DNA from: a virus
Lineage: Duplodnaviria; Caudoviricetes
Reading direction: 5' to 3' (one strand)
DNA length: 49,190 bases
Virus record (IMG/VR): IMGVR_UViG_3300020514_000004
Location: 1 to 49,190 of that record
The notes beneath the pieces were generated by a model. The model was not told where the DNA came from. It saw only the letters and a program-made list of their open reading frames with translations, and made no database searches. The position numbers and the translations under genes are program-made. How positions within the stretch are numbered: position 1 is the stretch's first letter; each line of letters begins with the position of its first letter. Below are positions 1 through 49,190 of the stretch, piece by piece.

Positions 1-278
1 CTGGTGGGGTCGGGCAGCTCGTGCGGCGGGACGGGGATGATGCCGTGCTCGAGCAGTCGCTTGCGGGAGGTGACCGTGGGCGCGTGCTCGAAGTCGTAGA
101 TCATCGTCCACTGGAACTCGTCCATCTTGTCGGCGTTGTTCTCGCGCATGAGCTTGGCGATGGCTGCCTTGCGGTCCTTGAAGTACTGCTCGATGTCGCG
201 GACGGCGTCGCGCTTGATGGAGGCGGACGGGTGCGGGTCGGTGTAGGGACGGGTGCGGGTGGCGAGCGTGGTGTTCAT
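1..278 (-). CDS. Hypothetical protein, runs off the window start (MNTTLATRTRPYTDPHPSASIKRDAVRDIEQYFKDRK...)
   Basis: ATG at 278 just after the stop of the upstream gene at 283; open to base 1; not in the ORF track. Confidence 0.65.
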   Translation of the reverse strand, partial: MNTTLATRTRPYTDPHPSASIKRDAVRDIEQYFKDRKAAIAKLMRENNADKMDEFQWTMIYDFEHAPTVTSRKRLLEHGIIPVPPHELPDPT

Positions 279-282
279 GGCG

Positions 283-510
283 TTACTCGGTGGGCGATGC
301 GATCTCGGAACGGAGCAGGTCGATCTGGGCCTGGAGGTTGTTGATGTGGTTGACGGCGAGGGTCAGCCGCAGGTGCAGGGAGACGGCGTCCTTGGCGAGG
401 TTGTAGATCATGTCCTGGTTGAGCGGGTAGCCGTTGATGTGGAACTTGTTGGTGGAGTCCACGAAGTTGCGAGCGGAGGCGAGGACGTCGGGGTTGGTGG
501 GGTCACGCAT
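283..510 (-). CDS. Hypothetical protein with C-terminal coiled coil
   Basis: Track ORF 283..549; likely start MRDPTNP at 510, overlapping the upstream stop. Confidence 0.65.
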   Translation of the reverse strand: MRDPTNPDVLASARNFVDSTNKFHINGYPLNQDMIYNLAKDAVSLHLRLTLAVNHINNLQAQIDLLRSEIASPTE

Positions 511-1291
511 GGGTGGGCTCCAGGTTGGTGATGTAGGAAGTGGCGGCACGAAGACGGTCGGGCGTGGTGAGTGCGTTGAGGGATCGCTTCTCGACCTCGG
601 TCACGGCTTGGAGGACGAGTCCCTTGGTGAGGCCGGCCGAGCGGGAGGGGAACAGGCCGCCCGGGCCGGTGGGGTTGGCGAGTTCGCGGCGCAGGTGCGG
701 GACGTTCTGCCACAGGACTGCGCCGTTGTCGGCGAGAGCGCAGGCGGTGGTGTCGATGAACTCGCGGGTGTCGGGCAGGGGCTGGGTGTCGAGGTCGTTG
801 AGGGCGGCGACGAATGTGCGGGCCTGGGTGATGAAGTTCACCATGCACGAGGCGATGGTTGAGTCGTAGGAGGAGGCGAGGCCCGGCGTGTTCTTGCGGT
901 GGAACGAGATGGCTTCGCCGCCTGACATGGCGAGGTTGTCGCAGACGAACGTGCGGAATGACATGGTGCCTGATTGGGCGAAGGACTTGTCCCAGGACGA
1001 GCGGAAGCCGAAGCCGACGAGGCCGTCGTTGGTGGGGGCCGGGATGAGGGGGTGCTCGAACTCGATGAGGCCGAAGAACTTGTCGGCACCGGTCTTGCCG
1101 TGCTTGACGGCGAGGGATTCGGTGCGGAGTGTTGCGCCCATCAGGGTGAGGGCCGAGCGGATGGCGGTGACGAAGGAGGAGTGCGGGATGGGGTGCCACG
1201 AGTCGGTGGGCTCGGGCGGGCAGATCATGGCGAGGTCATCGAAGGCGATGTCCTGTGCGCCGCAGTGGAGATAGAGGCGATTGGTTGACAT
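503..1291 (-). CDS. DUF932-family phage/plasmid protein
   Basis: PEPTDSWHPIPH, RSSWDKSFA, FVCDNLAMSG and RKNT motifs resemble DUF932; GAGGA RBS. Confidence 0.75.
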   Translation of the reverse strand: MSTNRLYLHCGAQDIAFDDLAMICPPEPTDSWHPIPHSSFVTAIRSALTLMGATLRTESLAVKHGKTGADKFFGLIEFEHPLIPAPTNDGLVGFGFRSSWDKSFAQSGTMSFRTFVCDNLAMSGGEAISFHRKNTPGLASSYDSTIASCMVNFITQARTFVAALNDLDTQPLPDTREFIDTTACALADNGAVLWQNVPHLRRELANPTGPGGLFPSRSAGLTKGLVLQAVTEVEKRSLNALTTPDRLRAATSYITNLEPTHA

Positions 1292-1294
1292 GGT

Positions 1295-1573
1295 TCAGTC
1301 CTCGAGTTCGGGGTTGATGGTGTGGACCTTGGTGGAGAGGGCGTAGCAGTGATCTCGGCAGACGTTGGCGTTGGCCTGCCAGGAGCGGAAGGCCTCGGCG
1401 TAGGAGTTGGTGGCGCAGACGAGGTGGGTGACGCAGGTGTCGGGGTCGGGGTAGTCGGTGGCGATGACCTCTGGCATGGAGTCGGAGGGCGTTGCCCAGA
1501 CCTGCATGATGCGGCCGGTGGGGGTGACTGCGCAGAAGACTTGGTACTTGGCGGTGATGATCGGGGTCGGCAT
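1295..1573 (-). CDS. Hypothetical protein
   Basis: 92 aa ORF, GGAG RBS, abuts next gene. Confidence 0.7.
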   Translation of the reverse strand: MPTPIITAKYQVFCAVTPTGRIMQVWATPSDSMPEVIATDYPDPDTCVTHLVCATNSYAEAFRSWQANANVCRDHCYALSTKVHTINPELED

Positions 1574-1608
1574 GGGACTGCTCCGGTCAAAGGGAAATGA
1601 AGAGGAAG

Positions 1609-1649
1609 TCCCCCGCGCAGGGGACGCGTGAGCGGCCCTGCGCGGGGGA
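1609..1649 (-). promoter_or_regulatory. GC-rich hairpin followed leftward by a pyrimidine tract (terminator or processing site)
   Basis: TCCCCCGCGCAGGG...CCCTGCGCGGGGGA inverted repeat; apical cgc-GTGA-gcg on +. Confidence 0.65.
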
Positions 1650-1668
1650 TGCGAAAGGACTGGTGGGG

Positions 1669-2250
1669 TCAGGTGTGGGCCCAGAGGACGCGGCGGTCGA
1701 GCGGACCGTGGGAGGTCCAGGACGAGTCGGGGTCACGGGCAAGTCGGTTGGTGCGGGCACAGCGGACGATGCCGAGTCGGCGGTACAGGCGTGCGCGGAG
1801 TGCGCGGCGCTGGTCGTGCTGGCAGGTGGAGAGGACGGCGGAGGTGGGTGGACGCGGGGTGACGCGGACGGGCTGGGGCTGGGCGTAGCGGTGTGCGCCG
1901 CCTGCGGACATGGAGAGGTCGTGCTCGGCGAGACGACGGTTCCACTGGCGGTAGGCGTGTTGCCACGGGCCGGGCAGGGACTCGAGCGAGCGGGTCAGTT
2001 CCCACGCGGCGCGGAACGAGAACTCCTCGGTGTAGGAGCCATCGACTTCGGCGGGGACTGAGATGGGCTCGGCGAGCGTGTCGTGGGCTGGGGCTGAGAA
2101 GTAGGGACGGTGGTCTTCGGTGAGCGGGAGGTTGGGCAGCGTGGTGGGGGTGACGGCGTCGATCTCGGAGTGGCGAACGACCCAGCAGGAGAACGGGATG
2201 GGGGTGAGAAGAGCGGCGACGGTGAGAGACGGAAGAGATGGAGATGGCAT
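1669..2250 (-). CDS. Hypothetical protein (MPSPSLPSLTV...)
   Basis: C-terminal part of track ORF 1669..2676; ATG at 2250 preceded by AAAGGAA. Confidence 0.65.
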   Translation of the reverse strand: MPSPSLPSLTVAALLTPIPFSCWVVRHSEIDAVTPTTLPNLPLTEDHRPYFSAPAHDTLAEPISVPAEVDGSYTEEFSFRAAWELTRSLESLPGPWQHAYRQWNRRLAEHDLSMSAGGAHRYAQPQPVRVTPRPPTSAVLSTCQHDQRRALRARLYRRLGIVRCARTNRLARDPDSSWTSHGPLDRRVLWAHT

Positions 2251-2275
2251 GTGGTTCCTTTCGCGGAGAGCCCGT

Positions 2276-2311
2276 CCCCCACCAGCGTGCAGGAGCAGAG
2301 GCTGGTGGGGG
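2276..2311. repeat. Intergenic hairpin whose arms are two inverted copies of the GCTGGTGGGG motif
   Basis: CCCCCACCAGC-N14-GCTGGTGGGGG. Confidence 0.8.
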
Positions 2312-2326
2312 AGCGAGTGGATGGAC

Positions 2327-2926
2327 TCAGCGACGCACGGCCTTGAGCTTGCGCTTGGGCTGGCGTTCCATGTCGCAGTCATCGCCGGTGAACGAGGCGG
2401 CGGGGTCGACCTCGTTGGCAGCCGAGAGGTAGGACGGCACGGCTGCGGAGCCGCGGACGTTGGCGAACTCGCGGTCACCGCTGGTCTTCCACTCGATGTT
2501 GGGAGCGACGCGGGAGCCGGCGAGGGCGGATGCGTACTCGGCGATGGAGCGGAAGGACGAGATGACGCCGGGCTTGTCGGCGGATGCGAGGGCGTCGCGG
2601 AGCTGGTTGCAGAGGGTGCGGACCGAGTCACGGGACAGGCCGGTGCACTCGATGAGGTCGCAGAACACGTTGGCACCCACGGCGGAGAAGGCGGTGCCGT
2701 TGGTGAAGGAGATGAGGTCCGTGACGGTCAGGCGGGGCATGCCCTGGGCCTGGTCGACGGCGAGCGTGAGGCGGAAGCGCAGGCAGAACTCGCCGTTCTT
2801 GTCCGTGGTCTGGGCGTCGACCTTCGTGACGGTCGCGGAGTAGCGGCCGTTGGGGTAGTCGGTGGACGAGGCGTAGCGGAAGGCGGACAGGTCAGCGGAC
2901 GCGAGCGAATCGAACTTGATGTCCAT
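2327..2926 (-). CDS. Putative ssDNA-binding protein, DUF669-like
   Basis: DYPNGRYSATVTKVD start, beta-rich core, REFANV and acidic stretch near the C-terminus; ATG at 2926 after TACGGAG. Confidence 0.5.
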   Translation of the reverse strand: MDIKFDSLASADLSAFRYASSTDYPNGRYSATVTKVDAQTTDKNGEFCLRFRLTLAVDQAQGMPRLTVTDLISFTNGTAFSAVGANVFCDLIECTGLSRDSVRTLCNQLRDALASADKPGVISSFRSIAEYASALAGSRVAPNIEWKTSGDREFANVRGSAAVPSYLSAANEVDPAASFTGDDCDMERQPKRKLKAVRR

Positions 2927-2974
2927 TGTGGACTCCGTAAGAAAGAGAAAGAAAGAAGAAAGAAACGAGTGCAA

Positions 2975-3015
2975 CCCCCGTGCGGGGGGTGCGCAAGCAC
3001 TCCCCCCGCACGGGG
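2975..3015 (-). promoter_or_regulatory. Hairpin (GCAA loop on +) followed leftward by a long (T/C) tract
   Basis: CCCCGTGCGGGGGGTGC-GCAA-GCACTCCCCCCGCACGGGG; minus strand continues TTTCTTTCTTCTTTCTTTCTCTTTC. Confidence 0.7.
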
Positions 3016-3024
3016 TGTAGGAGA

Positions 3025-3159
3025 TCAGTGGGAAATGCAAGAGGGACAGAACCGGAGGCATTCGATGTTGCCATCGGACTCGGTGTAACGGCAGGTGGTG
3101 AGGAGTTCGGGGTCGAACTGCTGCTCGCAGCCGTCGCAGGTCTCGGTGTCGGGGTCCAT
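3025..3159 (-). CDS. Small zinc-ribbon-like protein, 44 aa
   Basis: MDPDTETCDGC...FCPSCISH has two CxxC pairs; AAGGA RBS; coupled to upstream stop. Confidence 0.6.
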   Translation of the reverse strand: MDPDTETCDGCEQQFDPELLTTCRYTESDGNIECLRFCPSCISH

Positions 3160-3161
3160 GG

Positions 3162-3488
3162 TCAGTCCTTGAGGTGGAGGATGTCGCGGAGCAGGCGGCG
3201 GTAGACGCCTCGCTCGGTGATGACGGTGTCGATCTCGTCCTTGAGCCGGCGCTCCTCGATGCGCGAGGTCTGCCGCATGTTGTCCATCATGCTGCGCAGG
3301 TTCTTGATCTTCGACTCGTCTTCCTCGTGGATCTTGGTGAGTTGGGAGACCTGCTCGTTGAGTTCGGCGATCCGGTCGTTGAGCTGGCGGATGGTGTGGT
3401 GCGCGTCGCGGAGCGGCTTGTTGGGGTCCGCGTGCAGGGCGTAGGTGGACGGGGTCGGCTTGATGTTGTTCTTCCAGTCGTCGGTCAT
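3162..3488 (-). CDS. Coiled-coil hypothetical protein
   Basis: Start MTDDWKNN after GAGGA; heptad-rich. Confidence 0.7.
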   Translation of the reverse strand: MTDDWKNNIKPTPSTYALHADPNKPLRDAHHTIRQLNDRIAELNEQVSQLTKIHEEDESKIKNLRSMMDNMRQTSRIEERRLKDEIDTVITERGVYRRLLRDILHLKD

Positions 3489-3532
3489 GGTGTCCTCGGG
3501 GTTGGAGTTGGATGGTGGGGGGAGGGAGGAAA

Positions 3533-3568
3533 GGGGGTACTTCCCCCGCGCAAGCGGGAAGTACCCCC
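3533..3568 (-). promoter_or_regulatory. Hairpin (GCAA loop on +) with downstream pyrimidine tract
   Basis: GGGGGTACTTCCCCCGC-GCAA-GCGGGAAGTACCCCC. Confidence 0.7.
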
Positions 3569-3574
3569 GAGGGG

Positions 3575-3913
3575 TCACGAGGGCGTACCGCACCGGACGC
3601 AGCGGAAGTCAGCGTCCTGCTCCAGGTCGTGCTGGCAGGAGGCGCAGACGCGGCCGGCGTCGCGGTCGTTGTTGTCGGGGTGGTTGCACGGGCAGGTGAT
3701 GTGCGCACCGTGCCCGCAGGTCGAGCAGACCTCGAAGGTCAGGGCCTCGGCGTGCTCGATGATGCCCTCGGTGTTCTCGATGACGTGCAGGACGGGCGTG
3801 TGCAGTCCGTCCTTGTGCTGGATCATCAGGTTGCGCAGCATCCGCGCTTCGTTCTGGATGCGCTGGACGCTGGCGTGGATGTCGGAGATGACGCGGTCGG
3901 TCGGGGTCGGCAT
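3575..3913 (-). CDS. Cys-rich putative zinc-binding protein
   Basis: Start MPTPTDRV after AAAGGAG; CSTC, CPC, CASC, CVRC. Confidence 0.7.
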   Translation of the reverse strand: MPTPTDRVISDIHASVQRIQNEARMLRNLMIQHKDGLHTPVLHVIENTEGIIEHAEALTFEVCSTCGHGAHITCPCNHPDNNDRDAGRVCASCQHDLEQDADFRCVRCGTPS

Positions 3914-3982
3914 GGCTGTGGCTCCTTTCGCGAGCACGGGGTTGGTGTGCGACACACGGGACGCACAGGAGAGAGAGAGAAA

Positions 3983-4015
3983 GCCCCCCTCCCCTCGCAA
4001 GAGGGGGAGGGGGGC
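3983..4015 (-). promoter_or_regulatory. Hairpin (GCAA loop on +) followed leftward by (TC)n
   Basis: GCCCCCCTCCCCTC-GCAA-GAGGGGGAGGGGGGC. Confidence 0.7.
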
Positions 4016-4024
4016 GCAGGGGCG

Positions 4025-4384
4025 TCACGAGGCGGCGGGAGCGTCGCTGGACGCGACGGGCGCAGCGGGCGCGGGCTTGTTGGCGTAGACCGTCAGGACG
4101 GTCGCGCCATCAGCCCGGGTCGAGGTGCGCTCCGAGACGTAGCGCATCTCGCGCTTGTCGCCCGTGCGGCGGTTGACGAACTCGACCGTGCCCCACGCGG
4201 GCGCGCCGGCGAACTTGGAGGGGATGCCGGTGGTCACGACGAGTTCGTAGTCGCAGGACTCGACGGCGAGTCGGGCGGCGCGCGCCTCGGCGGCAACGGC
4301 ACGGGCTTCGGCCGCCTCGGCACGGGCGATAGCAGCGGCGAGGTCAGCGGAAACGGCGGAAACGGCAGCAATCTTGGTAGCCAC
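4025..4384 (-). CDS. Ala-rich hypothetical protein, first gene of the early-type cluster
   Basis: GTG at 4384 after GAAAGGA, inside track ORF 4025..4468. Confidence 0.65.
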   Translation of the reverse strand: MATKIAAVSAVSADLAAAIARAEAAEARAVAAEARAARLAVESCDYELVVTTGIPSKFAGAPAWGTVEFVNRRTGDKREMRYVSERTSTRADGATVLTVYANKPAPAAPVASSDAPAAS

Positions 4385-4439
4385 GGTGGGCGTCCTTTCG
4401 CAAACGGATGCAGGATGGACACAACCGCAACACGCGGTA

Positions 4440-4468
4440 GTGACCTCCTTCGCAAGAAGGGAGGTCAC
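4440..4468 (-). promoter_or_regulatory. Hairpin (GCAA loop on +)
   Basis: GTGACCTCCTTC-GCAA-GAAGGGAGGTCAC. Confidence 0.7.
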
Positions 4469-4589
4469 GGAAGCGCCGCGACTACACGCTCAACCGCCCG
4501 CCCGTCGAGGAGCCTCTGCGCCGGTTTGCGCTGACCGCGCCACGCGCTAGCACGGTCGAGGGAGGGGGTAGCGGCCCCTGCGTTGGGGT

Positions 4590-4710
4590 CTGATAATATG
4601 GGAAAGGGTCAATCCCTCTCAAAATTCCCTACCAAACCCCTAACCCGTACCAGTAATACCAACCTTTCTTTCCTTCGTAGAGATAGTTATATATAAAGGA
4701 TAGAAACCAC
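4590..4710. other. AT-rich non-coding control region (candidate origin, genome end or promoter region)
   Basis: Strongly AT-rich intergenic tract (GATAATAT, AGATAGTTATATATAAAGGATAGAAA) at a G/C skew flip. Confidence 0.5.
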
Positions 4711-4801
4711 CAGGTCACTCCGGTACGCCCCCTTGGCCCCATAAGCAAACACCCCCACCACCCGAAGGTGGCAGGGGCGCATGGAGAGAAGAAGCTCGTT
4801 A

Positions 4802-5053
4802 TCAGTCCATCTCGCCCAGGAAGTGCAGCCGCAGGTAGTGCAACGCGGCCTTCCGGACCTCCAGCTCCCCGTCGCTGGCCTTCCGACCCTCCTGCTTGAC
4901 CGCACCGCGCTCAGTCCCGATCCACCGGGGACCAGTCACGCCCTCCAGCCACTCCAGGTACTTCATCGCGGCACTTGCCCGCTGGGTTACATCGCCCATG
5001 ACTACACCCATCACCTGGTCGCAGCCCATCATGTCCTGGTCCGGTTGAGCCAT
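4802..5053 (-). CDS. Hypothetical protein
   Basis: 83 aa ORF with AGGAGG RBS overlapping the helicase stop. Confidence 0.7.
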   Translation of the reverse strand: MAQPDQDMMGCDQVMGVVMGDVTQRASAAMKYLEWLEGVTGPRWIGTERGAVKQEGRKASDGELEVRKAALHYLRLHFLGEMD

Positions 5054-5061
5054 CGCGCCTC

Positions 5062-6477
5062 CTAGTGCTCGTCATCGTACTCCTTTCGCAGGCTCATCCC
5101 AGCAATTCCTCGCTCATGTCCCTGCGATTCGCTCAGCCGCACCTGCCTCAGGTCCCAGCTGCTGCCCTGCGACACCTTCATCGGCAGCATGTTGCTCGCG
5201 ACGTGCATTCGGATCTTGTTGGCCTTCGTCCACGCATCCCACTGCGCCCGCAGAATCCCGTTGCTCACGAACCCGTCCTTCCTCGCCACGAACCGCGCCT
5301 CCAGGAACGCATCGAACGGGTTGTTCTGCAGGTGGTACAGGTGCACCGCACGCTCAGCAGCCTTCGGAATCGGCCACCGATCCGCCGCCTTGCTGTTCTC
5401 CAGCCTGTGCGCGCCCGCCACGCACCACGCCGCAATCCCCTCCAGCTCCTTCCCCAGCTCTGCCTCCAAGTCTAGGTCCTCCCTGCCCTCAAAGCTGACC
5501 TCGAACGGCAGCACCAGCATCTTCCCGCTCAGGCCCCTGCCCTTGTTGGGCAGCACCGGGATCTCGTTGCTCTGCATGATCACCGCCGCGTTCACGATCA
5601 CGTTCCGCTGCTGCCGCATGTACTTCGCGTCCACCGTCATCGGGTCACGGCCCACGATGTTCTTGACCACCCGGCACACCCTCTCCCCGCTCTTCCCGTC
5701 CAACTCACTCACCTCGTTGATGCTCAGCACCTTCGTCCGCTCCAGCCCGTCCATGCCGAAGCCCCCCGCCAGGTCCTCCAGGCTCGCGCCCATGAACGCA
5801 TCCCGGCCCACCAACTTCCGAATAGTGGAACTTATAGTTCCCTTTCCTCCCCTGATCTTGCCGTACATCAGCATCCACCTGGCGTACTTCCGGTTGCCCA
5901 TCAGGCAGTACCCCATCCACCGCGCCAGCAACTCGGCCCACACGGGATCGCCCTCACCCCACTCAGCAACCGCCTGCTGCCATCTGCTGGTGGGGGCATC
6001 CGGCTTGTAGTCCACCGGCAGGATTGCCGTGTCGAACCACCGCGCAGGCCTCGGGCACGTCTCCAGCGTCTTGACGTTTACCAGCCGATCCCGGAAAGCA
6101 ACAGTCTCCCCAGGCGGGAACCGCTCATCCGGCGCGTCAAGCCACAGCGGAACCTCCTCAGCCTCGATCCGCACCAACGCCTCCAGCGCCCGCACGACCC
6201 CGTCGACCTTCTGCTTGTCAGGGCTGTATCGCACCAGCACGGGGCCGTTCTGCGTCTGCCGCTCGTATACCGCGTCTTCCAGCACAAGCCACACACGGTC
6301 CCGGATGCGCTCCTCGTCAAGCACACGCCATGTGCCGCCCTCCCAGCTCCACCAGTCATTCTTCCATCTCCATAGTCCGCGCATGCCACCCGGCGCGGTA
6401 AACTGCCTCTGTATGATTCGCCGAGCCACCTTGACGGGCTCAAGCGACTGCAACGGGTTCTGCAACCAGTCAGTCAT
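5062..6477 (-). CDS. D5/P4-type SF3 DNA helicase without a recognisable primase domain
   Basis: Walker A YGKIRGGKGT, Walker B VLSINE, motif C IMQSNEIP, D5_N-like VAFRDRLVNVKT; AAGGAG RBS. Confidence 0.88.
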   Translation of the reverse strand: MTDWLQNPLQSLEPVKVARRIIQRQFTAPGGMRGLWRWKNDWWSWEGGTWRVLDEERIRDRVWLVLEDAVYERQTQNGPVLVRYSPDKQKVDGVVRALEALVRIEAEEVPLWLDAPDERFPPGETVAFRDRLVNVKTLETCPRPARWFDTAILPVDYKPDAPTSRWQQAVAEWGEGDPVWAELLARWMGYCLMGNRKYARWMLMYGKIRGGKGTISSTIRKLVGRDAFMGASLEDLAGGFGMDGLERTKVLSINEVSELDGKSGERVCRVVKNIVGRDPMTVDAKYMRQQRNVIVNAAVIMQSNEIPVLPNKGRGLSGKMLVLPFEVSFEGREDLDLEAELGKELEGIAAWCVAGAHRLENSKAADRWPIPKAAERAVHLYHLQNNPFDAFLEARFVARKDGFVSNGILRAQWDAWTKANKIRMHVASNMLPMKVSQGSSWDLRQVRLSESQGHERGIAGMSLRKEYDDEH

Positions 6478-6503
6478 CTTCTCTCCTTGTTGGAACGCCC
6501 ATT

Positions 6504-7367
6504 ATGGCATCTCAGCCGACAAATTCAAGTCTTGCCGACCGCTATGCGCAAATGTCTCGCATCTCCGAGATGCTCGACTCCCTCATCGGCCTTGACACTG
6601 CCACTCCATCCGGCACCTTCACCACCGGACCCAACCGCGGCCTGCCTGTCGCCGCGATGCCACCCTCCGCTACTCCCTTCCGACAGAAGTCCGGACCCCG
6701 CCGCGTCAGCAAGGTGACGGCCGAAACCGCCCGTGCCCGTACCGAGCGCGCAGGCCGACCCGCCAAGCTTGCCGAGCGTTTCGCCCGCAACGCGCCGAAG
6801 CCGCCCGCGCTCCTCGCCCGCGCAGAGCCTGCCCCCACCAAGGCCAAGCCAGCCGCTCCGGGCCCGCGTCCCGCGCCCTACTCAACGCGCGGTGTGGGTG
6901 AGAAGATGGCGGCTCCCGTGGGTCGACCGGAAACCAAGGCTGCACCCCGTCGTCAACCCATCGGCCCGTCCGCGCTCAGCCAAACGCTGGGCCGCATCGA
7001 CGCCGCGCCCGCTTCGTCCATCTACCAGAGTGCGCCCGGCCTCACCCGCGAGGACTACCGGCAGGCGCAGGAGATGATGGATCGTGCGCAGGAACAGCGC
7101 GCTTTCGACATCGGTTACGCCACGCAGGCCCGTCAACTCGGCGAGGAAGACGTCGCCCGCACCCAGCAGCAGTACGCACAGGGAGATGCCGACTTCCGCC
7201 GACGCATGGCCGAACTGGACGCCGACGCCTACGCCAAGCACATGACCGCGGGTCGTGCTGGCCGCCGCGCCGCTGTCGCTGCCGGTCGTGCAAGCCAGGC
7301 GGCCGATGCGCTGGGCAATTTTCCGCCTTCCATCCTCGATGAGCTCAGGCTCCGTCTCGGCTTCTGA
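6504..7367 (+). CDS. Hypothetical Ala/Pro/Arg-rich protein
   Basis: 287 aa ORF opening the rightward block. Confidence 0.7.
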   Translation: MASQPTNSSLADRYAQMSRISEMLDSLIGLDTATPSGTFTTGPNRGLPVAAMPPSATPFRQKSGPRRVSKVTAETARARTERAGRPAKLAERFARNAPKPPALLARAEPAPTKAKPAAPGPRPAPYSTRGVGEKMAAPVGRPETKAAPRRQPIGPSALSQTLGRIDAAPASSIYQSAPGLTREDYRQAQEMMDRAQEQRAFDIGYATQARQLGEEDVARTQQQYAQGDADFRRRMAELDADAYAKHMTAGRAGRRAAVAAGRASQAADALGNFPPSILDELRLRLGF

Positions 7368-7369
7368 CC

Positions 7370-7882
7370 TTGAGTGAGGCAGGCGAGCAGCATGTCATCT
7401 CCTTCGGCAGGGGCGTGCGCCTCATGTCGGAGGAGTACTACATCCGCGAGCTGCGGCCATACGGCATCGACAAGACCCGTGCCTTCCGCGCACTGTGCCG
7501 GGCCATCTGCTGCCCCATCATCGTGCTCGGCCGGGTGGGGTTCGTCGATCCCGCCACCTTCCAGCTCTGCATGAAGAACCTGTCGATGCCCGGGCAGAAG
7601 GACTTCATCGGCCCCAACTCCTACATGAAGGTCTACCGCAAGGCCCGCAAGCAGTACCGGAACAGCGTGGACCCCAAGGAGATCTACGCGAACTGGAAGC
7701 AGGTCGTGCGTGCCGTGGCCGACAGCCGGCGCATCAGGGGCCTCTCAATCCAGGACACGGATCGCGTGGCAATCCGAACTGCCGCGGAGGAACTGACGAG
7801 GTTTGTGCTTAGAATGATCCCGTCCCACGAACAGGGAATGAGCAATGGCAACCCGACCTCTGCGACCGATCAAGGTTCCTGA
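7370..7882 (+). CDS. Hypothetical protein
   Basis: 170 aa ORF starting 2 nt after the previous stop. Confidence 0.75.
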   Translation: MSEAGEQHVISFGRGVRLMSEEYYIRELRPYGIDKTRAFRALCRAICCPIIVLGRVGFVDPATFQLCMKNLSMPGQKDFIGPNSYMKVYRKARKQYRNSVDPKEIYANWKQVVRAVADSRRIRGLSIQDTDRVAIRTAAEELTRFVLRMIPSHEQGMSNGNPTSATDQGS

Positions 7883-9293
7883 ATCCCTCACCGCCGACCA
7901 CGTTCTCGAGGTCTTGAAGCGGTCCCGGGGCGACTACTCCTCCGAGAACATCCGGTCGTCCATCCAGAAGATGATCGACGCAGGCAAGGTCGACAAGAGC
8001 ATCGCGGGCCACCTTGCCATGGCCTCCGTGTATGCCGGTGACCGCATCGAGGGCATTGGTGCAGGACAGGCAGTGCTCGGCGGCGTCAAGCCCACGGACG
8101 AGCGGTACTTCGAGGGTTCCCCGCAGGAGCTCGCCGCGATGCGCCGCAAGCGCACTGGTGCCCGCCAGGAGTTCCAGACCTCTGTCCCGGCCGAGTACCA
8201 GCCCATCATCAAGGCAGTCTTTGACAGCCCCGCAGGTCGCAAGGCCGTTGCGCGCGCCCTGCGTGTCCGCATGGAGGAGGGAAAGATCCCCACCAACGAG
8301 CGGGCCATCGAGAAGTACGGGGAGGCGATCAAGAACGTCCGCTTCGCCAAGCCCACCTCCACTGCCGGTGTCACCCTTGGCCTCAAGCCGGCGGACGCGG
8401 ACAAGGACCCCGTGCTCGGTCCACCCCCTGGCCGACAGGCTGCCCGCACCGAGTCCCGCCAGATGAGCACCGAAGCCGGCGAGCCGAAGACTTCCGTGAA
8501 GAAGGGTGCGAAGCTTGTGTCTCTGGGCGCTCGCGCATCTGAAACCGCGCGCAAGCAGGCCCGGAAGGAGAAGGCGTTCAAGGTCCTGCGTACCCGCGAG
8601 GAGAACATCGGCGGTCGCCGGGGTAGCCGCAAGGTTGCCGTCGTCGGACCGCCACGCAGCAAGTACGCCATCGAGCAGGAAGCCAAACAGAAGGAACGCG
8701 AGGCTTCGGAGGACGTTGAGTTCGGGCGCGGCAAGCCCACTCAGCCTCGCCAGCTTGCGCTTGAGCCTCGCGTCGTCGGGAAGCCGGGGGAGAAGCGGGA
8801 ACTGGTCGGACCGCTGCGCCTTGCCAAGGACGTTGCCCGTCCGCGACCGACCGTGAGCGGCAAGCCCGAACCCACCGACAAGCCAGCTCCCCGCCGTCTG
8901 CCCATTGTCCGTCGCCGCGGGCGGCAGGAAAGCGTCAAGGTTTCCACGCCCCGAAACTCCCGCGTCCGGCCTACGGTCGAGGGCGTGCTGTCCCGCATCG
9001 CTGCCCGCGCGGAACCGCCGGTGAAGCAGGACACTCCCCCGTACAGCCCCGGCCTGATGCAGACGCTCATGGGTGGTCGGTTGGGTGGCGCGCAGGAGAA
9101 CGTGGTCGTGCCCCCACCTGCCCGCAAGAAGCAGGGCAAGAAGGTGCGGTTGCCCAAGGCGCGGCTCGTGAAGTCGGGCAGCTTCCGCAAGATGGGCAAG
9201 GCGACCCGCAAGCCCATCATCAAGCGACCTGGCAAGGGACCCGGCATGAAGGAGCAGGCGTTTGCCATGTTGGCTAAGAGGTTTGGACGATGA
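7845..9293 (+). CDS. Highly basic Lys/Arg-rich hypothetical protein
   Basis: 482 aa ORF, low-complexity basic C-terminal half. Confidence 0.75.
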   Translation: MATRPLRPIKVPESLTADHVLEVLKRSRGDYSSENIRSSIQKMIDAGKVDKSIAGHLAMASVYAGDRIEGIGAGQAVLGGVKPTDERYFEGSPQELAAMRRKRTGARQEFQTSVPAEYQPIIKAVFDSPAGRKAVARALRVRMEEGKIPTNERAIEKYGEAIKNVRFAKPTSTAGVTLGLKPADADKDPVLGPPPGRQAARTESRQMSTEAGEPKTSVKKGAKLVSLGARASETARKQARKEKAFKVLRTREENIGGRRGSRKVAVVGPPRSKYAIEQEAKQKEREASEDVEFGRGKPTQPRQLALEPRVVGKPGEKRELVGPLRLAKDVARPRPTVSGKPEPTDKPAPRRLPIVRRRGRQESVKVSTPRNSRVRPTVEGVLSRIAARAEPPVKQDTPPYSPGLMQTLMGGRLGGAQENVVVPPPARKKQGKKVRLPKARLVKSGSFRKMGKATRKPIIKRPGKGPGMKEQAFAMLAKRFGR

Positions 9294-9670
9294 AGAGCCA
9301 GCGTGCAAGCAGCGGCGACGAGGTGATCCGTTCGTACTTCGGGCTCGATGGCGTCGCGCTCGCGCTGAAGTCCAGCAATTGGGAGGTGCGGGAGGAGGTG
9401 GAGCGGCTGGTCGAGTTCAGCCGTGACCCCGATCCCAAGGTCGCAATGGCGGCGATGAAGCAGTTGCGTGGCGTGGTGCGCGAGACCGCGGAGATCAACG
9501 GTATCATTGCCAGCCAGAACGCCGAGATCACGCACGTCGAGGGCAACCAGACGGTGAAGATCAGCGCGACGAGCAAGCTCGTCCAGTCCCTCCAGGAAAG
9601 CAAGTCCCATGTCCAAGTCCCCGAAAGCCTCCCCTTCGCAGCCCAGTATCTCCCCGCCCGCGATTCCTGA
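9290..9670 (+). CDS. Hypothetical protein, candidate terminase small subunit
   Basis: 126 aa, helical then beta tail, two genes upstream of TerL; function from position only. Confidence 0.45.
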   Translation: MKSQRASSGDEVIRSYFGLDGVALALKSSNWEVREEVERLVEFSRDPDPKVAMAAMKQLRGVVRETAEINGIIASQNAEITHVEGNQTVKISATSKLVQSLQESKSHVQVPESLPFAAQYLPARDS

Positions 9671-9944
9671 CCACCTGCTCCCCGTGTGGGAGACGCTGGA
9701 CAGACTTGACTCCTTGGATTGCTGGCGGCTCGGTGCCCCGATCCTCCTGGACCTCGGCATCGTTGAGCCCACCGTGTTCCGCGACGCTGAGCCCCCGCAG
9801 ATCGGCGAGATGTTCCGCAGCCGGATCGAGCCCACGGAGGAGTGGTTCCGCATCGCCAGCGACCTGGGCCGATCCATCAAGGACCACAAGCTGCTGACCA
9901 TTGCGCTCCTGCGCGTCGCTGCCGTGAGGCTGGTGGGGTCTTGA
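9609..9944 (+). CDS. Hypothetical protein
   Basis: 111 aa ORF whose TGA overlaps the probable TTG start of TerL. Confidence 0.6.
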   Translation: MSKSPKASPSQPSISPPAIPDHLLPVWETLDRLDSLDCWRLGAPILLDLGIVEPTVFRDAEPPQIGEMFRSRIEPTEEWFRIASDLGRSIKDHKLLTIALLRVAAVRLVGS

Positions 9945-11881
9945 CGCTACTGATCCCGAGGGGCGGCAACGACTTCTATCCCCTGCCGGCGGACTACCTC
10001 ACGCTCACGCCCGAGGGCCAGCGTCTTGCGCGCGTGAACGCGTGCAAGCAGTGGCAGCTCGGCGGGGACCCCAACGACCGGGCGCATGCGCTCGCGGCAA
10101 GCATCAACTTTTTTGATCGTTATTACCTGTACCCGGATTGGGACGAGGACTTCAATCCCTACTTCTACGACGATGACCCCATCGAGTCGCCGCTCGGGCA
10201 CTTCGCCATCTACCGGCTGTGGGCCCTCGCAAGCAAGAGCGTGGCAATCGCACCACGCGGTTTCGCGAAGAGCAACTGTTTCCGAAAGTCGGCACTCCTG
10301 CAGATGGTTAGCCGCCCGGCGTACTCCTTCATCTACGCCACGAGCAGCGGAGACAACGCGGAGCAGACAAGCCAGGTCCTGAAGACTCAGTTCCTCGGCA
10401 ACCAGCGGCTCGCGGACGATTGGGGTCCCGAGTTCCCCGATGGCCGCATCACGCCCAAGCGCGGCGAGCGGTCGTTCGGCGTTGAGATGATGTACCTGAA
10501 CAACGGCAGCTGGTTCCGGGCCATCAGCGCGGAGAGCCGCCAGCGCGGCGGACGCCCGCGCGTGTACGCGCTGGATGACCCGGAGTACGACCCGAAGGCC
10601 AGCACGAGCATGAGCATCCTCCGCTCGTACATGGAGCGTCTGCTGTTCAAGGTGGTCATTCCCATGGTCACCAGGCGTGACACCAGCGTCCGGTGGCTGG
10701 CGACGTTCGTGAGCCGGCGTCACTACGCGTGGCACGCGATGGCGACCGAGCCGGGACCGCAGGGTCCGGTGGCCCGCGACCCTCGCTTCGACCAGTGGGC
10801 ACGCCTGGTGCTCAAGGCCGAGTACGAGGAAGGTGGGGTCCGCAAGTCCTGCTGGCCAGGCATGTGGCCGCTTGACCGGAAGTCCAAGGAGGAGGACCCG
10901 AAGCTGAAGGGGCTGGTCAGCCTGGAGGAGATCCGGGAGATGATCGGCAGCCACAACTACATGGCCGAGTACCTGGCGCAGCCGGGCGAGGCCGAGGACC
11001 TGCACTTCGGCGAGGTCACGCGGGAGAAGCACGGCTGGTGGCTGGAGAACCCTGACCCCCTTGTGGACTCGGACCCGAAGAACAGCGAGGCGACGGTGTG
11101 CTGGCGCGGGAAGGCGGGGACCGAGGAGCGGATGCCCATGGCCTCGTTCCTGAAGGACCGGGTGCGGATGTTCATCACGGTCGACACCAGCTACACGGCA
11201 ACAAGCGACAGCGACTACAAGGTCTGCACCCTGATGGGCTACGACCCGGTGGACGCGTGCCTGTTCGTGCTGGACACCTGGGGCATGCAGTGCCGGGAGC
11301 AGCGGCTGATCGAGGCGGCGTTCGCCATGGCCGGCAGGTGGGGTTGCCCGGCGATCCACCCGGAGGTGGTCCGTCAGTCGTATGGCCTGTACTCGGCGAT
11401 GGAGTCCATGGTCCGGCAGCGTGCGGCTGAGGTGACGGGCGAGACCCCGCCCCGCATCGTCCCCCTGCGCGTGGGCACGCTGGACAAGACGGCGAAGATC
11501 AACGCCCTGCACTACCGGTTCGAGCACGGCCTCATCAAGTTCCCCGTCTGGCGGCGGGGCCAGTTGCCGTGGCGGCTCCTGTTTGACCAGATCGAGCAGT
11601 TCAACCCGGACGCGGAGAGCGGTGGCCTGCAGCACGACGACTTCATCGACACCGTGGCCATGAGCATGTTCGTGGTCAGGGGACGCCTGGACCGCCAGGT
11701 GGCGCACGACGGGCCCGCAGCCCTGGATTTCGACCAGATGCTTGCGGACGGCAGCATCCACGACCAGCTGGTGGGGGGCATGCGCAACGTGGAAGCGATG
11801 CCTTTCGGCTCGGTGGGGGTGGACAGCATTATCAACAGCATGGAGAGAAATGACAATGCCTCACGAGGAACGCGCGTCTAA
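9941..11881 (+). CDS. terL: Terminase large subunit
   Basis: Walker A APRGFAKS, Walker B RGGRPRVYALDDPE, nuclease FITVD and HDDFIDTVAM; start probably TTG 9941 (track ORF begins 9842). Confidence 0.93.
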   Translation: MTLLIPRGGNDFYPLPADYLTLTPEGQRLARVNACKQWQLGGDPNDRAHALAASINFFDRYYLYPDWDEDFNPYFYDDDPIESPLGHFAIYRLWALASKSVAIAPRGFAKSNCFRKSALLQMVSRPAYSFIYATSSGDNAEQTSQVLKTQFLGNQRLADDWGPEFPDGRITPKRGERSFGVEMMYLNNGSWFRAISAESRQRGGRPRVYALDDPEYDPKASTSMSILRSYMERLLFKVVIPMVTRRDTSVRWLATFVSRRHYAWHAMATEPGPQGPVARDPRFDQWARLVLKAEYEEGGVRKSCWPGMWPLDRKSKEEDPKLKGLVSLEEIREMIGSHNYMAEYLAQPGEAEDLHFGEVTREKHGWWLENPDPLVDSDPKNSEATVCWRGKAGTEERMPMASFLKDRVRMFITVDTSYTATSDSDYKVCTLMGYDPVDACLFVLDTWGMQCREQRLIEAAFAMAGRWGCPAIHPEVVRQSYGLYSAMESMVRQRAAEVTGETPPRIVPLRVGTLDKTAKINALHYRFEHGLIKFPVWRRGQLPWRLLFDQIEQFNPDAESGGLQHDDFIDTVAMSMFVVRGRLDRQVAHDGPAALDFDQMLADGSIHDQLVGGMRNVEAMPFGSVGVDSIINSMERNDNASRGTRV

Positions 11882-12104
11882 TCCGCTGTACGTCACCATT
11901 CCGTTCGTATACTTCCAAATGCTTGCCCAGGCTTATTATGGGCAGCAGGTTGCGGACGGGATGACTGCGATGCCCTCGACCCAGAAGGTGCCGCAGCCTG
12001 ATCCCACACCCGCGTCGTCGTTCAACCTCAAGGGCGTGGAGCTCTTCGAGGAGATGCCGCCCGGCTGGAAGTCCCTGAGGAAGCGAAAGACAGATGGCAA
12101 CTGA
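11856..12104 (+). CDS. Hypothetical protein
   Basis: MPHEERASNP after GGAG; bridges terL and portal. Confidence 0.6.
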   Translation: MPHEERASNPLYVTIPFVYFQMLAQAYYGQQVADGMTAMPSTQKVPQPDPTPASSFNLKGVELFEEMPPGWKSLRKRKTDGN

Positions 12105-14103
12105 GGCATACCCGCTACCGAAGGACAAGCACCAACTCGGTCAGATCATCGACCAGCACGTCGAGCGTGAGCTGACGAAGATCACCTATCGCCGGACGCT
12201 GTGGATCCTGGCGTGGTACTACCTGAACGGGTTCCGGCGTTTCGACGTCTTCGATCCGCGCACGAGCCGCGTGGTGCCGTACTACCTCGATGAGGACGGC
12301 AACATGGAGTTCCAGTCCACGGAGCTCATGTCGATCATCGACAAGACCACGGCACGGCTGAACACGATGGACCTGCGTCCCCGTGCGCTTCGGCAGGGGT
12401 TCAGCCTCGCGGGCATCCGGGAGCGGAGCGTGGCGCAGCTGGTGGCGGATGCGGTCGTGAGCGACCAGCAGCTGGAGAAGGTCAAGCGGGACTTCAACTA
12501 CCTGTTCGCGCTGCTCGGCAGTGCCGGCGTGACGGGGCACATGGTCGATCACCCCACCATCGGGTTGACCGCGGACCTGGAGGTCATCCACCCCAAGGAA
12601 CTGCTTCCGTTCCCCAGCCTGGGCCAGGACCACACGAAGGCGCGCGGGATCATCCGCCAGCGCGTCGTGCCCATGGAGTTCCTGCGCGAGCGGTTCGGCA
12701 ACGCGACCATCGAGAAGAACAAGGAGAAGATGGACGCGTGGAGCTGGGAGTACGGGCATGACATGGAGGAGCCGGCGGATGCGCCCGGCAACGGCTATGT
12801 CCTGAACTCCGCGAGCAGCGGTGCGCTCAACGGCATTCCCGGCAAGAACGAGATCGAGGTCGTGAAGGTGCGCGAGCTGTGGCTCGACGGGCCGCGCGGC
12901 ACGGTGGGGCGGTACGTGGTGTCCAGCGGCAACGTGGTGCTGGATGACCGGGACCTGAGCGACGTGGAGACGTATTGCCCGATTGGCATGGCCCGGTTCA
13001 TGGACAACGGCACGTTCCACGGGGCAGGCCTGTTCGACCTCATGTTCGGCATCGTCCGCGAGATGGAACGGCTCCTCAAGAGCCTGTTCAACAACATCCG
13101 CGACATCGACAAGTACGGCGTGCTGGTCATGCCGCAGGGCACCATCAACGAGCGCGCCGTCATGCGCGACATCGGCAAGGGCCTGCGTTACCTGAGCTAC
13201 AGCAAGGATGCGATCCTGGGCGATGACTTCAAGCCCATGGTCATCACGCCGCACAACGCGGGTGACGTGCCGGGCAAGGTCGCGCAGTTCGCGAAGAGCA
13301 TCGTCGACAGCCTGAGCCCGGTGCAGGACCTGCTGCAGGAGAAGGGCCGCGTGGACAGCGCGAGCGGTCTGCAGTTCCTCGACGAGCAGATCAGCAAGGC
13401 GATGACGAACCCCACCAGCGGTGTGCAGGCTGCGTTCGGCGGCATGTACAAGAGCCTGGTGCAGAAGGCGAGCAGGGAGATGCTGGTGAGCGACCGGGCC
13501 CTGCCGGTCAACAAGCTGACGCTCGAGCTCGCGGGTGCGGTGATCGACCCCGAGGAGGGCACGGTCAACTTCAAGAAGAACCCGATCCCGAACTTCAGCC
13601 AGATCAGCTTCACCGTCCGGGACACGAGCCCCAAGAGCGAGGTCGTGCGGAAGCAGGAGGCGATGGGCCTGCTGCAGGCGGGCGTGACGGACCCCGAGGG
13701 CCTGAAGCTGTTCGCGCTGAAGGAAGGCCTCGACTTCGCGATGTGGATGGACGAGGAGAAAAGCGCGTACGAGAGCATCATCCGCAACATCCTGCTGCTG
13801 TACGGCGACGGGCAGCAGAGCCAGCAGATCGTGCTCACCCCGCACACCGCACGACCGGACATGCAGCTCAGGGTGCTGAGCGCGTTCATGTCCAACCCGA
13901 TCATGTCCCTGTCGAGTCCTGGAGTGCAGGACGCGTTCAAGGCATACCGTGAGTCCCTGATCTCGTTCATGGGACAGTCCCTACCCGCGATGGTCCCGAA
14001 CCCCGACGACGTCGCCCTCGTCAACCCCCAGACGGCTGGTGGGGCGGTGGCAGGTCGGATCGGTCCCGGAGCACAACCCCCTCAAGGAGTAGCAAATGGC
14101 TGA
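12094..14103 (+). CDS. Portal protein
   Basis: 669 aa after TerL and before scaffold/capsid; helical content, Q/P-rich tail typical of podovirus portals. Confidence 0.82.
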   Translation: MATEAYPLPKDKHQLGQIIDQHVERELTKITYRRTLWILAWYYLNGFRRFDVFDPRTSRVVPYYLDEDGNMEFQSTELMSIIDKTTARLNTMDLRPRALRQGFSLAGIRERSVAQLVADAVVSDQQLEKVKRDFNYLFALLGSAGVTGHMVDHPTIGLTADLEVIHPKELLPFPSLGQDHTKARGIIRQRVVPMEFLRERFGNATIEKNKEKMDAWSWEYGHDMEEPADAPGNGYVLNSASSGALNGIPGKNEIEVVKVRELWLDGPRGTVGRYVVSSGNVVLDDRDLSDVETYCPIGMARFMDNGTFHGAGLFDLMFGIVREMERLLKSLFNNIRDIDKYGVLVMPQGTINERAVMRDIGKGLRYLSYSKDAILGDDFKPMVITPHNAGDVPGKVAQFAKSIVDSLSPVQDLLQEKGRVDSASGLQFLDEQISKAMTNPTSGVQAAFGGMYKSLVQKASREMLVSDRALPVNKLTLELAGAVIDPEEGTVNFKKNPIPNFSQISFTVRDTSPKSEVVRKQEAMGLLQAGVTDPEGLKLFALKEGLDFAMWMDEEKSAYESIIRNILLLYGDGQQSQQIVLTPHTARPDMQLRVLSAFMSNPIMSLSSPGVQDAFKAYRESLISFMGQSLPAMVPNPDDVALVNPQTAGGAVAGRIGPGAQPPQGVANG

Positions 14104-14980
14104 CGATCAGAACACCGAAGCGCAGGACGATGGCATCGACATGGAGACGGAGCTGGAGCTGGAGGACGGCACGGTCATCAAGGTCGGCGACCTGCTGGCG
14201 CAGGCGAACCGCGCCAAGGAGATGGAGCAGCAGGTCCAGGGCCTGCAGAAGTTCCGGGAGAACGCAACCAAGCTGATGCGTGGCGAGAGCCCGGACGTCC
14301 AGGCGGCGTACGAGGTGCTGCGTGGGGCGGGGTTCAGCGACGAAGAGGCCCGGCAGTACGCGCAGGAGTACGTGGACGAGGAGGGTGGAGACCAGGAGGC
14401 TGACGTGAGCGAGGAAGCGCAGATCGAGCAGATGCTGAAGAAGACCACGCGGGCTGCGGAGGAGCGTGCGGAGGCTGCGCTGAAGCAGACCAACGAGCTT
14501 CGCCTGCGCCTGCTCAAGGAGCAGATGGACAAGAACGTGGTTTCCGCCATTGACGGGAACCCGGAGATCGTTAAGATGTTGGAAACGCTCGACAAGACCC
14601 GTGGCCGCGAGCATGCGGCGGGTGCCTGGCGAGCTCTGCAGGAGCAGGTCCGCGAGGCCACCCTCCGCAACCTCTACTCCCGGCGTGATGCCGAGGGCGG
14701 AAGGTTCAGCGAGGACTGGGTCGCGGACGAAGCCGCGAAGGCGGCCAAGGCTGTTGCAGGAAATTATCGCACGGTCATCGGCGACATTGACGGCCTCGGC
14801 CGGTCGCCGGAAACAGAGAGCGAGCTCGAGTTCCTGAAGGCCAAGCCTGAGGTCAAGCCCCCCGAATTCCAGAAGGGCATGGACCGAGGTACGGTCGACA
14901 AGAGCGTTCGAGAGTTCAACGTAGACGCGCTTTCCCGCATGGCAGCCGACGCAGCGGCTGGTGGGGAAACGAAGGTCTGA
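14096..14980 (+). CDS. Capsid scaffolding protein
   Basis: Acidic coiled-coil protein between portal and capsid; AAGGAG RBS. Confidence 0.7.
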   Translation: MADDQNTEAQDDGIDMETELELEDGTVIKVGDLLAQANRAKEMEQQVQGLQKFRENATKLMRGESPDVQAAYEVLRGAGFSDEEARQYAQEYVDEEGGDQEADVSEEAQIEQMLKKTTRAAEERAEAALKQTNELRLRLLKEQMDKNVVSAIDGNPEIVKMLETLDKTRGREHAAGAWRALQEQVREATLRNLYSRRDAEGGRFSEDWVADEAAKAAKAVAGNYRTVIGDIDGLGRSPETESELEFLKAKPEVKPPEFQKGMDRGTVDKSVREFNVDALSRMAADAAAGGETKV

Positions 14981-15020
14981 TTCATCGCCTCTAACCGGTC
15001 CGTGACCGGAGACAACTACC

Positions 15021-16559
15021 GTGCCTTTTGCACCCCTTAACTCTCTCTTCAATGCGCAGAGCACGCGCATTCAGGAGATCCTCAACAAGAACATCGAGGT
15101 GTTCCTCCCGGCCCTCGACCCGGCGTGGCGGGATACCACGGTCAGCAGCCAGGGCGTCGGTCAGGCCAACCTGATCGGCCGTGACATGAAGATCCTCAAG
15201 ATCTACATGGGCTCGATGGCTGGCGTGCTGGAGATGGCCGACACCCGCAGCAACTTCGTGCTGTACGGTGACGACACCGTCACCAACATCGCGGACAAGA
15301 TGCAGACCCAGGGTCTGACGAACACTTGGCCGGACGCCACTGAAGGCGCGATGGCCAAGCCGTACCGCCTGGGCATCGGCATGAAGGCCATGGTGTCCAA
15401 CCTGCTCGTCACCCTGGGTGAGATGCAGGCCGAGGCCACCCCGGCGTTCATCGGCGAGATCCTTGCGCCCAAGCTCGAGGGTCACGCTCGCCTGATCGCC
15501 CACACGCTCTGCAACTACTGGTACATCAGCGACAACACGTGGTACTCGCTGGGCACCATCACGAGCAAGAGCACTTCGTTCAGCACGAACACCACCGCTT
15601 CCTTCACCCCCGGCGAAGGCAACATCGACCGTTACGCGGTCGGTCAGCGCGTGGACGTTTACGACACCACCGGCGCTACCCGTCGCAACGACGATGGCAC
15701 CGGCAAGCGCGTGAACGCGTTCGTGACCAAGGTGGACGAGGTCAAGAACCTCGTGACCATCACGGTCATCGGCCTGAACTGCCACAACAACGCCACCTCG
15801 GCCCGCAACATCGTGAACACCGACATGGTCGTGTACGCGAACGGCGCGGTCGCTGGTAGCCGTGGTTACGGCATCGCGGGCATCAACAGCTGGCTGAAGA
15901 GCACCGGCAACCTGCTCGGCAATGACGCTGATGGTTCGTCTGACAACCAGATCAACGTCGACACGCACCCCGAGTTCAAGTCGTTCTTCAAGTCGTCGGT
16001 CGGCACCCTGACCGAGCACAAGCTCCGTCAGTACCTCCGCGGCTTCCACCGTGCGAAGGAGAAGTACGGCCAGTACATGGACTGCCTCATCGCCAGCGAC
16101 GGCGTGTGGCTGAACTACGAGAGCCAGAAGATCGGCCAGTACAACCTGGACCGCACCGGCAAGCTCTCGTCGCTCACCAACGAGGGCAGCCAGGAGGGCT
16201 TCAAGTTCACCTTCGACGGCCGCACTTACACGGGTTACACCTCGAACTACATCGAGAACGGCACCGTGTACGGCCTCCGCAAGGGCGGCGCGAACTGGAA
16301 GAAGTACGTTCCGCCGTCGCCGAAGGGCACCCAGAAGTTCGACAAGGCCGAGGCCTTCATCCCCTTCGAGTTCGTGGCCCCGGCTCTCGGGTACTCCACG
16401 ATCAAGGTGCCGATCACCAAGGTCGGTACCGGCAGCGGCAACAGCCTCCTGACCGAAGGCGCTCAGATGCCGGGCATGCTGCGCATGCAGCTCGTCCCGG
16501 ATCAGCCTGCGGGCATGAAGCTGACCGGCGTGACCTTCGACAAGCAGTACGGCGACTAA
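15021..16559 (+). CDS. Major capsid protein
   Basis: 512 aa, very strong codon bias, follows scaffold, GGAG RBS, followed by a terminator. Confidence 0.8.
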   Translation: MPFAPLNSLFNAQSTRIQEILNKNIEVFLPALDPAWRDTTVSSQGVGQANLIGRDMKILKIYMGSMAGVLEMADTRSNFVLYGDDTVTNIADKMQTQGLTNTWPDATEGAMAKPYRLGIGMKAMVSNLLVTLGEMQAEATPAFIGEILAPKLEGHARLIAHTLCNYWYISDNTWYSLGTITSKSTSFSTNTTASFTPGEGNIDRYAVGQRVDVYDTTGATRRNDDGTGKRVNAFVTKVDEVKNLVTITVIGLNCHNNATSARNIVNTDMVVYANGAVAGSRGYGIAGINSWLKSTGNLLGNDADGSSDNQINVDTHPEFKSFFKSSVGTLTEHKLRQYLRGFHRAKEKYGQYMDCLIASDGVWLNYESQKIGQYNLDRTGKLSSLTNEGSQEGFKFTFDGRTYTGYTSNYIENGTVYGLRKGGANWKKYVPPSPKGTQKFDKAEAFIPFEFVAPALGYSTIKVPITKVGTGSGNSLLTEGAQMPGMLRMQLVPDQPAGMKLTGVTFDKQYGD

Positions 16560-16584
16560 TCGCCAACTGCCTGAAGCAAGGCAA

Positions 16585-16616
16585 AAAGGGGTGTGTCCTT
16601 CGGGGCACACCCCTTT
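16585..16616 (+). terminator. Intrinsic terminator, possibly bidirectional
   Basis: AAAGGGGTGTGTCC-TTCG-GGGCACACCCCTTT with cUUCGg loop. Confidence 0.85.
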
Positions 16617-16621
16617 CCCAT

Positions 16622-16630
16622 TGCTAAAAT
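16622..16630 (+). promoter_or_regulatory. Candidate extended -10 promoter, possibly giving a leaderless transcript
   Basis: TGCTAAAAT right after the terminator, 6 nt before ATG 16637. Confidence 0.45.
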
Positions 16631-16636
16631 GGGGGC

Positions 16637-17053
16637 ATGGCAATCCGCATCGTCAATCCGCCTGAGGCCCCCACCAAGCCTGCGCAGAAGCAGGGCGGCA
16701 AGTGCGGTTGCATCGGCAAGCTGATGGGTGCGCAGCAGTCACTGCGCATGCAGCATTGGCTCACGGTCAGTCACGCTGAACACACTGCGCTCGGTTCCGC
16801 TTACGAGGGTCTTGACGGGCTGATTGACGGCTTCGTCGAGGTCGCCATCGGCGCGAAGGGGCGAGGCATCCTGTCCGGCATCACGAGTCTTGAGGTTGGT
16901 GGGGACGCCCAGCGAATCCTGTCCAATCTTGAGTCGGTGCTGCGCAACGAAATCCCATCCGACATCGGCGAGAACGAAACTGCTCTCATGAACATCCGGG
17001 ACGAAATACTCGCCCTGGTGCAGAAGACCCGTTACCTCCTGACCCAGAAGTAA
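16637..17053 (+). CDS. Ferritin/Dps-like four-helix protein (DUF5856-like)
   Basis: HWLTVSHAEHTALGSAYEGLDGLIDGFVE and NIRDEILALVQKTRYLLT. Confidence 0.75.
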   Translation: MAIRIVNPPEAPTKPAQKQGGKCGCIGKLMGAQQSLRMQHWLTVSHAEHTALGSAYEGLDGLIDGFVEVAIGAKGRGILSGITSLEVGGDAQRILSNLESVLRNEIPSDIGENETALMNIRDEILALVQKTRYLLTQK

Positions 17054-17055
17054 CC

Positions 17056-17304
17056 ATGGCGAAGAAGCGATTCAACTTCAAGGCGAAGCATCGGAACCCG
17101 GCTGGTGGGCTCAGTGAGCTCGGCCGGAAGGCGTACAACCGCGCTACGGGCGGCAACCTCAAGCGTCCGCAACCCGAGGGTGGGTCGAGACGAAACTCGT
17201 TCTGCGCCCGTATGCGCGGCATGAAGAAGAAGCTGACAAGCAGCAAGACGGCGAACGATCCCAACTCCCGCATCAACAAAAGCCTTCGGGCATGGAACTG
17301 CTAA
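17056..17304 (+). CDS. Small basic phage protein (DUF6321-like)
   Basis: NPAGGLSELGR, RRNSFCARMRGMKKKLTS, DPNSRINKSLRAWNC. Confidence 0.75.
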   Translation: MAKKRFNFKAKHRNPAGGLSELGRKAYNRATGGNLKRPQPEGGSRRNSFCARMRGMKKKLTSSKTANDPNSRINKSLRAWNC

Positions 17305-17381
17305 TGGCAAAGAAGATCAAGGTCAAGGGCTGCAAGAGCTGCGGCAAGAGCATGTGCAACTGCAAGGGAGGTTGCAAGTGA
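17304..17381 (+). CDS. 25 aa Cys/Lys-rich peptide MAKKIKVKGCKSCGKSMCNCKGGCK
   Basis: TAATG coupling upstream and GTGA coupling downstream; below ORF-track cutoff. Confidence 0.6.
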   Translation: MAKKIKVKGCKSCGKSMCNCKGGCK

Positions 17382-17521
17382 ACATCCTGCAGAACATGAA
17401 GCGCAACATGAATCGTCGCATGAAGGTCAAGCCCAAGGGCATGGGTGCCACCCGTGCGGCAAAGCGCATGAAGATCAAGGGATTCAAGGCTCCCAAGTTC
17501 GGTGGGATGAAGGGCTACTGA
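17378..17521 (+). CDS. 47 aa Lys/Arg/Met-rich peptide (MNILQNMKRNMNRRMKVKPKGMG...KGY)
   Basis: GTG after AAGGGAGG; overlaps upstream stop. Confidence 0.6.
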   Translation: MNILQNMKRNMNRRMKVKPKGMGATRAAKRMKIKGFKAPKFGGMKGY

Positions 17522-17601
17522 ACCACCTGAGGGGTGGGCGGGCAGGGACTCCCGCAGGGGCAGGTCGTAACTGGCCTGCCCCCATTTCGATAAGGACCAC
17601 C

Positions 17602-17976
17602 ATGGCGAAGGACGCGTGCTACAGGAAGGTGATGGCCTCGTACGGCAAGTGGTCGGCGCGTGCAGCGCAGGCCACGGCGAAGTGCCGCAAGAAGAGCGGC
17701 AACGTGCGGAAGACGCAGGCCGGTGCGAACCTGAAGCGGTGGACCGCCGAGAAGTGGGTCGACACCAAGAGCGGCAAGGCGTGCGGGGCCGGGGGGTCGA
17801 ACGAGTACTGCCGGCCCAGCAAGCGCGTGAGCAGCAAGACTCCCAAGACCAGGGGTGAGATGACGAGCGGGGAGCTGGCCCGGAAGAAGGCCGAGAAGAG
17901 CCGCGTCGGAATGCAGGGTGCGTTTGGCAAGAAGGTGTCGCCGATCAGGCGGCTGAGGAGGCTGGGAAATGGCTAA
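17602..17976 (+). CDS. Basic conserved phage protein (DUF5872-like)
   Basis: KWSARAAQ, LKRWTAEKW, YCRPSKRVSSKTPKT; AAGGA RBS. Confidence 0.7.
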   Translation: MAKDACYRKVMASYGKWSARAAQATAKCRKKSGNVRKTQAGANLKRWTAEKWVDTKSGKACGAGGSNEYCRPSKRVSSKTPKTRGEMTSGELARKKAEKSRVGMQGAFGKKVSPIRRLRRLGNG

Positions 17977-18139
17977 GCCAACCAACTGGATCAGCAAGGT
18001 TCGGGCGAGCATCAAGCGGCGGGGAACGGAGGGCGTGTGCACCGGCCCGAAGTTCGGGGGTGCGACCTGCCCGCCCGGGAGCAAGCGGTACAACCTGGCA
18101 AAGACCTTTAAGAAGATGGCGAAGAAGCGTGCCGGGTAA
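17969..18139 (+). CDS. 56 aa basic protein (MAKPTNWISKVR...YNLAKTFKKMAKKRAG)
   Basis: GAGGAGG RBS; overlaps upstream stop; below ORF-track cutoff. Confidence 0.65.
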   Translation: MAKPTNWISKVRASIKRRGTEGVCTGPKFGGATCPPGSKRYNLAKTFKKMAKKRAG

Positions 18140-18368
18140 CCCGCTCAAGAAGTTCGCCCAGCACGCCGCTGCCCTGAAGGCCCAGCGGTTGCGCGATCCC
18201 GTGAAGCGTGCGGCTGCGATGCGGACGCCGGTTACGGAGCAGTCCACGCTAGACTGGCTGCTGAAGACCCACCGCGAGGAGATGCCCCATGCGTCCCCGC
18301 TGGAGAGCCCGACGTACGAAGACATCGTGCGGCTGGTGGGGTACCTCAAGCGCAGGAGACAGCAGTGA
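18129..18368 (+). CDS. Hypothetical protein
   Basis: GTG start inside track ORF 18060..18368; coupled at both ends. Confidence 0.55.
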   Translation: MPGNPLKKFAQHAAALKAQRLRDPVKRAAAMRTPVTEQSTLDWLLKTHREEMPHASPLESPTYEDIVRLVGYLKRRRQQ

Positions 18369-18910
18369 CCGACATTGAAATCGTGTACGACCCGAAGGTG
18401 GCGATGGGTGGCCTGGAACTTGGCGAGGACCACGAGCTGTGGCCTGACGGCGAGTGGATCCGGTACGCACGCCGGCTGACCGGGATCAAGGACCTGTTCG
18501 TGTACCGGCATCGGCGCGAGGGCACGTGGGTCCTGGCAAAGTGGCTGTACAAGCCGAGCGAGTGCACGACCCCCACCTGCCTGGAGTTGACCAGCATGAC
18601 GCTGCCGCCGGACATGCCGGGAAGCGGTCGGCTGGATGGGCAGGCGCTGTTGCGGCGGTGCAAGCCGGCCGAGGAGATGGTCGAGGAGATGCGACGGGAC
18701 ATGCGGGATGCCGCACGGGCGAAGGCGCATGAGGCCGAGCAGAAGGCCTACAGCCGCAAGAACGCGGTGAAGTACATGCGGACGCATGGCATGACGGAAA
18801 GCGCAATGGCCCTGGAAAGCGGGGAGGTTCCGTGGGGTTCGAGCGGGTCCGGCAGTGCGCTGGCGGAAACGGCAACGGAACTGGTGAGCTTGGCGAAGAA
18901 GGGAGCCTGA
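18365..18910 (+). CDS. Hypothetical protein
   Basis: 181 aa ORF with AGGAG RBS. Confidence 0.75.
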   Translation: MTDIEIVYDPKVAMGGLELGEDHELWPDGEWIRYARRLTGIKDLFVYRHRREGTWVLAKWLYKPSECTTPTCLELTSMTLPPDMPGSGRLDGQALLRRCKPAEEMVEEMRRDMRDAARAKAHEAEQKAYSRKNAVKYMRTHGMTESAMALESGEVPWGSSGSGSALAETATELVSLAKKGA

Positions 18911-18911
18911 C

Positions 18912-19838
18912 GTGGACGCAAGCGGCAGCATGCTGAAGACGGTCATCGAGAGGGTGCGCGGGTTCCTTGACGACCCGGATCTCGAGGCCAAGTACGACGA
19001 CGACTACATCGTCCGTCATATCGTTCAGCCCGCTTTTGCAAGCGTCGTGAGCCGCGTGAACAACAGCACCACGGGCGCGGTGATGCAGCGTCTTGCCATG
19101 CCGTTGACCTACAACGTGCCTGACTACCAGCTGCCTCCGTGCGTGGGCGAGGTGTGGCGCATCTGCTACATGGACGAGAGCGGTCGAGTGCTGCAGGAGG
19201 CAGTGCCCCGTGGCTTGTACAACCTGCGCGGGCCGAACTGGAAGATCGAGGGGAACATCCTCAGCTTCCTGCCTCACCCGAATGCGGACTACGCGACGAT
19301 GGAAATGTGGTACATCCACAGCGGCGATTACAGCCTCATGTACACCACGGGGAGCGTGGCCGCTTTCGTGCTCAACGCAAACAAGGACGAGGTGACCATC
19401 AACACCTCGACCAGCCCCACTGCCGGGCAGTGGGACCGCAGGCCCAGCGCATACGTGGGTCAGATGATGCGGGTTCTGCACACGACCGGTGTGCACGAGG
19501 AGCGCATCATCAGCAAGTGGGAGTACGTCAGCGGCACGACGTGGAAGGCGACTCTTCGGAAGCCGTTCACGTATGCAACAGGTGGTGCGAACATGCCGGC
19601 GTTCGAGATCGCACCGGAAGGCAGCGAGAACCTGTACGAGGCGGTTGCCGCGGCGAGTGCTCTGAAGCTGGCGAGCTACAGGAAGCTGAGCGGCGAGCAC
19701 TTCGGCATGATCCAGGCTGCGTACCGTGACGCGATGAAGACGGTCATGGACCACTACAGCAACCTGCAGATGCGCATGCCCAAGAGCTGGGAGAAGGACA
19801 CGGTCGACAACCAGCTCACGCAGCCCTGGAGGATCTGA
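18912..19838 (+). CDS. Putative head-tail adaptor
   Basis: 308 aa; N-terminal helices (VIERVRGFLDD), DYQLP motif, C-terminal helices; position. Confidence 0.55.
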   Translation: MDASGSMLKTVIERVRGFLDDPDLEAKYDDDYIVRHIVQPAFASVVSRVNNSTTGAVMQRLAMPLTYNVPDYQLPPCVGEVWRICYMDESGRVLQEAVPRGLYNLRGPNWKIEGNILSFLPHPNADYATMEMWYIHSGDYSLMYTTGSVAAFVLNANKDEVTINTSTSPTAGQWDRRPSAYVGQMMRVLHTTGVHEERIISKWEYVSGTTWKATLRKPFTYATGGANMPAFEIAPEGSENLYEAVAAASALKLASYRKLSGEHFGMIQAAYRDAMKTVMDHYSNLQMRMPKSWEKDTVDNQLTQPWRI

Positions 19839-20581
19839 TGCCGATTGGCGACCCCGAAGATTTCCGCATGTCGGGGTTCATGCAGGTCCTTCGGTTCGGG
19901 CCGCAGGACGTCATCGGCGGCGAAGGTTCCGCTGCGCTGTTCCATTCCACCAAGCCGTATGGATCGACCAACGGGCAGTTTCCTGTCCCGCCCCTGACGT
20001 TCCCGGGCCTGCAGAACCCCACGTTCACGCTGCCGGGCATCACGTTGCCCCCCACCCTGCCGCCTGTGCTGATCCAGCCTACGGGAACGGGAGGTGCAGG
20101 TGCGACGACGATCACCGTCGAGGACCTTGCCACGCCAGCCGGCCCGTTCACCGGCATCGACACGCTGCAGTTCGACGGCACTGGCGTAGCCGTCACGAAC
20201 CCCACGCCCAATGTCGCGCTCGTCACGATCACGGCTGGTGGGGGAGGCGGCGGAAGCACCACGCTGGAGTACGGACAGGTGACTGCGGTGGCGAAGGGGA
20301 CGTATGCGGAGTGGACCTACACGGTCCAGCGTTATCTTGCTGGCGCAGTGAACGGGGCTCCTGTGACGGCGTACAACCTGCTGGAGTACGACAACGACGC
20401 AACCACTGCGTACGGGTACACGATTGTCGGAAGCGGCGGGTATGACCAGATCAGCGGTACGAGCTACTACATCCGGTCCGTTCCGGTCGGAACTTGGGTG
20501 AGAATGGAGTACACCGACGCAATCGACGGCACGTTCACCTACTGGTTCAGCGCGCCGAACAGGATTGACGGAGGCTGCTGA
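19838..20581 (+). CDS. Putative virion structural or tail protein
   Basis: Thr/Gly/Pro-rich, TGATG-coupled, in the tail region. Confidence 0.55.
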   Translation: MPIGDPEDFRMSGFMQVLRFGPQDVIGGEGSAALFHSTKPYGSTNGQFPVPPLTFPGLQNPTFTLPGITLPPTLPPVLIQPTGTGGAGATTITVEDLATPAGPFTGIDTLQFDGTGVAVTNPTPNVALVTITAGGGGGGSTTLEYGQVTAVAKGTYAEWTYTVQRYLAGAVNGAPVTAYNLLEYDNDATTAYGYTIVGSGGYDQISGTSYYIRSVPVGTWVRMEYTDAIDGTFTYWFSAPNRIDGGC

Positions 20582-22113
20582 TGCTGGGCCGGCAGGTTGC
20601 CGCTTGTGATCCGGCTGTGTGCGATGCGGACATCCCGCAACTTGATCTGGCAACGGCAACGACGATCAAGAGGAGGGCGGTGGTCAACACGTCCGGGTAC
20701 GTGGATGGGCTGGTCTACTTCAGTTTCGTGGAGAAGGGACTGCAGCCGTACTGCCCGGCCGGGGAGAAGAAGGAGATATCGTCGCTGCTGTACAACCAGT
20801 TCCTGCTTGAGCTGGAAAGCATCGACAACAACGGGTATGCGGTGTACGAGTACCGATGGACGTATTCGTCCGCGACGAAACACACGTTCACCGGGACCGT
20901 GTACAAGAGGCCGGGCACCAACACGGTCCTGTGCAACAGTTTCAGTGCTGCCGCCATGCGGTACACCTACACGGCGAGCTACTACCACGACGAGCGGACC
21001 GGCCCCGTGCTGTCGAGTCCGTACCTGTACCACAGCTCTCCCTACACGAGTTGCGGTTGCGCTGACCCCGGCTGCACCACGCCGTATGACGTCTACGCAT
21101 ATCGGTACGAGCAACCGGTCTTGTCGAACAACACGGCAGCCACGTGGCCCAGCCAAGGCGGGATTCCGACCACCATCCAGTTCTACTACAAGCCGATAGC
21201 GATGGCCGACAAGAACGGCATCGTCATCCAGCTGAAGGCCGCTGCATTGGCATCAGGTCCGTGGGACATCTCCGTTTCCGGCGGGGTCATCACCATCGTC
21301 AACGCATCAGGCACGACGTACACGTTCAGCGGCACGCTGACGTCTGCAGCCACTGCGATTGCTGCGACCGCAGGCTCTACCCTGTTCACCGCGAGCGTGG
21401 CTGGTGGGGTACTTGGGTCTGTGGCCCTGGTCTCCGACCTGAAGGATCAGGAGCACAAGGGGATCACGACCGCATCGTGCGACATCGGGCTTGTGCTCAT
21501 CCGTGCCGGGGAGAAGGTTGCGCCGTCGAACATATCTCAGTCGCACTTCTTCCGGACTCTTGCGATTGGGTCGTGCGTGACGCCCCAGCAGTTGTCGTAT
21601 GCGGACGCCGTCACGGCGGGGTTTGCGGACACCCATGAGGCATACGATGCGTGGTTGAGGACCCCGAGGTACCCCAAGTTCCCGACAGGGTGGGCCGAGA
21701 ACCAGGGTTTCGTGCTGGACCCCAATGCCATTGTTCCGCAGAGCCAGCTCTTCTCAGGCTGTACGGTGACGCTGAAGTACAACATCCTGGACTACTGGCT
21801 TGAGAGCGGGGGTGCGTCCACCCGGTCGTACGTGAATACGACTGATTCGGGCCTGAGCACGACGTTTTCGTACACGCTGGCCTGCTCGAACTGCGGAAGC
21901 CCCAACATCTTCCTTTGCTCGTTCACCGGGTGCTGCGCTGGATTCCTGTTCCGGGCCTACGAGGGGTGCAACAACTGCGGGAGTTTCTGCAACTGCGAAC
22001 TTCCGGGCCAGGTGTGCTGGTTCGGGTGGAACAGGGCTGACATCGAGGAGCCGATCCCTGCGGTTGACGTGGGGGGTGGTGCAAGCCTGGAGGGTGTATG
22101 GGTCATCGAATGA
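20581..22113 (+). CDS. Cys-rich putative tail/fibre protein
   Basis: 510 aa, Thr/Ser/Tyr-rich with Cys clusters. Confidence 0.5.
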   Translation: MLGRQVAACDPAVCDADIPQLDLATATTIKRRAVVNTSGYVDGLVYFSFVEKGLQPYCPAGEKKEISSLLYNQFLLELESIDNNGYAVYEYRWTYSSATKHTFTGTVYKRPGTNTVLCNSFSAAAMRYTYTASYYHDERTGPVLSSPYLYHSSPYTSCGCADPGCTTPYDVYAYRYEQPVLSNNTAATWPSQGGIPTTIQFYYKPIAMADKNGIVIQLKAAALASGPWDISVSGGVITIVNASGTTYTFSGTLTSAATAIAATAGSTLFTASVAGGVLGSVALVSDLKDQEHKGITTASCDIGLVLIRAGEKVAPSNISQSHFFRTLAIGSCVTPQQLSYADAVTAGFADTHEAYDAWLRTPRYPKFPTGWAENQGFVLDPNAIVPQSQLFSGCTVTLKYNILDYWLESGGASTRSYVNTTDSGLSTTFSYTLACSNCGSPNIFLCSFTGCCAGFLFRAYEGCNNCGSFCNCELPGQVCWFGWNRADIEEPIPAVDVGGGASLEGVWVIE

Positions 22114-22442
22114 GCATGAAGATCGGGAAGTGGGTGTACGAGTTCGAGCAGGACCTTGAGACGGGGGAGATGGCCGTGCTCGGACACAAGCCCGTCATCG
22201 GATTCGTGCAGAAGGCTGCGGAATACGTGAAAGCCGAGGCAAGCAGGGCGTTGGGCCCCACCAGCCTTCCGGTGCAGGGCCAGAGACGGGAGGCTTGCGG
22301 GGAGTGCGAGAGCTGCAAGAAGGCGGATGATGCGAACTGGTACTGCAAGAGCTGCGGGTGCCCCGAGTGGGAACGGAGCCGGCTGCAGGTCAAGTGGGAA
22401 ATGCCGGCGGCGACCTGTCCGTTGGGCAAATGGAAGGGGTAA
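22110..22442 (+). CDS. Small Cys-rich protein with CxxC...CxxCGC...CPxGKW signature
   Basis: ACGECESC, YCKSCGC, CPLGKW; ATGA overlap. Confidence 0.7.
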   Translation: MSMKIGKWVYEFEQDLETGEMAVLGHKPVIGFVQKAAEYVKAEASRALGPTSLPVQGQRREACGECESCKKADDANWYCKSCGCPEWERSRLQVKWEMPAATCPLGKWKG

Positions 22443-22451
22443 GATCGGGCA

Positions 22452-25166
22452 ATGCAGGTCCCCGAAACGGACGTAATCTGGACTTATTCGCTGCTCAGGG
22501 CAAGCGAAAGCAAGGCATCTGCCCGAACGGGTACGCCTGCTGGAAATGCCGCGGAGCTGGTGGGGGTGGACGGCTCGAACAACGGCGGCATCCAGCCGTT
22601 CCCCGGCTTTCGGGAACTCCACAGGTTCGCGCCCGAGACGGCGAACAGCACCTATGGCGGCATCTCGTTCAGCGGCAGCAACCCTTACACGGGCCTTGCC
22701 CACAAGTGCCGGGTGGTGGACTTCTGGTCGTTCAGCGTGATTGCGGGCGCGAGCACAAGAGTGTTCGGTTTCGTGTACCTGGTGCGAAGGGCAAACGACG
22801 GATCGTGCAGCAACGTGTACGACCTGATGATGGAGTTTAAGGCCCCGAACGGAAGCACGACGCCGCAGTTCCGGACGATCCTGCTGCAGGAGAACATCGC
22901 TGCCGTGGACGCAAGCCTTCTTGCCGACCAAGGCAGGGCGGTCATGAGCGTCGAGACGACCGGCAAGGCAGTGTACATCTTCCGACGTGGCGTTGCGCCC
23001 ATCGCGGTGTACTTCCGCGTGGTCAGTACCAGCAGCACTCCTGCAAACCTGATCCTGAATGCGGGTCCCGGCAAGAAGATTCAGGCCAAGGTCTACAGCG
23101 GTCACTTCGGGGCTGGATCAAATCATGTCATCGGCGATTTCCCTGACCCGACCACGGTGGTTGGCGGCGTGTACACGAATCCGCCGGGCAGTGTCGTGTT
23201 TGCGACCGCAAACGGAACGCCGAACGGCGCGACCATCTCCAACCTGAGCACGGCTCCTGCGTTGCTTGCAGGAACCTACAGCCTGGCGGTCCAGTTCGAG
23301 GACAGCAGGAGCGGGCGAAAGAGCCAGATCTGCGACAACCAGGAACTCGTGTTCAGCGGCGGCACACACAAGCTGTTCATCGACGGCGTGTACGACAGCA
23401 ACAGGTTCGATACCCTGAACGTCTACCGGAGCGTTCGGACGGGCAATGCTGCGGGTGCGTTCACCGGCGGCATCCTGCAGCTCGAGGCGCAGATCACGCT
23501 GTCGAGCTACAACGTGGCCTCGACCGGCATCCCCATCTCTGCCGGAACACTGCCTACGGGAGCGGGGCAGGCTTACTTCCGGTACGCATACCAGCTCACG
23601 GACAGTGCCCTGGTGATGCAGGACGTGTTCCTCGACAAGCCGAGCTACAGCGAGACGATGCCGAAGGGTGGTGCGGGTGCGCTGCTCGACGGGACGATGC
23701 TGGTGGGGAACATCAGCGACAGCGCGAGCGACCTGACGGGCACGGGCGAGACCCGGTGGAGCGCGGCGGGAGCGGACAGCCCCGAGCTGTTCAGCGCGAG
23801 CGGCATCTACAAGCCAAGCAACGTGGGCGATGCCGTGACGTGCTTCAAGCGCACGGGCCAGATCATGGCCGGCCTGACGCGGAACGGCGTGCAGATCTTC
23901 AACAAGGAGAACGGGTACGTCCGGGTTCTGGCTGCGCACGCGGGGTACGGCGTGACCGGCCCGTATGCGGCGGCGACCGTGGGGCCGATCACGTACTACA
24001 TGAACTACCGGGGCCTGAAGGCGATCTACCCGGATGGCCGGCTGGACGACGTGCAGTCGATCAACCAGCTGGTGAGCGAGGAGTGGTACTCGGGAACGAC
24101 CGGTGCGCAGGAGCTGAGCAAGGTCAGCATGGCGTTCGACCCGGCGACCTTGTGCCTGTACGCGCTGAACCCCACCAGGCAGCAGGCGGTGCAGATGTGG
24201 TTTGCGACGGGCGTGGTCAGCGAGCTGCAGGACATGAGCTTCGCGAAGGTGACTCAGGGTTGGTGGGAGGACAGCGACGGGCAGCTGGTGCCCCGCGCCC
24301 TGTTCCTGTTCAACGCGCCCGTTCCGGACGTGGTGACGAACACCAGCTTCCGGCCGGCGGTGTACATGCCTTGCCGAACGTACGGCGACAAGTCGTACCC
24401 GGAGGTAAACGTGGACCCTCCGGTCTACATGCTTGACTGCGAGGCTGCCCATTCTGCCGCCCCCAACACCTTCACGACAAGCGGGTACTCGTTCTACGAC
24501 AGCTCTTGCACCCTTCAGAACCGTTCAAACAAGTCGATCAGGGTAAACAACTCAGGTGCAAATCCGTTTGGTGCATCCACTGCGGCAATCGCCTCCCGGA
24601 TGATCGGTGCGTCGGTGTACGTCATCTACTCATCGACCAGTTCCAACTACGGTGCCAAGAGCGTCATTCTGGATGCGGACACCACCCAGATCGTCGTGGG
24701 TGCACCGAGGCCCGTGACCAACACGGATACGCCCGTGTGCGAGGGAACCCTGGTGCTTGATCCGGTCTATGTCCGGTGGGTGGGGTCCCCGCTTCGGCTG
24801 GCTGAGAGCAAGGACGAGGAGTTCGTGGTCAAGCAGCCCACAAGCGTTGGTGCCGTGTTCACGGACGTCGAGGTGACGACCGGCAAGGAAGGCGATTACC
24901 GCTACTGGTACGGGGGGATCTACCGGGAAAACGAGCATGATCCCATACTGGAGGGTGCCCCCAAGAGCCCTGCCGGGGTCTTGATCAACAAGTCCATTGA
25001 GCGGGGCGATACGCCCAACTGGATCGCCTTCGGGAAGCATGGCATCCTCGGCCAATGGTTCTTTCCATTCGTTGAAACGTGGGTGCCGAACCTGAAATAC
25101 CGGCTGGTGGGGGTCCAGGTAAAGGGTAGAATCCTGCCTACGGACCGCACTCGGAGGAACCTGTAA
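22452..25166 (+). CDS. Putative tail nozzle/stabilisation protein (P22 gp10 or T7 gp12 analogue)
   Basis: 904 aa beta-rich protein between adaptor and ejection-type genes. Confidence 0.55.
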   Translation: MQVPETDVIWTYSLLRASESKASARTGTPAGNAAELVGVDGSNNGGIQPFPGFRELHRFAPETANSTYGGISFSGSNPYTGLAHKCRVVDFWSFSVIAGASTRVFGFVYLVRRANDGSCSNVYDLMMEFKAPNGSTTPQFRTILLQENIAAVDASLLADQGRAVMSVETTGKAVYIFRRGVAPIAVYFRVVSTSSTPANLILNAGPGKKIQAKVYSGHFGAGSNHVIGDFPDPTTVVGGVYTNPPGSVVFATANGTPNGATISNLSTAPALLAGTYSLAVQFEDSRSGRKSQICDNQELVFSGGTHKLFIDGVYDSNRFDTLNVYRSVRTGNAAGAFTGGILQLEAQITLSSYNVASTGIPISAGTLPTGAGQAYFRYAYQLTDSALVMQDVFLDKPSYSETMPKGGAGALLDGTMLVGNISDSASDLTGTGETRWSAAGADSPELFSASGIYKPSNVGDAVTCFKRTGQIMAGLTRNGVQIFNKENGYVRVLAAHAGYGVTGPYAAATVGPITYYMNYRGLKAIYPDGRLDDVQSINQLVSEEWYSGTTGAQELSKVSMAFDPATLCLYALNPTRQQAVQMWFATGVVSELQDMSFAKVTQGWWEDSDGQLVPRALFLFNAPVPDVVTNTSFRPAVYMPCRTYGDKSYPEVNVDPPVYMLDCEAAHSAAPNTFTTSGYSFYDSSCTLQNRSNKSIRVNNSGANPFGASTAAIASRMIGASVYVIYSSTSSNYGAKSVILDADTTQIVVGAPRPVTNTDTPVCEGTLVLDPVYVRWVGSPLRLAESKDEEFVVKQPTSVGAVFTDVEVTTGKEGDYRYWYGGIYRENEHDPILEGAPKSPAGVLINKSIERGDTPNWIAFGKHGILGQWFFPFVETWVPNLKYRLVGVQVKGRILPTDRTRRNL

Positions 25167-25741
25167 TGCCATTTGACTGGATGCCGACATTCAATGCGAT
25201 CAATGATCGGCAGTACATCCGGCCGACGTACGTGGACCCCGAAACTGGGCTGGTTACGTACAACAATCCGGCGATGCGGCCCCCTGCGGCAGTCACGAAC
25301 CCGACTCCTGCGGTTCCCATGCCTGCCCCCACCATGCCGGGTCAGGACTTCTTCGCGCAACTCGCGGGCCTGTTCAGCCAGGGGGGAACTCCGGGTGCTC
25401 CACAGCCACGCCCGTACATGGGCGCTCAGGACGCACTCATGAGGGTGCGGCAGATGGGACCTGTGACCGGATACGGAACGCCCGGTGGTCAGGGTCGGTT
25501 TGGTGGGGTCAGCCGCGAGGGCCAGCGTGCCATGTTCGAGGGTCAGGCGCGTGCGCTTGGTCGTCAGCAGCAGCAGACTTCTCCGCAGGTCCGGCAGGGG
25601 CCGATGGCACCCAAGGGTCCGGCTCGTGCGCCGCAGGGTTTCGTGCCGATGCCGAAGCAGCCCAACCGATTCGGCGTGCCAAGTCAGGTGTTTGACAAGG
25701 GCTCACAGAGCCGCACCCGCAACATGTTCGGGAGGATGTGA
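25166..25741 (+). CDS. Pro/Gln/Gly-rich protein, probably internal virion
   Basis: TAATG coupling; low complexity. Confidence 0.6.
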   Translation: MPFDWMPTFNAINDRQYIRPTYVDPETGLVTYNNPAMRPPAAVTNPTPAVPMPAPTMPGQDFFAQLAGLFSQGGTPGAPQPRPYMGAQDALMRVRQMGPVTGYGTPGGQGRFGGVSREGQRAMFEGQARALGRQQQQTSPQVRQGPMAPKGPARAPQGFVPMPKQPNRFGVPSQVFDKGSQSRTRNMFGRM

Positions 25742-26928
25742 TGAGCCAGTTCGGCGGCAACCAGTGGATGCAGGGTCTTGCTGGCTTGTTCGGTCAGCAG
25801 CAGGGTTTCGGCGGTCAGCAGCAGGCTCCGTTCGGGCAGGTGGGACATTCCCGTCCTGCGGGGTACAGCCCGTACCAGATGCCGAGCTTCATGCAGCAGA
25901 GCGTCCCCAGCGGGTTTGACACGATGGGCGGTCTGTTCGGCGGGGGGTTCCAGCACGACCGGAACGTGCAGCAGATGTACTCCAACCTGATGAGCGGAGG
26001 ACAGCCGCAGCAGCAGCAGCCCACGGTGGGCCAGACGCTGGCTGGGCTGGTGGGGCGCGACTATCAGGCCACGGAGGCGGCGCGTCAGCAGGAACTTGCG
26101 GCGCAGATGGGCATTCTTGCCAACCTGTTCGGGGCGCAGCAGGGTGCAGGTCAGATGGTCATGGGAGCGCGCGGTGCCGGTGACCGCAACATGCAGATGA
26201 TGCAGGACCAGGCGGGCAGGATGCGGGAGGCTGCAGCAGGGGGCCAGCAGTACTTCGACCTTGCACGCCGGCAGATGGAGAGTTCGCTGGGCGAGGCGCG
26301 GCGTGGGTTTGAGCAGGGAATCCAGACCAGCCGCGACATCGCGAGCGGGTACGACGCCGCGTTCAGGGGCGACACGGCTGCGGAGGTCATGGGCATCCAG
26401 CAGCAGTACAAGAACCAGATGGACCAGATCGCTCGCCGGGATGACCTGACGCCCGAGCAGAAGGACATGATGACGAACGAGCTGCGACAGGGTGCGCAGC
26501 AGCAGAGCGCGGGCCTTGCGGCGCAGGCCAATGCGCGGGCACGAGACTCGATGGCTGCCCTGCAGGGCAACATCGCGCAGATGCAGGCCATGTCGGCGGG
26601 GCAGATGGGCCAGTTCGGGATCGGCGTCGGTCAGGCGTTGGGCCAGTTGGGTGCTCAGACCACGGCGATGCGCCAGCAGGCCGAGGAACAGATCGGCAAC
26701 TTCTACAACAACATGGCGCAGTTCAACAGCAGCCTGGTGCAGAACGCGCAGGCGACTGCGCTCCAGTACATGCTGCAGGGCAACCAGCTTGCGGCGGGCA
26801 TCGTGCAGAACGCTCCGTTCGGACCCGTGAGCCTGTTCGGCATGTTCGCCAACATGGCACGGTCGGTGGGGGCTGAGCGTGGTGAGCCGGTTGGTGCGCT
26901 TGGAAACCTTGTCTCGAGGTACGTCTGA
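25738..26928 (+). CDS. Gln/Met/Gly/Ala-rich putative DNA ejection (pilot) protein
   Basis: Composition and position typical of podovirus internal proteins. Confidence 0.55.
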   Translation: MMSQFGGNQWMQGLAGLFGQQQGFGGQQQAPFGQVGHSRPAGYSPYQMPSFMQQSVPSGFDTMGGLFGGGFQHDRNVQQMYSNLMSGGQPQQQQPTVGQTLAGLVGRDYQATEAARQQELAAQMGILANLFGAQQGAGQMVMGARGAGDRNMQMMQDQAGRMREAAAGGQQYFDLARRQMESSLGEARRGFEQGIQTSRDIASGYDAAFRGDTAAEVMGIQQQYKNQMDQIARRDDLTPEQKDMMTNELRQGAQQQSAGLAAQANARARDSMAALQGNIAQMQAMSAGQMGQFGIGVGQALGQLGAQTTAMRQQAEEQIGNFYNNMAQFNSSLVQNAQATALQYMLQGNQLAAGIVQNAPFGPVSLFGMFANMARSVGAERGEPVGALGNLVSRYV

Positions 26929-28544
26929 TGGCATACACCCCTATCAATCTCTACGGTCAGGGCTCGCAGGGCATGGGCGGTGATCCGCTAGGTGCCTTGA
27001 TCGGCGAGGAGATGACGGGCACGCAGCTCGGCCAGCAGGGGTTCCAGAACTTCCTGAGCCAGCAGGGCATGCAGCAGCAGGAGCGTCTTGCCCAGCAGGA
27101 ACTTGCGGGTCAGCGCGAGGGCCGGATGTTCCAGATGGCCGGCGACGTGTTCGCTGCGGACGAGGCAGAGAAGGCCCGACAGTTTGCTGCTCGCGAAAGC
27201 CAGTTGGACCGCCAGGCGCGGCAGGCCGAGAACGACGAGATGCGTCGGTTCCAGATGGGGATGTGGCAGAAGGAACAGGCCCTGCAGCTTGAACTCTCGA
27301 AGATCGACGCGGAGATCGAGGACGCGGTTGCCAACGAACTTGCCACGCAGATCCCCGCTCTCCGTGCGCGGCGTGATGCGCTGTCGAAGGAACGCAACGA
27401 GAATGCCACGAAGTTGGCAGCGGCTCAGGCATTGCAGGGACAGAGCAAGGAAGGCGTTGCGGCAGTGCTCGGCAACATGCGTCAGCAGATGACGACGCAG
27501 ATGAACGCGCAGGAGCAGGCAATCAGCCTTGCGGACAACTTCCGCAAGACCCTTGTCGCCGACTTCATGGACTCCAGCGCAGAGTCCAGCAAGAAGTCGC
27601 TGGATGCCCTTGCTGTTCTGCAAGGGGCCTCTTCGATTGCCAGCCCGCTGGGAGCTGCTCTTGGGTATCTGACTTCGCAGGGGTTGACGGAGGAACAGGC
27701 ACTTGCAGCGGCCCGTCAGTTGAGGGGTCTTGAGTTCCTGAACCTGGGTCCGGGTGCCACCTGGTTTGACGCTCTTGACCCAAGTGCTACGGCGTCTTCT
27801 GCGTTCGTGAGGGGGGAGGTTGATGCGGAGACGCAGAACAACCTCGTCAACAAGCGCATCGAAGACATGATGGTGAAGCAGGCTGGCGCAATGCAGCTGA
27901 GGGGCTTTGACGAGAATGCCCTGCGCGAGGCCATCCGCATGTCGCTGGGCGACGAGCAGGCGGGGGACCGTGCTGTGTTTGCCGAGAGGCTTCGGGCTTC
28001 CGGCATGGACCCCAACACCTTCAAGGTTCTGTCCGCCGGGGCAGCTCAGATGTTTGACACCGGCGGTGAGCTTCAGAAGGATTGGACTCAAAGGGCGGCA
28101 GCGGAGTCACAGAGAAGGGGTGGTCAGCTTTCGCTTGTGGGTCTTGCGCTCGAGGGCGAGCGGAAGATGATGAACCTGACGGCGAGGAAGTTGACCCGTC
28201 TGTCGAACTTCACCGACGTCGCGGACATGTCTGCGCTGAAGGATGCGATTGCGGCCTTGGACGCGATCCAGCAGACAGGCGAGATCTCTGCCCTGACCCG
28301 CAGTGCGTTCGGTCGTGCGATGCCCAGCGAATCCGGCGGAAGCCTTTCGCGGCTTGAGTCTTTGATTTCGCAGGGCAGGGGTGCTGCGAGGGACATCGGC
28401 GACCTGGCGGTGAAGCAGGGCGACATCGCGCAGCGGGAGGCGGACATTGCTGCTGACCAGGAACTGCTGCCGCTCTTTGCGCAGCTGGCCGGTCGGGGCA
28501 GACGCAGCAAGGCCCTTGGCGGAATCAGGAGCCGGATGCCGTGA
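26928..28544 (+). CDS. Helical putative internal virion protein
   Basis: 538 aa, Ala/Gln coiled coil. Confidence 0.55.
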   Translation: MAYTPINLYGQGSQGMGGDPLGALIGEEMTGTQLGQQGFQNFLSQQGMQQQERLAQQELAGQREGRMFQMAGDVFAADEAEKARQFAARESQLDRQARQAENDEMRRFQMGMWQKEQALQLELSKIDAEIEDAVANELATQIPALRARRDALSKERNENATKLAAAQALQGQSKEGVAAVLGNMRQQMTTQMNAQEQAISLADNFRKTLVADFMDSSAESSKKSLDALAVLQGASSIASPLGAALGYLTSQGLTEEQALAAARQLRGLEFLNLGPGATWFDALDPSATASSAFVRGEVDAETQNNLVNKRIEDMMVKQAGAMQLRGFDENALREAIRMSLGDEQAGDRAVFAERLRASGMDPNTFKVLSAGAAQMFDTGGELQKDWTQRAAAESQRRGGQLSLVGLALEGERKMMNLTARKLTRLSNFTDVADMSALKDAIAALDAIQQTGEISALTRSAFGRAMPSESGGSLSRLESLISQGRGAARDIGDLAVKQGDIAQREADIAADQELLPLFAQLAGRGRRSKALGGIRSRMP

Positions 28545-28873
28545 ACGCCGACTGGAAGTTGATGAGCCGGTTCCTGAGCGACATGGCCCACAAATATGGG
28601 GTCGGCCTGTCCACGCCCGCTGCGCAGAATGGATTCCGGCAGGTGGGGGAGAAGGGGTTCCTGCCGGTGGACGAACTGGAGCGCAAGTTCAGCAAGCTGA
28701 CGCCCAAGGGAATCCGCCGCTGGCTGTGGGAGGTCCGGTACAATCCCGTGTGGCAGGAGCCAGACGTGCTGGTGTACGTGGAGCGTGAGTCCCCCACCAG
28801 CTGGGTTGGCATGGTTGGACGCGTGGGTTCGCCCGACGCTGAGGACGCAATCGTGTTTACGGAGGCCGCATAA
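28541..28873 (+). CDS. Hypothetical protein
   Basis: 110 aa, coupled at both ends. Confidence 0.65.
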   Translation: MNADWKLMSRFLSDMAHKYGVGLSTPAAQNGFRQVGEKGFLPVDELERKFSKLTPKGIRRWLWEVRYNPVWQEPDVLVYVERESPTSWVGMVGRVGSPDAEDAIVFTEAA

Positions 28874-29292
28874 TGCCCGCTTGGCTTGGTCCACTGGCTA
28901 TCGGTGCTGGAAGTGCCCTTGCGGGTTCGCTGCCGTTCTTGCTGATGGGCAACGGGATGCCGAGCGAAGAGGAGCAGGAGCGGATGCTGCGGAGGCAGCT
29001 CGAGATCCAGGACGAGTTCGAGCAGCGCAGAGGGGGCCGTGGCGGTGAACTTGAGGGGCTGGTGGGGGGCGAGCCGAGTTCTCTTGCCGCGCTGATCGCG
29101 GAGCGGAACCTGACCGGCGAGGCCGCGGACGTGGCTGAGCGCATGGGCAGGACGGAGCGGCGCAGGCCCTCGTACATGGATGACCTTGAACGGATCCTCG
29201 CTGGGCAGGAGGCGCGCATCGCGTCGATCCAGCAGCAGCGGACCCTGACGCCTTACGAGATCATGCAGATGGTGGAGGCAATGCGTGGCTAA
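28873..29292 (+). CDS. Hypothetical protein with hydrophobic N-terminus
   Basis: GGAGG RBS, TAATG coupling. Confidence 0.65.
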   Translation: MPAWLGPLAIGAGSALAGSLPFLLMGNGMPSEEEQERMLRRQLEIQDEFEQRRGGRGGELEGLVGGEPSSLAALIAERNLTGEAADVAERMGRTERRRPSYMDDLERILAGQEARIASIQQQRTLTPYEIMQMVEAMRG

Positions 29293-29818
29293 ACGCGGAC
29301 GCCGCCGGGTTCCCCCAGGGGTTGCCATGTACCCCGAGCCGATTGGACCGATGCCCACGCTTGGGCCTCCGGTCCCCGATGTCATGCGCAAGCCCCGCGA
29401 ACAGCGGATGGCTGGCAAGATGGCTAACCTGCGCGGTGCGAAGGTGCGGCGCAACGTGGGCATCGGCGCATTGGCTGGGCTTGGTGGGGTCGCGCTTGGC
29501 ACGGGGGCGGTGAAGGTGGGTCTGAGGGCTGCGGGCCTGGATGACGAGAGCCTGATGCGCAAGGCAATGGCGGACCTGATGGCCTCCCAGGCCCGGTCCG
29601 AACTTGATGCGCGCCGGGCTGAGGCAACTGGCCGGTCCATGCAGCAGGCCATCGAGCAAAACCTTGGGCGGCTTCAGGCTGCTGCACCGGACGTGTATGC
29701 GTCCGTGGCCGCTGGTCGCAGGTTGCCCCAAGGTGCTGTCGTTCTCGGGGGTGCACCCCGACAGGATTTGTTGAACGAACTTGGCCGCGCTATGGCAGAC
29801 GGCAGGTTCTCCCGCTAA
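29285..29818 (+). CDS. Hypothetical protein with a Gly-rich hydrophobic segment
   Basis: GGAGG RBS; VGIGALAGLGGVALGTGAV. Confidence 0.65.
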   Translation: MAKRGRRRVPPGVAMYPEPIGPMPTLGPPVPDVMRKPREQRMAGKMANLRGAKVRRNVGIGALAGLGGVALGTGAVKVGLRAAGLDDESLMRKAMADLMASQARSELDARRAEATGRSMQQAIEQNLGRLQAAAPDVYASVAAGRRLPQGAVVLGGAPRQDLLNELGRAMADGRFSR

Positions 29819-29842
29819 ACTTCCGATTCAAGGAGCAAGACC

Positions 29843-30259
29843 ATGCCTGGCGAAAACGTCCTTCCCAACGAGCACTACCCCGACTACTTCCAGATCGTCA
29901 GCGTGAACATGAACCACGCCGACGTGCCTGCGGCTCTTGACTGCGTTCCGATCATGTACGTCGAGCCGCGCGCAACCAATGGAACCGGCATTGTTGTTGA
30001 TGACATCATTATCGGGGTCCAGGTGGTCGATGCTGGCGAGGATGTCGAACTGATCTACTCGACCGATCCGAACGCCACGACCGGCACTTCGCTCCAGACG
30101 GCAGTGACCAGCGTCGCTACTGTGGGGACGTACGAGCCGACGATCAACACCGCAAACAATTTTGTTCCTGCGGGCAACTGGATCCTCGCCAAGTTCTCGG
30201 ATGGCGTTGATACGGCTCACATCGCCGTGACGATCCGCTTCCGTTCCCGGCAGAAGTAA
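29843..30259 (+). CDS. Putative virion decoration/structural protein
   Basis: AAGGAG RBS, beta-rich, 138 aa. Confidence 0.5.
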   Translation: MPGENVLPNEHYPDYFQIVSVNMNHADVPAALDCVPIMYVEPRATNGTGIVVDDIIIGVQVVDAGEDVELIYSTDPNATTGTSLQTAVTSVATVGTYEPTINTANNFVPAGNWILAKFSDGVDTAHIAVTIRFRSRQK

Positions 30260-30292
30260 TCTTCCCCACGCACTCTCACCTAGGACACGACC

Positions 30293-30730
30293 ATGGCAGT
30301 AATCGGCGCAACGCAGCTCACTCCTCCCGCCCAGCAGTACTACATCCCCTGCGGCACTTCCGGTCTTTCGACCGGCGGCGCTCTGGCTGCGGGTGCGGCT
30401 AGCTACATCTACTTCGTGACGCCCTGCCCGGGCTACGTCACGAGCATCCGCGTGTTCAAGGCTGCTGGCGTTTCTGCCGGCACGCTCACCGCTGGCTACA
30501 CCACCGACCTGACCGGCGCGACTGCGCTGACCACCAGCAACTTCGGTGATTCGGCAGTTAACGACGCGCAAAGCGTGACCCTGACCCTGCCGATTGCGAA
30601 GAGCGGCGTGACCGACGACGAGAAGCCGCTTCTCCTCCCGGCCAACGTCGGCGTGGGCTTCCTTGCCAACGCCAGCGTGGTTAACACCTCGCGCGTGGTT
30701 GGTGTGGCTGTCACCTTCCGTCCGGCCTGA
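30293..30730 (+). CDS. Putative virion decoration/structural protein
   Basis: Thr/Ala/Val-rich, 145 aa, capsid-like codon bias. Confidence 0.5.
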   Translation: MAVIGATQLTPPAQQYYIPCGTSGLSTGGALAAGAASYIYFVTPCPGYVTSIRVFKAAGVSAGTLTAGYTTDLTGATALTTSNFGDSAVNDAQSVTLTLPIAKSGVTDDEKPLLLPANVGVGFLANASVVNTSRVVGVAVTFRPA

Positions 30731-30745
30731 CAAAGGGGGTGACGG

Positions 30746-33700
30746 GTGTTTGACCCGGTTCGCTCCTACGACAAGCCCGCTGTCATCCTGACGCAGCTGG
30801 CAAACGGAATCGCGACCACCGACTCGGTGCGTCGCGTTCTGTTTGATCCGGCAGCACTGAGCCCCCGCGAGCGAGAGTCCTTCAAGGACAAACTCAAGGC
30901 TGAGTACGGGGGGAACGCCGCATCGGATACGGTCGTGGACGTCTTGACGAACCCGCTGGTGTGGATGGGCGTGCTTGCCTCGGCAGGTGGGGCCCCTGGC
31001 GTGCGGAACGTGATGGCTGGCAGGCGGTTCTTTGCCGCTGGTGGGGTGGGGTCGTATGCGGTTGCGAAGTGGCCGATGCTGCGGTTCCTTCGGCTGACGA
31101 GCGGCGCGATGGAGAGCCAGGGCCAGCGCATCGGGCTGGTCATGCAGGGTGCCATCAGCGACATGGGCGAGGTCCGTACCCGATTGGGCACGGTCATGGA
31201 AGGCGAGGTCGAGAGGCTGCTCAACGCGCTGAGCAAGAAGCACGGCGTGAAGGTAACGAGGCTGGAGCCCGAGAACGCGCCCAACGAGGCGGTGGCCCGT
31301 GACCTTCGTGACATCCGCAGCGTGATTGCCGTGCGGACGCTGGGGTGGGACAAGGACCGGACGGAGCGGGTCGTGGCCGGCGTTGTGCCCAAGCAGCGGT
31401 TCGTGCGCGTGGGGTACCGGGACGCGGAGGGCAAGAAGAAGGTACGGACGATCCAGGTCACGGACGAGGTGTTCGAGGACCTGTACTCACGGGAGCAGGG
31501 AAGCCTGAACGGCAACCGGCTCAAGTCCGCCAAGCACGCCGCAGTCCTTGCCGAGATGCCGGGCCTTGAGGCTGGCGAGACGATGCTGCAGTCGATGGGG
31601 CGGCTGAACAACGAGATGGTCCGGTTCAAGCTGGGCCTGAAGAAGGACGCCCCACGGGGGGCGATGAACCGGTCGGACGCTTCGCTCAGCCTGACGGACA
31701 TCGAGCAGGGCGGGGCACGGGTGCGGTTCGAGGACCTGGCCCGCAAGAAGCTGGTCCGGGACGATTCGGCATTGCGGGCGGTGGAGCGGGAGTTCGGGCT
31801 GGACGGGTTCATCGAAGCCCAGCGGAAGTTCTACGAGATGGGGCGGGTGTACCTGGCGGGCGACGAGGCTGCGTATGCACGCGGCGACGGGTTCGTGCTC
31901 GACCGCAAGAAGCTCCTGAACCTCGTGCGCGGGAAGCTGCAGGGCCTGAAGAACGCGAATTTCATGAGCGAGTCCGGGCAACTGATGGCTGGTGGGGAAG
32001 AGGCGGTCAGGGCCCTGCTGAGCGATGAGGTCAGCAGCCGTCTGATGGCGTCTGCGGAGAAGCGGACCCGCCGGATCTCGAGGGGCATGACGGCTCAGGA
32101 GATCGAGAACGTCGTGGTGGAGGCGTACTCGGAGGGGTTCAAGGACCCCTACTACATGCCCCGCAACACGGTCGAGGCTCGGGACCGGATGGGTCGGCGC
32201 ATGCGGTACAACCCCTACACGGGTGAGGAAGCGACCGATGCGACGCAGGGATCGGACATGATCCCGAGCGGTCGGACGCTGATGCGTTCCCGCAAGTCCG
32301 CGATTGGCTGGGACCCCAACGACTTGATCTACATCCGCGACCGGTTCGGTGGCACGGGCCACATGCAGAAGCTGATCCGCGTCGCCCAGCGCAGGGTGGA
32401 GGGGCAGCTCGCGGAGCAGAACATGGCGCGCGTCATGCGTCTTGCGCCCGACGTTGCGGCCAGCAAGTACGTGGCGAGCGTTGCCCGTGACTACGCGCTG
32501 TTCAGCAAGGACGTGTCGGCGGACGAAGCAACCAAGGCCATTGTCCGTGACTTCGGGCCGGGCGCGTTCAACAAGGCACGGTTGCCGGGTCCGCTTGGAG
32601 CTGCACGCGAGGGCGGGGCTCCGGTGGGGGTCCGGGACCTGGGCGAGGTGGAAGAGGCGCAGAGGCCGCTGGGTGCGTACAACCGGTTCGACCTGATTGA
32701 CGGCGACCTCCGGGCGATGGACAAGGCGAACCCCGAGGACAAGTACCTCGTGGACCAGTGGCGCAGGAACATCATCCCTGCCTCCATCGGCATCAAGCCG
32801 CTCGAGGACGGGGTGCACGCCGCGGTGTCGAGCCAGTTCCGCGAGGGTGCGCGCAGGCTTGCGGACAGCGGGCTGATGAAGGCGGTCGAGCGCAGCGGTG
32901 GGTACGCAGCGAAGTTCGTGCAGCAGCTCCGGGCCTGGGGCAACGACGTGGCTGCGGACGAGTTCCTGCCGTGGCAGGCAGCCACCCGTCTGATGTATGG
33001 CAGCCACATGGGCCTGAACATGGGCACCGTTCTCATCAACCTGCTGCAGCCGCTCCAGAGCGTGCATCAGCTGGGGTTCAAGAACACGGTCAAGGCCTAC
33101 GCCCAGAGCTTCGAGCAGATCGGCACGTACCTGAAGGTACGGAAGCAACTCGGCCCTGGCGCAAGCCAGGCGGAACTACGCGCTGCGCTCAGCAGCGCAT
33201 TCCGCCGCCGATTCGGGGCTGATACCGTGGACATCTCCGGTATCGCCGACATCGGGAGCACATGGGGTACGGTTGAGCAGACGGGATACGCCACCCGCCC
33301 ACTGGTGGGGAAGCCGCAGTTCAGCCTGCTTGAGACGCTGATGAAGCCGTTCCAGCTCAGCGAGACGCTGAACCGGACGGTGACCGCCAACGCCATCCTC
33401 AACGCGTACGAGGGATCAGGGCGGGTGGGGGTCGGCAACCTGCAGCGCGCTGAGCAGGACGCGGCCATGGCCGTGCAGCAGTTCCAGTTCGGCAGCAGCC
33501 CGATCAATCGTCCTGCGCTGTTCTACCTGCCTGTGCTGAGGGAGCCGCTGTTCCGGCAGTTCGCGCAGTACGGCCTGCGCTCGTTTGCCAACATCTTCGC
33601 GGTGCCCCGCATGATTGACCCCACCAGGCCCATGCCGGTTCTGCAGGACCTGGCGAAGATGGCTGCGGTCAGTGCGGTGGCGTACGAGGTGGGCAAGAAC

Positions 33701-34453
33701 GCGCTGGGCGTGGACCTGAGCAGGGGCCTGGCGTTCGGCTTCACGGACATCGTGGGGGGACAGCAGGCGTTGCAGGGCGACCAGCCTCCGCTGTACATCC
33801 CACCCGCGGTGGACGTGGGCTGGAACGCGGTGAAGTTCCTGGGCACCGGTGATGCCGAGATCCTGCAGGACGTGCTTCCCCGCGTGATCCCGGGCGGCGT
33901 GGCCGTGAGCCGGCTGATCGGCACGATGCCTCCGACCGAGACCCTGCAGGCGGTGGGTCTGCAAAGGACGTTTGCGGACTGGCGTCAGGCCGAGAGCGGG
34001 ATGGTGCCGGTGTACAACACGGACGGCAGGTTCATGGGACAGTACCCCACCAGCGACGTGGTGCTCCGTGCGTTCGGTGCGGACCTGGGGCGGTTCGGGA
34101 ATCCGCAGGAGCTGAGCCAGTTCCTGCTGAAAAACCGGGACGCCATCCGCGAGGGGCGCAGGCAATACATCGCTGCGGTGCTCGGCAACAACATGAGCGC
34201 GGCCAAGCGCGTGAAGGTGGACTTCGAGAAGCGGTTCGGCATGCCGCTGACCGTGACGCAGGACCAGATGAAGCAGGCGGTCAAGCTGCGGGAGGAGAGC
34301 GTGGTCGGCCGCACGCTGGAGACGATGGACGTCACTGCACGCGACATGTATCGGCAGGCTGTCGAGGAGACGCTGCCCGGTCAGCTCATGGCTGGTGGGG
34401 TTCCCGGCAGGCCCACGGAGCAGGGCGACATGTACCGCTGGGGCTACCGCTAG
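30746..34453 (+). CDS. Large putative internal virion/ejection protein
   Basis: 1235 aa helical protein ending the structural arm; no catalytic motif recognised. Confidence 0.6.
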   Translation: MFDPVRSYDKPAVILTQLANGIATTDSVRRVLFDPAALSPRERESFKDKLKAEYGGNAASDTVVDVLTNPLVWMGVLASAGGAPGVRNVMAGRRFFAAGGVGSYAVAKWPMLRFLRLTSGAMESQGQRIGLVMQGAISDMGEVRTRLGTVMEGEVERLLNALSKKHGVKVTRLEPENAPNEAVARDLRDIRSVIAVRTLGWDKDRTERVVAGVVPKQRFVRVGYRDAEGKKKVRTIQVTDEVFEDLYSREQGSLNGNRLKSAKHAAVLAEMPGLEAGETMLQSMGRLNNEMVRFKLGLKKDAPRGAMNRSDASLSLTDIEQGGARVRFEDLARKKLVRDDSALRAVEREFGLDGFIEAQRKFYEMGRVYLAGDEAAYARGDGFVLDRKKLLNLVRGKLQGLKNANFMSESGQLMAGGEEAVRALLSDEVSSRLMASAEKRTRRISRGMTAQEIENVVVEAYSEGFKDPYYMPRNTVEARDRMGRRMRYNPYTGEEATDATQGSDMIPSGRTLMRSRKSAIGWDPNDLIYIRDRFGGTGHMQKLIRVAQRRVEGQLAEQNMARVMRLAPDVAASKYVASVARDYALFSKDVSADEATKAIVRDFGPGAFNKARLPGPLGAAREGGAPVGVRDLGEVEEAQRPLGAYNRFDLIDGDLRAMDKANPEDKYLVDQWRRNIIPASIGIKPLEDGVHAAVSSQFREGARRLADSGLMKAVERSGGYAAKFVQQLRAWGNDVAADEFLPWQAATRLMYGSHMGLNMGTVLINLLQPLQSVHQLGFKNTVKAYAQSFEQIGTYLKVRKQLGPGASQAELRAALSSAFRRRFGADTVDISGIADIGSTWGTVEQTGYATRPLVGKPQFSLLETLMKPFQLSETLNRTVTANAILNAYEGSGRVGVGNLQRAEQDAAMAVQQFQFGSSPINRPALFYLPVLREPLFRQFAQYGLRSFANIFAVPRMIDPTRPMPVLQDLAKMAAVSAVAYEVGKNALGVDLSRGLAFGFTDIVGGQQALQGDQPPLYIPPAVDVGWNAVKFLGTGDAEILQDVLPRVIPGGVAVSRLIGTMPPTETLQAVGLQRTFADWRQAESGMVPVYNTDGRFMGQYPTSDVVLRAFGADLGRFGNPQELSQFLLKNRDAIREGRRQYIAAVLGNNMSAAKRVKVDFEKRFGMPLTVTQDQMKQAVKLREESVVGRTLETMDVTARDMYRQAVEETLPGQLMAGGVPGRPTEQGDMYRWGYR

Positions 34454-34896
34454 AGCGAGAACCAGAGCTGCAGCTGCTTGCCGGGCAGGTAACGGACACC
34501 GGCGGGCACGCGCCTGCGGTCGAAGCGGGTCTCCGCAAAGTCGCGGTTCGTGCTTCGTTCGATGATGCTCGTCATCTGCTGCTGCCCGGATTCCTGGATG
34601 CGGGCAGACACCACGAGTTCGTTGGTGGGCAGGCGGTAGAGCCCGATGGATGCTTCCTGTCCGCACCATGTGATGTCAGGGTATTTGCCCTCGAAGTGGC
34701 GCACGGCGTCCTGGGGGTGGGTGCCTCGGGGGCAGTGCACGACCACACCCCACCAGCCTGTGGGTGCGCGGTAGATGCCGCAGTATGCGGGCAGGGGTTC
34801 GGTGGTGTCGATGTAGGGGGAGGGGCCCGTGATGGACAGGGGCTCTCCTGAGTGCTTCGAGATGACTGCGGACAGGCCGTGTTCAGACTGATGCAC
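34450..34896 (-). CDS. Hypothetical protein ending KQLQLWFSL
   Basis: Track ORF 34450..34929; probable GTG at 34896; its stop overlaps the convergent stop (CTAG). Confidence 0.6.
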   Translation of the reverse strand: MHQSEHGLSAVISKHSGEPLSITGPSPYIDTTEPLPAYCGIYRAPTGWWGVVVHCPRGTHPQDAVRHFEGKYPDITWCGQEASIGLYRLPTNELVVSARIQESGQQQMTSIIERSTNRDFAETRFDRRRVPAGVRYLPGKQLQLWFSL

Positions 34897-35320
34897 GCTT
34901 TGATTGTACGAGTTCCTTGAGCTCGACAATCACCGATTCGCACTCAAGCAGGTAGTCCAGCACACCCTTGCTGCCCACGCCCTTGAGGCACATACGCTCC
35001 ACCTCCAGCGCGATGTGGCTGCGGAGCTTGCGGTTCTCCTCGCCGGCTAGGGCCAGGTTGCGGAAGTGGTCGGGGTTGATCTTGTGGGTGCGCTCGACCT
35101 GGACCCGGCCGTTGATGCGCTTCCAGTTGTTGATGATGTGATCGCTTTCCCGCGTGGTCTGCGTCATGTACGTCACCGTCACGGTGGATTCGCTCTCGTC
35201 CACGATGAAGTTGACGTTGGTCGGTCCGTGTCCTGTTGCCTGCACTACATCTGCAACGTGATTCCCGACATCCCCTGCGGATGAAAGCGGCAGTTGGTAG
35301 ACGAACCGTGTCTCGTACAT
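34883..35320 (-). CDS. Hypothetical protein
   Basis: 145 aa with GGAG RBS. Confidence 0.72.
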   Translation of the reverse strand: MYETRFVYQLPLSSAGDVGNHVADVVQATGHGPTNVNFIVDESESTVTVTYMTQTTRESDHIINNWKRINGRVQVERTHKINPDHFRNLALAGEENRKLRSHIALEVERMCLKGVGSKGVLDYLLECESVIVELKELVQSKRASV

Positions 35321-35449
35321 TTGTTCTCCCCCCTCCGGAAACCCCCCGGTCGCTCTCCGTCGTGCGGGGCAACCGGGGGGCTATCCGGGGGACTATGAGG
35401 GGGAGGGCGCCTTGCGAGCAACCCTCCCCCGGCTGGTGGGGTACCGGGT

Positions 35450-35458
35450 AGTGTAGCA
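35450..35458 (-). promoter_or_regulatory. Candidate extended -10 promoter
   Basis: TGCTACACT on the minus strand just after the SSB stop, upstream of a structured leader. Confidence 0.4.
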
Positions 35459-35462
35459 GGAA

Positions 35463-35984
35463 TCAGCCGGCAAGGGGCTTCACGAGGAAGTCCTTGCGGT
35501 AAGTCTTGCCGTTGACGTTGTCGTACTGGCACTTGACCACGACGGCGACCGCGTCCTGGCCGTTGATCTTGGCATCGGCGTCCGCCAGGGCGGTACCGAT
35601 ATCCTTGACGTCGCGGCGCAGGATGGTCTGGAGGTGACCCTTCAGGCGGCGGGCCTCGATCTCGACGCGCATGCGGCCCTTGTCGTCCAGGACGCTGGTG
35701 TCCTGGGGCAGACGGAAGGCGGCACCGTCGAAGGAGCGCGGCTCGTTCGGCTGGTCGGTGTCGTTGATCAGCTGGTAGCGGAACACGATCTCCGTGCCGG
35801 CCACCTTCTGACCGTCAGGCAGCTTGTACTCGCTCGGGCGGACGTTGAGGCTGGACACGAACACCTCGTGCTGACCCTCTGCCGGCCACCAGCCGCCAGC
35901 GCCCATGCCGTTGTCCGGCTGCACGTTGGCGAAGGTGTTGTTGAGCGAGTTGAACATGGCCTTGACGTTGTTCTCAATGGGCAT
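35463..35984 (-). CDS. Putative ssDNA-binding protein, DUF669-like
   Basis: Start MPIENNVK after TACGGAG; WPAEGQHEVFV, YDNVNGKTY; directly downstream of the Sak4-like ATPase. Confidence 0.6.
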   Translation of the reverse strand: MPIENNVKAMFNSLNNTFANVQPDNGMGAGGWWPAEGQHEVFVSSLNVRPSEYKLPDGQKVAGTEIVFRYQLINDTDQPNEPRSFDGAAFRLPQDTSVLDDKGRMRVEIEARRLKGHLQTILRRDVKDIGTALADADAKINGQDAVAVVVKCQYDNVNGKTYRKDFLVKPLAG

Positions 35985-36058
35985 CTGATTCTCCGTAGAG
36001 ATGGGTGAAAGAAACGAAACAAACGAAACGATGGGTGGAAGCGAACGCGACCCCCGCG

Positions 36059-36958
36059 TCAGCGGGACGCGTTCGCGCTCTCGTAAGCAGCGCAGAAGGA
36101 TTGCCACGCGTTGTCGCGGGGGAGCTCAATGGTGGTGAGCGGCGACAGCGTGCGGACCTTGGCGATGCCCTCGAGCTTCGGGTTGTCGAAGGAGCAGTAG
36201 TGGCGGCGCACCTTCTCCTGGCTGGTAACGCGGCGCGTGACTACCTTGCCGCCCACGTTGGTCTCCTGATCCCGGCTGATCTCCCGCACGTCCCACTGCG
36301 CGGTGATCGGGATGACGATGTCGAACATGGGGAACATGCGGGCGTACAGGCCGTCCGAGATGAGGATCTTGTACTCCTCGACGTTCTGGTTCTCGCTGAG
36401 GGGAACGTGCTTGCGGGACAGGTGAGCGATGTAGTAGACGCCGTAACCGTGCCGGCGCAGGACAGTGCCGAACTCGATCAGGGTGTCGAACAGGCGTTCC
36501 CAGCCCAGCCGGCCGTCGACGTCGGTGAACCGCTCGCGGCCGTAGATCTTGGCGATGTGCGGACGGAGGAGCCGGATGGCTGCACCGAGCGTGTCGATCA
36601 CCACGGTCTCGGGCCGCGGCTGGTTGGCCTTCGCCAGTTCAATGAGCACCTTCTGCTTCGCCTCGAGTGCGGACCAGTCGAGCACGATGGGATTTCCCTT
36701 CTCGTCCACTGATCGGCCGTCAGGACCGGGGGTGGGGAACATGACCGCTTCGCTGGTCCCGCAGACCGCAGGAGTCTCGTCAAGGTTGAGGATGTACGCG
36801 CCAGGGTGGGACTGGAGGAGAAAAGACTTGCCGCAGCCAGCCTCGCCAACCACCAGGCCAAGCATGCGGGCAGGAGTAGTGCGACCAGTGGTGACTGCAT
36901 TGCCGAGACCAGCGTACTTGGATGCGACAGTGGTGCCGTGCGTGACGGAGTGTGTCAT
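36059..36958 (-). CDS. Sak4-like/AAA_24 ATPase (ssDNA-annealing recombinase)
   Basis: Walker A GEAGCGKS, Walker B TVVIDTL, YYIAH; nuclease-ATPase-SSB synteny. Confidence 0.78.
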   Translation of the reverse strand: MTHSVTHGTTVASKYAGLGNAVTTGRTTPARMLGLVVGEAGCGKSFLLQSHPGAYILNLDETPAVCGTSEAVMFPTPGPDGRSVDEKGNPIVLDWSALEAKQKVLIELAKANQPRPETVVIDTLGAAIRLLRPHIAKIYGRERFTDVDGRLGWERLFDTLIEFGTVLRRHGYGVYYIAHLSRKHVPLSENQNVEEYKILISDGLYARMFPMFDIVIPITAQWDVREISRDQETNVGGKVVTRRVTSQEKVRRHYCSFDNPKLEGIAKVRTLSPLTTIELPRDNAWQSFCAAYESANASR

Positions 36959-36979
36959 GATGACTCCTTGGGTTTGCGG

Positions 36980-37486
36980 TCAGTTGCCGTAGTTGTTGTC
37001 CCCGATGAACGTCGGGGCACGAAACCCACCCGGCAGGATGGTGGGCATGTTGTCGTTGAACGCCTCGAGGGGGATCTCCCGGGCAGCCGGTCCGTCCCAC
37101 TGCACCGGTGCGTCCGGGTCCCCCGGCTCCTCGTCCTGCACGATCTGCTGCCTCATCGGCTGGGTGGGGGCAGCAGGCATGGGCCCGATGAAGTCCGGGG
37201 CAGGCCGGGGCATCTCCCGCCAGCCGGGGATGCTGACCTCGATGCGCTTCTTGAAGTTGATGCCCAGGTCCTCGCACCACCCGCTGAAGGTGGAGTAGGA
37301 AGGACGCACCTCGTGCATCTGGCAGAACGCCCGGTGGAGCTGCTGCCTGTTCTCGATGTCCGGCACGTCCCGCACGGTGCGGGCAATGCGTGGGGCGATG
37401 ACAAGACGCAGGCACTCCATCCACATGGCCGGTCCAAGGACCGCTCGTGTGGCTTCCTGGCTGGTGGGGTTAGCCGCTTCCTCCAT
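36980..37486 (-). CDS. Hypothetical protein
   Basis: 168 aa with GGAG RBS. Confidence 0.65.
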   Translation of the reverse strand: MEEAANPTSQEATRAVLGPAMWMECLRLVIAPRIARTVRDVPDIENRQQLHRAFCQMHEVRPSYSTFSGWCEDLGINFKKRIEVSIPGWREMPRPAPDFIGPMPAAPTQPMRQQIVQDEEPGDPDAPVQWDGPAAREIPLEAFNDNMPTILPGGFRAPTFIGDNNYGN

Positions 37487-38693
37487 GGTCGATCTCCGTG
37501 TGGCCGTCTCTGTCTCTCTGCAGGAACCCTTCAGCCAGGATCAACTCGGGCCACTTGCCAGGCTCAACCATGTGGAACGGGAGGTAGGGCGACGGAGTAC
37601 CGTGCTGGACTACCGGATCACCGATCTCGAATTCGCTGGGCTGGGACGTGCGGCTCGTGTACTTCCGGATGAAGGACAGGCGATCATGGTACTCGCACTT
37701 GAGATCTTCTGCAAGAAGAAGTTCCGCGGAAGTGGTGGAAATCGCAACGCACGGATCGGTCAGCCGCTCGGGCTCGAAGTGGCTGTACTCTCCGCGTCCC
37801 ATGTACCAGTCGAGGCAACGCTGTTCGTAGAGGTACGGGTCCGGCTCGCCCGTGTAGATGCGCTCGTTGCGCGGCTCGCCCTTGCGGGGTCCGCTCTTGA
37901 ACGGCGATTCGTCCAGCGTGAACGGACGGTCCTTCATCCCGAACTCAATGCTGGGCTTGCGCACCGCGACGTGCAGGACGCCGGCAACCGTGTCGCCGCC
38001 ATACTGAATGGCCATTTCTGGCTGCGCTGCCATGGCATCCGAAAGGGTGTAGTAGTAGTGCTGAGTCTGGAACTCGAGTGGGCAGGTTTGGAGTCGGGCA
38101 TTCGTGGACATGGACGTGGTCTTGAAGTCCACGATCCACAACTTGCCGGCCTTGTCTCGCACGATGCAATCAGGCTGGATGAGGCAGTCTGCGTACAGGA
38201 TCTCGGGCTCCTGCTCCACCACGGTCCAGTCCTCCGCGAACCGCTGGGCCAGGGTCTTGCCGCTGCCGTCCGGTACCTGCATGGCTGCGTTGAACCACGC
38301 GATGCTGGTTCGGGCGTCGATTTCCTCACGGGCCACCATCTCCCGCACCTTCTCCGGGCTTGCACCCATCTGCTTGGCGACCTCCCGCAGCTCTTCGCAT
38401 CGGGCCACGATGGCCTGCTCCAACGCCAGTGCCCGGTCGGTGGGGTCATCGAGAATGCAGGCGAACGCAAGGTGGACCCAGCTGCCCCGGGTCAGGGCCT
38501 TGCTGTACTGGAACGCCTTGACCAGCCCCAGCTTGCGGGACAGGTAGTAGGTGCGGGGGCAGGACCGCAGCAGGCGGTAGTCGGACGAACGGATGTGCGG
38601 CCTGCGGCTGAAGATGCCGTGGGCCTCAAGCCAACTGCGGACATCATCGTTGGTGCTGGTGGGGTACTTGACGGGTGTGGTTGGTGGGGGCAT
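37470..38693 (-). CDS. PD-(D/E)XK exonuclease (RecB/AddB/Cas4-like)
   Basis: CPRTYY, RGSWVH, IQPDCI...IVDFKTT, QTQHYY; AAGGAG RBS. Confidence 0.85.
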   Translation of the reverse strand: MPPPTTPVKYPTSTNDDVRSWLEAHGIFSRRPHIRSSDYRLLRSCPRTYYLSRKLGLVKAFQYSKALTRGSWVHLAFACILDDPTDRALALEQAIVARCEELREVAKQMGASPEKVREMVAREEIDARTSIAWFNAAMQVPDGSGKTLAQRFAEDWTVVEQEPEILYADCLIQPDCIVRDKAGKLWIVDFKTTSMSTNARLQTCPLEFQTQHYYYTLSDAMAAQPEMAIQYGGDTVAGVLHVAVRKPSIEFGMKDRPFTLDESPFKSGPRKGEPRNERIYTGEPDPYLYEQRCLDWYMGRGEYSHFEPERLTDPCVAISTTSAELLLAEDLKCEYHDRLSFIRKYTSRTSQPSEFEIGDPVVQHGTPSPYLPFHMVEPGKWPELILAEGFLQRDRDGHTEIDHGGSG

Positions 38694-38947
38694 AGGGACT
38701 CCTTGGGTGAGCGCACGCGGGGCGCACCGCGCTTCCCCGCGTGCGCGACTCTAAGGGGGACGGGTGTAGTATGTACTTCATTCACCGATGGTCTAATCAC
38801 CCGAAGATGCCGGACCCCGGCGATGGGAGTAGCGGGAATCTCCCTCGGTGACACTTGTGTAGATGTGTAGCACTTCCGCTCCAGCGGTAAGTGTTTTGGC
38901 ACGAAGCGGTCGTTTCGTAAGCAGTAAGAAAAAGTGGTAAGAGTTTC

Positions 38948-39217
38948 TTACAGGGATCTGCGGTACCCCACCCGCCACAGGGCAGCGGAGATGGCGTTCG
39001 CGGTCTCCTCCACGGCCTCCTCGTCGAGGTCCCACAGCGCGGCGTGCAGGACCTCGTGGATGATGGAGTCCAGCGTGCGGTCTTCGGGATAGCCCAGGGC
39101 AATGCGGATGATGCGTTCGTCCTTGCGGCACAGGCCCTCGGCGTCCCCCAGGTTCGCCACGAAGCGAAGCCTCCAGCGCTGACCACGGATCTTGAGGATG
39201 CGGTCGCCCTTCGCCAT
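38948..39217 (-). CDS. Small HExxH zincin-like metallopeptidase
   Basis: TLDSIIHEVLHA followed by EEAVE. Confidence 0.7.
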   Translation of the reverse strand: MAKGDRILKIRGQRWRLRFVANLGDAEGLCRKDERIIRIALGYPEDRTLDSIIHEVLHAALWDLDEEAVEETANAISAALWRVGYRRSL

Positions 39218-39229
39218 GGCTGGTGGGGG

Positions 39230-40147
39230 TCAGTGCGCGAGGTGGAATTCGGGGGTGAGCTGGTAGTAGGTCTTGGCTTCGCCGCTGCCTGCGGTTCGTC
39301 CGGACTTCTTGGCGAGGTACAGCCGCATCCAGACCGCGCCCTGTACTTCGGGACCCCGGCCCTGCTCGATGTGCCAGCCGCTGTGTCCGTCTCCGAACTC
39401 GTCCTTGTAGGTGCCGGTGCGGACGTGGTACTGGATGTCGCTCACGACGCGGCAACCTCCCCTGTCGCAGACCAGCCGCTCGCGGGACAGGGGCATGAAC
39501 CACTGCTTGTGCACGTGGCCCTGCACGATGACGTCTGCGTCCGGCATGACGGCTGCGTTGCGCCGGACCTTCAGGGTGTCGAAGGACATGAGGGCCGCGC
39601 CGCCCGCACCGTGGAAGTACTTGAGGCTGAGCGTGTACCGCTCGTTGTTCAGCTCCGCAAGGAACCGGACCCACCCGCCGTAGCCGCCGGGGTGAACCTT
39701 GTGCCCGGACATCTGGGACATGCGCTCGCAGGTGCGCTCGGTCAGGTCCGTCTCGCAGTTCTTCAGGATCGCGGACTCGTGATTGCCCCTGCCGATGACC
39801 ACGAAGTTGGCTGAGTACGGCGCGTAGAAATCGGCGGCGTGGCGGACTAGGGAATCGAGGTAGTCCGCAGCCAGTGCATGCTCTTCGCGAATGCCGCTCT
39901 TGTTCCGGCGAGGGTCGAACTTCCCTTCCATCGCGCAGTGAAGATCACCCACATCAATGATGCCTGCATTGCGTTCAAGCACCTGGTCCAGATGGAGCTT
40001 TTCGAGGGCATGGTCTGCGTGGGGATTGTCATGGTGGCGGTCCCCGGACAGGAGGAACCACCACTCGTTCGTTCTCGCGGTGCACGTCAAGTCGACGAGG
40101 TGTATGTTCCTCGACGCTGCCCTCACCTGGAACGGGACGTCAGGCAT
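39230..40147 (-). CDS. Calcineurin-like metallophosphoesterase
   Basis: GDRH, GDLH, GNHE, FHG, GHVH motifs; start MPDVPF at 40147 by TGATG coupling. Confidence 0.85.
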   Translation of the reverse strand: MPDVPFQVRAASRNIHLVDLTCTARTNEWWFLLSGDRHHDNPHADHALEKLHLDQVLERNAGIIDVGDLHCAMEGKFDPRRNKSGIREEHALAADYLDSLVRHAADFYAPYSANFVVIGRGNHESAILKNCETDLTERTCERMSQMSGHKVHPGGYGGWVRFLAELNNERYTLSLKYFHGAGGAALMSFDTLKVRRNAAVMPDADVIVQGHVHKQWFMPLSRERLVCDRGGCRVVSDIQYHVRTGTYKDEFGDGHSGWHIEQGRGPEVQGAVWMRLYLAKKSGRTAGSGEAKTYYQLTPEFHLAH

Positions 40148-40263
40148 CAGAACTTGGAGCCGTGCTTCTTGCAGAGGTACCAGCCGGCGACGAAGCCGAC
40201 CACACCGAGCAGGGCCGCGAACCACAGGTTACCGAGAAAGTCAGAGAAACTTGCGAGGATCAT
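40147..40263 (-). CDS. 38 aa single-pass membrane peptide MILASFSDFLGNLWFAALLGVVGFVAGWYLCKKHGSKF
   Basis: AAGGA RBS, coupled at both ends, one TM helix with basic tail; not in the ORF track. Confidence 0.7.
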   Translation of the reverse strand: MILASFSDFLGNLWFAALLGVVGFVAGWYLCKKHGSKF

Positions 40264-40763
40264 TTGCGTTCCTTCTTGTGAATGCGTCGCCACGCAGCAT
40301 CAAACTCCGGGTCTGATGCCCGCCGCGCAGCGACATACTCGCGGGCATCTTCAGGTTTGTCCGGGTCCAGCATGCCGGCGGCGAGGTCTGCGTCCTGGAC
40401 CTTCCGGCGCGGGAGCCAGCCAATTGCGATTCGGACAGCGGTGCCAAGGCCCGTCTGCCAGAGGAGGATGACCACCGCCACGGCAACCACGGCTCCAGCC
40501 ACCCACATGAGCGTTTCCATCCACGCAGGGGTCCGGTCCTCAAGGCCAGGTAGCTGGTCATGAATGCCAGCAGCCAGGCCGTAGATTCGTTCGGCACGGG
40601 CAACAACCTCCTTGTCCTGCATCTGCTCGCCGTGCAGGGACAAGGCACGTGCTTCCGACCGGATCTCGTTGGCGTTGTCCGAGACCCGCTGCGTTGCGCT
40701 GCACCCCACCAGCAGGCTAGCGGCCAGCGTCAAGCTGGCGCTCAATCTTGTCCAGCCGCGCAT
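40260..40763 (-). CDS. Lipoprotein with an internal TM helix (spanin-like)
   Basis: Signal peptide with lipobox LVGC; TM LMWVAGAVVAVAVVILLW. Confidence 0.6.
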   Translation of the reverse strand: MRGWTRLSASLTLAASLLVGCSATQRVSDNANEIRSEARALSLHGEQMQDKEVVARAERIYGLAAGIHDQLPGLEDRTPAWMETLMWVAGAVVAVAVVILLWQTGLGTAVRIAIGWLPRRKVQDADLAAGMLDPDKPEDAREYVAARRASDPEFDAAWRRIHKKERK

Positions 40764-40917
40764 TGATGTTCTCCTGCTGGGTGAGCAGACGCATCAGCAT
40801 CCGGTCGTGGTGCATGAAGGCGCCGATCACGCCACCGCTCACGGTGACCACGAGGGCAATGATGGCAGTCCAGTCACGGACCGACAGCTTGACGGTGTTG
40901 TTCTGCTCTAGGGTCAT
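40717..40917 (-). CDS. Holin-like single-TM coiled-coil protein
   Basis: WTAIIALVVTVSGGVIGAF then a heptad tail; follows the spike gene. Confidence 0.5.
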   Translation of the reverse strand: MTLEQNNTVKLSVRDWTAIIALVVTVSGGVIGAFMHHDRMLMRLLTQQENINARLDKIERQLDAGR

Positions 40918-40926
40918 GGTTTATTG

Positions 40927-43182
40927 TTATGGAGTAATTGCGCCGTAAGTCTTCCACGTACCCGGGCTACCCGCTGCTGTGCACACCGCACCCAAGAATC
41001 CTCCAGCGGTAGGTGTGGTGTATTCAATCCTGTCTCCGATTGCCCAGCGGCCAGTATTGGCACCAGGAACTGCATTCAACTCGTACACCACAATTTTGTC
41101 TCCCTGCTTGCTTGCAATGTAACCGCACTTAAACCCACCAGGAGAGCCGTCTCCGTACGAAATGCTGGTCTTGCTTGTCACATTTTCAAACACGTTGTCG
41201 CAGATGGGAACAGTGGAATCATTGCTGGTGTTCTTGGAGATTCCGAATCCAACATTGCAGTCTTTGATCACATTGTTTGAGTAGTTGACTGTGAAGAACC
41301 TGGTCGTGTCAGCAAAGTACTGATACAAGCTGACGGCAACGTGGAAATTTTCAAAGACATTTCCAAATACCTGCGTGTATAGCGGCCGAGACACGCGAAC
41401 ACCAGCATTGAGTTCAGTAACAGCAGCTCCTGGACTTCCTCCTCCGGAAGTCCGATCATGGCCCTTGAAGTAATTGTTGCGCACAAACGACATAACGGTT
41501 CCCACCTGTGAATCAAGAAGCACGGACGGGAAGTTGTAATTTGTGCGCTTAAACACGTTGTCTTCAATAATCAAACCGCCAACATCACTTCTTCCTGAAG
41601 ATGCTGCATACCAAATGTCATGCTTGGTTGTTCCAGAAATGACGTTGCCCTTGATTACGCACTTTCCTGCGCGACTTGAAATCATGAAGCCATAACCAGC
41701 GCTTTCGATGATCGTGTTGTTTGAGAACGTTGGGCCGTCAACAGGCGTAGTGGTGGTAGCAATGAAGTTGATTCCACCCGAAGTAGGGTGGTTGTTCTTG
41801 TAGATCAAGTTGTTGGTGATCAACGTCTTGGGGCTTTGGCTGCTAGTCCAGATCCCTCCAGTTAGTCCGGAAGTGTCAGCTGTTGCCTGGCTTACCTTAG
41901 AAATTATGTTGTTGGCACAGACAATCGGGCCACTGGTTTCCAGAGTCCCCCCCTGAAGGTAGATACCGGTAAGCCGTGTGTTTCTGCAAACGTTATTGGA
42001 GACAACAGCACGAGGCCCATCAACAGTTTGATCCCCATACCCAACAGAAATTGCGTGTCGACGAACCCCGCCATTTGCTGCTTCTGCCCACGTCCCACCA
42101 ACAGTGCACGTAGTCGCATCTAGAGTCACAACAACATTGCCATTGACAACAATGTCTGCGTTTCCTCCGTAAGCGTCAACCCAAATCCCAAGACAGTTGT
42201 TGCTCAAACTAAAGTTGTTCTCAACAACAATTCGGTTGATGCCCAGAGTGTTGGTAAGGTCATTGCCAACAACAACAATGTCTCCAGAACTAGAGGTTGC
42301 GGGATCTGCATCCCAAGTAGAGCCATAGACAATGTTGTCTTTGATGCTTACGTCTCGACAAGCATTGATCTGAACCCCGCATTCTGTCCTAGATAGCTTG
42401 ATCCAGTTTGCAACAATGGCAACATTGTTCTTGCCTGCTGCATAAACTGCGTTCTGGTTTGCATAGTCGTAACCAGCAGCAACATTGGTTGGCATCTCAA
42501 GATTGAGATTGCTGATTACGGTGTCATGCCCCATCTCAAAGATGTTTTTCTTGAGTGTAATTTGCTTGATAAGTGAGCCAAATCCTTGGCCTACCACAGA
42601 AACACCATTTGGAATGGTCAGCTTGTCGGTGATCCGATAGAAAGAAGATGTTGCAGGAATAAGAACAGAAGAGTCTGTATTTCCTGCAGAAGTAAGAGCT
42701 GCCTGGATTGCGGCGGTGTCGTCAGTCACCCCGTCGCCGACAGCGCCGAAGTCCTTGACGCTCACCTGCTCGGCAAGCTTGGACGAGACCTCGCGAACCG
42801 TGCTTGATCCAGGTGCCAGGTAGTTGACCTGGCTGGTGCTTGACTTGGTGCTGGACAGAAGAGCCCAGACATTCTGGCCCAACGTCGCGGCTTCGGTCGC
42901 GATGAACTGACCGCCACCGTCAGTGGACTTGATGACAGTGCCCGTTGAACTCGGGACAAGGAAGTCGCCGGCAGCGATGGTGCCACCTGCACGCAGGAGC
43001 CGGGTGCTGTTCTCGTCGGTCTGAAGTTCAATGACTTCACCCGACGCCTTCTGCGAGTAGGTGGTCACACCGAACACGACATCGGAGCTGGAGGTGGTGA
43101 CTCCGACTTGGTCCGACCCCACCAGCTTGACGCAGCTGTAGCCGGGGATCGTGCCTGACGCGGTGAGTTGAAGTTCGTTCAT
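40927..43182 (-). CDS. Spike/fibre protein with right-handed beta-helix (pectate lyase-like) domain
   Basis: VSVKDFGAVGDGVTDDTAAIQAA, repeated IxNN parallel-beta motifs, C-terminal GSPGTWKTYG. Confidence 0.85.
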   Translation of the reverse strand: MNELQLTASGTIPGYSCVKLVGSDQVGVTTSSSDVVFGVTTYSQKASGEVIELQTDENSTRLLRAGGTIAAGDFLVPSSTGTVIKSTDGGGQFIATEAATLGQNVWALLSSTKSSTSQVNYLAPGSSTVREVSSKLAEQVSVKDFGAVGDGVTDDTAAIQAALTSAGNTDSSVLIPATSSFYRITDKLTIPNGVSVVGQGFGSLIKQITLKKNIFEMGHDTVISNLNLEMPTNVAAGYDYANQNAVYAAGKNNVAIVANWIKLSRTECGVQINACRDVSIKDNIVYGSTWDADPATSSSGDIVVVGNDLTNTLGINRIVVENNFSLSNNCLGIWVDAYGGNADIVVNGNVVVTLDATTCTVGGTWAEAANGGVRRHAISVGYGDQTVDGPRAVVSNNVCRNTRLTGIYLQGGTLETSGPIVCANNIISKVSQATADTSGLTGGIWTSSQSPKTLITNNLIYKNNHPTSGGINFIATTTTPVDGPTFSNNTIIESAGYGFMISSRAGKCVIKGNVISGTTKHDIWYAASSGRSDVGGLIIEDNVFKRTNYNFPSVLLDSQVGTVMSFVRNNYFKGHDRTSGGGSPGAAVTELNAGVRVSRPLYTQVFGNVFENFHVAVSLYQYFADTTRFFTVNYSNNVIKDCNVGFGISKNTSNDSTVPICDNVFENVTSKTSISYGDGSPGGFKCGYIASKQGDKIVVYELNAVPGANTGRWAIGDRIEYTTPTAGGFLGAVCTAAGSPGTWKTYGAITP

Positions 43183-43192
43183 GGGAGTTCTT

Positions 43193-44743
43193 TTACTTGA
43201 GCAGGTTTTGAATCATGTATCCAGCAAGAACCATGTATCCGTTCGACGAAGAAGTTCCGGTTGCCTGGAAACCTGCACCCCCACCAGGGGGTGGATTTGT
43301 CACGCTTGCAACAACACTCTGGTTCCAAGTCGTAACCACCGCCGTAATTGGTGCAGCCCTGAGATGCGCCGCATAAGGTGCAAACGGAGAGGATCCGGCA
43401 GTGCCCGTTTCATAGATCGAATACAGGTTGGAATCACTGAGCTGTGCAGCTGTCCTGTAATCTTCAAAGTCAACGAACGTCACGTTCGTCTTCCCGGAAA
43501 CCCAAGCCTTTGCCTGGTCTGCAAACAACTTCTTCTGTGTCGCCCAACTGGCACCACCGGCCATCGACGCAGGAGTGGGGTGAGTAGCCGCAATCAGGAA
43601 ACAAAGATCCGATTCCGGGAAGGACCAATGGCTCCATGCGGATCGGAAGGTCGAGACAATCGAGTCAAGGCTGGTGGGGTAACTCGATGATGTTGCACCA
43701 TCATTGATGCCGCTCTGAAGGAAGATCATGACGCGACCGGAACCACCTGCTTCTATCTGACGTTCCCGAAGTTCCTTGACGTAAAACCTGAGGGTGTTCA
43801 GGTTGTTCGACATGTCGGTCGCAAGCTGAGCAGTCGTTCTTCCGCCGTAGTAAGTGAGGTTGGAGACCGAGTATCCCTTCTTGCTCTGGAACATCAACGA
43901 GTGCCAGAAGAAAGCGCAGGGACTTACTGCGTAATCTGCAACAGTGCCACTTGCATACCCGTCCACGTTGCATCCAAACATCACGGATCGGTCAGAGACT
44001 TCGGGGGAGTTGAAGTTCAACTTGGCTGCCGCAGTTCCGGCATTGACTCCAAGAGTTCCCGTGTTCGTGGTGATTGCGCTCGAAGACCGGGCAACAACGG
44101 TGTTGACCCCGCGCACTACCTGCAACTTGAACTGACCAGACCCGCTCGTGAACGTTCCGTACACGACTCGGTACTGAAGGGCGTTTGATCCCGTTCCATC
44201 CTTGATTGCAAAGGTAGTTCCTGCTCCAACGGAAATGGCGGGACCATTGCCTGCAGATGTGGCGGTTCCGCCTCGAACGAAAAGCCCGTCGTATCCAAAC
44301 GAATATGGCTTGAGAAGCGAGAAGTTGTTGCCGGTCAGGAAGCCCTGGATTGCCAGGGCATCTGTGTCGCCTGCAGTCGCTGCGGTTGCAAGGTTCGTGA
44401 TGAGTCCCGTTTGCCCAGCGCCGCCACCGCTGTTTCCGGTGCCGCCGAAGCGGTAAAGGCAGTAGTCAGTAAACGTCCTGTTGTTTCCAACTCCATCGTT
44501 TGCCATGATGGAAAGAGGAGTTGCGTATTCGGAAGCGCCTGCATACCCAAGAGCGCATCGGATGCCATCGTTGTACCCAAAGAGGTCGTACCAAGTGTTG
44601 CTGTCACCGATGGTGACAATGTCCAGGGAGTTTGATCCCGACACAACATCTTTGATAAATTGAGAAGCCCTGGAACTCCCGTAGATTCCTGCTGCTTGGG
44701 GATAAGAGAACAGAGAACGGGTGCGGTTGCGGTATTCGTACAT
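43193..44743 (-). CDS. SGNH/GDSL-hydrolase-like virion protein
   Basis: IVTIGDSN (block I), GGRT (II), GIND (III), late His; start MYEYRNR at 44743. Confidence 0.7.
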   Translation of the reverse strand: MYEYRNRTRSLFSYPQAAGIYGSSRASQFIKDVVSGSNSLDIVTIGDSNTWYDLFGYNDGIRCALGYAGASEYATPLSIMANDGVGNNRTFTDYCLYRFGGTGNSGGGAGQTGLITNLATAATAGDTDALAIQGFLTGNNFSLLKPYSFGYDGLFVRGGTATSAGNGPAISVGAGTTFAIKDGTGSNALQYRVVYGTFTSGSGQFKLQVVRGVNTVVARSSSAITTNTGTLGVNAGTAAAKLNFNSPEVSDRSVMFGCNVDGYASGTVADYAVSPCAFFWHSLMFQSKKGYSVSNLTYYGGRTTAQLATDMSNNLNTLRFYVKELRERQIEAGGSGRVMIFLQSGINDGATSSSYPTSLDSIVSTFRSAWSHWSFPESDLCFLIAATHPTPASMAGGASWATQKKLFADQAKAWVSGKTNVTFVDFEDYRTAAQLSDSNLYSIYETGTAGSSPFAPYAAHLRAAPITAVVTTWNQSVVASVTNPPPGGGAGFQATGTSSSNGYMVLAGYMIQNLLK

Positions 44744-44745
44744 GG

Positions 44746-45228
44746 TCAGAGCCCCGAGCTGAGGACATGGATCGTGGTGCCCGTGGCATCCACAGCGCAG
44801 ACCTCGAGAGTATGGCAACCGACCGTGTCGATCATCACGAACCCGCCGTTGCCCGTACCAGACACGCCCGGGTAGAACTTGGCGTCTCCCGTAAGCAGAG
44901 CCATGCTTGCGACTTCGTAGAGGGTGACTCCCTCGGGGGAAGTCTGCGAGGTGGCGGACATGGTTGTGCTGAAGGAGCACAGGAGCTGCGGCACGTACGT
45001 CATGGTGTCGGACCAGAACGACCAGCCGAACACGTAGATGGTGGGTGCCGTGGTCCCGGTGGACAGCAGCTTGAGCTTGATGTAGTTGAGGCTGGAGCCG
45101 AAGACCGTCGAGTTACTTCCGGTCGGCCGGGTCGTGGTCGTCACCCGGTTCGGGGTTCCCGACGTCGCTGACGTGAACGTGTTGCGGCTGAAGTTCTTGA
45201 CGTCCGTGGTGAGGGTGACCTGTGCCAT
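44746..45228 (-). CDS. Putative virion structural protein
   Basis: Thr/Ser-rich, 160 aa, AGGAG RBS. Confidence 0.6.
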   Translation of the reverse strand: MAQVTLTTDVKNFSRNTFTSATSGTPNRVTTTTRPTGSNSTVFGSSLNYIKLKLLSTGTTAPTIYVFGWSFWSDTMTYVPQLLCSFSTTMSATSQTSPEGVTLYEVASMALLTGDAKFYPGVSGTGNGGFVMIDTVGCHTLEVCAVDATGTTIHVLSSGL

Positions 45229-45718
45229 TCCGCTCCTGCGACAGGAGCCACCTCAATGCCCACTCACCTGCGGCCCTACGCTGGCCGGTCGTGCTCAGGG
45301 GAAGAAGCATCAGGGGCAACCCGTGCTCCCCGATGATATCCAATAAAGCATCCGTCGCAACACCCGGATGCGGAAGTCCAGCACGCACATCAAACCCTCC
45401 GATTGCGCCCTCGAACAGGAGGCAGGCAGTGCGGCATTCCCCCACCAGCCGCTTGCAACAGTCCAGGAACCGGCGTCTGCCGTCCATCGTCATGCAGTTA
45501 CCGGCGATCTCCTCGAAGCTGCCCTTCCGCTCGATTGCGGAGCTGCCCCCCACCAACCGGTAGTCCCCTGTCTTGATGGTCTGAGACTGCGTGCGGACCG
45601 TCAATGTGCGGGACCGACCGGCGGTGGGTGGCTTGCTCCTGTCCAGCACCACAAGGTGTGCGGGAAAGGTTAGGGGCTTCTTCTCCCTGCTGTCGATCAG
45701 GACGGTGACGTGGGACAC
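45113..45718 (-). CDS. ERCC4 (XPF/Mus81-type) structure-specific nuclease
   Basis: IDSREK, TGDY, IERKG, LLFEG motifs; GGAGG RBS. Confidence 0.85.
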   Translation of the reverse strand: MSHVTVLIDSREKKPLTFPAHLVVLDRSKPPTAGRSRTLTVRTQSQTIKTGDYRLVGGSSAIERKGSFEEIAGNCMTMDGRRRFLDCCKRLVGECRTACLLFEGAIGGFDVRAGLPHPGVATDALLDIIGEHGLPLMLLPLSTTGQRRAAGEWALRWLLSQERNGTGHPHHGRQELQPQHVHVSDVGNPEPGDDHDPADRK

Positions 45719-45734
45719 GCCTCCATCCTAGCGA

Positions 45735-46127
45735 TCAACCTTCGCCCTTGTACAACTCGACCGCCAGGGTCCGCTGAAGTTCCTCGACCGGGCTGGTCTC
45801 GGGCTTGGTGGGGACCCGGTTCATGGCGGGGGCCAGCACCATCTGCTTCAGCCACCACTCAGGGGTGGGCAGGAAACCCATGTCCTCCATCACGTGCTGC
45901 TCGGCGATGACACGGACGGGGATCTTCTTGCCTTCGCTGGTGGGGACCGTGGTTCCGAACTCCTCCTCGCACCAGAAGATGCCGGCGGTGTGGTGCCGAA
46001 GTGCACGGTGGCGGGCGTCACCGAAGAACGCTTTGGTTGCATCGAACCAGTCGTGGATATACTGGTAGTCGGAGGGCTGGCCGCCGTGCTTCTTGGCGGA
46101 CGAGAGGGCGTGGTGGTAGGGGTGCAT
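45735..46127 (-). CDS. DUF6915-like His-rich protein
   Basis: HPYHHALSSAKKHGG, IHDWFD, RHRALRHH, AEQHVMED. Confidence 0.75.
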   Translation of the reverse strand: MHPYHHALSSAKKHGGQPSDYQYIHDWFDATKAFFGDARHRALRHHTAGIFWCEEEFGTTVPTSEGKKIPVRVIAEQHVMEDMGFLPTPEWWLKQMVLAPAMNRVPTKPETSPVEELQRTLAVELYKGEG

Positions 46128-46534
46128 TAGAAGGGGACCACCTCGTCAGGACTCTCGTCCTGCTCATCGTTGAAGTCGATGTAGTGATTCTGGGTGATGC
46201 AGTTGGTCTTGCTGTCGATGGTGAAGTACCCGTGGCTGCCGATGACGTGGCCGTCGCCGATCTCCCAGCCCGGGAAGCGGGTGCCGAGCAGCTTGTAGAG
46301 TTCTTCGTGGATGGCGGATGGGTTGTCACCGACGATCTCGAATGCGGCCTTGGCATTGGGGGACTGGTCGTCGATGCGGTTGCCCTTGCTGTCCTCGAAC
46401 CAGTAGTCCTCGAACCATCCGCTGTCGTCGGAACCGTTGTAGGACACGACGAGGCGGAAGCCCTCGGGCAGGATGGGACGGATCTGGTTGATGACGGTGC
46501 GGATGGTGGGGAATTCGGTCGTCGAGTTTGTCAT
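46127..46534 (-). CDS. DUF6878-like acidic protein
   Basis: YNGSDDSG, GWEIGDG; adjacent to the DUF6915-like gene. Confidence 0.65.
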   Translation of the reverse strand: MTNSTTEFPTIRTVINQIRPILPEGFRLVVSYNGSDDSGWFEDYWFEDSKGNRIDDQSPNAKAAFEIVGDNPSAIHEELYKLLGTRFPGWEIGDGHVIGSHGYFTIDSKTNCITQNHYIDFNDEQDESPDEVVPF

Positions 46535-46839
46535 TGGATCTCCTCCGCTGCTTCGCGCAGCTTGTCGTTGATGACGCCGTCGAGGACGTCGAGTGCCTTG
46601 ACGATGGTGAGGGGCATGTTGTCGCCGTAGTGCCAGGTGATCTCGTTGTCGTCGCTGTCGGAATACGAGACGTGGATGGGCTCGGCTTCCTTGATCTCCA
46701 CGATCCGGGCACGCTGGCCGGGTGCGGCGGTGGTGTGGGTGATGGAGATGGTGCAGTCGAAGGTGATGTCCAGGCTGACGATGTCGGCCTCGACCCAGAT
46801 GGTGATGTCCTTGCGGTGGTTGATGGTCTTGTCAGTCAT
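46531..46839 (-). CDS. Hypothetical protein
   Basis: 102 aa with AAGGAG RBS. Confidence 0.7.
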   Translation of the reverse strand: MTDKTINHRKDITIWVEADIVSLDITFDCTISITHTTAAPGQRARIVEIKEAEPIHVSYSDSDDNEITWHYGDNMPLTIVKALDVLDGVINDKLREAAEEIQ

Positions 46840-47143
46840 CGTCGTCTCCTTGTCCGAATGAGATCTCCTCTGCCTGCGGGCTGAAGCGGATGCGCCATGC
46901 CTCCCACTTCAGGTCGAATGCTGCTGGGTCCCCCACCTGCCGAAGGTAGCCGTAGTCCTTGGCCCAATGGTTGAAGAGGATGATGTCCGCCAGGTGCAGG
47001 CGGTTGAGAGGGTCGGCCGATGCTGCCGAGAGGTGTGCCTTGTCGGAGAGCACGGCATCGAGGAACCCGCCCGGTGGCGTGCCGTTGCGGTAGTGGCGGT
47101 AGAGGGAATTGAATACGACGGGTGGTATGGAGATGCCTGACAT
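46832..47143 (-). CDS. Hypothetical phage protein (PPGGFLDAVL...ADPLN)
   Basis: Start MSGISIPP 2 nt after the polymerase stop. Confidence 0.65.
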   Translation of the reverse strand: MSGISIPPVVFNSLYRHYRNGTPPGGFLDAVLSDKAHLSAASADPLNRLHLADIILFNHWAKDYGYLRQVGDPAAFDLKWEAWRIRFSPQAEEISFGQGDDDD

Positions 47144-47145
47144 GT

Positions 47146-49190
47146 TCACTCGTAGATGAGGGGTGCGTGATGTCCCGAACGCTTGCACAACTGATGCCAA
47201 TACCCGGCGGTGCCCACGAACTCGACGGCCGCCCACATCAGGTCCGCCGCCTGCTTCTCCGTGCCGGGCGGGCAGTCGAAGTACAGGGCGTCGTAGACCT
47301 GGAGGAACAGCTGCGGCTGCTTGTGGCTGGTGGGGGATGTGATCGGGCCGAGTGCCCGATGGATGAAGTTCTGGATGGCGAGCATGACGTTGCCGGCGGT
47401 TGCCTGCACGGGGAAGTTGCAGACTTCGGAGATCATGGACTTGCCGCCACGGGCGAGGACCTGCTTCAGTTCACGGCGGGTGTTCCACGCACGCTGGTCC
47501 AGCCGGAAGCTGGTGAACGTGCGGGTGTGCCCGGTGTACGGCAGTTCGATGTAGCCCTTGGCCTCAGCCTCACGGCAGAGGGAGTACTGCCACCCCACCA
47601 GGCCGGGACGCTGCTCGTAGCGGGACGCCACGATCTGGTCGAAGAAGGTGAGGGGATAGAGCGTGCCGGACATGTCGAGCACGCTGCGCTGCAGGCGGGC
47701 CGACGATGCGCCGAACAGGTCGGCGAAGTTCACGGTCTTGCCGATCTGACGGAGGGCCTTGAAGTCCGGTCGGTCCTTGGAGTCCTGCCCGAAGATGGCG
47801 AGGGTGCGCTGGGTGTGCAGGTCAACGCCGTCGTTGAAGGCGGCGAGCAGGGTGGGCTCGCCCGACAGGATGGCTGCGACGCGCAGTTCGATCTGGCTCA
47901 GGTCGAACGAGACGATGCTGCCGCCGGGGTAGCGGCTGGCCTCGCAGTCCTTGATGACGGCGGGGAATGTCTGGGCTGCGGGGTTCTTGCAGGTGATGCG
48001 GGCCTGGATGGTGCCGCCTTCAGAGCCCGAGTCCTTGGGGATCGAGGGGACGGTGTACCAGGTGGGGTAGGCGATGCCGATGGTGGGGGAATCTGGCCGG
48101 CTGAGAAGGACAGATGAACGGTCGGTCGGCTTCGTGCGACGGTGACGCAAGAGCGGATACGTGTAGGAAGACACCAACTTCTGGGCCGTGCTGTGCTTGT
48201 CGGCACACTCGAAGATGGTGCGCGCTGGATGCGAGTCGGGCAGGTGGCTGGCGATGAGCCGGCGGTTCTCGCTGGACCACGAGAGTTCCTTCGCTTTCTC
48301 GGTGTAGGTGAGGAGTGGGTGGGAAAGGAAGTCGGGGTTGGTGGGGAGGATGTCCTCGATGCAGCGGGCCATGAACTCCCGCTGGGACTGGACGCTTCCT
48401 TCGCCCTCGATGAGTACCCCACCAGCAGCGGCGCAGTTGGTTGCGGTCTCTGCTTGGTCAAGAAGTTCCCGCTCAAGGGACATGAGGCGGGGCAGGCTGA
48501 AGGGGATGCCGGCTTCGGACATGCGGATGGTGGACCACAGGGTCTCGCTGAAGTGGTGGACGCTGTACTCCCCCAACTTGTCGGTGCCGGGGTAGTCCTG
48601 CTTGATGCGGCCGGCGAGGTGCGCGACGGCGAGCATGGTGTTGTGCGTGTCCTGCGCGTTGTACGCGTGCAGGTTGGGGCAGGTGGGGGACGGGAACCGG
48701 CGACCGTCCTTGAGGGTGGCGTCGTCCCGGTAGGAGTGGGTGCCGAGGACGGGGCCGAGTGACTTGAGGCTGCGCTCGGGTCGGAGTTCGGAGTGCAGGA
48801 AGTTGACAACGGACAGGTCGATGAGGGTGTGCCGTCCGTTGAGGGCGAGTGCGATGGCGGGGCTGAAGGCACGCAGCCAGAGGATGTCGAACGGCAGGTT
48901 CATGCCGACGATGGTGTGCGCGTGACGGAGCCACGCGACGAGGGTTGCGTGGGTGGTGGGGTCGGTCAGGTTGAGCGTGAAGGTGGGACCGGGCACGAGT
49001 GCGGCCACGCCATCGAGGTTCCACGAGCCGGGCACGTTGGCTGGTGGGGGTTCGGCTGCGGCGACGGTGATGGCGCAGGTGAGGACGAGGTCCTGGCGGG
49101 CAACGCCGTCCGTGGCGATGGCCCGTGCAGGGTGAAAGACTGTCTGGGCAGGGAGCATGGTGCCGCGTCCGTTGGTGGCAGCTGCTCCGT
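47146..49190 (-). CDS. polA: Family A DNA polymerase with 3'-5' exonuclease; N-terminus probably beyond the window end
   Basis: ExoII GMNLPFD, ExoIII YNAQD, motif A DLSQIELR, motif B RQIGKTVNF, motif C QVYD; frame open to the window edge and ExoI absent. Confidence 0.92.
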   Translation of the reverse strand, partial: GAAATNGRGTMLPAQTVFHPARAIATDGVARQDLVLTCAITVAAAEPPPANVPGSWNLDGVAALVPGPTFTLNLTDPTTHATLVAWLRHAHTIVGMNLPFDILWLRAFSPAIALALNGRHTLIDLSVVNFLHSELRPERSLKSLGPVLGTHSYRDDATLKDGRRFPSPTCPNLHAYNAQDTHNTMLAVAHLAGRIKQDYPGTDKLGEYSVHHFSETLWSTIRMSEAGIPFSLPRLMSLERELLDQAETATNCAAAGGVLIEGEGSVQSQREFMARCIEDILPTNPDFLSHPLLTYTEKAKELSWSSENRRLIASHLPDSHPARTIFECADKHSTAQKLVSSYTYPLLRHRRTKPTDRSSVLLSRPDSPTIGIAYPTWYTVPSIPKDSGSEGGTIQARITCKNPAAQTFPAVIKDCEASRYPGGSIVSFDLSQIELRVAAILSGEPTLLAAFNDGVDLHTQRTLAIFGQDSKDRPDFKALRQIGKTVNFADLFGASSARLQRSVLDMSGTLYPLTFFDQIVASRYEQRPGLVGWQYSLCREAEAKGYIELPYTGHTRTFTSFRLDQRAWNTRRELKQVLARGGKSMISEVCNFPVQATAGNVMLAIQNFIHRALGPITSPTSHKQPQLFLQVYDALYFDCPPGTEKQAADLMWAAVEFVGTAGYWHQLCKRSGHHAPLIYE

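Follow-up and report, generated by a model that had tools for sequence, protein, structure and literature searches.

The 10-mer GCTGGTGGGG is tiled evenly along each strand of the genome of this uncultured lake phage. We tentatively take its copies for priming sites, tiled along each strand and used by a host primase or an unrecognized phage one.

A G-rich word under selection

An earlier note on the window (the whole stretch of DNA that we analyzed, 49,190 nucleotides) reported 25 exact copies on the + strand and 10 on the - strand. Every coordinate matches, and the window does begin with CTGGTGGGG, but its GC content, given as ~65%, is 63%.

2301..49049, + strand: exact GCTGGTGGGG copies (n = 25, mean gap ~2.0 kb, minimum 564, CV 0.52)
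2277..48426, - strand: exact copies (n = 10); the core GGTGGGG has n = 26 on this strand

The invariant core, GGTGGGG, occurs 60 times on the + strand, with G(C/T)T as the preferred prefix and G or T as the preferred suffix. The T at position 6 of the 10-mer is almost invariant (3 substitutions versus 123 exact copies); positions 1–3 tolerate change and positions 9–10 do not. The density of the 10-mer in the phage is 711 per Mb.

The expectation, put earlier at ~0.2 copies per strand, is indeed small from base composition (0.33 for both strands together) but reaches 4.3 under a 5th-order Markov model. The enrichment also persists against codon-preserving shuffles, as the earlier note had proposed to check: there are 28 coding copies, versus 2.39 +/- 1.39 in within-gene synonymous shuffles (at most 8 in 150 shuffles) and 1.61 in genome-wide shuffles. 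Copies are read as LVG, AGG, WWG, and PTS, as claimed, and as PPA a single time (at 49040, given the longer start of polA); about 5–6 copies are intergenic, and no flanks are shared between copies. A G-quadruplex reading was rejected, as there are only 7 canonical patterns.

Most Chi octamers do carry the extra GG (36 of 40 are followed by G and 35 of 40 by GG). The proposed link to E. coli Chi did not survive: without a following G, Chi occurs no more often than background, and the core is GGTGGGG. We therefore rejected the Chi octamer GCTGGTGG as the selected unit (4 copies are followed by A, C, or T, versus 3.7–4.4 expected). The non-Chi variants GTTGGTGGGG, GCAGGTGGGG, and GATGGTGGGG are enriched 13–45 fold. 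A + bias is present in both transcription arms (15:4 and 10:6), but it does not exceed that of control G-rich words in the window (216:119, p = 0.46). Overall, we agree that selection acts on the word as a DNA-level signal, that this signal is longer than Chi and differs from it, and that it is tied neither to one peptide nor to the direction of transcription.

Spacing is even on the + strand (CV 0.52; 0 of 2000 simulations were as low) and across nine distant genomes (Fisher p = 7e-5 for + and 1e-3 for -). Per-strand CVs are mostly no higher than pooled CVs, so the spacing operates on each strand separately. Ranked by evenness, the top 3 among 45 comparable 7-mers are sub-words of the motif. 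With the looser pattern G..GGTGGGG, evenness of + spacing in the window is not significant (CV 0.85, p = 0.17).

Conservation and dialects in relatives

The word is under purifying selection, and its positions turn over. At synonymous sites, which the earlier note had suggested comparing, it survives in 23 of 25 orthologous segments with identical amino acids, versus a background of 42%, and it is present in 31 of 31 close-relative loci. An assembly artifact, named earlier as a possible refutation, is contradicted at the contig level by contigs of four runs from four studies, compared over 9500–26500: among the contig pieces listed, those that show 0 differences cover the copies at 9929, 11767, 14957, 18332, 20234, 21400, 25103, and 26046.

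Twelve related genomes have clade-specific spellings around (G)TGGGG. These dialects follow the phage backbone tree (a quick tree) across 41–63% GC, and each keeps TG plus a G-run, save the main word of G017. Once the backbone is accounted for, no gene stands out as correlating with dialect (partial rho -0.35 to 0.23).

9941..11881, + strand: terminase large subunit (TerL), used for fetching relatives
15021..16559, + strand: likely major capsid protein, from its position after portal and scaffold
28541..28873, + strand: 110-aa core gene in 13/13 genomes, with 18 motif copies versus 3.6 expected over the 13 genomes
2272..2314, no strand: divergent inverted word pair (2277-, 2301+), intergenic, 12–14 bp stem, DNA fold z = -4.2

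The capsid gene has 0 motif copies in 13/13 genomes versus 16.3 expected, and GGG encodes 1 of its 53 glycines. Copies favor gene ends (49% lie within 75 nt, versus 24%; p = 0.001). The inverted pair recurs with the same 24-bp offset in G003, G004, and G019 and in a variant form in G002; G009 has a divergent pair of its own dialect at an equal distance from the helicase, and no pair was found in G013, G015, or G016.

No cultured relative was found by megablast of 1–24000 or by tblastn of 20581–22113 and of the capsid gene, and among 50,697 phage records TerL gave hits at only 23–25%. Scanning 185,579 genomes with TerL gave three loci (55%, 28%, and 25%). The first is on a 22.8-kb contig of a MAG labeled Myxococcales, which we do not take as the host because its genome, G021, lacks GTGGGGG polarity (11:12). 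A metallophosphoesterase search of 401 Planctomycetota genomes found 0, names of cluster members gave no indication of host, and tetranucleotide correlation was discarded as a host test (0.44–0.75 for Planctomycetota versus up to 0.63 for controls, with no separation).

Replication genes and the predicted origin

4620..4735, no strand: predicted SaPI/SCCmec-type replication origin, with an AT-rich core and inverted repeats, just downstream of the helicase operon
5062..6477, - strand: SF3 helicase (D5_N, DUF5906, and a C-terminal winged-helix-like part) with no primase domain
35463..35984, - strand: likely SSB, a core gene adjoining Sak4, assigned by position
36059..36958, - strand: Sak4-like annealase
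37470..38693, - strand: PD-(D/E)XK nuclease, whose best fold match, a weak one (TM 0.2–0.3), is to the AdnA nuclease and the Cas4 family
47146..49158, - strand: family A DNA polymerase (polA), whose start extends beyond the window end; 695 aa in L080

The origin's AT-rich core (~4666–4705) is TATATATA, flanked by inverted GTACC/GGTA(C/T) repeats; we compared this layout with the available sections of PMC7581432 and 10.64898/2026.10.17.759575. GC skew flips at the predicted origin, in the direction opposite to the bacterial convention, which counts against priming at the word. The closest fold to the helicase is that of SaPI5 PriRep5 (TM 0.65–0.70). The nuclease, Sak4, and the likely SSB are common to 13/13 genomes; the likely SSB gene has no family match and no motif copy in any of the 13.

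No primase domain was found in the 62 ORFs of the window, in 97 ORFs of relatives (mostly five complete or near-complete relatives and part of a sixth), in the 3.7 kb missing between the window ends, or in full-length helicases (~460–515 aa) among the 120 relatives listed. As readers of the word, both a helicase iteron and the polymerase turned out to be unlikely. Origins of this layout use GTACC, CCGGGT, CCGCCAG, or TGACCAC and not the G-run word. The polymerase is unlikely to set specificity because the 10-mer persists, at 0.45/kb, in 8/8 loci whose polA is 32–35% identical, while a different spelling is used by G016, whose polA is 49% identical.

The word as a proposed priming site

Because no primase gene was found in the phage, the word would likely mark the starts of new strands, and the even spacing on each strand (as on the + strand, above) also favors priming. 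A gap of ~2 kb is the size of an Okazaki fragment. Of the functions that the earlier note had offered, priming fits best; its idea of a host-derived word also gains support, yet that word looks KOPS-like in Planctomycetota and not Chi-like.

A primase (host DnaG, by prediction, or an unrecognized phage factor) would lay primers at the word, and the primers would feed the phage's helicase-polymerase replisome. The G-rich strand would be the template (5'-GTG-3' plus the G-run), with the primer starting opposite the T, and both strands may act as lagging template in concatemer or recombination-dependent replication. The host would be a planctomycete; DnaG was found in 5/5 genomes searched. In candidate hosts, the strand that bears the word is the G-rich one, presumably the leading strand, which serves as lagging template.

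As a primase site would, the word has a pyrimidine-centered template triplet (the invariant T in GTG) and is under-dispersed on each strand. According to the available text of PMC10250227, known primases read T-centered triplets such as CTG, CTA, GTC, and GTG, and in that of PMC8718748, NrS-1 prefers 5'-GTGG. In those same texts, however, sites are mostly 3–5 nt, with one of 8 nt, and 7–10 is not typical. In SCCmec, a D5_N-type helicase is accompanied by an A-family polymerase capable of de novo priming (PMC7581432, in part).

When control G-words are taken as the reference, the motif leans to + just right of the origin (14:9 versus 65:283, OR 6.8, p = 2e-5) and to - on the left (OR 0.47, p = 0.004). 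This is the orientation expected for lagging templates, and it also fits a uniform target density. The flip is significant relative to control words but absent in absolute counts (85:47 versus 115:49 for the halves, p = 0.32).

Weighing the alternatives

Unlikely, but to be weighed first, is that the phage carries on both strands copies of the host's KOPS, the word at which the FtsK DNA pump is loaded and given its direction, and so recruits FtsK to phage DNA or titrates it away from the host chromosome. FtsK so recruited might conceivably clear proteins and move or resolve concatemers. By raw skew among ~2,900–3,300 7-mers, GGTGGGG was first in G128 (33:1) and G300 (33:2) and second in G240. 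We also examined five Planctomycetota genomes, oriented by GC skew and chosen independently of the motif, along with five control genomes. Over these five Planctomycetota genomes the counts were 84:9 for GGTGGGG, 73:4 for GTGGGGG, 186:68 for GG(A/C)GGGG, and only 68:32 for canonical GGGNAGGG; the controls gave 129:38 and 79:9 in the same comparison. The core of the polarized motif that the earlier note suggested seeking in candidate host chromosomes is thus present: it is the most strand-polar 7-mer in several Planctomycetota genomes, where it replaces the canonical KOPS.

G240 and G300 each have a dif-like site (22/28 identical) at which this polarity converges, and similar sites were found in 2/5 further genomes. 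On contig C30 of G240, GTGGGGG is 17:0 to the left and 35:2 to the right of the site over 160 kb, in line with the skew of at least 90% and the density of at least 1 per 40 kb around dif that the available text of PMC3384302 gives for KOPS. In G300, one side of the convergence covers only 4.9 kb. In G339, which like G225 is a further motif-rich candidate host, 30/36 listed sites are concordant per contig (p = 0.04). The core is over-represented 1.3–3.7x on one strand in candidate hosts. KOPS fits the host word better than priming does because the opposite strand is depleted of the word and because the type of FtsK-gamma helix goes with it: as a correlation in 10 genomes, the 7 with the polar word have a GYTRAS helix and 2 controls with canonical KOPS have GYNRAA. 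The seven may, however, be one lineage; G126 lacks polarity, and the control G447 has GTGGGGC and TGGTGGG in its top three.

The phage's top two of 22 G-rich 7-mers lie within the candidate hosts' top three, and distant family members (TerL 28% and 25%) lie on contigs of two Planctomycetota MAGs. The Planctomycetota candidates are likely hosts, though unproven; one of the MAG contigs, of 83 kb, has only phage genes in the 36 ORFs scanned. Against mimicry, KOPS is useful in one orientation alone and the phage enriches both; the best dif-like matches in 13 phage genomes are 14–16 of 22; and neither an integrase nor an FtsK-gamma domain was found in ORFs of the window and relatives (hhalign of 7 phage families versus FtsK-gamma gave probabilities <2%). 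The preference for a G(C/T)T prefix seen in the phage is absent from host copies, and the dialects follow the phage tree whatever the GC content. In the available text of PMC3603311, KOPS density is low in virulent coliphages, and enrichment is reported for prophages and not for virulent phages.

Rather improbable is a Chi-like stop signal for a host end-resection enzyme of the AddAB or RecBCD type, tiled both ways. A broken or terminally redundant end would then meet the word within a few kb and be turned to recombination. Random ends do need even tiling in both directions, and in the available text of PMC12315714, P1 has a Chi density (1 per 1.9 kb) equal to the + density here (1 per 2.0 kb), and some lambdoids that have a nuclease and an annealase but no inhibitor are Chi-rich. 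Also, the 10-mer is co-oriented 43:8 in the complete chromosome G412. But its total there is not above the reversed control (51 versus 39), and no more than ~34 per Mb occur in any of 401 Planctomycetota genomes, at least 20-fold below the phage. Of five candidate host genomes tested, G103 alone has a RecC match, and the same polar word is found both there and in the four without one, so its presence is not tied to the type of resection system. Chi-rich LLS and MD8 (PMC12315714, in part) have no Rec module and have Chi on one strand near one end; we rejected membership in their class, as this phage and its relatives (13/13 genomes) have the nuclease, Sak4, and the likely SSB, with the word on both strands and evenly spread.

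Improbable again is that the word is a self-mark or organizer site recognized by a phage protein, either the PD-(D/E)XK nuclease stopping at it or a small DNA-binding protein binding it.

7370-7882, 36980-37486, and basic proteins at 17.0-18.4 kb: candidate small DNA-binding proteins

This would suit dialects that follow the phage backbone, the at least 20-fold excess over sampled Planctomycetota, and a ubiquitous nuclease resembling AdnA/Cas4 folds. Yet no gene's divergence tracks dialect beyond the backbone, the nuclease, at 407 aa, is a stand-alone domain, and Atlas look-alikes for two candidates scored <0.9; a dsDNA organizer would not need per-strand spacing, and its agreement with the polar word of the host would be a coincidence. 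Hardly credible, finally, is an origin in codon or amino-acid bias, in a repeat element, or in faulty assembly: a preference for gene ends and avoidance of the capsid gene might suggest it, but the synonymous shuffles and Markov model, five reading contexts, lack of common flanks, silent-site conservation, and independent contigs already refute it.

If the word is a priming site, then a phage family widespread in lakes and oceans copies its DNA via an unrecognized or borrowed primase that reads a 7–10 base site, and the clade-specific spellings are ready specificity variants. There is a smaller chance that a lytic phage family writes the Planctomycetota KOPS, GGTGGGG/GTGGGGG, at several-fold host density on both strands, so that the pump is commandeered or decoyed; lytic phages would then have a further, novel means of exploiting the host chromosome motor. 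Such mimicry, at the same modest odds, would reveal the KOPS and dif of a phylum that divides without FtsZ. In either case, a testable candidate KOPS and a candidate dif for Planctomycetota emerge as a by-product; dif prediction failed in one Planctomycetota genome in the available text of PMC3025954. The dialect could also serve as a host-prediction marker. We found no description of the word in phages or of KOPS in Planctomycetota in the open-licence literature, and the supplement of PMC3384302 may list motifs for more species.

Comparison with known systems

As in Chi-rich P1, LLS, and MD8 (available text of PMC12315714), one short G-rich word is most over-represented, at ~1 per 2 kb and within genes. 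Unlike theirs, the core is GGTGGGG and not Chi, it is on both strands, even and not end-clustered, a Rec module is present, and the word is at most weakly over-represented in the candidate hosts sampled.

The replication genes resemble SCCmec CCPol-MP-Cch2 and SaPI Rep/ori (PMC7581432 and 10.64898/2026.10.17.759575, both in part), with a primase-less D5_N helicase, an A-family polymerase, and, immediately after the helicase gene, a predicted AT-rich origin bearing inverted iterons. In those systems, however, iterons are confined to the origin, whereas here the origin repeat GTACC differs from the genome-wide word.

Compared with KOPS and SRS (GGGNAGGG and GAGNAGGG; PMC3384302 and PMC8190038, available sections), the dialects in register are TGGTGGGG, GAGTGGGG, TAGTGGGG, and TGGAAGGG, and the Planctomycetota core is likewise >90% polar and converges on a dif-like site. 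The differences are that A5 is G and that the phage has both orientations, no dif, and no integrase.

Compared with primase sites (DnaG CTG/CTA/CCC, T7 GTC, pRN1 GTG, and NrS-1 GTGG; PMC10250227 and PMC8718748, as far as available), the phage word is longer (7 invariant and 10–11 preferred), no phage primase domain was found, and there is no absolute polarity switch at the origin. It shares their T-centered GTG(G) core and is regularly spaced on each strand, and the phage SF3 helicase belongs to the same superfamily as those of NrS-1 and SaPI5.

A selected word in the phage genome

The word is real and under selection. The 10-mer GCTGGTGGGG has 25 copies on the + strand of the window and 10 on the - strand, at the coordinates first listed by eye. 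Base composition would give 0.33 copies and a 5th-order Markov model 4.3; the source record is an IMG/VR phage, 94% complete. The excess survives codon-preserving shuffling, with 28 coding copies (those inside the gene set used for shuffling) against 2.39 +/- 1.39, maximum 8, in 150 within-gene synonymous shuffles. Read in the contexts that the earlier note named, copies give LVG (11), AGG (8), antisense PTS (8), WWG (1), or PPA (49040); the copy at 37460 is also antisense PTS if the gene's longer start is taken, and 5–6 copies are intergenic. The possibility of an assembly artefact is countered, at the level of contigs, by 8 copies in difference-free pieces from four runs in four lake/freshwater studies. 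Silent sites are conserved too: 23 of 25 amino-acid-identical windows of the related phages G002, G003, and G005 retain the word, against 11,867 of 28,489 (42%) for other 10-mers.

Word sites are common to the close clade and almost never to distant clades, which suggests that density is important and position is not. Consistent with their avoidance of GGG codons, the likely capsid and SSB genes lack the word in all 13 genomes, against expectations of 16.3 and 6.1 copies, respectively. Copies favor gene ends. This absence and this preference suggest that the word is costly and is put where it is cheap.

Some regions of the window are recorded in their own right:
28541-28873: 110-aa gene of unknown function, in 13/13 genomes; motif density five times expected, clades pooled
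40927-44980: low-GC (53–55%) island with a pectate-lyase-like beta-helix gene and two exact copies (43117, 43670)
1594-2250, - strand: conserved unlisted ORF directly behind the inverted motif pair, whose stem sits just upstream of the ORF's ribosome-binding site

The unit is longer than Chi

We scored substitution tolerance from single-substitution counts in four close genomes (123 exact copies). Positions 4–10 (GGTGGGG) are intolerant: each variant has 0–6 copies, close to what is expected. Positions 2–3 are tolerant (GTT 36, GCA 23, GAT 20, versus about 1–2 expected). The link to E. coli Chi fails, because Chi octamers that continue with A, C, or T are no commoner than background (4 copies versus 3.7–4.4 expected). 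Together these results give the unit as G-N-N-GGTGGGG-K, with preferred prefix G(C/T)T. The earlier suggestion of a longer, distinct signal thus stands, and we rejected the Chi octamer as the selected unit; it is an incidental substring.

Spacing and strand use

The + copies in the window are evenly spaced (CV 0.52; 0 of 2000 simulations as low; shortest gap 564), although with a looser pattern this evenness is not significant. Across nine distant genomes, each represented by its own word as chosen by over-representation, copies are even on + (p = 7e-5) and on - (p = 1e-3), strands tested separately; the + copies of the relatives G011 and G017 are not even. The reported + bias holds in both arms (210:106, equal in late and early arms) and in the window is no greater than that of control G-words (p = 0.46). 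Control G-words flip strand at the origin (from 65:283 to 312:70) and the motif does not (14:9, 24:8). We infer a reader that moves along a single strand and has to meet a site within a few kb, whichever way it goes.

Relatives and dialects

The 10-mer occurs in 31/31 loci whose TerL is at least 82% identical (0.51/kb), in 0/34 whose TerL is at most 59% identical, and in 8/8 whose polA is only 32–35% identical; these loci overlap, and the counts are not independent. Other clades have their own spellings.

Dialects of the word in twelve whole records
GGTGGG(G): G002, G003, G005, G006
(G)TGGGGGGA: G009, G013, G015, G016
AGTGGGG(G): G011, G012, G014
GACTGGAAGGGG: G017

In a quick tree, the dialects track the structural genes across 41–63% GC, and gene-by-gene comparison found no single gene that tracks them better. 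In one lineage (L126, L128-L134, G006) the backbone is otherwise close, but the family A polymerase (26–35% identity) has been replaced or is evolving fast. Another word, GCTGCGG(TG), is also over-represented and is found in two different clades, in G011 (pieces L147-L149) and G015 (L162-L164), with GCTGCGG counts of 12+/2- and 16+/7-; alongside the G-run word, it might represent a genuine Chi-like word of the host. G011 also has a cassette (L147:3994-6392) of a likely ubiquitin-like small protein, a JAB-domain protein, and a ThiF protein.

A polar word in candidate hosts

Scanning 185,579 genomes for TerL placed two of three matches on Planctomycetota MAG contigs. One contig carries six more family genes, but its 36 scanned ORFs include only phage genes. 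Planctomycetota are candidate hosts. The 10-mer reaches at most about 34 per Mb among 401 Planctomycetota genomes, versus 711 per Mb in the phage.

We sampled 100–400 kb from each of eight Planctomycetota genomes and five controls (from the phylum of G021, a MAG titled Myxococcales). The core GGTGGGG is strongly polar in most sampled Planctomycetota. By raw skew it ranks 1st in G128 and G300, 2nd in G240, 10th in G412, and 27th in G103 (where GTGGGGG is 4th); it is too scarce to rank in G169 (8:1) and G270 (7:0) and not polar in G126. Control ranks are 23, 68, 95, 1036, and 1131, and the top-ranked words of one control, G447, include GTGGGGC and TGGTGGG. Leaving out G240 (chosen for motif excess), G128 (oriented by the motif itself), and G126, the five Planctomycetota genomes give 84:9 for GGTGGGG and 73:4 for GTGGGGG, versus 186:68 for GG(A/C)GGGG; canonical GGGNAGGG gives 68:32 there and 79:9 in controls.

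Enrichment of the word on one strand is accompanied by depletion on its complement. Polar G-run words converge in G240 and G300 on a 28-bp dif-like site; no such site was found in any phage genome examined.

Dif-like sites (28 bp, CATAA N6 TTATC) in four Planctomycetota genomes
L176:5363-5390 (G240:C30)
L204:4846-4873 (G300:C1)
L297:1500-1527
L298:1500-1527

Genomes with RecC and genomes without it carry the polar word. Seven genomes that carry it have a GYTRAS FtsK-gamma helix (possibly one lineage); two controls have GYNRAA. Host copies lack the phage prefix preference. By the criteria of PMC3384302, the polar G-run word behaves as KOPS, the word that orients FtsK via its gamma domain (comparison word, GGGCAGGG).

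Replication genes and predicted origin

The SF3 helicase model matches SaPI5 PriRep5 (TM 0.65–0.70), without the primase part, and neither the 62 window ORFs nor another 97 from relatives matched a primase or integrase family. Other replication and recombination genes are a family A polymerase, a PD-(D/E)XK nuclease, Sak4, a likely SSB, and an ERCC4-like nuclease. About 3.7 kb absent between the window ends is present in a relative's piece (L080:5825-9813), where it encodes a uracil-DNA glycosylase along with about nine small ORFs.

The predicted origin (4620-4735, 3' of the helicase) has an AT-rich core and inverted repeats, GTACC in the window phage and CCGGGT, CCGCCAG, or TGACCAC in other clades. 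Since these repeats differ from the G-run word, the helicase likely reads another word. Cumulative GC skew peaks 0.4–1.0 kb from the helicase stop in 7/12 genomes, fourfold-site GC skew forms a gradient outward from the origin (G017: -0.88 to +0.7), and the sign around the origin is opposite to the bacterial convention. Another gene group is recorded separately:
16637-18368: behind the capsid gene, a ferritin-like DUF5856 gene, then five strongly basic small proteins (among them DUF6321 and DUF5872), likely DNA-condensing core proteins

What might read the word

Every reader proposed here is one that we infer. Our preferred reading, tentative and at somewhat below even confidence, is that the word is a priming site; the primase that would start primers there is about equally likely to be the host's DnaG or an unrecognised factor of the phage. 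A host primase would also account for the match to the host leading-strand word. The spacing and the invariant T of GTG favor priming, as do the lack of a recognised primase gene and the way the word is oriented, compared with background, on either side of the origin. PMC10250227 describes T-centred sites read by primases, and PMC8718748 gives the NrS-1 site as GTGG. Priming does not account for the site length, for the KOPS-like depletion in hosts, or for strand use that shows no absolute flip.

The host match is best accounted for if the phage copies the host's FtsK-orienting word. Such KOPS mimicry is nonetheless unlikely; it is the worst account of the phage layout, and virulent coliphages have few KOPS (PMC3603311). 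A Chi-like stop signal, which we consider rather improbable, fits the phage layout and P1's density (PMC12315714), but the host data do not fit it. Reading by a phage nuclease or organiser is more doubtful still; it agrees with the tree, but the host match would then be a coincidence.

Comparison with known systems

Priming site or not, the word is a selected phage signal and is not the E. coli Chi. We found no description of this word in phages, or of KOPS in Planctomycetota, in the openly licensed literature. Directional over-represented phage words are already known (Chi in P1, LLS, and MD8; PMC12315714), but this one belongs neither with E. coli-type Chi nor with the words of LLS-class phages. 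The origin does have a known counterpart: SaPI and SCCmec elements, as described in PMC7581432 and 10.64898/2026.10.17.759575, have the same origin layout as the window phage.
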